Part shown: one piece after another, positions 1-64,000 of the stretch | Numbering within the stretch: position 1 is the first letter of the stretch | How the letters are laid out: every line of letters begins with the position of its first letter | Source of the DNA: Okamejei kenojei | Lineage: Eukaryota | Direction of reading: 5' to 3' | NCBI GenBank assembly: GCA_035221665.1 | Contig: CM069132.1 | Coordinates: 20,708,001-20,772,000 of the forward strand | Length of the DNA stretch: 64,000 nucleotides | Position numbers and translations under genes: made by a program | The notes under the pieces: generated by a model | What the model was told of the DNA's origin: nothing | Database searches by the model: none | Seen by the model: only the letters and a program-made list of their open reading frames with translations

Positions 1-75
1 TGCATGGGGATCGCTGGTTGGGGCAGATTCGATGGGCCGAATGGCTTGTTTCTGCTCTGTATCCCTAAACTAAAA
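1..75 (+). mobile_element. V-SINE (HE1-like) 3' end
   Basis: gggatcgctgg...gggccgaatggcttgtttctgctctgtatccctaaactaaa matches the 3' tail of the full SINE copies in the window. Confidence 0.8.
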
Positions 76-290
76 GAAAAGGGGGGGTTGGAGATGAAAT
101 CTTAATCTTTTATTCATCCTGTGAATGATAACATTTGCTCAATGTCATAGTGTCTTCTGAGACAGGAGGTTTGATATAAGCTTACCCCTCACTATCTCTT
201 GCGTATCCAAAAGGACCAAATCAAGTTGCTGCTGTGAGTCATGTACCTGGGTAGAAGAAGCCTAATCATGGCGGAAGCTTGCTCCAAACT

Positions 291-303
291 GCTGCTAGGC
301 AAC
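291..303. promoter_or_regulatory. Near-consensus RFX X-box in the last intron
   Basis: GCTGCTAGGCAAC (rc GTTGCCTAGCAGC), one mismatch from GTTGCCTAGCAAC, in non-repetitive sequence. Confidence 0.3.
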
Positions 304-555
304 AACATGCCTCCTTGCACGCTCTAATTTATTTATTCAGACGCGTGGTGAATTATAAATATCTAATTACAGACCAGCAGGAGGTTCTCTGGGGAGAGTT
401 CTGGGTTTGTTTTTTGATGGATCTAAACAAACCATGCATTCACATCACTGAATACAAATGAAGACTTAAAAGGGCCTGGAACTCATTTGTATCTGTGGAT
501 TGGAAGTCAGGTTTGAAATGACAATTATGGTGAGTCCTGTTAAAAAAAAAAAAAA

Positions 556-662
556 AACAGTGGTGCAGCAGTAGAATTGCTGTCTTACAGTGCCAGAGAC
601 CCGGGTTCAATCCTGACTGCCGCTGCTTTTGTACGGAGTTTGTACGTTCTCCCTGTACGTCC
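556..662 (+). mobile_element. V-SINE head fragment
   Basis: tRNA-like head gtggtgcagcagtag (A box) and gggttcaatcc (B box) plus start of the V domain (ggagtttgtacgttctcc). Confidence 0.75.
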
Positions 663-861
663 TCTCTAAAAACTTTCAAGTGTTTGAAATAAAATCACAT
701 ACAGCATAAGGGAAAATGAGTCATCCCTATAACTCAAATTAGTTGGGGTAAGCTTGAACACGTAGGAAATCAGCCCCAATTCCCACAGTCTGCAGTCGTT
801 ATTACAGTGATGCATCTTGCCATTGCCACCAGTCACTATTTATAGTCACCATTATAATACA

Positions 862-1205
862 CTGTGAATAGATCAGGTAAATGCACAGAGTCTTTTTGCC
901 CAGAGTAGGGGAATTGAGAATCAGAGGACATAGGTTTAAGGTGAGGGGGGAAAGATTTAACCCCAAGGGGTTACATTTTTACACAAAAGGTTGTGTGTGT
1001 ATGAAACGAGCTGGCGGGGGAGGTAGTTGAGGTAGGTACTATTATAACATTCAAGAAACATTTGGACGGGTACATGGATAAGATTTAGAAGGTTTAGAGG
1101 GTTATGGGCCAAGTAGGGCAGGTAGGACTAGTGCAGATGGGGCACGTTGGTCGGCATAGGCAAGTTGGGCCGAAGGGTCAGTTTCCACGCTGTATGACTC
1201 TATGA
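862..1205 (+). mobile_element. CR1 LINE 3' fragment (HER1-like lineage)
   Basis: Decayed ORF2 C-terminus (RGHRFKVRG, FTQ-VV) and tail gggccgaagggtcagtttcc..ctgtatgactctatga. Confidence 0.8.
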
Positions 1206-1223
1206 GTGGCCAGTCTGAATTAT

Positions 1224-1355
1224 AGAATCATAGAGTCATACAGCAGAGAAACAGGCCCTTCAGCCCAACCTGCCTAAGCTGACCAAGATGCCCCATCCAC
1301 ACTAGTCCCACCCTCCCACATTTAGCCCATATCCCTCTAAACCTTTCCTATGTAT
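1224..1355 (-). mobile_element. CR1 (HER1-like) 3' tail fragment
   Basis: Reverse complement of the same tail (tcatagagtcatacagc..aaacaggcccttcagccc). Confidence 0.75.
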
Positions 1356-1996
1356 GTACCAGACATCTGAGTTGGGTTTTTTTTTTCAGAATAAAGGCAT
1401 CACTAACAATGTTTGCCCTTCCTTAATTGCCTTTTGGAAGGATGTTATTAAACTGGAAAGTTTGCACAAAAAGGATATTACTGGGTCCGGATGGTTTGAG
1501 CTGAGGAGAGAACATGTAAAAACTGGAAGCATAACAAATGTCAACAGCATAGGTCTCAGTGGCTTTAATAAGTCTTTAATAGAAATTCAAAGAACACTTG
1601 TCAAAATGTTGGGAATACAGTATTGGACTGATAATCCAGAAACATGAGTTGGAATCCAAAAATGACTTTAAATCTAATCTACACAAAATAAAGTTTGGAA
1701 TTGAGAAGATTATAAAACTATTTGATTATCATAAAGAACACATCTGAGTTGCCCAAGTCTTTTAAAGACTGTTGTTGTCCATAATGGGTTTTTAAATAAA
1801 AGCAACGTATTTTTTTCCAGTCTATTGTCACGGTACAGTGAAAAGCTTTAATGTTGCGAGCTATCCAAATAGCAGAAAGACAATGCATGATTGCAATCGA
1901 GCTGTCCACATAAGTGGCCCTGAAATGGCATGGCAGGCTTTCTGGAGAGCGGAAGTGAATGCTGTTTGGCTGTATCATGCAATGGCATAGTGTCAT

Positions 1997-2600
1997 AAAG
2001 AGTCATAGAGTCTTACACCGTGGAAACAGGCCCTTCAGCCCAACTTGCCCACGCCAACCACCATGCCCCATCTACACTAGTTCCCAACTTCCTGCTTTTG
2101 GCCCGCATCCCTCTAAACCTGCCCTATCTGGGTACCTGTCCAAATGTTTCTTAAACGTTGCAAGAGCACATGCCTCAACTATCTCCTCCAGCAGCTTGTT
2201 CCATACACCCACCACCCATTGAGTAAAAAGTTACCCCTCAGGTTCCCATTAAATCTTTCCTCCTTCACCTTAAACCTATGTCCTCTGGTTCTAGATTCCC
2301 CTACTCTGGGCAAAAGACTCTGTGCACTTACCCAATTGACTTCACTCATTTTTTAATACACCTGTATAAGATCACCTCTCATCCTCCTGAGCTCCAAGGA
2401 ATAAAGTCCTAGCCTGCTCAACATCTCCCTGTAGGTTAGCCCCTCGAGTCCTGACAACATATCTGGTAAATCTTTTCTGCATCCATTCAAGTTTGTCAAC
2501 ATATGTGCTATAACATGCTGACCAAAAACTGAACACAATGCTCTAAATGTGGCCTCACCAATGTCTTATATAACTGTAGCTTGACCTCCCAACTTCTTTT
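1997..2600 (-). mobile_element. CR1 (HER1-like) 3' fragment
   Basis: ORF 2353-2538 reads GLEGLTYREMLSRLGLYSLELRRMRGDLIQVY, the CR1 ORF2 C-terminus; tail at the left end. Confidence 0.85.
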
Positions 2601-2635
2601 TTGCACGTATAAGATGAATAATGTATAAGGGAAAT

Positions 2636-2935
2636 GGTTTCCTAAATGCCACTCCTGTTTACTTTACTTTAGACTTTAGAGACACAGCGTGGAGATAGGC
2701 CCCTTTGGCCCACTGAGTCCACACCGACAGCGATCACCCTGTACACTAGCACTATTTACAATTTTAACCAAACCCATATTAACCTGTAAACTTTTACGTC
2801 TTCGGAGTGTGGGAGGAAACCGGAGCACCCGGGGAAAACCCACATGGTCACAGGGAGAACGTGCAAATTCCATACTGACAGCACCCAGAGTCTCTGGCAC
2901 TGTAACGCTGCACCTCTACCGCCGCGCTACTGTTG
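2636..2935 (-). mobile_element. V-SINE copy with extended tail
   Basis: V domain (gtgggaggaaaccggagcacccgg), shared CR1-type tail and (ctaaagt) repeats on the minus strand. Confidence 0.85.
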
Positions 2936-2960
2936 CATGTAAATAGGATAGAAATCTATT

Positions 2961-2988
2961 CTAACTGTGTTGGGTTTATTTTCTACAG
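2961..2988 (+). promoter_or_regulatory. 3' splice acceptor with branch point
   Basis: CTAAC at 2961-2965, then tttattttctacAG ending at 2988, directly before the in-frame coding exon. Confidence 0.85.
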
Positions 2989-3060
2989 GAGCAGTTTGAG
3001 TTTGCGCTGACGTCGGTAGCTGAAGAGGTGAACGCTATCCTGAAGGCCCTTCCGCAGTGA
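2989..3060 (+). CDS. PTPRN2: Last coding exon of receptor-type tyrosine phosphatase-like N2 (phogrin / IA-2beta)
   Basis: Phase-0 exon translates [26 protein letters not shown], matching the conserved IA-2 family C-terminus. From memory PTPRN2 has EQFEF and PTPRN has DQFEF, so the paralog call rests on one residue. Confidence 0.85.
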
Positions 3061-3349
3061 GAAGCCACCAGAGATCGCTCCTGGTTCCAACACCTTAATC
3101 CTGCTGGTCTCCATGACTGTTGTAGAAACGTGCTCTGATCTTAGCTGTGTAACTTTTTACGTTAACAACTTTAGAAAGTGTGTCCCTTCAACATCTGTAT
3201 TTGATGCAATTCTTAGCTCAAAGAAATAATCTCTGAACGGTTTCAAAGTAGGAGGAACTAAGTGTTTGTATATATGCTTTTTTGGGACAGGACAGAATTA
3301 GAAATAATAGCCCTCAAAGGAGATAATCTAGAATCACACTGATTTTAGT

Positions 3350-3450
3350 CATAGAACATAAGACAGTACAACACAGGAACAGACCCTTCGGCCCACGATA
3401 TCTTTGCTGAACATGATGCCAAATTGACTTTAATCCCTGCTGCCTACACA
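3350..3450 (-). mobile_element. CR1 3' tail fragment (third lineage)
   Basis: atagaacata..agtacaacacaggaacagacccttcggccc; same tail type at ~11230 and ~34655. Confidence 0.6.
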
Positions 3451-3711
3451 TTATCTACACTCATCCAGTCAATAGCAAATTTGAAGTATTTTGCAAAAGG
3501 AACCTTTTAATTTTTATTAATTTCAGTATTAGACCAAACTACGGCGAGGCTTCTCAGTATTATTTTCACAGTGTATTAAATCAGTTGATGAATCTGATTG
3601 GTATTTCATAATACTCATGTGATTCCACCTCTGCAAGAAGTAACCTCACCATTGTGCCACAGTATCTGACCTCACACAAAAGGAGTGCAACTCTCAGCTG
3701 TGCTCCTGTCT

Positions 3712-4275
3712 AGTAGACAATAGACTAGACAATAGGTGCAGGAAAAGGCCATTTGGCACTTCAGGCCAGCACCACCATTCAATGTGATCATGGCTGATCA
3801 TCCATAATCAGTACCACGTTCCTGCCTTCTCTCCATATCCCTTAACTCCGCTATCCCTAAGATCTCTATCTAACTCTCTCGTGAAAGCATCCAGAGAACC
3901 AGCCTCCACCGCCCTCTGAGGTTGAGAATTCCACACGCTCACAACTCTCTGTGTGAAAACGTTTTTCCTCATCTCCGTTCTAAATGGCTTACCACTGATT
4001 CTTAAACTATGACCCCTGGTTCTGGACTCCCCCAACATTGGGAACATGTTTCCTGACTCTAGCCTGTCCAAACCCTTAATAATCTTTTATGTTTCAATAA
4101 GATCCCCTCTCATTCTTCTAAATTCCAGAGTATACAAGCCCAGCCGCTCCATTCTATCAACATATGACAGTCCCGCCATCTAGGGAATTAACCTTGTGAA
4201 CCTACGCTGCACTCCCTCAATAGCAAGAATGTCTTTCCTCAAGTTTGGAGACCACAACTGCACACAATACTCACA
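3712..4275 (-). mobile_element. CR1 LINE 3' fragment
   Basis: ORF 3808-4071 SRTRGHSLRI..FTQRVVSVWN..GYGEKAGTWY, homologous to the large CR1 copies. Confidence 0.9.
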
Positions 4276-4366
4276 CAACTCCACTGTTGGATAACTATGC
4301 TTATCTATTCTGGGAGTTGACCACTGGAAATTATTTCAAATGCAGCTCTGACACACAAAATATGAT

Positions 4367-4502
4367 GTGTAGGAAGGAACTGCAGATATTGGTTTAAACC
4401 AAAGATAGACACAAAAAGGTGGAGCAACTCAGCGGGTCAGACCTGAAGAAGGGTCTCGACCCAAAACATTACCTATTCCTTTTCTCCTGAGATGTTGCCT
4501 TA
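4367..4502. mobile_element. Miniature Penelope-derived element with decayed hammerhead
   Basis: pLTR-type sequence, ctgaagaagggtctcgacccaaaacatt at 4443; flanked by acacacaaaatat(g/a)at at 4351-4366 and 4503-4518. Confidence 0.75.
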
Positions 4503-4649
4503 ACACACAAAATATAATCTTTGGAATACATTTTGAAAGGATACTTTTTAGCAAGGAAGTTGACAACAGAGTTGGATAATTTAAGGAGATATCCTACAAT
4601 CGGTTATATGTGGATTTTCTCCTTTCCTTAGAGAGATACTTTGCCAAAC

Positions 4650-4846
4650 GAAAGGACACAAAGCGCTGGAGTAACTCAGCAGGTCAGGAGTATCTCCAGA
4701 GAACATGGATAGGGGACGCTTCGGGTCGAGACGTCACCCATCACTGATCCATGTTCTCCAGGGATGCTACCAAACCTGCTGAGTTACTCCAGCGCTTTGT
4801 GCCCTTTGTGCATTAACCAGCATCTGCAGTTCTTTGTTTCTACACC
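4650..4846. mobile_element. Fold-back miniature Penelope-derived element
   Basis: Arms acaaagcgctggagtaactcagcagg / cctgctgagttactccagcgctttgt; flanking ttgccaaac at 4641-4649 and 4847-4855. Confidence 0.75.
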
Positions 4847-4989
4847 TTGCCAAACAACCTGCCATTATCAAGCTGACCACCTGATTCACCTCCTGGGGAG
4901 GTTTCTGGTCTTTAGCCCTAGCACCTTCCAAGACTCCCCCATGCCCAAGATTATAGATTCACTCTGTAGTGATTCCGTGCCGTTGTAGT

Positions 4990-5380
4990 TCATAAATTCA
5001 TAAGTGATAGCAAAGTTAGGCCATTCGGCCCATCAAGCCTACTCCGCCATTCAATCATGGCTGATCTCTCACTCCTTCCTCACCCCATTCTCCTCTCTTC
5101 TCCCCATAAATCCTGACACCCCTATTAATCAAGATTCTATCTATCTCCGCCTTAAAAATATACATTGACTTGGCGTCCAAAACCTTCTGTGGCAAAGAAT
5201 TCCACAGATTCACCACCCTCTGTCTGAAGAAATCCTCATTATCGCCTCCCTAAAGGAACGTCCTTTAATGCTGAGGCAGACCTCTGGCATAGACTTTCTC
5301 AGCAGCGGAAACATCCTCTCCACATCTATTCGATCCAGCCCTTTCAATATTCGATAAGTTTCAACTAGTCCCCCTCACCC
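4990..5380 (-). mobile_element. CR1 LINE 3' fragment
   Basis: ggccattcggcccatc..ccattcaatcatggctgatc and gaattccacagattcaccaccctctg (rc of QRVVNLWNS). Confidence 0.8.
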
Positions 5381-6118
5381 TGTATTGTATCCATGCTCCC
5401 AATCCTTTATGTTGGAATCTCTCTGCTCCTCCTGTGAATTTTTCAATGTCTGATTTAGGCAGACAAACTACAGTCACGGCTGGTCACATAAGCAAATAAT
5501 ATTAATTCAAATATGATTTTGGACTTATAGCAAGCCAAAGGCAAGCAGTGAGTGAATTTGTGGCATTTCCTTGGTTTTGAATTCTTTCATCCTTTGCTTA
5601 TGTAATGTTTGATTCCTCTGTTCTCAGAAATATCTGCGTAGGATATATTCATTGGGATTGGGAGAGTGAAATTGCTCATTTCAGCCTAGGATAATAAATA
5701 AGGCTGAGAACTGCGCACGGCATGAGTCCAGTGATTCATCCCTTATCCAGTGTCAAACAGAGCTACAGCACTTTATCTCCTTTGCTGCTGTGTTAATGGC
5801 AGAATAGAGGGGACAATATAATAATGGTACTTTTCGAACTCCGAATAAATCCCTGACATTTCGCAAACAAATGAACAGGGTCAGCGGAGTGAGGGGGGTG
5901 GTTAAGACTGTGGGAAAGCGTAGCTTTCTTTCAATCTGGCCTTCGGAGGCGCAGTGAAAAAGTGAGTGTGCTTGTCTCAGCTTAATGTCAATGGAACCTC
6001 AGGATCCCTGCAGTCTTTGCTCAACTAATAGTCTTCAAGTCGTCTTTGGTTGCAATAAGTGTGAAATATCTCTCTTGTGTGGCTCGCATCTTCATTAGTA
6101 GAAGTATTTGTTACAGCA

Positions 6119-6390
6119 GGGAGGCACAGTGGCGCAGGGGTAGTGTTGCTACCTCACACTACCAGAGGCCCGGGTTTGGTCCTGACTACAGGTCCTGTCT
6201 GTGTGGAGTCTTCTCTGGGTGCTCCGGTTTCCGCCCACAATCCAAAGATGTGCATGTTTGTAGGTTGATTGGCTTCTGTAAATTGTCCCTAGTGCATCGG
6301 ATAGAACTTGTGTACGGGTGATCTTTGGTCAGCATGGTCTCGGTGGGCCAAAGACCCTGCTTCCTCACTGTATCCCGAAACTAAACTAAA
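6119..6390 (+). mobile_element. V-SINE
   Basis: tRNA-like head, V domain tgctccggtttcc.cccaca, tail aaactaaactaaa. Confidence 0.85.
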
Positions 6391-6639
6391 CACTACTCCT
6401 GATACAAGCTGTGAGTTTGAATCCAACATAGATTCATGAGTGAGTCTTATGCTCACTCATGAGTCTTAAGGCCAGAGCCACTTAGTCCTGATGGTCAGAA
6501 GTGCATCGCAAAGAAGTGATCATGGTAGGACATGTGCTGGGAGCAACACAGCAATCAAAGAGATCAAGGGTATTAAGGTGAAGGTGCGAGATATTAAATC
6601 TGCAGAATTTTAGAGAGTTCCCACGCCTGTGTTATAGCC

Positions 6640-6855
6640 GAAACACAAAATGATTGATGTCCGCGGGTCAGGCAGCTGCTGTGGAGTGAATGGAGAGACA
6701 ACATTATGGGTCGCGACTCTTCCTCAGACCGAAGAAGGGTCCCGACCCAAAACATTGTCTGTTCATTCCCTTCACAGATGCTGCCTGACTGCTGAGATCT
6801 TCCAGTACTTTGTGTTTTGCTCAAGATTCCAGCATCTGCAGTTCCCTGTGTTTCC
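6640..6855. mobile_element. Old fold-back Penelope-derived element
   Basis: Inverted arms around gaagaagggtcccgacccaaaacattg; ends in ccagcatctgcagttcc. Confidence 0.7.
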
Positions 6856-7592
6856 ATGCATTCCATGCATTCCAGCTGGTGTCGAGTGAACGCCTGCAGA
6901 CACACCCAAAACATCACTTCGTACATTTTTTAAGGAGTGTTTTGGGCTCATTCCTACCCTACCCCACCGCTCTGCCACACCTCAACCTTTGCACTTGCCC
7001 CTGAGTATGGCACATCGCACTGGTGTAGCACTGAAAGCACAGTTTTGAGGTTAGAGTCCATGTACACTGACAGAATAAACAGAGCGAGCAATCTCTTTGC
7101 ATCCGCTTTATTCCAATGTGAACCAAGGCGGCTTATTGTGGAGGCACCATGACAGGCCTTTAATCTTCAGCAGTGTATGGAGATGCTGGCACATAGTGCC
7201 GAATAAAACAAAGCAAAATTCAACCCAAATGCATATAATTCATGCCACCCAGGCTCTGTCCCGTCCCACTCAAGATGACATGACCTCAACCCATCCATTT
7301 GAGGAGTTTTCCACTTCAGATCGAGTTTCAATTGTGGACATGTGGTTAGAAATACTAAGTGTTTTACTTTATTCAATTCTGAGATCTACTACAGTCTGTT
7401 GCAGATTTGATGTTGAAACAGAATATATAGTCTTTGTCTGTAAATAGTCCTAGTTATATAAGACATTGCATATACAAATCTATTTTAATTCTTTTGGCTT
7501 CATGAAGACAGCATTTCCTTCAGACTCACTTGTTGGTTCATTTTATGTTGAATAGCCTAATGCTCGCTTCTTATTGATCTTTCCTTTTATTC

Positions 7593-7598
7593 AATAAA
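7593..7598 (+). terminator. Candidate distal polyadenylation signal of the gene
   Basis: AATAAA at the end of a T-rich unique block, with an upstream TGTAAATA (~7439) and T-rich downstream sequence; several other hexamers exist upstream. Confidence 0.3.
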
Positions 7599-7747
7599 TG
7601 ACCTGCTTTATTTCATAAATTAGAATCAATTTTATTTGCTCGATAGAGTCCGAATTCGCGGTGAGTATCAGCTATCGACAATTAGCCATGGGTGCAGCTG
7701 GGTCATTTTCAGTGCTTTCCCGTTCCGCATGCTGTTGTTCAACCAGC

Positions 7748-8225
7748 TTAGAGTCATTGAGTCATAGAGTTATAGAGCATGGAAACAGGCCCTTCAACCC
7801 AACTTGCCCACACCGACCAACTTGTCCCATCTACACTAGTCCCTCTTGCCTGTGTTTGGCCAATATCCCTCTAAACCAATCCTATCCATGTACCTGTCTA
7901 AATGTTTCTTAAACATTGCAATAGTGCGTGCCTCAACTACCTCCTCTGGCAGCTGGCTCCATATAACCCACCACCCTTTGTGTGAAAAAGTTACCCCTCA
8001 GATTCCTTTTAAATCTTTCCCTCCATCTAAACCTATGTTCTCTGGTTCTCAGTTCCCCTACTCTGGGCAAGAGACTGAGCGTCCACCCGATCGATTCCTC
8101 TCATAATATTATACACATCTATTAGATCACCTTTCATCTTCCTGCGCTCCAAGGAATAGAATCCCAGCCTGCACAACCTCTCCCTGTAGTTCAGACCCTC
8201 GAGTCCTGGCAGCATTCTCGTAAAA
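7748..8225 (-). mobile_element. CR1 (HER1-like) 3' fragment
   Basis: ORF 8033-8293 FTRMLPGLEGLNYRERLCRLGFYSLERRKMKGDLIDVY plus tail. Confidence 0.85.
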
Positions 8226-8629
8226 AGATAAGACTTGTTATTTTTCCTAAGAATTAGTAATGCATCATGGCCAGGCATCCATGAGCATTTCAATTAAATT
8301 TTGAGTGTATTCTTCATTCACACTGGGATGAAAACGAAGCAGTAATTATTTTCTGCTGTTGACCTTTGATGACTTTATCAGATCATCCATTCATTATACA
8401 TAATCCCATTTCCAATGGGACCAAATATTAGACACAAAATTTTTTAATGATAAACGCCGAACTGAACCAAAGAAGGATGTTAAATATTTGATATTATTTT
8501 CTAAATAAAAGTAATTCAATTATTTCCTGAATATTTTCAGCAAATTCTACAATAGCAGTAAGTACACAGATATAATCATCAATTTTGCACAGTTTTGATC
8601 ATCGGATAGGATTTCCACAATTTTTTAAC

Positions 8630-8940
8630 GGTGACACAATGTAGAGTTGCTGCCTACAGCGCCGGAGATCGGATTCAATCCTGACCACGTGTGCCGTCTG
8701 TACGGAGTTTGTACATTCTCCTTGTGACTGCATGGTTTTTTTCCGGGTCCTCCGGTTTCCTCCCACATTCCAAAGACCTGCAGGTTTGTAGGTAAATCGG
8801 CTTCTGCGTATTGCCCCTATTGTATAGGATGCAAAAGTGGGAAAACATAAAACTGGAGTACAGATGATTGTTGGTCGACGTGGACCCGGTGGGCCAGGCA
8901 GCCTGTTTCCATGCTGTATCTTTAAACTAAACTAAACTAA
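8630..8940 (+). mobile_element. V-SINE
   Basis: Head, V domain and (ctaaa)n tail. Confidence 0.85.
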
Positions 8941-9460
8941 TTCAATTATTTCATGAGTATATTCAGCAAATTCTGCTAGTGCTTCAAAAGAAAGAACATA
9001 AATACACCTTCAGTTTGGCACGGTTTAGAACATCAGATTGGATTTTCATAATTTTTTATCATTTTCATGGGGTGGACAGTTTGAGACCTGGCAATATTTC
9101 AACAATATTACCTACTGGCCTCTGTTCAGGGAAACCTAACATCACCCTGGAACACCTTTATGATCATCGTGATGTCTGGATCTACCCAGTAATGCTGGGT
9201 CATTCTGCAGCTGCTGCTTCACCTACTTCGTTTTAATTTAGAATTATTTACTTGTACATATAACAATAAAATATACAAAATATTTTGTTCTACCTCTTAA
9301 AAAAAACTTACCTTGAATGAAGAATTGTTTGTGAAGTGGTGGAAACAAGAACGGAGACTGGCACCACTTCAACTTTTGCTGCAGGGGAATTTTACTTGCA
9401 AAAAATGTTACTTAATCAGCCGAAGGGTCAACTTGAAATCGCTTGAGGGGAAATTTATCA

Positions 9461-9880
9461 GTTTAGTTTAGTTTATTATTGTCACATGTACCAAGTTATA
9501 GTGAAAAGAGTTTTTGTTGCATGCTCTTCAGTCAGCGAAAAGACATCTATGATTACAATCCAGCCATCCACCATGTACAGAAGCAGGATAAATTGTATAA
9601 TGTGTAGGAAGGAACAGCAGATGCTGGTTTACACCAAAGACAGACACAATATGCTGGAGTAACTCAGCGGGACAGGCAGCATCTCTGGAGTGAAGGAATG
9701 GGTGACGTTTCGGGTCGAGACCCTTCTTCAGACTTAATGCAAGAATGTTAAGTGCAAAATGATCTTGGCTGCGTCCACAACTCTCTCCAATTTCTTGCCG
9801 TCTTGGACGGAGCTGTTCCCAAACCATGCTGTGATGCATCCTGATAAAATGCTTTCTGTGGTGCAACTGTGGAAGTATCC
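9461..9880 (-). mobile_element. Rex-Babar 3' remnants interrupted by a Penelope-derived element (9602-9734)
   Basis: ESILSGCITAWFGNSSVQDGKKLERVVDAA in ORF 9734-9922; Rex-type end tttattattgtcacatgtacc. Confidence 0.7.
9701..9734 (-). ncRNA. Minimal hammerhead ribozyme motif, intact core
   Basis: rc = agtCTGAAGAaGGGTctcgACCCGAAACGTCacc: CUGANGA, stem II, GAAA, GUC. Confidence 0.65.
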
Positions 9881-10904
9881 AGTGGATATAAACATAGAAA
9901 AGCCTGGCTTGATGACAGGCAAGGATTAGAAAGGGCAGTCCTTGCTTAACTAACCAGCTGGAGGGTTTTCAACATTATACTAATCTCATTGAGGGTGCTA
10001 TTGACATACATTGTCGGAAAGCATTTTAATACAATTCTGAGTCAAGGTAGTGCCCAGAACCATAACTTGCTTTAATAGATTGTCTTTAATGTAATTGTAC
10101 ATTATGCGAAGTATCAACAAATGAAAATTGACACTAAACTAAATAACAGATAACTGAGCCTTTAGTAGCTTTCCAAAGACTGGGCAGAATTCCTTAGCCA
10201 GGTAACTAAGGGGTGATATAAGTGGGGGAGGATGCACAAAATTGTGTTGAATGTAAAAAGCTGTGGATTTGATGAATTAGGCAGTGTGTATCAGTAGACA
10301 ACTAGATAAAAGACAATGACTGTTGTGTTGCTATATACAGTATTGCAAAACCATAAGCAGGATAGAATTGGTCTTGAGAGGTTAAATCATTAAAGATGAC
10401 AGCAGAACTTCGAGAACCACTATTATAGAGGAAAGTAAAATCAACTTTGTTCTCCCTGAAAGAACGTTGTCATGTCTAGCAGAGGCTGTCAGAACTTTGA
10501 AAGGAATTGATTAGCTGAGCTCAAGCAATGACTACAAAGGTAACAAAAGCTTTGAAAATTAGCAGTAAATAAAAGAAGACAGGGGAAGTCGCACACACAT
10601 TCAATAAGTTACAGGCAATTGAAGCAAATAATATAAATTGAGAGATTAAATGAAAGTCACTTTCATAAAGATAGAAATGTGGGGATTAACTCCCTGTGGG
10701 AGAGATGGGACGAGTCAAGGTTTTCAAAACAAAATTGAATAGTCACTTGAAGGCAGGGAATTGAGGAAAAGAATGAGAGAATTGAACTGAACCTCCTCCT
10801 GGACCTGATGAGCTGGGGTCCTTCTTTACTAGGAGGAATCATAGCTCAATCTTCCACAAATGGTTTGTCTCTGCCTTTCCTTATACATTGTACATTTCCT
10901 TGGA

Positions 10905-11207
10905 AGGCACAGCGCAGTGGTAGAGTTGTTGCCTTACGGCACCAAAAATCCAGGCTCGATCCTGACTACAGGTGCTCCCTATATGGAGTTTGTACGTTCT
11001 CCCGGTGAGCTGCGTGGGTTTTCTCCGGGAGCTCTGGTTTCCTCCCACACTCCAAAGACGTACAGGCTTGTAGGCTAATTGGCTTTGAATAAATGTAAAC
11101 AGTCCCCAGTGTGTGTAGGATAGCGTTAGTGTGCGTGGATCGATGGTCGGCACAGACTCAGTGGGCCGAAGGGCCTGTTTCCGTGCTGTATCTCTAAACT
11201 AAACTAA
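10905..11207 (+). mobile_element. V-SINE, near full length
   Basis: Head, V domain, gtgggccgaagggcctgtttccgtgctgtatctctaaactaaactaaa tail. Confidence 0.9.
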
Positions 11208-11455
11208 AAAAAATCAACAAACTGCTAATATAGAACATAGAACAGTACAGCACAGGAACAACCACTTCAACCCACAATGTGTACACCAAATATGACGGCG
11301 AGTTAAACTAATCTCCTTTGCCTGTATCTGATGCAAATCCCTCCCTTCCATGTATATCTATGTGCCTATCCGATAATTTCTTAAATGCCACTATCGTATC
11401 TGCCTTCCTGGCTCAAGGCACTCACGCACATCTCCTTAAACTTTGTCCCTCTCAA

Positions 11456-14094
11456 ATTAGCTTGGAGGATGTGGAATCGATATGGGTAGAGCTGCGAAAC
11501 ACTAAGGGGCAGAAAACGCTAGTGGGAGTTGTGTACAGGCCACCTAACAGTAGTAGTGGAGTTTGGGAATGGCATCAAACAGGAAATTAGAAATACGTGC
11601 AACAAAGGTAAAACAGTTATAATGGGTGACTTCAATCTACATATTGATTGGGTGAATCAAATTGGCAGGGGTGCTGAGGAAGAGGATTTCTTGGAATGTA
11701 TGCGGGATAGTTTTCTAAACCAACATGTAGAGGAACCAATGAGAGAGCAGGCTATGCTAGACTGGGTATTGAGTAATGAGGAAGGGTTAGTTAGCAGTCT
11801 TGTTGTGCGTGGCCCCTTGGGCAAGAGTGACCATAATGTGGTTGAGTTCTTCATTAGGATGGAGAGTGACATTGTTAATTCAGAAATAAGGGTTCTGAAC
11901 TTAAAGAAAGGTAACTTTGAGGGTATGAATTGACCAAGATAGACTGACAAGTGATTCTTAAAGGGTTGACGGTGGATATGCAATGGAAGGCATTTAAAGA
12001 CTGCATGGATGAACTACAACAATTGTTCATCCCAGTTTGGCAAAATAATAAATCAGGGAAGGTAGTGCATCCGTGGATAACAAGGGAAATCAGGGATAGT
12101 ATCAAAACAAAAGATGAAGCATACAAATTAGCCAGAAGAAGCAGCCTACCAGAGGACTGTGAGAAATTCAGAGTCCAGCAGAGGAGGACAAAGGGCTTAA
12201 TTAGGAAAGGGAAAATAGATTATGAGAGAAAACTGGCTGGGAACATAAAAACTGACTGTTAAAGTTTTTATAGATATGTGAAGAGAAAAAGGTTAGTTAA
12301 AACAAATGTAGGTCTCTTGCAGTCAGAAATTGGTGAATTGATCACGGGGAACAAGGATATGGCAGACCAATTGAATAACTACTTTGGTTCTGTCTTCACT
12401 AAGGAAGACATAAATAATCTGCCGGAAATAGCAGGCGACCGGGGGTCAAATGAGATGGAGGAACTGAGTGAAATCCAGGTTAGCTGGGAAGTGGTGTTAG
12501 GTAAATTGAATGGATTAAAGGCCGATAAATCCCCAGGGCCAGATAGGCTGCATCCCAGAGTGCTTAAGGAAGTAGCCCCAGAAATAGTGGATGCATTAGT
12601 GATAATTTTTCAAAACTCTTTAGACTCTGGAGTAGTTCCTGAGGATTGGAGGGTAGCTAATGTAACCCCACTTTTTAAAAAGGGGAGAGAGAAAATGGGG
12701 AATTACAGGCCAGTTAGTCTAACATCGGTAGTGGGGAAAATGCTAGAGTCAGTTATTAAAGATGGGATAGCAGCACATTTGGAAAGTGGTGAAATCATTG
12801 GACAAAGTCAGCATGGATTTATGAAAGGTAAATCATGTCTGACGAAATCTTATAGAATTTTTTGAGGATGTAACTAGTAAAGTGGATAAGGGAGAACCAG
12901 TGGATGTGTTATATATGGACTTTCAGAAGGCTTTCAACAAGGTCCCACATAAGAGATTAGTATACAAACTTAAAGCACACGGTATTGGGGGTTCAGTATT
13001 GATGTGGATAGAGAACTGGCTGGCAGACAGGAAGCAAAGAGTAGGAGTAAACGGGTCCTTTTCAGAATGGCAGGCAGTGACTAGTGGGGTACCGCAAGGC
13101 TCAGTGCTGGACCCCAGCTATTTACAATATATATTAATGATGTGGATGAGGGAATTGAATGCAACATCTCCAAGTGTGTAAATGACACAAAGCTGGGGGC
13201 AATGTTAGCTGTGAGGAGGATGCTAGGAGGCTGCAAGGTGACTTGGATAGGTTGGGTGAGTGTGAAAATGCATGGCAGATGCAGTATAATGTGGATAAAT
13301 GTGAGGTTATCCACTTTGGTGGCAAAAACAGGAAAGAAGACTATTATCTGAATGGTGGCCGATTAGGAAAAGGGGAGATGCAACAAGTCCTGGGTGTCAT
13401 GGTACACCAGCCATTGAAAGTAGGCATGCAGGTGCAGCAGGCAGTGAAAAAGCGAATGGTATGTTAGCATTCATAGCAAAACGATTTGAGTATAAGAGCA
13501 GGGAGGTTCTACTGCAGTTGTACAGGGTCTTGGTGAGGCCACACCTGGAGTATTGCGTACAGTTTTGGTCTCCTAATCTAAGGAAAGACATTCTTGCCAT
13601 CGAGGGAGTACAGACAAGGTTCACTGGACTGATTCCTGGGATGGCAGGACTTTCATATGAAGAAAGACTGGATAGACTCGGCTTGTACTCGCTAAAATTT
13701 AGAAGATTGAGGGGGGATCTTATAGAAACGTACAAAATTCTTAAGGGGTTGGACAGGCTAGCTGCAGGAAGATTGTTCCCGATGTGGGGGAAGTCCAGAA
13801 CAAGGGGTCACAGTTTAAGGATAAGGGGGAAGTCTTTTAGGACCGAGATGAGAAAATCATTTTTCACACAGAGAGTGGTGAGTCTGTGGAATGCTCTGCC
13901 ACAGAAGGTAATTGAGGCCAGTTCATTGGCTATATTTAAGAGGGAGTTCGATGTGGCCCTTGTGGCTAAAGGGATCAGGGGGTATGGAGAGAAGGCAGGT
14001 ACAGGATACTGAGTTGGATGATCAGCCATGATCGTATTGAATCCAAGGGCCGAATGGCCTACTCCTGCACCTATTTTCTATGTTTTTATGTTTC
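11456..14094 (+). mobile_element. 5'-truncated CR1 LINE; ORF2 (APE endonuclease + RT) broken by frameshifts and stops
   Basis: VYRPP, MGDFN, SDH, KSPGPD, YRPVSLTS, DFQKAF, GVPQGSVL across ORFs 11318-14012; (tttctatg)-type tail; splits an older antisense CR1 tail (ccctctca | ccttaaagctatgc). Confidence 0.95.
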
Positions 14095-14134
14095 ACCTTA
14101 AAGCTATGCGCACTTGTCTGACATTTAGGTTGAG

Positions 14135-14830
14135 GATTAGATTTATTATCATTATGTGCACCGAGGTACAGTGAAAAGCTTTGTCTTGCATGCTATCCCA
14201 TCAGATTAGATAATACTGAACATAAATACAATCAAGTCAAATTCAGGCACAATAGGTAGAGCAAAGGGGAAGATACAGAGTGCAGAATATAGTTCTCAGC
14301 ATTGTAGTGCATCAGTTCCATAGACAAAGTTCAATGTGGGCAGAGTGAATCAGACAGTGCCCTTGGTTATAGAGGACTGTTCAGAAGCCTGATAACAGAG
14401 GGGAAGAAGCTGTTCCTGAGTCTGATGGTGCGCACCTTCAAGCTTCTGCATCTTTTTTCCTATGGGAGCAGGAAGAAGAAAGAATGACTTGGGTGGAACT
14501 TTGATTAAGTTGGCTGCTTTGCCGAGGCAGCTCGACTTGTGAATTCAGTGGTCTGTGTGATGGACTGGGCTACATCTACAACTCTCTGCAGTCTCTTGCG
14601 ATCTTGGGCAGAGCTATTCCCGAACCAAGCTGTGATGCAACAAGACAGTATGCTTTCCATGGTGCTCCTGTAGAAGTTTGTAAGAGTCACTGGAGACGTG
14701 CCGAATTTCCTCAGTCTACTAAGGAAGTAGAGGTGATGGTGTGTCTTCCTGCCTGTCGCTTCAACATGATTGGTCAACGCCAGGTTGTTCGTATGCTAAT
14801 ACCAAGGAACCTAAAGCTCTCAACTATTTC
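14135..14830 (-). mobile_element. Rex-Babar LINE 3' fragment
   Basis: ORF 14505-14777 LYFLSRLRKFG..LTNFYRSTMESILSCCITAWFGN; Rex-type 3' end at ~14140-14190. Confidence 0.8.
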
Positions 14831-14918
14831 CATGCTGAGAAAAACATTCTAACATTCCATCAAGTTTCCCCTCAGCCTCCGATACCCCAGTGAAATCAAT
14901 CCAAGTTTGTCCAAGTTT

Positions 14919-15012
14919 GTCTGAAGAAGGGTCCTGACCCAAAATGTCACCCATCCTTTTTCTCCAGAGATGTTGCCTGACCCACTGAGTTACTCCAGCA
15001 CTTTGTGTCTAT
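14919..15012 (+). mobile_element. Miniature Penelope-derived element starting at the hammerhead
   Basis: gtctgaagaagggtcctgacccaaaatgtcacc...; tccaagtttgtc repeated on both sides. Confidence 0.75.
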
Positions 15013-15704
15013 CCAAGTTTGTCCAACCTCTCCTTATAGCTAATACGCTCTCATCCAGGCAGCATTCTTGTAAAGCTCACAAACCTATTGATTATTCATT
15101 TCAAATTATTATTATTTCTTGATTTACTGCAACGTCTTTCCAACTCTTACAACCCTAGCTGCACCGCATTACGGGTCCATGTGAGAATACATGTTAAAGC
15201 CGCAATCATGAAAATAAATCAAATCAACAACTGCAGACATGATTGCGTCTGCTGGGAAAACGTTGGTTGAAAGATGGAAGATAATAGCAAGTGGGCTCTT
15301 AGTCCAGCTAAAAGCACACTATATGGTTGACACATTCACCAAGTGTCAGCCAGGTCAAAGGTGTGGTTATTATTGTCTGTAATTCTATATAATAGCAAGC
15401 CGTTGCTCTTCCCTGAACGGTGCGAGCAGTGGACACTGAATGGGGAAACGTCAGCAGCTTTGTGCCTTTTCAATTACTTTCCTCAGCAGTTTTTCTCTGT
15501 CACCTTTCTCCCGTTATTTGCTTGAAAAGATTCAACTCTTTGTTGGGCTTAAGCTCGGCAGGCATGGGGGGAGGGCATTCGGCGCTGTCTCTCAGCAGTC
15601 ATTATAAATGCATGATCCCTAAACAGTGAGCGCTGGCAGCCCGTTCAATCACGAGGCTTCCTGGCCAGCCCAATGCTGTCCACCATGGCGTGGCCTCCCA
15701 CGCC

Positions 15705-15719
15705 GGTTGCCAGGCAACC
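15705..15719. promoter_or_regulatory. Perfect palindromic RFX X-box
   Basis: GGTTGCC-A-GGCAACC fits GTNRCC(N0-3)RGYAAC, within a TE-free CpG-containing block. Confidence 0.5.
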
Positions 15720-15979
15720 ATCAGAAAGAAGGAATCCAGGCTTATTTTTTCGCTCTCTCCTCCCCACCCCTCCTCCCCTCTCCCAGCAGGGTTGCTACTG
15801 GATAATGATCAGGATTGAGGTCTTGGTAGCTTTTCCCTTGTCACCCACCCTGAGATTTCCATGGGTTAAATCAATTCACAACAAATTGGGTGAATTTACA
15901 AACATGAGAAGCAGGAATAGGCCATATCTTGTCTGCTTGTGGCAGCCCCATATCCCTTGACGTCCTTAACAACTAATCA

Positions 15980-16155
15980 TCAATGGATATTTTAAAGGCA
16001 GAGATAGATAGATTCTTGATTAGTATGGGTGTCAGGGTTATGGGGGGAAGGCAGGAGAATGGGGGTGAGGGGAAGAGTTCGATTAGCCATGATTGAATGG
16101 CGGAGTAGGCTTGATGGGCCAAATGGCCTAATTCTGCTCCTATCACTTATGAACT
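15980..16155 (+). mobile_element. CR1 3' fragment
   Basis: tttaaaggcagagatagatagattcttg...gccatgattgaatggcgg..gggccaaatggcct. Confidence 0.75.
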
Positions 16156-16342
16156 GATTTCCTGACACGTGATAGCTCAGGCTCTGAAGTCCTCTTGTCC
16201 TGACTGGCCTAATCCTTACTTTAACCCCTGTCCCTGGACATTTCCGAGCAGAGGAAATATAAACTTTGAATCTACTCTAACCAGCGCATTAAAAATTGGA
16301 TGGGGTGGGAGTGGGAAGCATGTACATGTGTGTTTACATGTA

Positions 16343-16346
<4 letters not shown>

Positions 16347-16418
<72 letters not shown>
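16347..16418. repeat. (TG)36 microsatellite
   Basis: Direct reading. Confidence 0.97.
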
Positions 16419-16422
<4 letters not shown>

Positions 16423-16526
16423 CATGGATGTATATGTGTATTTTGGGGAAATAAAATTCCTGTGGGCTTTGATAAGTTAGATGCAGAGCTGATGTTTTAT
16501 GCTGGTTGAAGAACCAAGAGTCACAG

Positions 16527-17035
16527 TCAAAATGTAGAAACAAGGAACTACAGATGCTGGTTTACCAAATTGACACCAACCGCTGGAGTAACTCGGCGGA
16601 TCAGGCAGCATCCATGGAGAACATGGATAGGTAGCATTTTGTGTCAGGACCCTTCTTCAGACTGATTTTGGGGGGGTGGCAGAAGAAAGCTAGAAGAGAG
16701 AGGGGAAGCAGTGAGAGATGGTCTTGCAGAACTCTTATTTGAGAGAGGAGAAGAGCTTCTTCAAAGTAAGCATACCTTGAGGGGATTTTGCTGTGGAGTA
16801 GTCAAAATGTAGAAACAAGGGACGGCAAGTGCTGGTTTCCAAAAAAAGGCACAAAGTGCTGGAGTAACTCAGCGGGTAAGGCAGCATCCCTGGAGAACAT
16901 GGATGAGTGACGCTTCGGGTTGGGACCCTTCTTCAGCCTGATTTTGGGTAGTGGGGGAAGAACGCAAGAAGAGAGAAGGGGAGCAATGAGATGGTGTCTG
17001 ACAGAACTCTCGTCGGAGAGAGGAGGAGAACTTGA
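16527..17035 (-). mobile_element. Tandem ~275-bp Penelope pLTR-like units
   Basis: gtcaaaatgtagaaacaagg at ~16527 and 16801; ccttcttcag (rc hammerhead core) at 16651 and 16927. Confidence 0.75.
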
Positions 17036-18335
17036 GTGGAGGCAAGAGCTTGGACATTCAGGACAGAGACGGAAAGAAATACCTTCACCAAAAGGGAAAT
17101 GAATGTTTGGAATTCTCTAACCATGAGGTTTGTGGAGGCTCGGTCACTAAGTATAATCAAAGCAACGATTTGAGTTGTTTTTACATTTTTAGTTATCAAG
17201 GCATATGTGGCTAAATGTGGGATAAGGGGGGCCATGCTAGAAGATCAGCTGAGTCAACATGAAGGGCCGAATGGCCTGCTCCTGCTTTTGTTTCATATGT
17301 CTCACAGCACTGAGGTTCTTTTGCTGACAATGCACAGTGGGGGGGGGGGACATTTAAATTAACATTCTATTGAAGCAAAGATAGAATTTAAAGTATGACT
17401 GACTGGAAAACTAGATTGTCTTTGAAAACACGCCTTTAAATACCTGTAAGGGAAGGCATTCTGCCACTGTAATCAGACCTTACATGACCCTGGACCGCCT
17501 TGCCAACTCTTAACTGTCACTAAAATAGCAGAGTAATCTATTCCGTCCAAAGGTGATGCACGATAACATGCCACAAACGTCACAGTCCCATATAATAAAT
17601 AAAAGACAACAACGCCGTGTCTCGGAGAGAATTTTTCAGAGACAAGATGAAAATAAGATTGGGAAATAAATGACTGTTTCCAAAAAAAAAAGAGGAATAA
17701 TTTTCCATTTTCTATTCTGCTAACGTCAGGTTTTGGACTCACACACAGAATAAACCCTCATGCATCAACATGATGAAAGGCAATTCCTCTTTGGTTACAG
17801 CAAAAGCCTTTTTCCCCAAATTAAAATGTATTATTAAAAAATATTTTGAAAATAGATTATTTTTAGCAGTGTGATTGATTTTCACAGCAGAGACACAGCT
17901 GTAATTTTCGGCAGCCTATCTTAGAGCCTCTGTACAAGTAATTCCCTATTTTTAAACATGTTGCTGGTTGATGCCATTTTACGTGCTATAATTGATCTTC
18001 CATCAGCTTCATCACAAAAACTCTTTGTAGTTCCTTGCCTGTATATCGGGAATTCATGTCTGAATTGCTGTACAACTTTTAATATCTTGGATCACTGGAG
18101 CCAAGAATTTGGAGATGGCCAAAGGGAATCAAGCCAAATAGTAAATAACACTTGCCAGAATATTTGCACTGTCAAATTATTTCATTAAAATGAGAGAAAA
18201 TCCTGCAAGAGCCCTTAATTGCCATATATACATACCAACACTGGAACGATTAAATTCTTACTTGCAGCAGATTAACAACAGAAGAAAAGCAACTGAAACC
18301 GTCCAGTACTAAAAATCAGAATCATAGGATAAGCC

Positions 18336-18526
18336 GTGTAGGAAGGAACTGCAGATGCTGGTTTACACCGAAGATAGACATTGAATGCTGGACTAACTCA
18401 GTGAGTCAGGCAGCATCTCAGGAGAAAAGGAACTGAAGAAGGGTCTCGACCCAAAACATCGCCTATTCCTTTTCTCCAGAGATGCTGCCTGACCCCGCTG
18501 AGTTATTCCAGCATTTTATGTCTATC
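18336..18526. mobile_element. Fold-back Penelope-derived element
   Basis: Inverted arms (gatagaca..atgctgga..caggcagcatctc / gagatgctgcctg..tccagcat..tgtctatc) around ctgaagaagggtctcgacccaaaacatc. Confidence 0.8.
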
Positions 18527-18789
18527 GAAGTATAAATTGTCGTGAATACTCACCGGATCAGACAGCATCTCTGAGGAGAGAAACAAGAGTTAATGTATCA
18601 GGTCATGATGCTTCAATGGAATGGACTGCAGACATTAGAAATCTGATTGAAAAACAAAAAACGCTGAAAATTCACCAAGCAGTATCTCTGAAGAAGGAAA
18701 CGGTTAATGACAAACCAAGATAAAAAGTGGAGAGAATCAAGGCACTTACAAAGAGAAGCCAGGACTGTGTACCTACCTGGAGTAATTCA

Positions 18790-19182
18790 TATTCAGATTC
18801 AATTTTATTGTCATTGCACTTTTCAGTACAACAAAATGGTTTAGCCTGCAGTCATAACATAGAATAAATAACAAAACACACACTCAACACAGTTTGACAT
18901 CCACCACAGTGAGTCCACCAGACACCTCCTCACTGTGATGGAAGGCAAAAGTCCCAAAGTCCTTGTCCCTTCCCTCTTTGCTCTCCCTCTGCGCTGAGGC
19001 GATCCAGGCCTCCGATGTTGTGACCCCGCCGGGTGATGGCAAGCAAGTCCCACGGCTGAATCCGAGTTCCGCGAATGGGCCGGTTCAAACTCCGCGACCC
19101 GGTGGAAGCTGCCGAAGCTGCCGCCCTCCAGTCCAGTGGACAAAGCTGTTGTTGCGGGAGCTCCGGAAAAACAGGTCACCAA
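18790..19182 (-). mobile_element. Non-coding GC-rich element with Rex-type 3' end and hairpin
   Basis: tttattgtcattg end; hairpin at 18900-18942 shared with 56646 and 58347. Confidence 0.55.
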
Positions 19183-19384
19183 TTAGGGCAATGTACACCA
19201 TGAGCCGTAATATAATCCTATTGGGTAAAAACAAGGCAGTGTAAATGATTGATTATACATTTTAAATTGCTGACATTGAAAAGATGGGCCGAAAGGCCTC
19301 ATTTTGTGCTTTATAATTTGATGCATGGAGTTGAATGCTACCTCATTAATTTATTCATCTGCAGGGAAGAAGCTTATCCAGAGA

Positions 19385-21626
19385 TGCTTAAAGGCAGATA
19401 AATCCCCAACATGATCAAGTCTATCCTAGGTCACTGTGGGAAGCTGGGGGAAAAAATGGGAGGCCCCAGGCAGAGATATTTGTATCATCGACTGCCACAG
19501 AGGGGCTGGAAGACCAGAGGTTGACAAATGTTGCACCTAAACTTACAAAAGCCTGCAAGAAAAAGCCTGGGAGCTACAGCATTGTGAGCCTTACATCAGA
19601 GGTGGGCAAGTTATTAGAAAGGATTCTGCAAGACCGAATCTGCAAGGATTTGCAGAGGCAAAGACTCATTAGAAACATGAGTTTCTACATGAGTTTAAAA
19701 CATAGAAACATAGAAAAAATGTGCAGGAGAAGGCCATCGGCTCTTCGAGCCATTCAATACACAATAGACAATAGGTGCAGGAGTAGGCCATTTCGCCCTT
19801 CGAGCCATTCAATGTGATCATGGCTGATCATCCCCAATCAGTACCCCGTTCCTGCCTTCTCCCCATATCCCCTGACTAGGCTATCTGTGAGAGCGGATGA
19901 TAAGAGCGGCAATATGACCATGGCCGATCATCCAGAATCAGTACCCCGTACCCGCTTCCTGTTTGACCTGTTTAGGAGAGGTGACCAAGCAGATTGATGA
20001 GGTCAGTACAGTACATGTTGTCTGTCGGACTTTAGCAAGACCTTTGACAAGGTACCACATGGTAGGCTGGTCTGGAAAGATAGATGACGTGGTATCCAAA
20101 GCAATCTATCCAATTTAATATCCAGCTTAAAGGAGACAGAGGTTAGGGTTTTGTTAGCTTATTGTCACATGTACCAGGATACAGTGAAAAGATTTTTGTT
20201 GTATGCTAGAAGATAGACACAAAATGCTGGAGTAACTCAGCAGGTTAGGCATAAGGAATAGGTGGCATTTCGGGTTGGAATCCTTCTTCAGGCTGAAAGA
20301 TAGAGGTGGTGGGGTAGGAAACAAACTGGAGGCGAGAAAGAACCAGAACAAATCAGGACTGGCAACAGATGACCTCAGGAAGGCTGGATTATACGTGATT
20401 ACAATAAAGTCGTCCACAGTGTGCAGATACAGGATGAAGGGACTAACATTTAGCGCAAGAGATCTGTGACCAGTGATGTGCCACATGGATTGGTGCTGGG
20501 TCCACAGCGGTTTGTTATTTATATTCATGTTTTGGACGAGAATGTAGGTGGCATGACTGGTTGGTTTGAGCACAACACTAAAATTGGTGGTGTATTGAAC
20601 AACGAAGGTGGTTATCTAATATCGTAATGGGATCTGGATCAATTGATCCAATAACCTAGGAATGACAGATGGGGTTCAGATAAAAGTGAGGTGGACAAAC
20701 CAGGGAAGGACTTACGCAGTGAATGGTTGAGCCAAGAGATGTGTTGTAAAACAGAGAGAGAAGGGATGCAAGCTTATAGTTCTTGAAAGTGGCAACACAG
20801 GTGCAAGGATTTGGAGAGCCAAAGACTCATTAGGAATAGATTTGCCTTCACTGGTCAGTGTATTGAGAATAGACACAGAATGCTGGAGTAACTCAGTGGG
20901 TTAGGCGGCATCTCTGGAGAAAAGGAATAGGTGACGTTTCGGGTTGAGGTCCTTCTTCAGACTGAAAGTCAGGGAAGAGGGAAACTAAAGGTATGAAAAG
21001 TTTCAGAAAGATCAGAGCCAGCAGTGTATTGAGCACAGGTTTATAACTGTACAATACGACGGTAAGGCCACATTCAGAGTAACATGTACAGTTCTGGTCA
21101 CCCTGCTATAGGAAGGATCTCATTAAACTGGAAAGGGTTCAACTATGATTTACAAGGATATTACTGGGTCAGGAAGGTTTAGGTTATAAAGAGAGGCTGG
21201 GTAGCTGAGGACTTTTTCCCTGGAGCACAGGAGGCTTAAAGTTTATGAAATCATGAGAGGCATGGTTAAAGTCATTGACCACATCGTTTTCCATGGATAG
21301 GGGTGTCAATTATTCCCAGAATAGGAGATTCAGTAACTATAGTGTCTTGGTTTAACCCGAGTGGGGAAAGATTTAAAAGGGAATCTGAGGGGCAACATTT
21401 TCACATAGAGTGTAGGGTTGTGAGTGGAACGAGCTGCCAGAAGTGGTACAATGATGATACTTAAAAGACACTTGGATAATTGCATGGATAGGAAAGGTTT
21501 AGAGGCATGTGGGCCAGACACAGTCAAGTGGGACTACCTAGGTAAGGCATTTTGGTTGGCATATGTGAATTAGGCCAAAGGTCCAGTTTCTGTGCTGCGT
21601 ATTTCTTTGGCTCTGTGACTCTATGA
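19385..21626 (+). mobile_element. Old fragmented CR1 (HER1-like) with nested insertions
   Basis: Decayed DKSP, VSLTSEVGKLLERIL, DFSK-FDKVPH, VQFWSP, GL-YKERL motifs in order, ending in a gactctatga tail; interrupted at ~19700-19955 (CR1, -), ~20150-20460 (Rex + Penelope) and 20868-21021 (Penelope). Confidence 0.8.
20868..21021 (-). mobile_element. Miniature Penelope-derived element with 12-bp TSD
   Basis: cagtgtattgag at 20856-20867 and 21022-21033; rc hammerhead at ~20931-20963. Confidence 0.85.
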
Positions 21627-21899
21627 ATGTAGTAAGCACACACTATACCACAGGTGCAGTAAGTGCATTAGGTATATTGACCTTAGAGAGACATTTCAGA
21701 AGATGCGTTCATGACACATTTGCTACTATATTATGCCCATATTGAAAACATATTGCTACCCATTATGTGAAATTGATGAGTATGGAAGCCTTTAAATTCT
21801 CATTCAAAAGATGAGTTGTTCTTCCTCATGTTTATGTTCAGCTTCTTCCTGACAGTTCAAGGGCGAGTATAAGATTGGCCAGAGACCAGAAGCTTAGGG

Positions 21900-22235
21900 T
21901 TACACTTTTGGACTGAATAGAAGATCACTCTATTTCTGCCAGTCAACATTTTATACGTCATCCATCAAGTTACGCACTCAGCCTCTTACACTCCCGAGAA
22001 ATAATCCAAATTAGTCCAACTCTCCTTATAGCTGATTCCCTCTAATCCCGGCAATATCCTGGTGATCTCTTCTGCACCCTCCCCAAAGCCTTCACGTTCT
22101 TCCTGTATGTGGGATGACCAGAACTGCATGTAATACTCCAAATGAGGCCTAACCAAAGTTTTATAAAGCTGGAACATGACTTCTTGACTCTTATCCTCAA
22201 TGCTCTGATCGACAAAAGCAAGCACACGATCACCT
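21900..22235 (-). mobile_element. CR1 ORF2 fragment
   Basis: MLAFV..QLYKTLVRPHLEYYMQFWS in ORF 21986-22225. Confidence 0.85.
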
Positions 22236-22304
22236 TTGAGGATGTCTCATAAAAGACAATTAAATACTGGAGCAATTGCAGTCTTCTGGTGTATTCCACT
22301 TAAT

Positions 22305-22668
22305 GAGTTTAGACTTTAGACTTTAGACTTTAGACTCAGGTTTCCTAAATGCTACCCATTTACTTTACTTTAGGCTTTAGAGGTACAGCATGGAAACAGG
22401 CCCTTTTGCCCACAGAGTCCGTGCCAACCAGCAATCACCCTGTACACTAGCACTATCCTACACACTAGGGACAATGTTTACAGAAGCCAATTAACCTACT
22501 AACCTGTACATCTTTGGAGTGTGGGAGGAAACCGGAGCACTCCGAGAAAACCCATGCGGTCACGGGGAGAATGTACACACTCCGTACAAACTGTACCCAT
22601 AGTCAGGATCGAACCCGGGCCTCTGGCGATGTAAGGCAGCAACTCTACCACTGCGCCACTGTGCCACC
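22305..22668 (-). mobile_element. V-SINE, full length with double tail
   Basis: Complete head, V domain, tail, ~25-nt spacer, then a second (ctaaagt)n run. Confidence 0.9.
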
Positions 22669-22932
22669 CAAAGTAGCAGGGGTATCTGCTGGAATATTTG
22701 TCTCCTAATTTGCCTTGGGATATTGATTTCTGATATGTTTAGTCTCTTGCCTCCTCAAGAGGATTATGGAGCCCTTGGTTGCTAAAATGATTCTAGAGCT
22801 GACAACTTTCAGCTGCCTTTTCAAAGTTTGAGGCTGTCATTTTCAACCATTTTCAACTCCGCTCTGCCGTCCAGTTTTTGCCAATCCCATCCATCCCTTC
22901 CCTTTATTCCATATCAGTAGGCATGCTTTAAA

Positions 22933-23210
22933 CAGTGGTGCAGCTGGCAGAACCACTGCCTCACAGCCCAAGAGACCCGGGTTTGAACTCGGGTGCTTTC
23001 CGTGTGGAGTTTGCATGTTCTCCCTAAGACCGTGTGAGTTTCATCTGGGTGCTCCGGTTTCCTGCCATATTCCAAAGACGTGTGGATTTGTAGATTAACG
23101 GGCTGCTGCAAATTGCTCCTAATGTGTAGGAAATGGATGAGAAAGTAGAATAACACAGAACTGGTGTGAACAGGTTATTGTGGACCTAATGGGCTGAACT
23201 AAACTTAAAG
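22933..23210 (+). mobile_element. V-SINE (older)
   Basis: gtgtggagtttgcatgttctcc..gggtgctccggtttcct. Confidence 0.8.
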
Positions 23211-23294
23211 CTTTTGCTTTCAATCCCTAACTCTCATCACCTTTAAAAACCTTAAAACCCCCATTTTTAATCATGCTTTTAGATTAAGCTCTTA

Positions 23295-23505
23295 GTCATA
23301 ACACAGAAACAGGCTCTTCGGCCCAACTTGCCCATGTCAGCCAAGATGCCCCATCTACACTAGTCCCCCCTGCCCGCATTTGGCCCATATTACTCTAAAC
23401 CTTTCCAATCCATGTACCTTTTCCAAATGTCTTTTAAATGTTGCTATAGTACCTGCCTCACCTAGCCCCTCTGCCAGCTCATTGTACATACCCACCACCA
23501 TATTA
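23295..23505 (-). mobile_element. CR1 (HER1-like) 3' tail
   Basis: Same tail as 1997 and 7748. Confidence 0.75.
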
Positions 23506-23911
23506 GTCACTCTTTGGCTCAGTACCCATCTCTCTTAGATCACAGTGAGGAGCACTGGATGACGTTCTATGTTCCATGTTATAATAGGTTCTTTTAACCC
23601 ACATTGCTGTTGATTTTTACAGCCCCAGGGACGCACGTTTTTTCAATAGCTTTGTTTTCCAATTTCCAAAGGCAACCAATACCTGTGCAAACCTGAACTT
23701 ATGTGCAGATATAATGAAATCAGTCAACTCATGGGGAATGCATTATGCAAAGTTGAGAGAGCATATAGCACTCAAAATATGATTTGGCAATGGTCTCAAT
23801 ATAAATGAGGGAATCTAACTGGTATTAAACCACTGTGTGCATTTTAAGAACCATTCACAAATCCTACATTGGGACATCAGGCTGATTTGTTAAGAATGCT
23901 GAAACCTCACC

Positions 23912-23925
23912 GTTGCCATGGTTAC
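23912..23925. promoter_or_regulatory. Consensus RFX X-box
   Basis: GTTGCCATGGTTAC; rc GTAACC-AT-GGCAAC fits GTNRCC(N0-3)RGYAAC; lies in a ~1 kb TE-free block. Confidence 0.5.
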
Positions 23926-24740
23926 CGCAGACTATATTGAATTTTGATATAGATAACCCCAGGAACAGCTAATATTATTAAACTTACGCTTACTACGGCT
24001 TAAATCCAGACACCTGATAGTCGTTTCTTTCCTAAATACAGAAAATGTTATTAACATTTTATATCATTTGCCTCCATTAAAGATCTAGAATATTTTTAAC
24101 AGCAAAGATAATTTCTTTCAACTATTAGATATATATTTTAATACTCCTGCTAACATTTATCCAAGTGGATGAGTTGGTTACTCAATAACACTAATATTAT
24201 GATTAACTTCCAGTTCTCTCATTAGTTGGTATTTTTAATGTAGACTTTTAACTGCATTTTAAATACCATCCCTTTTAACACTTACTTTCACAAACAGGGG
24301 AAAAGGATGATAGATCTACATTATATATTTAGGCTGTAAAGTATCACATTCCCTCAGATCTAACAAACCATAAATAAGTTGGATTATTATCAAGGGACTC
24401 CCCTTTATAAAAGTCAGGCTGGAGTCATTGTATGCAGTAACAAAAGGATATTTAGCAACATGAAAACAGAAGGTTCAATAAGAACGCCTCTTTGCAATAA
24501 ATCAGCTCTACATTAACTTTGCTTCTAAACATATCCCCCAGTCCCATAGACTTGGGTTTGCATCCACTGTCCAATTGTTTCCCTTGTAACATTTGCCATT
24601 TTCGCTTTAACTTCACATTTTATATTTATGTATTTGCAAAGTTGAGTCGTAGATAAATACAGTACAAAAACAGGCCCTTCGGCCCATCGAATCAATACTG
24701 TCCTTCATCGGCCATTTAAACCAATCCTGAATTAATCCTA

Positions 24741-24989
24741 GATCCAAAGAACTGCCAATGCTGGTTAATACACAAAAAGGACACATTGGCGCAGCGGTAG
24801 AGTTGCTGCCTTACAGCGCCGGAGACCCGGGCTCAATTCTGACAACATGTGCTGTCTGTACAGGGTTTGTACACCTATCCATGTTCATGAAATGTATCCA
24901 TTTATGTGAACAATGTATCCATAAAATGTCATCTATCCATGTTCTCCAGGGATGCTGCCTGACCCGCTGAATTACTTCAGCAATTTGTG
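24741..24989. mobile_element. Penelope / V-SINE-head chimera bounded by a 16-bp TSD
   Basis: tcctgaattaatccta at 24725-24740 and 24990-25005. Confidence 0.7.
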
Positions 24990-25124
24990 TCCTGAATTAA
25001 TCCTATTTTTTCTCCTCCCTACATTCTCCTCAACTCTCCCTAGATTCTACTGGTCAGTTACACATCAGGCACCTGAACTGCACATATCTCTCCAAATGTG
25101 ACTGAACCAAAGTCCTATTGTTAA

Positions 25125-25240
25125 GTGTAAGAAGGAACTGCAGATGCCGGTTTGAACCGAAGATAGACACAAAAAGCTGGAGTAACTCAGCGGGACAGGC
25201 AGCATCTCTGGGGAGAAGGAATGAGAGACGTTTCGGGTCA
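25125..25240 (-). mobile_element. Miniature Penelope-derived element
   Basis: gtgtaagaaggaactgcagatgc...gacgtttcgggtc, truncated inside the hammerhead. Confidence 0.75.
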
Positions 25241-25499
25241 AAAATTAAGAGACGCCAATTATATTTTGAACGGAGTGGAACTCGTTGACAACCAAAAAAA
25301 GAGAGCTGGTAGAAATTCTCACTAACCATTTGAGAACACTTAAAAAATGTGATAGATTTGCAGATTTTGAGGTCATCAATGGACATCGGTTTAGTGTAGG
25401 AAAGTGTTTCTGAGGGAAAATGTCAACTATGATCTTATTGAATGGTGGAATAAGCATGAGCAGCTGAAAACCCTTCTCCTGCTTCTATTTAATTTGTTG

Positions 25500-25818
25500 T
25501 TTAGTATAGTTTAGTTTAGACATACAGCATGGAAACAGGCCCTTCAGCCCATGGGGTCCGTGCCAACCAACAACCACCCACATGTTCTATGTTATCCCAG
25601 TTTCGCGCCCTACACACTAGGGGCAATTTACAGAAGCCCCCCAAATAACCTACAAATTTACGACTTTGGAATGTGGGAGAAACAGGGAGCACCCGGAGAG
25701 AACACACATGGTCGCAGGGAGAATGTACATACTCCATGCAGTCAGCAAGCGTAGTCAGGATCAAACCCAAGGTTCTCACGCTGTAAGGCAGCAACTTTAC
25801 CGCTGCCCCACTGTGCCA
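25500..25818 (-). mobile_element. V-SINE
   Basis: Tail, V domain and head on the minus strand. Confidence 0.85.
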
Positions 25819-25909
25819 TCATTCCATCGCAAACTCACGTGGTCAAAAGCAAATACAAAATTACCAAGAGGCGGACTATCCTCTCCCTTTAAGTTGGCAA
25901 TTATAATAT

Positions 25910-26060
25910 TTAGAAACATAGAAGATAGGTGCAGGAGTAGGCCATTCGGCTCGTTGAGCCAGCACTGCCATTCAATATGATCATGGCCGATCATCCAAAA
26001 TCAATACCCCATTCCTGCTTTCTCCCCATATCCCTTGATTCTGTTAGCCCTAACTCTCTC
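25910..26060 (-). mobile_element. CR1 3' tail fragment
   Basis: tagaaacatagaa..aggtgcaggagtaggccattcggc. Confidence 0.8.
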
Positions 26061-26804
26061 TCAATGTGAAATCAGAATGCTAAAACAGTGATGCCCACAT
26101 TCAAAAATAAAACTAACTTCATTAAAAAAGAACATAGTTTGCATTGTTTGAGAACTGCCTGCTTGCAAGAATTTCAAGCCAGCTGAAAAGGTGTGATTCT
26201 GATCTCTTGCATCATCAGTTTGATCCATCAGATATCTTCACAGCTGCACTTCACTGGCTGTGCAATGTGGCTGGGGAACTTTGTCAATGCGTGCCTTTCT
26301 TCCATTGTTAGCTCTACTGTGCTCCTCACGGTCTCACAGAGACACTTATTGCCGTTTAGTTGAAGTCATTGCCTCAGCCGAGCATTGGAGCAGAAGACAT
26401 ATGCTGCACTGCTGCAACACCCTTGTCAGAACATTTCCTGCAGATGCTTTGGATTCATTCCAGTTGGAAGATTACTGCGGGGACCCAATTGTCTTTTTAT
26501 CTCGTAGATGTGGTTATACTGTCACTTAATTGATGTGAAGTCAATTTGGAAGCACATCAACGTAACTACAGCACTTTAATTCAAGTGATTACCAACCGCA
26601 TTAAACTTTGAAGTGAGAAATCTCTCCGTGAAGCTGCCTGACTCTCACTGAGGTCAACTTGGGTGCAGGATTAGTTCCTATCCAGAGAAGGCACTCATTT
26701 TCTACTGAGTTTGCAGTTAGTCTGCCACAATGGCAGACACAAGGGCTTAGCTATGGTCCACATATCGCAGCTGCTGCAAAAAGAAAACTAATATTTTGTA
26801 ACTT

Positions 26805-27086
26805 TTATACTTTAGAGACACAATGCAGAAACAGGCCCTTCAGCCCATCGAGTACGTGCCGCCCAGCGCACACTAGCACTATCCTACGCACTAGGAACAA
26901 CATACAATTTTACTGAAGCCAATTAACCCACAAACCTGTACGTCTTTGGAGTGTGGGAGGAAACCGGAGCACCCGGATGAAACCCACCCACAGGGAGAAC
27001 ACATCAAACTCCGCACAGACCCGTAGTCAGGATCAAACCTGGCGCTGTAAGGCAGTAACTCTACCACTGCGCCACTGTGCTGCCCT
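26805..27086 (-). mobile_element. V-SINE
   Basis: Same diagnostic blocks. Confidence 0.85.
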
Positions 27087-27623
27087 GGATTAACCTATTT
27101 CAACTCTACAAAAACCGGGCGCAAAGTCTCTCTGAGATTCTTACACACGTTCTAAATTGATAAACAATTTGTTTGAAAGACTCGGTGTGGATTTCCAAAA
27201 GGCAATATCTCAACATTAATCCTTTCAACAAAGCAGAAAGGTTTACTGAGATGGGATATTTGTTTGGAAGCAAATTTTAAATGATAAATTCACTGATTCA
27301 AGTACTGTCGCAAAATCCTTACTGTTATCGAGGATGATATCTGCACATTAGTTGGCGCCTCCAAGCTTCCCTTTGTTCCTATGTTTTAATCTTTAAACCA
27401 GCTGCCCAGAGATAACTTCAGAGCAGGCGTTTTGTACAGAAACACTGTATCTTGGTTAATGTGTCGCCCACAAATCTTGAACTCTTGTTTTTTTGTGAAA
27501 CCTCACTGTAGTTGAAAATGTATTATGTCATTCAGCTGAGAAATCTATAAAAGAAAGAGTCTGGGCAACAGTGACTGGCCAGTCAGAGTTTACTGGCAGA
27601 CATTTACATTTACACTTCACACA

Positions 27624-27851
27624 TTAGACTTTAGAGACACAGCATGGAAACAGGCCCTTCGGCCCATCATGCCCACCAGCGAGCACCCCGTACACTAGTT
27701 CTATCCTACGCACTACGGAGCTTCCTGGAGAAAACCCACGCGGTCACAGGGAAAACATGCAAGCTCCATACAGACAGCACCCCTGGTCAGGATCAAACCC
27801 AGGTCCCTGGCACCGTAAGGCAGCAACTGTGCTACTGCGCTACTCTGCCGC
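27624..27851 (-). mobile_element. V-SINE with internal deletion
   Basis: Tail and head present, centre missing. Confidence 0.75.
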
Positions 27852-28094
27852 TTGATTTCTTGATTTCTTCACACTAAAATGCCCTTTTCCATCTCTGTAA
27901 ACGAATTACACTTAGTGCTGAAAATTTCAGACATGTTTGTTAGCTCACAAACTCTGTGACCCATGTGCTAACTCTCACCAAGTCTTGTTTGCCTAACAAT
28001 TCCATGTTCCCTGATCTACAGTGGGTCGCCAATAATGGATGCTGAAAGGACCAGTGGTTCTGATGAGAGAGAGACATGTAATCAGCACTTGTGT

Positions 28095-28372
28095 TTAGCT
28101 TAATTTAGTTTATTGTCATGTGTACCGAGGTACAGTGTTGTGTGCTAACCAGTCAGTGGAGAGACTATATATGTTTACAATCAAGCTGCCCACAGTGTAA
28201 AGGTTCAGGATAAAAGGAATAACGTTTAGTGCAAGATAAAGTCCAGTAAAGTCCGATTATAGTCTGAGGGTCTTCAATGAGGTAGATAGCAGCACAGGAC
28301 TGCTCTCTAGTTGTTGGAAGGACGGGTCAGTTGCCTGATAACAGCTGGGAAGAAAAGGTCTCTGAATCTGTA
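28095..28372 (-). mobile_element. Rex-Babar 3'UTR fragment
   Basis: tttattgtcatgtgtaccgaggtacagtg...cctgataacagctgggaagaa, as in 14135-14430. Confidence 0.65.
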
Positions 28373-28678
28373 TAAACCGATGCTGTGTTTTGGATTTAAG
28401 GACTTGGCCGCTGGAAGGATCTCTCTCAGCTCCAACTGCAGAGTTTTCACTGAGTCACTAGCTGAGTTATACCATTAGTCCGCTGAGCTCAAACGAGCCT
28501 GCTTCAGAAAACGAGTATCACTTCCAGCCATGTGGGTTGAAGATTCAATTGAAAATCACTTCAACCTGCATTTCCAGCAACCAAGCAGGCCTGGGAGTCA
28601 TTATGAAGAATTAGCTTACAGCACAGATGTAAGTTGACATCTAAGGAAGGTTGGCAGAGGCTCTGTGGTGTATTAATG

Positions 28679-29706
28679 TAGGTATGTTACAAAACTTACC
28701 TTGAGCAGCGCTGCAGTTCTGCCACTTGTGCGTGGCAGTGTGCGTGACTTTGGCGCCTTTCAGAGGGGGGCGTGTTTAAAATGCCGTTTTCCAGGGCAAA
28801 TCGATCCATGTCAGGGGATTTCTTGCTGAAGAAAAATCGCTCCGACATTTGATTTATGAAGGTATTTTTAAATTATGCTAGATTATTTATTAGCTAGAGT
28901 AATTTAAAAATCATCTTCTAAACCCGTGAGCGCCAACAACGGGAAGGATTTTACGTAGGGGAGAAAAAAAGGTACACAGTTTATTTTTGCATAAAATCGT
29001 GGTTCTTAGGAAGCATTTAATTCCATTTTCATGTTGCGAAATGGGGACAAAAAAAATATACGAACCGGCAGTATTTTTCCTGCCGACTTCACCGCAAACC
29101 GCAACGTTCTAATCCATCGCATTCCACTAAAACCCACTTGCAAGTTGATTTAAATGGCCATTAATTTATGGGAATTAAACACCAAATTCCTTCCATTTTG
29201 GCCTATAAATTCATGAAAATTAGATTTTAAAATCATGTTATATTGTGAATTATTGTATGAATGTTATTTGGACACTTAGGCAACTTAAAAATGTTTATCT
29301 TTTCTTAAGAAATGGATAGATGTTTAGATCTAGTAATTGAATTTTGTAATTAGCTACAATTAGGTAACTAACTAATTATATGCTTTAATTTCAGGTCATC
29401 CAAGTAAGATTGTTTCATATTTGTTTCAGAATGCTTCAATCTATAATAACTGAAAATGTCATTGAGTTCTCTTAATTTTTAAGAAAGTTATGGGCTTTTG
29501 ACTGTCCTAGATCACAGCTTTTGAGTTAAGTCAATGGAAAGGCAATGGGGAACAAGATGCTAATTTCCAAGTATGAAAATGGCCATAACATTTTTAATAC
29601 TGAAGATATGTAAGTGATTTAGGTGTCAAATTAAACTTCTTTTTATGCATTATGGGATAAATTACAGACTTGACTTTTAAAATCTCAAAATGTTGTAACA
29701 TTGCTA
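28679..29706. mobile_element. Non-autonomous DNA transposon (hAT-like termini)
   Basis: Left TAGGTATGTTACAAAA, right end rc TAGCAATGTTACAACA (13/16); ATTAATG flanks both sides (28672-28678, 29707-29713); no ORF. Confidence 0.6.
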
Positions 29707-29789
29707 ATTAATGCACAGTAAGTCCTACCAACCTGGCACTCAAAAATAGAGCAGGAAACCGCACCTTCCTTGCAGCCAGTATGAAGTCT

Positions 29790-31793
29790 TTCTTTTTTTT
29801 GTGGGTTTTTGTGTTTATTTTATTAGAAGTTAATACAGTACAAAACAAAACAGTGGCACCTAATTTTAGGTGCCAACTATGTCATAACGTAATACATTCT
29901 ATGTACAACCTCTTGTTTTATGTTTTTGAAAAGGAAATAAAAAAAGACAAGAGATAGAGAGAAGAAAAAGAGGAAAACTAAACAGTAAAAAATAGAAAAA
30001 CGTGAAGTGTGTATATAAGAAAAGAAAAAGTAGAAAGTAGAAATAGGAGAAAAAGACCCTTAAAAAAGAAAATGTTTCAAATCTTTGTTTGGAGATGTAA
30101 ATCTACCCACAACCTGACCTGAAATCAGTAATCTTTACGGTACTGCGGCATCACATGATTCCAAAAAGTCGATGAAAGGGGACCAACTCCTTAAGAATTG
30201 GTCATATTTGTCTATTAGGCGGAGTCTCATTTCTTCAAGGTGAGCTATGTCCGTCATATTACTAATCCACATTTTAATAGTTGGTATAGCTGTAATTTTC
30301 CAAAATTTAAATATCAATTTTTAATCCATAATTAAAGAATACTTTTTGGTATTTGTTTAAATTGATATCTTCTACTATTATTCCGAATATAATCCATTCC
30401 GTATTAGGTTCTATTCTTAACTTGAAGAGCTTTGTAAATATATCAAATATATCGCTCCAAAATTTATTCAACTTTGTACATCCTACAAATTAATGTGTTA
30501 TATTGGCATTTTGAAACAAACATTTATCGCATCTAGGAGAGACGTTTGAGTAGAATTTATTCAACCTCGTTTTTTAATAATATAGTCTACGTAATAATTT
30601 AAATTGAATTAAATTATGTCTTGCATTAATGGAACAATTATGTGTGTTCATCAGATACTTTTCCCATCTATCTTTCGGAATCTTTATCATTAGTTCATGT
30701 TCCCAATCTTATCTTAGTGCCTCTGTTGAGGGTAATTCTCTATTTAATATACTATTATAAAAATATGATATTAGGTTTTGTGAATCAGCCTTAATATTTA
30801 TTGCTTCTTCTAAAGGGTCTAAAAATATAGTTTGAAATCTGTGTATATATTTCTTCATAAAGTCACATATCTGTATATATTTAAAATATTGATTATCATT
30901 CTGTTTAAATTTTGATTTTAATTGTTGAAATGATAACAATTTACCCAATTCATACATATCTCCTACTTTCCTAATTCCCAGTCTATCCCATTGTTTATAT
31001 GTTTTGTCGATAAGAGATGGTTTGAATGCAGGATTATTCAATATTGGGATTAGTACTGATAAATTTCAAGGATAATTTTATTTGTTTCCAAATTCTTATT
31101 GTATTGTGAATAATTGGGTTCTTCTTATATATTATACTATTCAATTTTATCGGTGATCGTTCCTATATCGTACGGGAAACACTCCTCTTTCTCCATTCTT
31201 ATCCACTCTGACTGGTGAGTGGGACTATCCAGCCAGTACATTATGTTCTTAATATGCACTGCCCAGTAGTAATACGTAAAGTTAGGTAATGATAACCCCC
31301 CAACTTCTTTAGGTTTACACAGGTGCTTTAGTTGAATTCTGTGTGCTCTATAATTCCATATAAAATTAGTGATATTAGAATCTAGGTTTTTGAAAAAATA
31401 TTTTGAAATATATATTGGGATAGCTTGAAACAAATATATTAATTGTGGTAAGAAAGTCATTTTTATAGCGTTAATTCTACCTATCAATGAGAGCGGTAGC
31501 GTTTTCCAAAATTTAATCGTAACATTCAGTTTATTTAATAGTGGCATAAAATTGGCACTAAATAATGATTTGTGTCTTCTCGTAATTTGAATACCCAAAT
31601 ACTTGAATTTTTCTGTTGCAATTTTGAAAGGGAATTTTAATAAGTGTCTCGCATCCTGTGCTTTCAAAGACATAATTTTGCTTTTATTCCAATTTATTCT
31701 ATATCCTGAAGAAGAACCAAATACCTCGATTAGTGTTAATAAGGTGGGGATATTCGTTTGTGTATTAGTAATATATAAAAGAATATCGTCAGA
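29790..31793 (-). mobile_element. 5'-truncated L1-clade LINE, decayed
   Basis: (A)DDILL at the right end, FKYLGI, LPLSLIGRINAIKM, FIWN, GGLSLPNF..YYWA; AT-rich; polyA signal and T-run at the left end. Confidence 0.9.
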
Positions 31794-31970
31794 ATGAATT
31801 CTATTTGTTGATTGATTGAGAGATACATGTTTGGCCTGCCTTGGACAAGGCCTTGCTGTCTACTCTGGAATTGTCCTATTCTCTTCCAAATGCAAGTAAA
31901 TCCTATCCTGAAGAAATCTCCCCAACAGCTTCATGAGGCTGATACTGAACAACATTGGCTACACTCCAGG

Positions 31971-32310
31971 CTTTAGTTTAGTTTAGTTTTTTAATTTATT
32001 TTAGTTTAGTTTAGAGATACAGCGTAGCAACAGATCCCCTTGGCCCATCGAGTCCGCACTGACCAGTGATCACCCCATACACTAACACTATCCCACACAC
32101 AAAGGACAATTTACAATTTTTACAGAAGTTGTTTAATCTACAAACCTGTACGTCTTTGGAATGTGGGAGGAAATGGGAGCACCAGGGGAAAACCCATACA
32201 GGTCACGGAAAGAATGTACAAACTGTACAGACAGCAACCGAACCGGTCAGAATCGAACCTGGCTCTTTGCACTGTAAGACAGCAACTCTAACGCTGGACC
32301 ACCCTGCTGC
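31971..32310 (-). mobile_element. V-SINE
   Basis: (tttag)n tail, V domain, head. Confidence 0.85.
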
Positions 32311-33119
32311 TCTCTGGGACCATGTCTGTGGCTGGAGAGGATATAAAGATTTTAGTCAAGGCCCCAAATGTATTGAAGAGCACAAAATGGGGCTAAGAGC
32401 AAAGACTCGCCACACAGGATTGAACTGTCTACTGAGACAGATCCCCAGAGCTGTAGAGTGATTAATGATGGCAGAACCATAGCAGAAATTGGTCTAAAGG
32501 AGATTCAAGCTGCACTATTTTTACATTAGATGAGACAAGATTACAGAAGTTTGTCAAGGGCAGTAACACAAAAAGGATAGTGTCTGATTAGTCACTCATT
32601 CAACGCCCAGCCTGATAATTAATTCTTAGTGAAAATGAATGTCAAGCTGCAACAGATAGTACTTCACTCTGCTTCCCGCGACAAGTTTCAACTTCATTAC
32701 AGACAATCTAAACAGCTTTTACGCTACCACTACAAGGTTGACTATTGGAATTTCACCTTGTAGTGGATTGTAACATCTCCTTGACCCACACACATGTGGT
32801 TCATCAAGTAATGCTCAACATTTAGATCTAAACTAATGATTGGCACTGTTTTTGATAATGTGGGCTAAAATCTGTCTAACTTTCATCGGCCACTCTAAGG
32901 TTGTCTGAGCAAAATTATAATATTTCATAAAATATAAATGTATACATTATAAATTAGATAAATTTCACCCACATCTGTTGACGGGAGAGGATGGTTGGTT
33001 GGTTGTCCACTGTAACTTGTTCCAGGTGCGATGGGTGGTAGATACTGGGGGGAGCTGTTGGGAATATGGGGAGAATTGGATCTAAGGAAAAGTAGTGGGG
33101 ATTGATATTGCTCTGTGAA

Positions 33120-33298
33120 ATATAGAAACATATAAACGTAGAAAATAGGTGCAGTAGGAGGCCATTCGGCCCTTCGAGCCAGCACCACCATTCATTGTGA
33201 TCATGGCTGATCATCTCAATAGCCCGTGCCTGCCTTCTCCCCATATCCCTTGACTCCACTAGCCCCTAGAGCTCTATCTAACTCTAACTTAAATCCAC
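33120..33298 (-). mobile_element. CR1 3' tail fragment
   Basis: gaaaataggtgcagtaggaggccattcggccc..ccttctccccatatccc. Confidence 0.8.
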
Positions 33299-33334
33299 CT
33301 TAAATAAACCTGCAGACTCAATGGGCGTCTTCTA

Positions 33335-33548
33335 AACCCACCTCACCTGTGCCCAACCATCACTTGCCAGGCCCCACTCCCAACTCTCTTTTCCAGCTTT
33401 CTCCCCCCTATTACAATCAGTCTAAAGAAAGATCCTGATCAGAAACATCGTCTGACTATTCCCTCGACAAGATGCTGCCTGAGTTACTCCAACACTTAGA
33501 GTTTTGCTCAATATTTTGTGCTTCTGCAATTCTTAGTGTCTCCTTCTA
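33335..33548 (+). mobile_element. Old Penelope pLTR-like fragment
   Basis: caatcagtctaaagaaagatcctgatcagaaacatc..gatgctgcctgagttactcca (decayed hammerhead). Confidence 0.6.
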
Positions 33549-33611
33549 TGTTGCGAGGAAATTTGAACGTTAACAGAAATGACACATATACATATACTTG
33601 CTCCAGGGTGA

Positions 33612-33897
33612 TATAGACCAGAGGATATAGGTTTAAGGTGAGGGGGGAAAGATTTCATAGAGGCCTGAGGGGTTATTTTTTTACACAAACGGTGGTGGGT
33701 GTATGGAATGAGCTGCCGGAGGAGGCAGTTGAGGCAGGAACTATCACAACGTTTGAGAAACATTTGGACAGGTACATGATAGGATAGGTTTAGGATATGG
33801 CCAAATGCAGGCAGGTGGGACTAGTGTAGATGGGGCATGGGGGTTGGTGTGGGCAAGTTGGGCAGAAGGGCCTGTTTCCATGCTGTATGACTATGAT
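33612..33897 (+). mobile_element. CR1 (HER1-like) 3' fragment
   Basis: Same as 862-1205. Confidence 0.8.
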
Positions 33898-34864
33898 AGC
33901 TTAGCCTTTCCAGGTTTAGAGGAGGCTGAGTAATATACCTTGACTATTATGAATAACCAATGGAAAATGTTAACTGTTCACTTGCCATCCTAACTATCCT
34001 TACAATTCAGAGCTGTTGAGCTATAAGTTGTTCCACATTTATTGCTAAGGGATCATGTTCCCAGGGAACACCTTGAAGTGGCTCTTAATTGATCCACTGA
34101 TATCCCTTACGTCTAATTCTCTTCTGATTGACAATGAAGAAGGCCAACACCCGGGATTGAAAATCTATCATCTAGTGCTTAACAGACTCTTAAAAATGGC
34201 AGTGCCAAATGCAAGACCGTTAACTAAACTGTGCCAATGCCTTAACCTTCTGAACATTGAAATGTTTGCCCGGTTTATCGGCAAATGTAAAAGTTTATTG
34301 AGCTTTTGCGCATTTACATATTTTTTGGGGTTATTTGCTTTAATAGCTGGGGAAGAAAATGTGAAAAATGTGACCTTTCGTGCACAGTAACGATTTTTGC
34401 ATATTGTCAGAGGCAGTTGACTCCCACTAAAAGATAGTTGCCCTGAAATTTAGCACCAATTAACGGTCAATGAATTCCATGGAATAAGTGTCAGAGGCAA
34501 GTGCTGACTCTTCGAATGTAACGCATTTTAACACAGCCAGCCAGGTTGTGAATTTCTTGGTAAGCCTTATCCCCACACAGCTCGGAAGATAAAGGGACAT
34601 GTGTTACGGACAAGGCAGCAGCAACAACAGCTTGCATGGATGTTTCTCCTTTAAAACATAAAATGTACAAAAGTACAGCACAAATATATATCCTTCAGCC
34701 CACAATGTCCATGCCGAATATGATGCCAAATTAAGCTAATCTCCTCTGCCTGCAAATGATCCATATCGCACCATTTCTGGCATTTCCGTGTGCCTATCTA
34801 AATGCTTCTGTAATGCCATTATCGCATCTGCCTCCACCACCAACCCTGGCATCATGTTCCAGGC

Positions 34865-35536
34865 AGACAAAAGTGCTGGAGAAACTCAGCGGGTGCAGCG
34901 GCATCTATGGAGCGAAGGAAATAGGCAACATTTCGGGACAAAACCCTTCTTCAGACTGAATTAGGATGGGGAGAAGAAAGGAGAAAGGAAGAGGAGGAGC
35001 CCGAGAGCTGAGGGAGAGCTGAGAAGGGGAGGAGACAGCAAGGGCTACCGTAAATTGGAGAAGTCAATGTTTATGCCACTAGGGTGCAAACTGCCAAGCT
35101 CCTCCAATTTCCGGTGGTGCTCACTCTGGCCCATGGAGGAGGCCCAGGACAGAAAGGTTGGATTGCATCTATTGCATCCGTTGCTCGAGATGTCAGCTGA
35201 TCTACATCGGTGAGACCAAGCGTAGGCTTGGCGATTGTTTCGCCGAACACCTCCGCTCGGTCCGCATTAACCAACCTGATCTCCCTGTGGCTCAGCATTT
35301 CAACACCCCTCCCATTCCAAATCCAACCTTTCTGTCCTGGGCCTCCTCCATTACCAGAGTGAGCACCACCGGAAATTGGAGGTGCAGCACCCCAGCCTAC
35401 ATCAGTCTGAAGAAGGGTTTCGCCCGAAACGTTGCCTATTTCCTTCGCTCCATAGATGCTGCTGCACCCGCTGAGTTTCTCCAGCACTTTTGTCTACCTT
35501 TGATTTTCCAGCATCTGCAGTTCCTTCTTAAACATA
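34865..35536 (+). mobile_element. Truncated Penelope-like element with inverted 5' pLTR, GIY-YIG fragment and 11-bp TSD
   Basis: CIYCIRCSRCQLIYIGETKRRLGDCFAEHLRSV..PVAQHFN (35158-35310); atgttccaggc at 34854-34864 and 35537-35547; splits an older antisense CR1 tail (~34655-35715). Confidence 0.9.
35403..35436 (+). ncRNA. Minimal hammerhead ribozyme motif (second subfamily)
   Basis: cagtCTGAAGAaGGGtttcgCCCGAAACGTTgcc; AACGTT palindrome in place of stem III. Confidence 0.65.
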
Positions 35537-36449
35537 ATGTTCCAGGCCCTCACCATCCCCAGTAAAAATCTTGCTTTGCACATCTCCTTTAAACATTGCC
35601 ACTCTCAGCTTAAAGCAATGTCCTTTAATCCTTGATTATTTCCACCCTGGGGGAAAGGTCTGACTGCCCCCGGCCTATCTATGCCTCTAATGATGTTAGT
35701 TATTTATATCAGGTCTTAAGCCTGATAGAGCTCCTTATTTTAATAAAGAGATTTATCAGGCACTGAGATGCATTGGAGATAATACGGATAATAAGTAAAT
35801 GCTTGCCAATGAGCCTCTTAAAGGAGGCGAGAGAGAGAGAGAGAGCGGGGGCGGGGGGGGGGGGAGCGAGGCAGAGGGTTTTAGCGAGAGTATTCCAGAA
35901 GTTAGATGGCAGAGGATTTTAATGGTGGATCAAAATAAATTGAGGATGTGCAAGAGACCAGAAATAGAGGGGCGATGGTGGCAGATATGGTTAGAGAGCA
36001 CAGAGAGTTGAACAAAGGTAATTTTAAACGAGGCATGAGGCTAACATAAGTCGGTGAGAACACTAGTAGAAGGGAGCAAGTTAGGGCAAGGGAAGTGAGT
36101 TTGCATTGCCTCGTCTGACTCTCCAGTGCCTCCTGCTAGAAGTGCAATGTGAAGGGCAAGAGAATAAGAAAAACAATCCAATGCAATAATCGTCTTTAAT
36201 CCTGCTCCATTGTTCAATAAAAGCATGGCTGACCTGACCTTAATCTCAGCTCCACTTCCCTGTTTGTTCCCCTTAACCTATGACATCACATTGATCAAAT
36301 ACATGTATTTATCAGCCTCGAAGTAAATGACTCACCCTTCACATGTCTTTGAAATAATAAATTCCAATCAATCACTAGCCTCTAGAAGAAGAATGTCCTC
36401 CTCACCACCACTTCAATTAAGTAGTTCGCCAAGGCTCATCATTCTAGCT

Positions 36450-36905
36450 CAGACTTCAGAGATGCAGATGCAATGCGGAAACAGGCCCTTCGGCTCACCG
36501 AGTCCGTACTGACCAGCAATCACCCCGTACACTAACTTACACACACTGAGGACAATTTTTGCACCTTACCAAAGCCAATTAATCTACAAACCTGCAGGTC
36601 ATTGGAGTGTAGGAGGAAATCAGAGCACCCGGGGAAAACCCACGTTGTCACGGGAAGAACATGCAAACTCCACACAGAGAGCAACCATTGATCATTTCAC
36701 ACCAGTTATCCCACTTTTGGATCCAATCTCCACATACAAGTGGAAATTTTGCTGAGGCCAATTTGTAGGCAAAATGGTTTCTGTAAATTGCCCTTAATAT
36801 ATAGGATAAGAAAAGTGGGATTACATAAAAATAGTGTACGGGTGATCAACGATCAGCATGGAGTCCACGGGCCTGTTTCCATGCTCCATCTCTAAACTCT
36901 AAACA
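36450..36905. mobile_element. V-SINE (-) followed by rearranged SINE 3' pieces in both orientations
   Basis: Minus copy 36450-36690; ttatcccactttt (36707) versus aaaagtgggatta (36811), then a plus-strand tail. Confidence 0.7.
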
Positions 36906-37039
36906 AGAATATTGAAAACACCTGCTCTGTTTTCTGTTAGCAAGCTGGTCCCCTATCTTATTTCCGAAAATCCCATGCATTCTTATCTTGCTGAGTTGTT
37001 TGGTTCCGTATTCTGCGCAGTTCAGAAGATCATGGGGTG

Positions 37040-37420
37040 ACATTACAGAGAAATATAAGGTCCTGAGAGGGCATAACTGGGCAAATGCTAAGATGATTTC
37101 ACTCGTGGGACAGTCTCAAATAAGCGACTCAAGAGCAGGATAAGGGGCCGGTCATTTAAAATGTAGGTGTGTAGAAATTTCCACGCTGAGGGTTGTAAAT
37201 CTCTGGAATCCTCTGCCCCAGAGGATTGTGGAGGATGGATAATCAGAAGTATGTAAGGTGGAAGGAGATAATTTTTGAAAGAATGGGGAAATGTGTTAAC
37301 TGCCCATGTGAAACTGCCACAGAAGAGCAGCTGAGGCCAGTGTAGATCAGCCATGATTATATTGAAGGATAGGGAAGGCTTGAAGGGGCTAGTTGGCCAA
37401 TACTTGCTCCTATTTTCTTG
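37040..37420 (+). mobile_element. Old CR1 3' fragment
   Basis: gagggttgtaaatctctggaatcctctgccccagagg..gatcagccatgat..cttgctcctattttctt. Confidence 0.7.
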
Positions 37421-37549
37421 GATAACGTTCTATATGGCACCTTATCCAAAGCCATCCACGTAAGGGAGGTCCGAAACAAGACTAAAGTCAAACTTATGAT
37501 TGAGGAATGAGAACAGCACTGATTGAACTGCATTTGACAGCGATTTCAT

Positions 37550-38213
37550 ATTTAGAGATACAACGTGATAACAGGCCCTTCGGCCCAACGGGTCCATGCT
37601 GTCCAACAATCACCTGTACACTAGTTCTATGCTACACACTAGGGTCAATTTACAGAAGCCAATTAACCTTCAAACCTGCATGCCTTTGGAGTGTGGGAGG
37701 AAACCAGTGAAAACCCACGTGGTCACAGGGGGAATGTGCAAACTCCGTAGTCTGGCTCGAATACAGGTGTCTGGCGTCGTAAGGCAGCAACTCTACCGAT
37801 GCGCCACTGTGCCGTATACTGCGCCACATTTCCTGACGTGCCCTGACCTCTAGGCCAGTGGTACACACAGTTCACTATTTATTTTAGTTTAGTTTAGTTT
37901 AGTTTTAGAGATACAGCGCGGAAACAGGCCCGTCGGCCCATCAGGTTTGCAGCCGAACAGCGATCCCCGAACATTAACACTATCCTACACACACTAGGGA
38001 CAATTTTTACATTTACCAAGCCAATTAACTTACAAACCTGTACGTCTTTGGAGTGTGGGAGGAAAGCGAAGATCTCGGAGAAGATCCACGCAGGTCAAGG
38101 GCAGAACGTACAAACTCTGTACAGACAAGCACCCGTAGTCGGGATCGAACCCGGGTCTCCGGCGCTGCATTTGCTGTAAGGCAGCAACTCTACCGCTGCG
38201 CCACTGTGACCGC
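37550..38213 (-). mobile_element. Two tandem V-SINEs (37550-37815, 37883-38213)
   Basis: Two complete tail-V-head series. Confidence 0.85.
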
Positions 38214-38687
38214 TCAAATTGTATTGTACCTGCATGAATAATAGCTCTTCACATCTCCCTCCCCCATCCTTGCCCCCAAGCCAAGTGAAAATTAATCAGA
38301 GTCCATGGATTGGCCTGCTATGCATGGATTTCTTCGGCAGTGACAGGGGATTGTAGAGGAGAAAAATCGGAGTAAACAATCCAAAAATGAAACCAAATTA
38401 ATCTCTAATTCATTTTGTCATTATGTTCAATATGCATTGAATATAATAACTCTATCATTAAAATATTAATACATTTCCCTCATGTTATTGCATTTGATCC
38501 GGGTATCAGTGTGACTGATTTAAACTCTGGAGAGAATAGAAAGTGTTTGACACAGTCTACGGACAACAGCTCCATACAAATAACTTGAGATCAGTCAGAA
38601 TAAAAGGTCACCAAACACTGGAATGAGCCTTCATATATTTCTACGTATGCATATATGTATGTATCTGTATATTTCAACATATTTCTT

Positions 38688-38990
38688 CAGTTTAGTTTAG
38701 TTTAGAGGTACAGCACGGAAACAGGCCCTTCAGCCCACCAAGTCTACACCGACCAGCGATCCCCGCACACTAATACGATCCTACACACACTAGGGATAAT
38801 TTTACAAAGACAATTAACCTACAAACCTGTACATCTTTGGAATGTGGGAGGAAACTGGAGATCTGGGAGAAAACCCATTCAGGTCCAGGCGAGAACGTGC
38901 AAACTCCATACAGACAGCATCCGTAATCAGGATCGAACCTGGGTCTCTGGCGCTGTAAAGCAGTAGGTCTACCGCTGTGCCACCGTGCCA
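38688..38990 (-). mobile_element. V-SINE, full length
   Basis: Head ends accgctgtgccaccgtgcc; B box ggatcgaacc. Confidence 0.9.
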
Positions 38991-39204
38991 CACACATATA
39001 TATTTGTAACATATATCTCCAGGGTCACCTTCTGGGGTCTGAAAGGGAGCCATTGAGGAGGTGGTAATGAGCCAACCTTCTGATGAGCCAACCTTCCTGG
39101 GAGCTCCATGATATATGAAGCAAAGTCCCAATAGCATGTTGCTCATACTTCTGGAGTGGTACTTCAACCTGCAAAGTTATAATTATAAATTATAATTGAG
39201 GAAC

Positions 39205-40228
39205 GAGAATATAGGACTGAGATGAAAAACTTTTTCCAGCCAGAGAGTTGTGAATCTGTAGAATTCTCTGCCACAGAAGGCAGTGGAGACCAATTCACTA
39301 GATGTTTTCAAGAGAGAGTTAAGGGCCTGTCCCACTGACGCGACCTTTCAGCGACTGTCTTCGACCTTCAAGCTCGAGGGCACTCGCCTGAAAAACCTCG
39401 AGCTGTATCGACCGTCAGCGATGAAACCGTGAGCCGGATCGACCGTCTGCAAACACACACACACACCAACACATCGCAAAGGCAGGGGCCAGGGAAAGTG
39501 GGGGAGCGCTGTCTGAAATTCACACCCACAATGAACAGGAAGGTAAAAGACGGCTGGCACAGTTTAGGAAGTCCTTTAGAGAGCGCGGAGAGGGTGGGGG
39601 GGAGAGAAGGGGTGAGAGGGGGAGAGAAGGGGAAAGAAAGGGGGAGAAGGGGAGAAAAGGTGAGAGAAAGGGAGAGAAGGGGAGAGAAGTGGGGAGAGGG
39701 GGGGAGAAGGATTTGAGACACGTTTAAGAAGCCAGACAACGTTTAATAAAGTTTAGAGGGCATTTAACATTACCGGCCGGTTTACTTACCTTTTTACTCT
39801 CAACGAGCTTTACTTTCGACTACCATAGATTACCTTTGATTGCCTACGAATAACATGCCAACCTACTACGACCTACCTCGACTAAACCCACGATTTTTTC
39901 CATGGCGACCTTTTTTCACTCGTGTGCATTTTTCAGCATGTTTAAAAAAACGCCGCGACCTAGCTGAGGCCTCGAGTATGCGGGGACTACTCTCGAGCAT
40001 GAAGGAGAGTTCCTAGGACCTCGTGTCGACCATGCTGTGAGTATGAGTCGAGGGCAAACTCGTCTGAACTCGCGAATTAGGTTGCCGCAATGGGACAGCC
40101 CCTTTAGATTTAGCTCTTGGGGTTAACGGAATCAAGGGAAATGGGGAGAAAAAAGGAACAGGGTGCGGATTCTGGATGATCAGCCATGATCATACTCTAT
40201 TACCTATTTTCTATGTTTCTATGTTTCT
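39205..40228 (+). mobile_element. CR1 3' fragment split by a MITE
   Basis: cagagagttgtgaatctg..ttcaagagagagtta | gatttagctctt..(tttctatg)n rejoins once 39322-40106 is removed. Confidence 0.85.
39322..40103. mobile_element. PIF/Harbinger-type non-autonomous element (MITE)
   Basis: TIRs AGGGCCTGTCCCACTG / rc AGGGGCTGTCCCATTG; 3-bp TTA TSD at 39319-39321 and 40104-40106; CpG-rich. Confidence 0.85.
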
Positions 40229-40388
40229 AACCTAAACTAAGTGAGTAAATGGACCATCCTCTATACTCACTGATGTACTCATGAATGGTATGATTTCCTG
40301 GATTTTGCGCTGTCAGTTGGTCTACATGACAATAATAAACCACTGGGCACAAAGTGCTCGAGTAACTCAGCAGATCAGCCGGCATCTT

Positions 40389-40672
40389 CAGACTTAGACT
40401 ATAGAGATACAACACAAAAACAGGCCCTTCGACACACCGTGTCCGCGCCGACCAGCAGTCACCCCGTGCACTCGCATTATCCTACACGGTAGGAACAGTT
40501 TACAATATTACCAAAGCCAATTAACCTACAAACCTTTGGAGTGTGGGAGGAAAATGGAGCACCCAGAGAAAATCGACTTGGTCACAGGGAGAACGTACAA
40601 AGCACCCGTAGTCAGGATCGAACCCGGATCTCTAGCGCTGTAAGGCAGTAACTCTATCGCTGCGCCACTGCA
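40389..40672 (-). mobile_element. V-SINE inside a Penelope fold-back
   Basis: SINE lies between pLTR arm 40345-40388 and the 66-bp array. Confidence 0.8.
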
Positions 40673-40699
40673 TCACCACTCGGTCACGATCCTTGTTCA

Positions 40700-40897
40700 G
40701 AAACGTCACCCATCCATGTTCTCCAGAGATGCTGCCTGACCCGCTGAGTTACTCCAGCACTCTGTGAAACGTCACCTACCCATGTTCTCCAGAGATGCTG
40801 CCTGACCCTCTGAGTTACTCCAGCACTCTGTGAAACGTCACCTATCCATGTTCTCCAGAGATGCTGCCTGACCCGCTGAGTTACTCCAGCACTGTGT
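40700..40897 (+). repeat. 3 x 66-bp tandem of Penelope pLTR sequence
   Basis: Units start GAAACGTCACC at 40700, 40766 and 40832. Confidence 0.9.
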
Positions 40898-41304
40898 GTC
40901 CTCTGGTGTATTAACCAACATCTCCAGTTTCTTATTTCTAAATAATAACCCAAGACCACATTTTCATCAATCCCCCTCAGATTCTACCACTCATCTGCAC
41001 ATTTGGGGCTATTTATGGTGGCCTGTTTACCTTCCAATCCACACATCTTTGAGATGTAAGAGGAAACCAGTGCACCTGGAATGCTGGAGGAAACCCACAC
41101 AGTCACATGGAGACCATGCAAACCCCACACTGACAGTACCGGAGGTCAGGAACAAACCCTGGTCGCTGGAACTGCAAGACGCTAGGCTCTGTTAACTGCA
41201 TCACAGTGCTACCCCCCCCCCCCCCCCCCCCCCCCACAGACACAGGTGGATTAATACAAAGAATATACATTGTATGTCATGAGGAAAAATACTCTGGCTG
41301 CGGA

Positions 41305-41583
41305 GGCCATGGTGGTGCAGCGGTAGAGTTGCTGCCTTACAGCGCCAGAGACCCGGGTTCAATCCTGACTGTAGGCGCTGTCTGCACTTAGTTTGCACGT
41401 TCTCTCTGTGACCGCGTGGGTTTCTCTGGGTGCTCCGGTTTCCTCCCACACTCCAAAGTCATACAGGATTGTAGGTTGATTGGCTTCTGTAAATTGTCCC
41501 TAGAGTGTAGGATAGTGCTGACGTACGGGGTGAGCGCTGCCGAAGGACCGGTTTCCACACTGTATCTCTAATCTAAACTAAAC
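41305..41583 (+). mobile_element. V-SINE
   Basis: ggtggtgcagcggtagag..gggttcaatcc head, V domain, tail. Confidence 0.9.
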
Positions 41584-41992
41584 AACAAAGTCTTGTTTGT
41601 ACCACAAAGCCCTTGTTGAAGTGACGTCAGTTCAATTTTAATCAGAAAGTAATTCACAAGGTTTCAAGTGAGCTCAAATAAAAAGGAGTCAATCAAATGC
41701 TGCAAGATTGCTGTCTACATAAGAAGCAGTGTTTGCTTTGTTGCTGGCACATCGATCTGTTATTTTCAGCATCTTACGTCTTGCACTTCAGTCTTCAATC
41801 ATTATCTTTTTCTTGTGTCCTTTCATCTTGACTGCACTAGTTAAGATAGTTATTGCGGCCAATCCATCTGTTTTGAAGTGGTTAGCAACATTGTTTCCGT
41901 CACTCAGCCCCTGGATCGACTCCATCACCCACCGCCCTCCCTGCCCCAACCCACACAATGCCTTGTAGCACTCTCCATATTAACAATATGGA

Positions 41993-42290
41993 CGGCACGG
42001 TGGAGTTGCTGCCTTACAGCACCAGAGACACGGGTTCAATCCTGGCCACAGGTGCTGTCTGTACTGAGTTTGTATGTTCTCCCCGTGACCTGCATGGGTT
42101 TTCTCTGGGATTTCCTCCCACACTCCAAACACGTACAGGTGTGTAGGTTAATTGGCTTGGTATAAATGTAAATTGTCCCGTGTGTGTGTGAAATAATGTC
42201 CATGTACGGGGATCGCTGGCATGTGCGGACTTGATAGGCCGAAGGGCCTGTTTCTGTGCTGTATCTCTAAACTAAACTAAACTAAACTAA
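41993..42290 (+). mobile_element. V-SINE
   Basis: Head, V domain, (ctaaa)n tail. Confidence 0.85.
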
Positions 42291-42297
42291 TATAATG

Positions 42298-42470
42298 TAC
42301 CCATTCCTTCTCTCCAGAGATGATGCCTGTCCAGTTGAGTTACTCCAGCATTTTGTGTCTATCTTTAATATATGCTAGGTAGACACAAAATGCTGGAGTA
42401 ACTCAGCGGGACAAGCAGCATCTCTGGAGAGAAGGAACGGGTGACGTTTCGGGTCGAGACTGATACATGA
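42298..42470. mobile_element. Two opposed miniature Penelope-derived elements
   Basis: Plus copy 42298-42364, minus copy 42379-42462; tttaatata(t/a)gctag at 42364-42378 and 42471-42485. Confidence 0.75.
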
Positions 42471-42960
42471 TTTAATATAAGCTAGCTATGGACAAGCTTT
42501 GTCTGTTGTAGCTGAAATCGAGATGACCTTGTGGCAGCTTCCCTTACCTGGAGCTTGTGTTGGTGAAGCAAATGGCAAATATATAGAAAGGACCCAATCT
42601 CGATTTCAGCTACAACAGACAAAGATGAATTTCACAGAAGCAACCTCTGGAAGATCAATGGCAGCACATTTCAATCACGACAAATATCTCTCTTCATTAC
42701 ACATAGTCCAACGTAGTTATTCACGGACAGCGGCGAGACGCTGACATTTTACACAGTCTCAGCTGATAATGCAATCGGGATGTGTGTGGCATTTAGCTTA
42801 TCATTTTCATCAGTGCCATCTAGGGAATGACCACAGCTGGCCTCAATATCACATTCTGTCCGTCATCATCAGTGAGTTTATCTGCATGTTCCTAATCATA
42901 ATAAGTTGGGAGTTGTTAACCCTTTCGATATGTTGCTTTACGAATTGCACATAGAGATTG

Positions 42961-42963
<3 letters not shown>

Positions 42964-43045
<82 letters not shown>
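42964..43045. repeat. (TG)41 microsatellite; degenerate TG continues to ~43440
   Basis: Direct reading. Confidence 0.97.
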
Positions 43046-43048
<3 letters not shown>

Positions 43049-43131
43049 ATTCATTTGTGGGTATGTACATGCGTGCATGCAGGTGTGTGTGCATCTCTAG
43101 GTGTGTGTGTGAAAGTGTGTGTGTGCGCATT

Positions 43132-43356
43132 NNNNNNNNNNNNNNNNNNNNNNNNNNNNNNNNNNNNNNNNNNNNNNNNNNNNNNNNNNNNNNNNNNNNN
43201 NNNNNNNNNNNNNNNNNNNNNNNNNNNNNNNNNNNNNNNNNNNNNNNNNNNNNNNNNNNNNNNNNNNNNNNNNNNNNNNNNNNNNNNNNNNNNNNNNNNN
43301 NNNNNNNNNNNNNNNNNNNNNNNNNNNNNNNNNNNNNNNNNNNNNNNNNNNNNNNN
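43132..43356. other. Assembly gap (225 N)
   Basis: N run. Confidence 1.
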
Positions 43357-44685
43357 TTTGCATGCGTTCATTCGTGCGTGTATGTGTGTGTGTCAATGTT
43401 TATGTGTGTGTGTGTATGTGTGTGTCTGTGTGTGTGTGTGCCTATGGATTTCTTCCATAGAGGCAGGGGAGGGAAAGGGTGGGGGGTTGGTGCGGCCATG
43501 GGGGATTGATAAATCGTCATTAAATTAATCATTCTGCAATTTACACTAATAATTCAAGAAGTATAAAGGCAAAAGTTGACTAATTCTATGTCCAAAATAA
43601 GCTACTGATGGATCAGCTGTCTATTGTAACACATGGAAAAGTAATCTGAGAGCATTGTAAAACGTGTTGCCGATCATTCAACCAGTTTCATGCTTACTTT
43701 AAAGGAATCTTTTACAACATTAAAGTTGGTATTGCATTTATCTATAACACAATGTATTTTCCAACTTTCACGACACACTCCTTTTTTGCTCTACAAATAT
43801 GTAGTATGCCAAATGTGTAGTTGCAACATTCTGTACTGTAATGTTGTTGATAGGAATTCTTCAATAACCTGATGTTTTATGGATAGGAAAGGTTGAGGTT
43901 TAGTGGGAAGTGGGCCAAACGCAGACAAGTGGGACTAGCGTAGATGGGGCATTTTGCTCAGCATGGGCAGGTTGGGCTGAAGGGTCTGTTTCTGTTCTGT
44001 CTGACCCTATGACTCTACTAATTTCACACTTCCATCACTTCAAACTCCAACATGGGAATCTTCTTCTTCTTTCCGTGTCCATCTTGTTACAAATGTTGAC
44101 CTCGCTGTCATCGTCCGTCCTGAAAAGGATGCAAGCTTCCGGCGACAATCAGTGGAAGGCATCACTTGTCGCACTAGATGATGGTGGTAGAAGAATCAGC
44201 TCGGGATACTTCCAGTTTCCAGCCCCGCGACGTGGACGCTTCTGCTGTGGGCCAACATGGGAATTGGGAACTTGAACTCAGATTGGTTTATATCTGGGAA
44301 TAAAATTCTGCTACCAGGATAACCAAATTGCTGCCATAAAAAGCCACTTACTTACTTCATGCACAGTTACATGTGCCCTCTCCGTGTCAACGTTACACGC
44401 TAGAGGCAGGAAACATGTTCCTGACATGTTGAGGGAGTCCAGAACCATGGGCCACAGTTTAAGAATAAGGGGTAAGCCATTTAGTCCTAGCAGAAGAAAC
44501 CCACAGAAGATGAGACTGGGGAATTCATAATGGGGAGTTAAAATTCGAACATAATGTTTTTAGTTCAGGCCTCATGGTGGAAGGCACTAAAATATTCCGA
44601 TAGTAATTGATAATCAGGGGATGGGAGGAAGGAGTTTAAGACAATCTCTTTCATCCTGGAGGGAATGCGCTCGGCAAACGAATGT

Positions 44686-44978
44686 TAGTTTAGTTTAATG
44701 ATGGAGCGTGCGAACAGGCCCTTTGGCCCACCGACCATCGATCACCCGTCTACTAGTTCTATGTTATCCCACATTTGCATCCTATGCGCTAGGAGAAATT
44801 TACAGAAGCCAAAAACCCTACAAACCTGCACATTTTTTGAATGATGGAGAAAACCAGAGCATGCGGAAAAAAACGATGCAGTCACAGGGAGAACGTACGA
44901 ACTCTGCACAGACAGCACCCATAGTCAGGATCAAACCCAAGTCTCTGGCACCGTGAGACAGCAGCTCTACTGCTGTGA
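44686..44978 (-). mobile_element. V-SINE
   Basis: Tail, V domain and head on the minus strand. Confidence 0.8.
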
Positions 44979-45054
44979 ACTGAAGATGTTAATGTTTTAT
45001 GTGTCAGTCCTAACTGTCACTATATGTCATATTGTCACCTGCGGGTGTAGCGGC

Positions 45055-45296
45055 TCAAACGAGTAAAAAGTAACAATTTTTTTCATCACGAGTATTTTTT
45101 TACTGGTGGACATTTTCCACAGTGTTGAAAAAACGTCACAAGTTTACCGGATTTCCCGAGTACCTACCGTTAGAATTACGAGCCGCTACGAGACATCCAC
45201 GAACTCCTATGGAGCTGCTACGGACATTCTCCGAGTTCGAATCAGGGGAAAACCTGGAAGAACTCTTGAATTACCTCGTACAGTGGGACAGGCCCT
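45055..45296. mobile_element. Right-end fragment of a Harbinger-type MITE
   Basis: cagtgggacaggccct followed by TAA; the same TIR as 39322. Confidence 0.7.
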
Positions 45297-45601
45297 TAAC
45301 AAAAAAACAAAGAGGCAGGATAAATGGTTATTTTTGAATTGACAATCAGAAAATAAGGAAAAATATTGAAGATTCATCCTTTTACATTCGACATTAATGA
45401 TTTAGATGAAGGAAGAGACAGCGCCAGATGCGTACTACAGCCAAATATGATCATGACACATAGAGTAATGGATTAACAAGTTGTGAAGAGAGGAAAAGCC
45501 TACACACAAATACAGATGCATTAGATGAATGATCAAAAATTCAGTAGATCGAGTATTATGTGGGAAAAGATAAAATTATCCACTCTGGAAGGAAGAATGA
45601 G

Positions 45602-45736
45602 NNNNNNNNNNNNNNNNNNNNNNNNNNNNNNNNNNNNNNNNNNNNNNNNNNNNNNNNNNNNNNNNNNNNNNNNNNNNNNNNNNNNNNNNNNNNNNNNNNN
45701 NNNNNNNNNNNNNNNNNNNNNNNNNNNNNNNNNNNN
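45602..45736. other. Assembly gap (135 N)
   Basis: N run. Confidence 1.
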
Positions 45737-46110
45737 TCTGGCAGGAAGGGTTACTATTCTGACCCAATGTCATTATGTCTATCACAAAGGATTTCTTGGG
45801 CTTGAGAGTGTTTTGTCTAACATTTCATCATAGACACCCTGGACTATCATCTTATTTTGAAGTAAGTAATAGGAAATTTACAGCATGTATAAAGAATTAA
45901 CTTGATGGAATTATGAAAATTTACAGCACGGGGGGATCTATTCTGCACATTTTGTTCATGCTGGCCAGAAAAGCCCCTGCCCATGTAGGTCATCGAGTTG
46001 TACAGCACAGAAACAGGCCCTTCAGCCTACCAGGCCGTGCTTACAATCAACTGCTCATTTACACTAACCCTACACCAGTTTCACTTTATTCTCATATTGC
46101 CTCAACTCTC

Positions 46111-46201
46111 GTCGGAAGAAGGGTCTCGACCCGAAACGTCACCCATTCCTTTTCTCCAGAGATGCTGCCTGTCCTGCTGAGTTACTCCAGCATTTTGTGC
46201 C
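46111..46201 (+). mobile_element. 91-bp Penelope-derived element with 14-bp TSD
   Basis: ttgcctca(a/t)ctctc at 46097-46110 and 46202-46215; insert starts gtcggaagaagggtctcgacccgaaacgtcacc. Confidence 0.85.
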
Positions 46202-47508
46202 TTGCCTCATCTCTCCACAGATTCTGCAGGTTAGGAATAATTTATAGTCACCGATTAACCCACAGAACCACACGCCCATGAGACGTGGAGGAAACTGGAT
46301 TACCGTTGGGGGGTGGAAGCAATGTGGTCACACCTTATATGCAAACTTCATTTAGACCCCCAGGATCCAAGGCCAGGTTTGTACCTGGGTTACTGGGTCT
46401 GTGCAGTCGGTAGCAGCTCCACCATCTGCACCACTGTGTCATCCAGCAGTCTGCAGTGCACTTCCTAACTTTTGATGCATAGACCTTCAGGTTACAGTGC
46501 CTTGAGTAGACCTCCAAACACTTTTTAAATATATGACAATGGTTTTTCTCTCTCTGTCATCTTCATAGGTAGTGAGTTCCAGACTCCTAACAACCATTAT
46601 GTAAAAGCATTTTTCAGCTACCCTCTAATCCTTTAAGCGTTTAAAGTTTAGTTGAATAAGAGATCACTAATCTTTTTAGTGCAGTTCTCTCAGCAGATAC
46701 CGCAATTTATCAAGAAGAAAAGATAGAAATGTAAAGGATTTGAAAAAAAAACGATTGCAGTCAGACAGGCCTTCATTAGTTCCACACCATTCATTTACTT
46801 GGCACCCCCAGCGTATCTGCAGTCTTCTCTATATCCTTCTGCGGCAAAATGTGAACAAGTATTGCTTCTCAATATAAATCACCACGTCATCATCAGGCAG
46901 TTTTCACTCTACCATCCTTCGAGGTCAACGAAGTGTCTTATCTTTCTGAAAATGTTAAAGTGGTTACCCAATAATAATAAACACAGAAAATGCTGGAATT
47001 GCTCGGCAAGTCAAGTAGCATTTGTGGAAAGGGAAAGAGTTAATGTTCCAGTTCAAAAACTATTTGTCGGAACTGATTCCTTTGCAGTTTTAATGGGAAG
47101 TGGCAGAGATAGAGAAAAGTGCACAGACTAAAAACTGAAAATGCTGGAAACATAACTGGTCAAGCAGCACCCTTTAATTGAGTTGAGGAGTTTAGTTTAG
47201 AGATGTAGTGCGGAAAACAGGCCCTTCGGCCCACTAAGCGAAACCAATGTCACTAATGTCGCTTTGTCACTAAACCAGTAAAGAATTTCACTGTGCTGTG
47301 CATACGTGACAATAAAAAACCATTGATCCATTGAACCAACATTTTATTTCATTATAAATGTTAGTAAATAGTACCATACCTGAGTCACATATTGATCAAC
47401 CTTCTTCCGATTTTCTGGCACGAATGTACACTAGGGACAATTCATAGTGACCAGTTTGCCTGCCGATCTTGGTGGGTCATGCAAACCGCTATTCTGAATA
47501 ATACCCCA

Positions 47509-47727
47509 TGCAGATGCTGGTTTAAATCGTAGGTAGACACAAAATGCTGGAGTAACTCAGAGGGACAGCCAGCATCTCTGGGGAGAAGGAATGGGTGATG
47601 TTTCGGGTCGAGACACTTCTTCAGACTCAGACTTCAGTCTCTGAAGAAAGGTCTCGGCCCGAAACGTCACCCATTCCTTCTCCCCAGAGATGCTGCCTGT
47701 CCCACTGAGTTACTCCAGCATTTTGTG
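47509..47727. mobile_element. Near-perfect fold-back Penelope-derived element, one hammerhead motif per strand
   Basis: ~85-bp inverted arms 47538-47624 and 47640-47727. Confidence 0.85.
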
Positions 47728-47799
47728 AATACTTTTTTGTAGGGTCGGGTAGAGGGGCAGTGGGGATGAGTTTATGGAGCCAAGAGGACGGTGGCCCGG

Positions 47800-48106
47800 T
47801 AAAGTTTGGCAACTACTGATCTAGAGGAAACTCTCGCGACTGTTGGGTGAACATGCCCTACAGCCTCGGCGGCAGTGAATGAGAGCGTGGAGGAACTGCC
47901 GTGGGCGAGGGGGAGTACTATGGAGAATGGAGGACCTAGTTTGGGGGAACAGTGTGGGGCGGGGAGGGGGGGTAGAACAAAGGAGGAGCCTGTGTACTTT
48001 GTAACTTTGTCAGCGCCGGAGGGGGCAAGCAAGCAAAGAATCTCACTGTGCCTTGTCACATGTGACAATAAGTATTCCATAAAGTATTCCATTCTATTCC
48101 ATTCCC
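47800..48106 (+). mobile_element. Non-coding element with Rex-type 3' end
   Basis: aagaatctcactgtgccttgtcacatgtgacaataa followed by an (attcc)n tail; left boundary uncertain. Confidence 0.5.
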
Positions 48107-48143
48107 ACATGGAATCCACCGCACAGACTGTACCTGCAGACCC

Positions 48144-49473
48144 AGACTAGTAATGTTATGCAGCATATCAAAAATAGCCTACCTGCCAACCTAGACCCAC
48201 TGCAGTTCGCCTACAGAGCCAACCGATCCACAGAGGATGCAGTCTCAACAACACTGAACCTCGTACTGCCACACCTTGATCGGAAAAATACTTATGCCAG
48301 GATCCTCTTCATAGACTTCAGCTCTGCTTTTAACACAATCATTCCGCAGCAGCTGGTGGAGAAGTTGGAGTTATTGGGGGTTGATGCTGGCACATGTAAC
48401 TGGGTCCTGAACGTTCTGTCACAATGGCAGCAGACAGTCAGGGTGGGCAGTAGGACATCAAAAACCATAGCCGTGAGCACTGGCTCGCCCCAAGGCTGTG
48501 TCCTAAGCCCCTGCTGTTTAGTCTGCTTACACACGACTGTACTGCTAGACTCAACAACAACTTCATCAACAAGTTCGCTGATGACACAACAGTGGTGGGT
48601 CTCATCAGTGACAATGATGAGTCGGCGTACAGGATGGAGGTGGAGCTGTTCACAGGATGGTGCAAATCCCACAACCTCATTCTCAACGTGGGAAAAACGA
48701 AGGAGATGGTGGTTGACTTCAGGAGGGCGGGAAAACAACGCCACACACCTCTGCACATCGATGGAGCTGATGTGGAAAGGGTCAGCAGTGTGAAGTTCCT
48801 AGGACTCCACCTGTCAGATGACCTGACGTCCACGACCAACACCACAGCACTGGTCAAGAGAGCCCAGCAGCGACTACACCCTCTCCGAAGACTACGGAAA
48901 GCAGGTCTCCCCACTGCACACCTATGAACATTTTATAGGGGGACAATCGAGAGCACATTAACCTAAGGCATCACCTCCTGGTTTGGGAGCTGCAAGGTGT
49001 ACGAACGGCACCAACTGGACAGGATTGTGAAGACCGCCAGCAGGATTATTGGAGCTCCACTCCCTTTATTGCTGGACATATACAGGAAGAGATGTATTAG
49101 CAGAGCCATCTCCATCATCAAAGACCCCTACCACCCATCGCATCACATATTCTCCATCCTGCCATCTGGGAAGAGGTACAGGAGCATCAGCTGCAAAACC
49201 AGCAGGATGCTCCTCAGCTTCCCGCAGGCAATTAGACTGATAAACGGACTTTGCCCCCTGCCAAAGTATCGCGCACCAAACACCAACCTGGACGCACTGA
49301 AGCAGAGCCATTGTCGTGCCGCTGCCGATCGGAACTCGTGATATATGTACTTTTATTCTTTATTTCTATTTATTTTTTACCGCACACTGGTTGAGAAACG
49401 TTTTTTCGTTTTCCTCTGGGTATGTAAGTACTCAGAAAAATGACAATAAAGATATACAATACAATACAATACA
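48144..49473 (+). mobile_element. 5'-truncated Rex1/Babar LINE, RT pseudogene
   Basis: [58 protein letters not shown]; frameshift near 48510 and stops near 48926 and 48964; tgacaataaa + (tacaa)n tail. Confidence 0.92.
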
Positions 49474-49959
49474 GGTAAGGCAGCAACACTAACCACTGCA
49501 CCACTATGACTGAAGATGAATCACCTCCAAAATCTGAGATGAAGTCATGCTACTCTCATGTAACGTCACTGTCAGAGGTGGAAGGCTTCAGATAGGATGT
49601 AACACCTCAGCAACATAAGTCCTTTCCGATTAATGCCAAAAGACAAAAAAACTGTCGCTACTGGGGTTCTGGCCTGCACGCATCCCTCAAACAAGATTTG
49701 TTGGATCTTGCAGCATGCTGTTTGACCACTGCACTTTCAACATTGCTGCACTACAAAAGTGAGAAAACACTTTGGGGCGCAAGGACATTGAGGTAGGTGA
49801 TCTATCACCCCGAGTTGTTGATACCTGGTATGTAATTTATGATATTAATGGATGCTGTAGGACTCCTCCCTATGAGGTGATTACATAGATCCCATTAGTG
49901 AAGATTAGCATTGATCATTGAATTAAACTGAAATATTCAAAGTAACTTCTTATATTTTT

Positions 49960-50335
49960 ACACCTTACGCCTCCTCCCTCAACTTCATCCAGGGACCCCG
50001 ATAGTCCTTTCAGATGAGGCAGAGGTTTACCTGCACCCCGTACAACCTCATCTACTGTATCTGGTGCTCCTGGTGTGGGCTCCTATATATCGGCGAGACC
50101 AAGACCGATCGTTTCACTGAACACTTAGGTACAGTCTGCCATGACCTACATGTTCTCCCAGTTGCCAAATATTTTAACTCCCCTTCCCACTGACCTTTCT
50201 GTCCTGGGCCTCCTCCACAATCAGAGTGAGGCCAAATGCTAATTGGAGGAACAGCACCTTATGTTTCGCTTGGGCAGTTTACAACCCAGCGTTACGATTA
50301 TAGATTTCTCTCATTTCAAGTAACTCCTGCATTTC
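49960..50335 (+). mobile_element. Penelope-like element, GIY-YIG region (continues at 52812)
   Basis: QGP..SFQMRQRFTC..NLIYCIWCSWCGLLYIGETK..EHL..EEQHLMFRLGSLQP. Confidence 0.85.
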
Positions 50336-52809
50336 ATAGAAACATAGAAACATAGAAAATAGGTGCAGGAGTAGGCCATTCGGCACTTCGAGCCTGCACC
50401 GCCATTCAATATGATCATGGCTGATCATCCAACTCAGTATCCTGTACCTGCCTTCTCTCCATACCCCCTGATTCCTTTAGCCACAAGGGCCACATCTAAC
50501 TTCCTCTTAAATATAGCCAATGAACTGGCCTCAACTACCTTCTGTGGCAGATAATTCCGGAGACTCACCACTCTCTGTGTGAAAAATGTTTTCCTCATCT
50601 CGGTCCTAAAGGACTTCCCCCTTATCCTTAGACTGTGACCCCTTGTTCTGGATCTCCCCAACATCGGGAACAATCTTCCTGCATCTAGCCTATCCGATCC
50701 ATTAAGAATTTTGTAAGTTTCTATAAGATTCCCCCTCAGTCTTCTAAATTCTAGCGAGTACAAGCCAAATCTATCCAGTCTTTCCTCATATGAAAGTCCT
50801 GACATCCCAGGAATCAGTCTGGTGAACCTTCTCTGTACCCCCTCTATGGCAAGAATGTATTTTCTCAGATTTGGAGACCAAAACTGTACGCAATACTCCA
50901 GGTGTTGTCTCACCAAAACCCTGTACAACTGCAGTAGAACCTCCCTGCTCCTATACTCAAATCCTTTCACTATGAATGCAAACATACCATTTGCTTTCTT
51001 CACTGCCTGCTGCACGTGCATGCCTACTTTCAATGATTGGTGTACCATGACACCCAGGTCTCGTTGCATCTCTCCTTTTCATAATTTGCCACCATTAAGA
51101 TAAAAGTCTACCCTCCTGTTTTTGCCACCAAAGTGGATAACCTCACATTTATCCACATTATACTGCATCTGCCATGCATTTGCCCACTCACCCAGCCTAT
51201 CCAAGTCATCTTGCAGCCTCCTAGCATCCTCCTCACACCTAACACTATCCCCCAGCTTAGTGTCATCCTCAAACTTGGAGATGTTGCATTCATTTCCCTC
51301 GTCCAAGTCATTAATATATATTGTAAATAGCTGGGGTCCCAGCACTGAGCCTTGCGGTACCCCACTAGTCACTGCCTGCCATTCTGAAAAGGACCCGTTT
51401 ACTCCTACCCTTTGCTTCCTGTCTGCCAGCCAGTTCTCCATCCACATCAATACTGAACCCCCAATACCGTGTGCTTTAAGTTTGTATACTGATCTCTTAT
51501 GTGGGACCTTGTCGAAGGCCTTCTGAAAGTCTAGATATAACACATCCACTGGTTCTCCCTTATCCACTCTGCTAGTTACATCCTCGAAAAATTCTATAAG
51601 ATTCGTCAGACATGATTTACCTTTCGTACCTTTCGTAAATCCATGCTGACTTTGTCTAATGATTTCACCACTTTCCAAATGTACTGCTATCCCATCTTTA
51701 ATAACTGACTCTAGCAGTTTCCCCACTACCGATGTTAGACTAACTGGTCTGTAATTCCCCGTTTTCCCTCTCCCTCCTTTTTTAAAAAGTGGGGTTACAT
51801 TAGCTACTCTCTAATCCTCAGGAACTACTCCAGAATCTAAGGAGTTTTGAAAAATTATCACTAATGCATCCACTATTTCTGTGGCTACCTCCTTGAGTAC
51901 TCTGGGATGCAGTCTATCTGGCCCTGGGGATTTATCGGCCTTTAATCCATTCAATTTACCCAACACCGCTTCTCGGCTAACCTGGATTTCACTCAGTTCC
52001 TCCACCTTATTTGACCCCCGGACCCCTGCTATTTCCGGCAGATTATTTATGTCTTCCTTAGTGAAGACAAAACCAAAGTAGTTATTCAATTGGTCTGCCA
52101 TGTCCTTGCTCCCCATGATCAATTCACCTGTTTCTGACTGCAAGGGACCTACATTTGTTTTTACTAACCTTTTTCTCTTCATATATCTATAAAAACGTTT
52201 GCAGTCAGTTTTTATGTTCCCTGCCAGTTTTCTTTCATAATCTATTTTCCCTTTCCTAATTAAACCCTTTGTCCTCCTCTGTTGAACTCTGAATTTCTCC
52301 CAGTCCTCTGGTAGGCTGCTTTTTCTGGCTAATTTCTATGCTTCATCTTTTGTTTTTATACTATCCCTGATTTCCCTTGTTATCCATGGATGCACTACCT
52401 GCCCCGATTTATTCTTTTGCCAAACTGGGATGAACAATTGTTGTAGTTCATCCATGCAGTCTTTAAATACCTTCCATTGTACATCCACTGTCAACCCTTT
52501 AAGAATCACTTGCCAGTCTATCTTGGCCAATTCACTTCTCATACCTTCAAAGTTACCTTTGTTTAAGTTCAGAACCCTTGTTTCTGACTTAATTTTGTCA
52601 CTCTCCATCCTAATGAAGAACTCAACCATATTATGGTCACTCTTGCCCAAGGGGCCCCGCACAACAAGGCTGCTAACTAACCCTTCCTCATTACTCAATA
52701 CCCAGTCTAGAATAGCCTGCTCTCTCATTGGTTCTACATGTTGGTTTAGAAAACTATCCCACATACATTCCAAGAAATCCTCTTCCCCTGCCCATTTGAT
52801 TCACCCAAT
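50336..52809 (-). mobile_element. 5'-truncated CR1 LINE, ORF2 disrupted
   Basis: ORFs 50434-52773 are near-identical to the other CR1 copies; (catagaaa)n tail; atttc at both junctions (50331-50335, 52808-52812). Confidence 0.95.
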
Positions 52810-52811
52810 TT

Positions 52812-53150
52812 CCTACCACCCTCTCCCCCCCTCCCCCTCCCTAGTTGTCCTGCCAATGCCACTGTTCGCATCCTTGTATCTCTCTCGTTAGCACCTCTTC
52901 CCCAGTTAACAATAGGCCATTATGGTCTCCACCCTTCCTGAGGTCATCTGTTGCCAGCTCTGATTTGTTCTGGCTTTTTCTCACCTCGTTTTTTTTCCCC
53001 CACCCCACCACCTCTACCTTTCAGTCTGAAGAAGGATTCCGACCCGAAACATCACCTATTCTCCAGAGATGCTGTCTGACCCGCTGAGTTACTCCAGCAT
53101 TTTGTTTCTACCTTCGGAATAAACCCGCATCTGCAGTTCCTTCCCACACA
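52812..53150 (+). mobile_element. Penelope 3' pLTR (continuation of 49960-50335)
   Basis: cagtctgaagaaggattccgacccgaaacatcacc..gcatctgcagttccttcccacac. Confidence 0.85.
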
Positions 53151-54002
53151 CTTCTCGTATTTTTTATCCCAATACTGCCACAAAGAAGTAGGTACTTAAA
53201 GAGACCTAGCACTTCTGGAGTTAAACTTTGCTCTGTCATCAGAGTTATTGAAATCTCTACTGGAGAGTGAGCATTGTATGCCCTCTATTGGGACAAATAT
53301 CTTGCATTTTTTTTTGCCTGTTCAGGAAGGTGACAGTTTTAATGCTCCTCTCTGGATTAACACGGATGGCATTATAATAGTGATTTTTGACAGTTTTGTC
53401 AGTATTTCATTACGCTCACGAGCCTGATTTATATAATTATATAATGTCGCTTGATGTTCAAACATTTGGTATAATTTCAGTCAAATAATGAATCCGTTTT
53501 TGCTTCAGCGTCTCGGTTTATTTTATTTTGATATCTGTACCATGGGGCATTTAAATTTTAATTACATATTTTTAACGTTTTAAATAATGGAGAAGTATTA
53601 ATGGTCTGCAGAACTCCATGATAATGAGATCTGTATTATATATATATATATATTTGCCTAGTTTCAAACAGTTATTATAAGGTAGAATAAATGGCTGGGG
53701 ATACTCTTCTAAGTGTTTGGTCTGGCCCAATTGTAATGAATCTTTGCGACACAATCTCCATGTTTACAGTTATATTTCACATCCTAAATTTCAACAGCTC
53801 TAGCCTCTGAGCAAGTAGATGGTGGCAGAGGTCACAGCCCCCTCTCAACCAAAGCGGACTGATAAATAGGAAGCGGACGGGGAAAACGCTGGAAGTTGGA
53901 GGGACAGGCCTGGGGAGGGGGTGGTGGGGGGGGGGGGGGGTAGGTCTATAGAGAAAGAAAGGTCACCAATCAGGCTACGATCCCCTACCAATGACTGAAA
54001 AA

Positions 54003-54134
54003 CCCCTATATCTCTCGTTTCCCTTATCCATTACCAGTCTGAAGAAGGGTCTCGACCCGAAACGTCACCCATTCCTTCTCTCCAGAGATGCTGCCTTATC
54101 TGCTGAGTTACTCCAGCTTTTTGTGTCTATCTTC
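54003..54134 (+). mobile_element. Miniature Penelope-derived element with 9-bp TSD
   Basis: actgaaaaa at 53994-54002 and 54135-54143. Confidence 0.8.
54035..54069 (+). ncRNA. Minimal hammerhead ribozyme motif, intact core
   Basis: cagtCTGAAGAaGGGTctcgACCCGAAACGTCacc. Confidence 0.65.
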
Positions 54135-54789
54135 ACTGAAAAATACAACATTTGCAAATGGCAGGACTGAAACAGGAATTCGGCTTGGCAGGCAAAACAA
54201 AGCAGGAAGAGATTGAATGAATGCTCAGTAACATATTGTACATTATTTTCCCTCTGAAGCTTAAAGATAGCATACAGGTCATGGAGTTCATTAAACATTC
54301 TGTGATGCATCTGTGAGTAAAAGCGGATGGTAACTCTTATTTTACCCGTTGCATAATAATTGGCATTAACTGTCTGCTCTCTTCATAGTGGCACCTGGGA
54401 GTATGCGGTTGGCACATTCTGATTTAATGTTGAGGATTGTTATAATGAAGCAAGGAGTACAAGAGATGGTATTTGAACTCATCTGCATTTCAGATCAGAC
54501 AGCACACACAAAATCAACCATCCATAATTCATTATATGCTTCCTACCGGGTCTAGACACCGCAGCGATCCTAGCAACAGAGTCATGGCAACGGGAATTTA
54601 TTTGGCCCAATCAAGGCATCCAGCCGTCACCCAATCACAGGAGATGAACGAGTCAGGAGGACACAACGACTGGTTAAGTTAAGTTAACACCTGATCTGCT
54701 CGCACTGATCGTGGTTTAAGTTTGAATGAAAGGCAAATTCTCAAGTAAACTGAAATGTAGAGTAACAGCAGTAATATGAATGCCTGGAG

Positions 54790-55088
54790 CCTTTAGAGAC
54801 TTTGGAGAGATACAGCACGGAGACAAGCCCTTCGGCCCACCCAGCCCGCGCCCACCAGCGATCACCCCGTACACTAGCACTATCCTACACACTGGGGACA
54901 ATTTACAATTTTGCCGAAGATGAATTAACCTGCAAACCTGCACGTCTTTGGAGTGTGGGAGAAAACCGGAGCACCGGCAGAAAATCCACATGGTCACAGG
55001 GTAAACGTGCAAACCCATGTTCAGGATCAAACCCGGGTCTCTGGCGCTGTAAGGCAGCACGTCTAACGCTGCGTCGCCATGCCGCCCT
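54790..55088 (-). mobile_element. V-SINE
   Basis: Tail, V domain, head. Confidence 0.85.
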
Positions 55089-55389
55089 AAAGCAAACCTA
55101 TTTTAAATCCTCTTTTGGTGTGAATATGTCTCATTCATGGCTTTATAAGCAAACCCCAAATTGGAAGAGGAAATCTATGGTCCTCCAAATGAGTCAATGT
55201 ATCAGGACCCCTGGTAATGAAAGTCAAAGGTCAAACAGTGCTGAAACAAGCCCTTTAGCCCACCATTCCATGCTATCCCTCGTATCCATCCGTGCCAACC
55301 CTTTGCACCAGCACCTGGTCTGTAGCCTCCATGCACTAACAAAGTGCCCAACCAGATATTTATTTATTATGTTTCAGAGGGAAGAAAGA

Positions 55390-55483
55390 AGTCTGAAGAA
55401 GGGGGTTTGACCCGAAACGTCACCTATACCTTTTCTCCAGAGATGCTGCCTTACCCACTGAGTTACTCCAGCATTTTATGTGT
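55390..55483 (+). mobile_element. Miniature Penelope-derived element
   Basis: gtctgaagaagggggtttgacccgaaacgtcacc..gagttactccagcatttt. Confidence 0.8.
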
Positions 55484-56074
55484 AACTTTTTAAGTGTTGT
55501 CACAGTACATGTTTCAAACAACCCCTCAGTCAGTTAGTTTCAGATTGAAATCATTCACGAGGTGAAAATAATTTTCCTCAGATCCTCCTTGACCTGCTTA
55601 TTCCTCACCTTATTCCAAGGCTTCGTAGTTTTAGATGTCACCACTACAAGGAAATATTTCTCACCATCCATCCAATCTATGGCCCTCACTTCTGACTGAA
55701 TGTCCCAGCACACTTTCTCCAACCATCACTAAGAAACAGGACTAGGTGTTCATCCTCATTCATTGAGAGGGATGGAGGGAAAACAGAGAAGTGGAAGAGG
55801 GAAGAATGTGAGGCAGGAGAGAAAGAAGGAGTCAGAACACAAGATGGGTAAGTGGAGGAAGGGCAACTACAATAACAAGAACATAATGATCATCTAGACA
55901 CATTGGGCTGAAGGGTCTGTTTCCAAGGTGTAGAACACGGCAGTCCCATGACACTAGAACAACCTGTTCCTTATTTTGAAATACGATGTTGGCAACATAA
56001 CTTTGAACTCTACTGTACATCTACCACCACTCTCACAAGCTTGCTGTGAGGATATCTATGTAGTATACCACCAG

Positions 56075-56822
56075 GGGCGCGTACGATTGGCAGCCCCGCC
56101 AACATTCTGTTTGTTTTTTCGTCTTTTTTTTAATTTTTAGTGTGTGTTAAAGTTTGTGTAAATGTTCTCTGGTTTGTTTTATGTGGGGGAGGCGGAGGTT
56201 TTTTTTTCAGTTTCTTACCTTGCCAGAGATGCGATTAATTTTCGGATCGCAATCTCCGGTCGTTCTGCGGCCTAACATCGAAGGAGCTGGAAGCCTCCTC
56301 AGACTGACCTTCGGCCCCACTGTGGGGCGTGGACTTTCATCGGAGTCGAGCCCTTGCCTGGGATCGCTCCAACCGCGGCCTGCGTCTTTACATCGGGAGC
56401 TGGCAGTCTCGGGAGAGGCCGTGGATGTTGGGAGCTCCAATGTCGCGGAAGGTTCAACCAGACCCGACGTGGGGTTCGATTGTCCGGCGCGGGGGAGCTA
56501 GCATACCCCCCGGAGCGGGAGCAGATCGCCTCGACGCGGAGGGCCCGCCACCGGCTACGGAAGTCAAGATCATCCCCTCAATGGTAGACTCGAGGCCCCC
56601 GACTGCGGGAGATCAAAGGGAAGAGATTAAACTTTTTTTTTGCCTTCCATCACAGAGAGGAACGTGGAGGAGTCACTGTGATGGATGTTTATGTTAAAAT
56701 ATGTTTTGTGTGTTCCGTTGCTTTTTATTTGTACGACTGACGGCAAATTAAATTCCTTGTATGTTCCAAAAACATATTTGGCTAATAAAGTATTATTGTG
56801 ATCGTGATTGATTGTGATTGTA
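56075..56822 (+). mobile_element. CpG-rich non-coding retroelement with hairpin and Rex-type 3' end
   Basis: ggcaaattaaattccttgtatgtt..ggctaataaa then a (gattgt)n tail; 3' 200 bp homologous to 58200-58410 (-). Confidence 0.6.
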
Positions 56823-57007
56823 ATTTCCTTGTTGATCTCCATCGATGTGATTGTGAGCCTTGGTGGGGACAGTGCACTTTAGGGTTCTGTGCCTATCTAA
56901 TTCAGGTTGTGCAGGATCCAGCATCTCACCATGCACTGACTCGGCAGATGACAAAAGTGTTGAATGAGAACCGCCGTTTGTAAAATGGCTTCAACATAGC
57001 AACACAA

Positions 57008-57318
57008 ACGGCATGGTGGTGCAGAGGTAGCGTTTTGGCCTCACAACACTTCCTGCATGTGGTCCCGGGTTCTTTCCCGACTTTTGATGCTGTCTGTACG
57101 GAATTTTTACGTTCTCCCCGTGACCGCGTGGGGTTTCTCCGAGAACTTTGGTTTCCTCCCACACTCCAAAGACGTACAGGTTTCTGGGTTAATTGGCTTG
57201 GTTTAAGTGTAAATTGTCCCTAATGTGTGTAGGATGTGCGGGGATCGCTGGTCGATGTGGGCACAGTCGGCCGAAGGGCTTGTTTCCACGTTGTATCTCT
57301 AAACTAAACTAAACTAAA
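57008..57318 (+). mobile_element. V-SINE
   Basis: Head, V domain, (ctaaa)n tail. Confidence 0.85.
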
Positions 57319-58199
57319 AGCTAAACAGATGTACCTTCAGATGTATATTATGAAACAAAAGAGTTGACGTTGAGAGATATTGGGAAAGAGTAGAGGTGAT
57401 TAATGCTTCACCACAATGATAGATGTGAAGATGTTAAAGGATGGAGAAGTAGAGCTTTGTGGAGGAAATTCAAGAGTTTAGGGTCCAAGAAGCTGTGGAC
57501 ATGGCTCTCAATTAAATAATAATGTTGTGCACTAATTTATAGGACTTCCTTTATACCCATTTATGTCAAATGATTATTACGTTAAATTTCATCATGATTT
57601 GGATGTTTTGTTTCAACAATATTTTGTTTGATAAATTCAGAACATTCAGATGTAATGCGAACATTCATTACAATTCAGTAAAAGCCTCTTTTCACGGGTT
57701 AAATGGGAAGACATACATGCCACAGGACTGATATGATAAATCAGCAGACCGATTAACATCTTCCAAAGTATCACCAAAGGAATCATTCACAAGCTCTCAA
57801 GAGCCCAATGTTACAACAGAAAGGATGCCCATAGGATTTTTACACATCATCAAGTCTTCGCTAACAACCCAGATCAATATTGAGCACAAAGTGCAGAGAA
57901 AACATTTTTGTGATTGTCTCCAAAAAAATCAAAGAAAATCCAAAATGTGTAATGGAATGTCTTCATTCTTTATACGGTGACAATCTTTATTCACGTTTTA
58001 GGATGTGGGCATCAATAATATTACATAACTGGTGGAGTTACTGCCTCTCAGCATCAGAGTGCCGGGTTCGAACCTGACCTTGGATGCTGACTGTGTGGGG
58101 TTTGCACGTTCTCCCTGTGACCGCATGGGTTTTCTCCAAGTGCTCGCACATCCCAAAGATATGTGATGGATAAAAAAAGATTAATCCCTGTGGCATACC

Positions 58200-58410
58200 A
58201 CTGACAATTACAATCAATTACAATCACAATCACTATAATACATTATTAGCCAAGTGTGTTTTGCAACATACAAGGAATTTCATTTGCCAAGTCAGCCATA
58301 CATATAAAAAGCAACGGAACACACGAAATACATTTTAACATAAACATCCACCACAGTGACTGCTCCACATTCCTCGCTGTGATGGAAGGCGAAATAAAGT
58401 TCAAGTCTCT
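58200..58410 (-). mobile_element. 3' fragment of the 56075 element family
   Basis: (acaatc)n tail, cattattagccaag..caaggaatttcatttgcc, hairpin. Confidence 0.65.
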
Positions 58411-58461
58411 TCCCTTTTACCATGCTCTGATACTCCAAAAAACAACCCTTCACTCCACCCG

Positions 58462-58577
58462 TTTCCCTGATCCCTGACCAGTCTGAAGGAGGGTCTCGAC
58501 CTGAAACGTCGCCTATCTCCTTCGCTCCTTAGATGCTGCTGCACCCGCTGAGTTTCTCCAGCTTTTTGTGTAACCCC
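58462..58577 (+). mobile_element. Miniature Penelope-derived element with 16-bp TSD
   Basis: cccttcactccacccg at 58446-58461 and 58578-58593. Confidence 0.8.
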
Positions 58578-58633
58578 CCCTTCACTCCACCCGCTGCTTC
58601 CTAAACCCAAGCCAATAATGTATCTAATTTATT

Positions 58634-59147
58634 GACACAAAAAGCTGGGGTAACTCAGCGGGTCGGGCAGCATCTCTGCAGAAAAGGAGTTGGCGCCATT
58701 TTGGGTCAAAACCTTTCTTCAGACAGAGTCAGTGGGGAGAGTAACAAGCGGTATGAAAAGTTTCAGAACAAATCAGAGCTGGCAGCGATAACCAAGGAAA
58801 AGCGGAGCCCACAATGATCCATTGTTGGCTGTAGAAGAAGTGACAACAAAGGGATATGTGAAAGCGAATAGTGAAACTAGCAGGACGGCTAGGGTGGGGG
58901 AGGGGCCGAGTGAGAGGGAGTGCACTTGAAATTATAGATATCAATATCAATACCACTGGGTATAGCTGCCCAAGCAAAATACGAGGTGCTGTTCCTTCAC
59001 TTTGCATGTGGCCTCACTCTGACAGTGGAGGACTGTTCCAAAACATCGATTCCTTCTCTCCAGAGAAGCAGCCTGACCCGCTGTGTTACTCCACCATTTT
59101 GTGACTTATCTTCGATACAAACCAGCATCTGCAGTTCCTTCCCACAA
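58634..59147. mobile_element. Penelope fragment with inverted arrangement
   Basis: Minus-strand pLTR and ORF end (58634-59035) fused to a plus-strand pLTR end (59036-59147). Confidence 0.75.
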
Positions 59148-59276
59148 ATTGTATCCAATTTGACAGCTCACCATGGATATCCTCTGGACCAGCCTAACAT
59201 GTGAAAGACCTTGATAAAGTCTAAGTGTACAACATCTACTGCCCTGCCCTAGTTGATCCTCTTGGTCACCTCGTCA

Positions 59277-59670
59277 CTGAACGGCTGCAGAACATTCTGG
59301 AGGGGGAGGGTGAACAGCCAGTTGTCGTGGTGCATGTTGGCACCAACGATATAGGTAAAAAAAGGGATGAGGTCCTACAAGGTGAATTTAGGGAGCTAGG
59401 AGATAAACTTAAAAGTAGGACCTCAAAGGTAGTAATCTCCGGATTACTACCAGTACCACGGGCCAGTCAGAGTAGAAATAGGAGGATAATGCAAATGAAT
59501 ACGTGGCTTGAAAAGTGGTGCAAGGGGGAGGGATTCAAATTTTTAGGGCACTGGGACCAGTTCTGGGGGAGGTGGGACCGGTACAAACAGGACGGTTTGC
59601 ACTTGGAATGGAATGGAACCAATGTTCTTGGGGAGTGTTTGCTAGTGCTGTCGGGGAGGATTTAAACTAA
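59277..59670 (+). pseudogene. CR1 ORF1 C-terminal SGNH esterase domain (5'-truncated)
   Basis: VVVVHVGTNDI (GxND block) and KQDGLHL (DxxH block). Confidence 0.85.
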
Positions 59671-62650
59671 TGTGGCAGGGGGATGGGTACAAGAGCAGAG
59701 AGGCAGGAGGGTGTAAAATGAGGGTAGAAGCATTAGGTAGCAAGGTGAAAGGTAAAAGTGGCAGGCAGACAAAACCAGGGCAAAAATCAAAAAGGGCCAC
59801 TTTTCAGCAAAATTGTATAAGGGGTAAATGCGTTGTAAAGACAAGCCTGAAGGCTTTGTGTCTCAATGCAAGGAGTATTCGTAATAAGGTGGACGAGTTG
59901 AACGTGCAGATAGATATTAATGATTATGATATAGTTGGGATCACGGAGACATGGCTCCAGGGTGACGTAGGCTGGGAGCTGAACATCCAGGGATATTCAA
60001 TATTCAGAAGGGATAGAGAGAAAGGAAAAGGAGGTGGGGTAGCGTTGCTGGTTAGAGAGGAGATTAAAGCAATGGAAAGGAAGGACATTAGCTTGGAGGA
60101 TGTGGAATCGGTATGGGTAGAGCTACAAAACACTAAGGGGCAGAAAACGCTGGTGGGTGTTGTGTACAGGCCACCTAACAGTAGCAGAGAAGTTGGGGAT
60201 GGTATCAAACAGGAAATTAGAAATGCGTGCGACAAAGGCAAAACAGTTATAATGGGTGACTTCAATCTACATATAGATTGGGTTAATCAAATTGGCAGGG
60301 GTGCTGAGGAAGAGGATTTTTTGGAATGTATGCGGGATAGTTATCTAAATCAACATGTAGAGGAACCAACGAGAGAGCAGGCTATTTTAGACTGGGTTTT
60401 GAGTAATGAGGAAGGGGTAATTAGCCGTCTTGTTGTACGTGCCCCCTTGGGCAAGAGTGACCATAATATGGTTGAGTTCTTCATTAGGATGGAGAGTGAC
60501 ATTGTTAATTCAGAAACAATGGTTCTGAACTTAAAGAAAGGTAACTTTGAGGGTATGAGACGTGAATTGGCCAAGATTGACTGGCAATTAATTCTAAAAG
60601 GGTTGACGGTGGATATACAATGGAAGACATTTAAAGATTGCATGGATGAACTACAAAAAATTGTTCATCCCAGTTTGGCAAAAGAATAAATCGGGGAAGG
60701 TAGTGCATCCGTGGATAACAAGGGAAATCAGGGATAGTATCAAAGCAAAGGATGATGCGTACAAAGTAGCCAGAAAAAGCAGCATACCAGAGGACTGGGA
60801 GAAATTCAGAGACCAGCAGAGGAGGACAAAGGGCTTAATTAGGAAAGGAAAAATAGATTATGAAAGAAAACTGGCAGGGAACATAAAAACTGACTGCAAA
60901 AGTTTTTATAGATATGTGAAGAGAAAGAGGTTAGTTAAAACAAATGTAGGTCCCTTGCAGTCAGAAACAGGTGAGTTGATCATGGGGAACAAGGATATGG
61001 CGGACCAATTGAATAACTACTTTGGTTCCGTCTTCACTAAGGAAGACATAAATAATCTGCCTGAAATAGCAGGGGACTGTGGGTCAAAGGAGGAATTGAG
61101 TGAAATCCAGGTCAGTCGGGAAGTGGTGTTGGGTAAATTGAATAGATTAAAGGCCGATAAATCCCCAGGGCCAGATAGGCTGCATCCCAGAGTACTTAAG
61201 GAAGTAGCTCAGGAAATAGTGGATGCATTAGTGATAATCTTTCAAAACTCTTTAGATTCTGGAGTAGTTCCTGAGGATTGGCGGGTAGCAAATGTAACCC
61301 CTCTTTTTAAGAAGGGAGGGAGAGAGAAAACGGGGAATTACAGACCAGTTAGTCTAACATCGGTAGTGGGGAAACTGCTAGAGTCAGTTATTAAAGATGG
61401 GATAGCAGCACATTTGGAAAGTGGTGAAATCATTGGACAAAGTCAGCATGGATTTACAAAAGGTAAATCATGTCTGACGAATCTTGTGGAATTTTTCGAG
61501 GATGTAACTAGTAGCGTGGATAAGGGAGAACCAGTGGATGTGGTATATCTGGACTTCCAGAAGGCTTTCGACAAGGTCCCACATAAGAGATTAGTATACA
61601 AACTTAAAGCATACGGTATTAGGGGTTCAGTATTGATGTGGATAGAGAACTGGCTGGCAAACAGGAAGCAAAGAGTAGGAGTAAACGGGTCCTTTTCACA
61701 ATGGCAGGCAGTAACTAGTGGGGTACCGCAGGGCTCAGTGCTGGGGACCCCAGCTATTTACAATATATATTAATGATCTGGATGAGGGAATTGAAGGCAA
61801 TATCTCCAAGTTTGCGGATGACACTAAGCTGGGGGGCAGTGTTCGCTGTGAGGAGGATGCTAGGAGACTGCAAGGTGACTTGGATAGGCTGGGTGAGTGG
61901 GCAAATGTTTGGCAGATGCAGTATAATGTGGATAAATGTGAGGTTATCCACTTTGGTGGCAAAAACAGGAAAGCAGAATATTATTTAAATGGTGGCCGAT
62001 TAGGAAAAGGGGAGATGCAGCGAGACCTGGGTGTCATGGTACACCAGTCATTGAAAGTAGGCATGCAGGTGCAGCAGGCAGTGAAAAAAGCGAATGGTAT
62101 GTTAGCTTTCATAGCAAAAGGATTTGAGTACAGGAGCAGGGAGGTTCTACTTCAGTTGTACAGGGTCTTGGTGAGACCACACCTGGAGTATTGCGTGCAG
62201 TTTTGGTCTCCAAATCTGAGGAAGGACATTATTGCCATAGAGGGAGTGCAGAGAAGGTTCACCAGACTGATTCCTGGGATGTCAGGACTGTCTTATGAAG
62301 AAAGACTGGATAGACTTGGTTTATACTCTCTGGAATTTAGGAGATTAAGAGGGGATCTTATAGAAACTTACAAAATTCTTAAGGGGTTGGACAGGCTAGA
62401 TGCAGGAAGATTGTTCCCGATGTTGGGGAAGTCCAGGACAAGGGGTCACAGCTTAAGGATAAGGGGGAAATCCTTTAAGACCGAGATGAGAAAGACTTTC
62501 TTCACACAGAGAGTGGTGAGTCTCTGGAACTCTCTGCCACAGAGGGTAGTTGAGGCCAGTTCATTGGCTATATTTAAGAGTGAGTTGGATGTGGCCCTTG
62601 TGGCTAAGGGGATCAGAGGGTATGGAGAGAAGGCAGGTACGGGATACTGA
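59670..62650 (+). pseudogene. CR1 ORF2 (APE endonuclease + reverse transcriptase), two +1 frameshifts
   Basis: NARS, ITETWL, GGGV, YRPP, GDFN, SDH; RT with KFADDTK; ORFs 59670-60689, 60646-61773 and 61718-62650 join into ~992 aa. Confidence 0.95.
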
Positions 62651-62823
62651 GTTGGATGATCAGCCATGATCATATTGAATGGCGGTGCAGGCTCGAAGGG
62701 CTGAATGGCCTACTCCTGCACCTAATTTCTATGTTTCTATGTTTCTATGTCACCTCGTCAAAAAACTCAATCAAATTTGGGAGACAGAATCGCCCGGGAA
62801 TTAAGCCATAGTAGCTATCCCTA

Positions 62824-63003
62824 AAAGGACACAAAGTGCTGGTGTAACTCAGCAGGTCAGGCAGCATCTCTGGAGAACATAGATAGGTGACATTTTGGGT
62901 CGGGACTCTCAATCTGAAGAAGTGTCCCGACCTGAAACGTCACCCATACTTTTTCTCCCAAGATGTTGCCTGACCTGCTGATTTACTCCAGCACTTTTGT
63001 CTA
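62824..63003. mobile_element. Fold-back Penelope-derived element
   Basis: Inverted arms around ctgaagaagtgtcccgacctgaaacgtcacc. Confidence 0.8.
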
Positions 63004-63176
63004 TAATTGTGGAATTCTTATTTCTATGTTAACACTTTGCCGAACTCACATTAACTTGGCTGCTCACTTGTAATGGAATTTGACAAAAGCTTTGAGTTAA
63101 CCTCTCCACTTTCTATGTTTTCGCCTCAAACCCACAATATACTCATGGCATGAAATTGTTTTCTGGTAATTTGTTC

Positions 63177-63493
63177 TGAAGATAGACAAAAAATGGAGGA
63201 GCAACCCAGCAGGTCAAGCAGCATTTCTGGAGAAAAGGAATAGGCGATGTTTCGGGTCAGATCTCTTCTTCATGCTGAGAGTCAGTGGTGGGGGGGACTG
63301 TAGGCAAGAAAAGGCCAGAACAAATCAGGGCCGGCAACAGATGACCTCAGGCATGGAGGAGTCCATAATGGCCCATTGTTGGCTGGAGAAGATGTGGTAA
63401 CGGGAGGGATACAAGGATGCACAGAGGGGGAGCACTGAGAGAGGCTGTTGCAAAACTCCCGTCTGAGAGAAGAGGAGAACTTCTTCAAAGTAA
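63177..63493 (-). mobile_element. Penelope pLTR unit
   Basis: Homologous to 52900-53115 (rc) and to the gagaggagaacttcttcaaagta block of the 16527 tandem. Confidence 0.75.
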
Positions 63494-64000
63494 TTTGTTC
63501 TGTCAGGAGAGAGAAAATAGACTAGGCCAAGAGTCTATAGAATTTAGAAGAATGAGAGGTGATCTAATTGAATCATACAGAATTTTACAAGGCTGGATCG
63601 AATAGATGTGGGACTGAGGTTTCCTCCAATTTTGTGGAAACGTATATGTAGAAATAGTTTAATAGTTCCACATTAACCTTGTGTCAGTCTTGAGAGCAGA
63701 GCAAAACCACCCATTTACACTAATTGTACATCAATCCCAATTTTATTCTCCCCAGTTAACTTGGGAAGTATTTTAAGTAATAAGTAATAGGTTCCTCTAT
63801 TAACTGAGCTATCTCCACCTCTTGCAAACCATACTTAGTAAACACACATTTGTTTGAGTCATAACCTAAATAAACTCTCAATTTAGGACTAAAGCCCCCT
63901 CAGATTTGAAAAAAAAAACGCACTGTAAATGTAACTCCACAATTAAGATAGGTAGAAGAAGAAAAAACAGGAAGATGGAAACATTAGCCAAACAGCTGTT

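What the first reader, a model, noticed from the sequence alone, without database searches (positions are those of the whole stretch)
4367..63493. Abundant miniature hammerhead-bearing Penelope derivatives with their own TSDs (retrozyme-like family)
Seen: over 20 short non-coding copies share CTGAAGA-A-GGGTCTCGACCC-GAAACGTC or its flank, with intact cores at 9701 (-), 35407, 54039 and 55393. Many are 90-250 bp with 9-16 bp direct repeats (4367, 4650, 14919, 20868, 46111, 54003, 58462), so they are individual insertions. The same motif ends GIY-YIG-coding fragments (35158; 49960/52812). Established: Penelope-like elements carry minimal type I hammerheads that lack a stable stem III and are proposed to act as dimers. 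Inference: a very high-copy non-autonomous ribozyme retroelement family in this lineage. Caveats: stem I pairs weakly (about 2 bp), there is an extra A after CUGANGA, and they could simply be severe truncations of full elements.
Basis: partly seen in the sequence, partly recalled or inferred. Interest (0 to 1): 0.8.

Follow-up and report, generated by a model that had tools for sequence, protein, structure and literature searches.

The report
Penelope retrotransposon end fragments, decayed ribozymes
These are many short, broken-off ends of a known jumping-gene family (Penelope-like elements) in a skate-like fish genome; each carries a mostly decayed self-cutting RNA motif, which is ordinary, except that many copies stop at the same few bases.

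Summary
The same ~90-nt unit ends GIY-YIG endonuclease fragments whose relatives are Neptune-type Penelope-like elements (PLEs) of cartilaginous fish.

The retrozyme reading mostly fails. Insert lengths run 46-672 bp with no unit size. Only 1 of 34 arms starts at the hammerhead cut site. The single head-to-tail dimer has two dead cores. Only 3 of 24 cores are fully intact, there is no stem II covariation, and catalytic bases decay as fast as flanking bases. Two fixed 3' ends (the PLE 'tail'), 5' truncation and 8 inverted doublets are published PLE insertion anatomy. The extra A and short stem I are also published.

Two loci are internally deleted mini-elements, so non-autonomous templates exist. 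One unexplained feature: 11 of 34 5' ends fall within 5 nt at the ribozyme's 5' edge, perhaps reverse-transcription run-off at an RNA 5' end.

Verdict: new member of a known kind.

The parts
4364..4502 (.). Inverted doublet: minus arm +55..+131 (with tail) joined to plus arm 0..+59; positions are relative to hammerhead C3; 13-bp TSD
4650..4846 (.). Inverted doublet, both arms lack CUGANGA (start +10 and +23); 9-12-bp TSD
6641..6857 (.). Inverted doublet of a divergent subfamily, arms meet at the palindrome at the ribozyme's 5' edge; cores mutated; no clear TSD
9600..9734 (-). Solo pLTR end plus tail (-3..+131) with a perfect minimal hammerhead core (C3 at 9731); no TSD found
14915..15010 (+). 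Solo end (-2..+89), 16-bp TSD, G12 mutated
16525..17033 (-). Head-to-tail partial dimer, unit 276 bp: tail, putative ORF start (segment X), deletion, short 3' UTR, hammerhead. Non-autonomous mini-PLE; both cores dead; units 79% identical
18336..18526 (.). Inverted doublet: minus arm +33..+129 (tail), plus arm 0..+92
20209..20388 (-). 5'-truncated end with about 98 nt of 3' UTR
20868..21021 (-). 5'-truncated end (-61..+92), 12-bp TSD, catalytic boxes intact, stem II broken
24920..24993 (+). End fragment lacking CUGANGA (+17..+89)
25125..25243 (-). End fragment plus tail lacking CUGANGA (+11..+129)
33378..33543 (+). Older divergent copy (-46..+126)
34865..35536 (.). Inverted insertion with 11-15-bp TSD: minus arm holds endonuclease C-terminus, UTR and hammerhead (C3 34954); plus arm holds a GIY-YIG fragment (35158-35390), a deletion, an intact core (C3 35407) and the tail
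40346..40391 (-). Short end fragment starting at -3, with an internal deletion that removes stem II
40700..40943 (+). Three tandem 66-bp units (+20..+85, no CUGANGA) plus tail; local amplification, not a ribozyme array
42299..42470 (.). Two end fragments facing each other across a re-duplicated AT-rich target; the plus one is the only arm starting at the cut site (+28); the minus one has a 9-15-bp TSD
46111..46201 (+). Solo end (-2..+88), 14-bp TSD with one mismatch, U4 mutated
47505..47735 (.). Inverted doublet with slipped repeats of the TTCAG-T-CTGAA palindrome at the junction
49960..50335 (+). Decayed GIY-YIG endonuclease coding region of a Neptune-type PLE (frameshifts and stops); continues at 52800 after a CR1 insertion
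52800..53151 (+). 3' UTR (pyrimidine-rich, ends in CAG), hammerhead (C3 53026) and tail of the same PLE copy
54003..54134 (+). End fragment (-36..+95), 9-bp TSD, perfect core (C3 54039)
55390..55489 (+). Solo end (-3..+95), catalytic boxes intact, 2-nt insertion at stem II; TSD doubtful
58462..58577 (+). End fragment (-21..+94), 16-bp TSD, A9 mutated; groups with the endonuclease-linked 35407 copy (99/99 support)
58631..59149 (.). Inverted insertion with 12-bp TSD (one mismatch): minus arm runs from endonuclease C-terminus through UTR and hammerhead without a break; plus arm +18..+131
62823..63004 (.). Inverted doublet, arms +7..+92 and -4..+91
63179..63489 (-). Internally deleted mini-element inserted as one 311-bp unit with a 13-bp TSD: segment X joined to distal 3' UTR, hammerhead (C3 mutated), first 3' end

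Best explanation
The copies are terminal fragments (solo pseudo-LTR ends, with or without the ~38-nt tail, and inverted doublets) of several subfamilies of a Neptune-type, GIY-YIG-encoding Penelope-like retrotransposon in a cartilaginous fish. Mechanism: the PLE protein nicks an AT-leaning target and primes reverse transcription at one of two fixed sites on uncleaved element RNA (about +92 or +131 from hammerhead C3). Synthesis usually ends within about 100 nt. When both target strands prime, two cDNAs meet head-to-head and join by microhomology, often at the short palindrome on the ribozyme's 5' edge, giving the inverted doublets. The hammerhead is in nearly every copy because it lies 65-130 nt upstream of the priming sites; after insertion it decays neutrally. 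Templates are mostly autonomous-type RNA, plus some internally deleted mini-elements. Shown here: shared ends with endonuclease-coding copies, TSDs, two 3' ends, variable 5' ends, neutral decay. Inferred from published PLE work: the priming chemistry, uncleaved template, two-strand priming.
For: Endonuclease, UTR, hammerhead and tail are colinear, contiguous at 59032-58631 and split by CR1 at 49960-53151. Relatives are PLE proteins with RT and a CX2-5CxxC linker in 43 of 78 hits that had enough upstream sequence. A zebra shark PLE protein reads through into the same motif. 3' ends: 20 of 34 arms at +86..+96 and 13 of 34 at +118..+136; 5' ends range from +55 to about -600. Two endonuclease-bearing insertions have TSDs like the short ones. 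Short copies need 5 label changes on the tree against a shuffled mean of 6.2 (99 of 500 shuffles as low), and 58483 groups with endonuclease-linked copies at 99/99. Catalytic non-CpG bases differ in 8 of 120 cells against 56 of 710 downstream, p=0.85, in 12 subfamily-A copies. Literature describes 5' truncation, inverted 5' copies, the 30-40-bp tail, solo pLTRs and 8-10-bp TSDs (PMC8557442, PMC3846280), and two internal RT start sites with uncleaved RNA as the main substrate (PMC11167929).
Against: 11 of 34 5' ends sit in one 5-nt window, which smooth truncation does not give. No PLE reverse transcriptase or full element is in the window, so the parent is known only from fragments and relatives. 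One subfamily has no endonuclease-linked copy here; its only long relative is the non-autonomous dimer. The tree is mostly unresolved (1 of 19 branches strongly supported). A copy truncated inside the pLTR cannot show which template made it. One window only.
Confidence: 0.78

Rival explanations
1. Run-off model (compatible with the same parent): transcripts start, or are processed to start, at about -3 (the A of CAGU before CUGA). RT primes at the tail site near the 5' end of that RNA and runs off after 95-135 nt, so many minis are complete copies of an RNA 5' segment and not truncations.
For: 11 of 34 arms end at -4..0 (P<1/20000 under three smooth nulls); 8 of 23 when only TSD- or junction-fixed ends are kept (P 0.006 to <0.0001 by null scale). 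8 of 12 copies that keep the upstream bases match a recalled initiator consensus YYANWYY with A at -3. In the anole PLE, RT starts 111-118 nt into the ORF and shorter 5' ends give shorter products (PMC11167929).
Against: 6 of the 11 piled-up ends are arms of inverted doublets, where a palindrome (TTCAG-T-CTGAA) can explain the junction without an RNA end. The same bases read as a polypyrimidine tract plus CAG splice acceptor (pyrimidine fraction 0.73-0.90 in 10 of 11), as in D. virilis, where the intron ends at helix I (PMC4209133). The initiator consensus is low in information. A predicted hairpin from +2 to +44 could also release the cDNA there. No RNA data.
Confidence: 0.3
2. One reading: a discrete non-LTR retrozyme family whose RNA self-cleaves as a dimer, circularises and is inserted by PLE proteins.
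For: A 276-bp head-to-tail dimer and a 311-bp TSD-flanked unit are internally deleted and non-coding. Chondrichthyan retrozyme families averaging 363 bp are reported and proposed to derive from PLE pLTRs (10.64898/2026.07.22.740005). 3 of 24 cores are fully intact.
Against: 1 head-to-tail dimer in 26 events, both cores dead. 1 of 34 arms starts at the cut site. Lengths 46-672 bp. Stem covariation is no higher than shuffles (85/500 for pairs changed on both sides, 35/500 for score). Predicted P(stem II)<=0.03 in five constructs from four copies, and the dimeric hammerhead fold evaluates at -6.1 against -21.5 kcal/mol for the best two-strand fold (this model ignores core tertiary contacts). The two mini-elements have different deletions and belong to different subfamilies.
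Confidence: 0.12
3. The motif is a SINE tail or chance hairpin unrelated to ribozymes or PLEs.
For: No Rfam hammerhead model matched at E<=10, in the whole window or in a 141-nt region; the hammerhead fold is not the predicted ground state.
Against: Both catalytic boxes, the G10.1-C11.1 pair, the extra base after A9 and the palindromic 15.2-16.2 bases match the published minimal PLE hammerhead (PMC4209133), and the motif sits at the end of PLE endonuclease copies.
Confidence: 0.03

Closest known systems
Neptune-clade Penelope-like elements (C-terminal GIY-YIG, CX2-5CxxC linker, CCHH motif)
   Same: Endonuclease type with CxxC inside the GIY-YIG core, hammerhead in the pLTR, 5' truncation, inverted 5' arms, 30-40-bp tail, TSDs, partial tandems.
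   Different: No full element or RT in the window; the linker is seen only in relatives; very short copies dominate and 5' ends pile up at the ribozyme edge; targets are mildly AT-rich (62% against 57%), not microsatellites.
Minimal PLE hammerheads (Cervera and de la Pena 2014, PMC4209133)
   Same: CUGANGA and GAAA boxes, one extra base between 9 and 10.1, G10.1-C11.1, palindromic 15.2-16.2 with no stem III, mostly single copies from truncated PLEs, opposite-strand pairs 100-700 bp apart; a 2-bp helix I beside a splice-acceptor-like site as in D. virilis.
   Different: Stem II is 4-5 bp (they report 6-8 bp for the cases described) and N7 is A; a downstream strand is predicted to sequester the core.
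Metazoan non-LTR retrozymes (PMC7229834; 10.64898/2026.07.22.740005)
   Same: Non-coding, type I hammerhead, PLE-derived; the 276-bp dimer has the right size and layout.
   Different: Defined as tandem repeats with complete hammerheads in at least two consecutive units and unit-length RNAs; here 1 dimer in 26 events, both cores dead, the rest single or inverted end fragments.
PAc (Poseidon of Anolis carolinensis; PMC11167929)
   Same: Two 3' ends about 38 nt apart, extension on both target strands, ribozyme cleavage apparently not setting insertion ends.
   Different: Different PLE clade; here the putative ORF start lies after the tail, not inside stem II (unconfirmed).

Membership tests
EN+ Penelope-like element | C-terminal GIY-YIG endonuclease with cysteines inside the core (CCHH) | tested here: met
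   35164-35313 and 50050-50184 carry the core with CxxC; Pfam GIY-YIG E=0.0034, 18.1 bits, under the 22.6 cutoff because it is a fragment; 88% identical to a Leucoraja erinacea record; tblastn E 1e-27 with P0157
EN+ Penelope-like element | Telomerase-like reverse transcriptase in the same ORF | tested here: inconclusive
   No PLE RT sequence in the window; present in relatives P0157, P0158, P0016, P0146
EN+ Penelope-like element | pLTR with optional 30-40-bp 3' tail | tested here: met
   3' ends at +86..+96 (20 of 34) and +118..+136 (13 of 34)
EN+ Penelope-like element | 5' truncation, inverted 5' copies, partial tandems, TSDs | tested here: met
   8 inverted doublets and 1 partial tandem among 26 events; 11 of 27 tested events with significant TSDs
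Neptune clade | CX2-5CxxC zinc-finger-like linker upstream of GIY-YIG | tested here: inconclusive
   Window fragments begin just downstream of the linker; 43 of 78 related proteins with enough upstream sequence have it, including the closest long ones. Nematis also has a linker; no RT phylogeny was made.
Minimal type I PLE hammerhead | CUGANGA, extra base, stem II closed by G-C, GAAA, palindromic 15.2-16.2, UH triplet | tested here: met
   10 of 24 keep boxes and triplet; 3 of 24 keep everything
Minimal type I PLE hammerhead | Helix I of 4-5 bp (2 bp in the D. virilis variant) | tested here: inconclusive
   2 bp in most copies, 90.5% of cells paired
Minimal type I PLE hammerhead | Covariation in stems | tested here: not met
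   Not above shuffles in 24 copies; copies are decayed and related, so power is low
Minimal type I PLE hammerhead | Self-cleavage as a dimer or with protein help | not testable with these tools
   Needs in vitro transcription; folding predicts an inactive alternative hairpin
Rfam hammerhead families | Match to a curated covariance model | tested here: not met
   No hammerhead hit at E<=10
Non-LTR retrozyme | Tandem repeat with complete hammerheads in at least two consecutive units | tested here: not met
   One dimer, cores mutated at A15.1 and at G12; the 66-bp trimer lacks CUGANGA
Non-LTR retrozyme | Discrete monomer bounded by cleavage sites | tested here: not met
   1 of 34 arms starts at +27..+29; lengths 46-672 bp
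Non-LTR retrozyme | Non-coding unit related to a PLE pLTR | tested here: met
   Met for two loci only, 16525-17033 and 63179-63489
Non-LTR retrozyme | Expressed as unit-length linear and circular RNA | not testable with these tools
   No RNA data

The most novel reading that the evidence does not exclude
Skate PLEs mass-produce a discrete 95/135-nt mini-copy because reverse transcriptase primes at the tail near the 5' end of the RNA and runs off at a start site that sits at the hammerhead's 5' edge. Solo and inverted pLTRs would then be complete products of an alternative priming choice, not truncations. At this window's density (26 events in 64 kb) that would be a SINE-scale ribozyme-bearing repeat class, and skate genomes would be a natural record for mapping PLE priming, termination and the role of the ribozyme.
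Probability: 0.25. Interest if true: 0.6.

Novelty: new member of a known kind. Interest (0 to 1): 0.3.

Why it matters
As it stands, it adds cartilaginous fish to the lineages with abundant minimal PLE hammerheads and shows that such fragments can fill about 9% of a window, which matters for repeat annotation. My searches found no paper describing this family, but Dfam and Repbase were not available and a preprint's closed supplements include one chondrichthyan. The real use is mechanistic: how PLEs make solo and inverted pLTRs, and whether their ribozyme takes part, is still open. The two fixed 3' ends, the absence of ends at the cut site and the 5' pile-up are genome-scale observations that can test the in vitro model from the anole element.

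Tried and rejected
Rfam: no hammerhead match in the window or in one intact copy; the microRNA hits at 42325 and 47552 are the inverted arms forming hairpins, not microRNAs. Covariation test: negative. RNAalifold on 14 tail-bearing pieces: no consensus structure; four single copies fold no better than shuffles (z -1.1 to +0.25). Segment X as ORF start: 11 identical codons with 5 silent changes between 63491(-) and dimer unit 1, but over the whole 24 codons 6 silent against 8 replacement, and only 2 against 10 for unit 2; no protein match, so it stays unconfirmed. A spliced-exon origin of the solo 5' ends: the three solos with AAG before the core share no further base with the candidate exon end in the dimer, so not supported. 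An ORF running through the core and tail: open in some copies but stopped by TGA in many, so rejected. GTDB genomes: 0 exact matches. Lunse et al. 2016 was not held. Source names for unnamed protein hits stayed unchecked. No covariance model was built, since the alignment shows no covariation to model. Viral and metagenome contigs stayed unchecked.

Full report
Setting. The window is repeat-rich animal DNA with CR1-like, L2-like and L1-like ORF fragments (the family names are from my knowledge, Pfam gives only RVT_1 and endonuclease domains). The best protein match of the GIY-YIG piece at 35164-35313 is a Leucoraja erinacea record at 88% identity, and longer relatives come from zebra shark and bamboo shark, so a skate-like cartilaginous fish is inferred. 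Positions below are relative to hammerhead base C3 (0); the cut would leave a 5' end at +28.

Observation. A profile from six copies gave 42 hits, 39 at E<=1e-3. The core pattern matched 11 times with up to 3 mismatches against 0 in 100 shuffles. I grouped the hits by hand into 26 insertion events covering 5,718 bp, 8.9% of the window, and 34 arms. Five of the 39 hits were left out of the arm count: two older divergent pieces (18548, 46984), two internal units of the 66-bp trimer and the second unit of the dimer. TSDs were tested on 27 events (the 26 plus 46979) against 250 random placements.

Anatomy of the parent. The order is GIY-YIG endonuclease, about 230 nt of pyrimidine-rich UTR ending in CAG, hammerhead core, about 65 nt, a first 3' end, then an optional tail of about 38 nt. 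It is contiguous at 59032-58631(-) and split by a CR1 insertion at 49960-50335/52800-53151. Of 78 related proteins with enough upstream sequence, 43 carry the CX2-5CxxC linker that marks Neptune and Nematis PLEs (PMC8557442). The window fragments start just past it, so the clade is assigned through relatives. The zebra shark protein P0157 reads through its UTR and ends in SLMKGLRPKRQ, while window copies read SLKKGLDPKRH across the core. I infer the same motif at the same place in a shark PLE. No PLE RT is present in the window.

Ends. 33 of 34 arms end in one of two zones, +86..+96 (20) or +118..+136 (13); 5' ends run from +55 to about -600, median arm 108 nt, and events span 46-672 bp. Eight events are inverted doublets with 3' ends facing out, and in six of them one arm carries the tail. 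This is the published anatomy of PLE insertions: 5' truncation, inverted 5' copy and 30-40-bp tail (PMC8557442); solo pLTRs, 8-10-bp TSDs, palindromes at inverted junctions and microhomology deletions (PMC3846280). In vitro, the anole PLE primes at two internal sites that bound the tail, extends both target strands and does not need ribozyme cleavage (PMC11167929). Only 1 of 34 arms starts at the cut site. Two endonuclease-bearing insertions have TSDs like the short ones. On a tree of 22 core sequences the short copies are not more clustered than shuffled labels (5 changes against a mean of 6.2), and 58483 groups with endonuclease-linked copies at 99/99; the rest of the tree is poorly resolved.

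The ribozyme. The motif fits the minimal PLE hammerhead, including the extra base after A9, which Cervera and de la Pena list as conserved, and the 2-bp helix I seen in D. virilis (PMC4209133). Of 24 pieces spanning the core, 10 keep both boxes and the triplet and 3 keep everything (9731, 54039, 35407). Changes concentrate at CpG sites: G12 to A in 7, C15.2 to T in 6, G16.2 to A in 8 of 24. In 12 subfamily-A copies (the other 10 of 22 left out as other subfamilies) catalytic non-CpG bases differ as often as downstream bases, 8 of 120 against 56 of 710, p=0.85. Covariation does not exceed shuffles. Folding puts the core into an alternative hairpin with the strand just downstream, with P(stem II)<=0.03 in five constructs from four copies. 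In 35407 stem II forms but part of the first catalytic box is still paired. These models ignore tertiary contacts. Rfam has no match. Activity was not tested.

Two loci are non-autonomous. 16525-17033(-) is a partial head-to-tail dimer with a 276-bp unit, and 63179-63489(-) is a 311-bp unit with a 13-bp TSD. Both join a shared segment X to different points of the 3' UTR. X looks coding over 11 codons (five silent changes) and follows the tail in the dimer, so it is probably the ORF start, but protein searches did not confirm it and the signal is absent in the second dimer unit. These units resemble retrozyme precursors, and a 2026 preprint reports PLE-derived retrozymes in one chondrichthyan. 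By that paper's definition, and that of PMC7229834, they fail: both dimer cores are dead. A copy truncated inside the pLTR cannot reveal its template, so some short copies may come from such minis, above all in the subfamily that has no endonuclease-linked copy here.

The unexplained part. Eleven of 34 5' ends fall at -4..0 (P<1/20000 under three smooth nulls); 8 of 23 do when only TSD- or junction-fixed ends are kept (P 0.006 to <0.0001). Arms of one doublet are not independent and the boundaries were set by hand. Three causes fit. First, joining of the two cDNAs at the palindrome TTCAG-T-CTGAA, visible with slipped repeats at 6729 and 47641; this covers up to six arms but not the five solos. 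Second, run-off at an RNA 5' end near -3, where 8 of 12 copies match a recalled initiator consensus. Third, release of the cDNA after the +2..+44 hairpin. The same bases also look like a splice acceptor, as in D. virilis.

Verdict. Real, abundant and explained by known PLE biology: a new member of a known kind, interest 0.3. Retrozyme membership was tested and not met. The 5' pile-up is the one lead worth a genome-wide check.

Papers seen: PMC4209133 parts 1-2 of 4 and a term search of 2 of 3 supplementary files (no shark or skate entry); PMC11167929 parts 1-2 of 4; 10.64898/2026.07.22.740005 parts 1-3 of 5, supplements closed and possibly listing this family; passages only of PMC8557442, PMC7229834, PMC6765202, PMC3846280 and PMC8455134; abstract and passages of PMC2377424; Lunse 2016 only as a reference entry. 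Searches that found no description of this family. Dfam and Repbase were not available.

Noticed in passing
window 11523-14012 (+), 50350-52800 (-), 59225-62650 (+): Three CR1-like LINE copies with endonuclease and RT frames; the 59-62 kb copy is nearly full length with a few frameshifts; the 50-52 kb copy interrupts a PLE.
   Followed up: partly
window 48083-49341 (+): L2-like LINE fragment with an RT domain (Pfam RVT_1); family name from recall.
   Followed up: no
window 30709-31859 (-): L1-like RT fragment in the low-GC part of the window (Pfam RVT_1); family name from recall.
   Followed up: no
window e.g. 24790-24870, 25516-25980, 40450-40680, 42000-42290, 54716-55102: Many copies of a tRNA-derived SINE ending in (TAAAC)n-like repeats, resembling the elasmobranch HE1/V-SINE type (recalled); several PLE ends sit in or beside their tails (40391, 42299, 24920).
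   Followed up: no
window 44225-44250 (-): Partial Rfam CPEB3 ribozyme match, 25.6 bits against a gathering score of 35, E=0.016; probably chance.
   Followed up: no
window 18548-18703 (-), 46979-47171 (-): Older, more divergent pLTR pieces of a further subfamily, lying in pairs; cores decayed.
   Followed up: partly
window 16773-16785 (-) and 16663 (-): In the dimer unit a donor-like AAG/GTATG lies just before segment X and an acceptor-like CAG just before the hammerhead, which would define an intron of about 120 nt; untested.
   Followed up: partly
window 42364-42485: One AT-rich target seems to have been duplicated twice, by two PLE ends in opposite orientation.
   Followed up: partly
pLTR, about +47..+54 and the tail: An 8-base stretch upstream is complementary to an 8-base stretch in the tail, and a CCAGCA motif precedes both 3' ends; it may mark the priming sites, but the alignment fold gave no consensus structure.
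   Followed up: partly
window 43100-43350, 45600-45740: Assembly gaps (360 N in all), one inside a (TG)n microsatellite.
   Followed up: no
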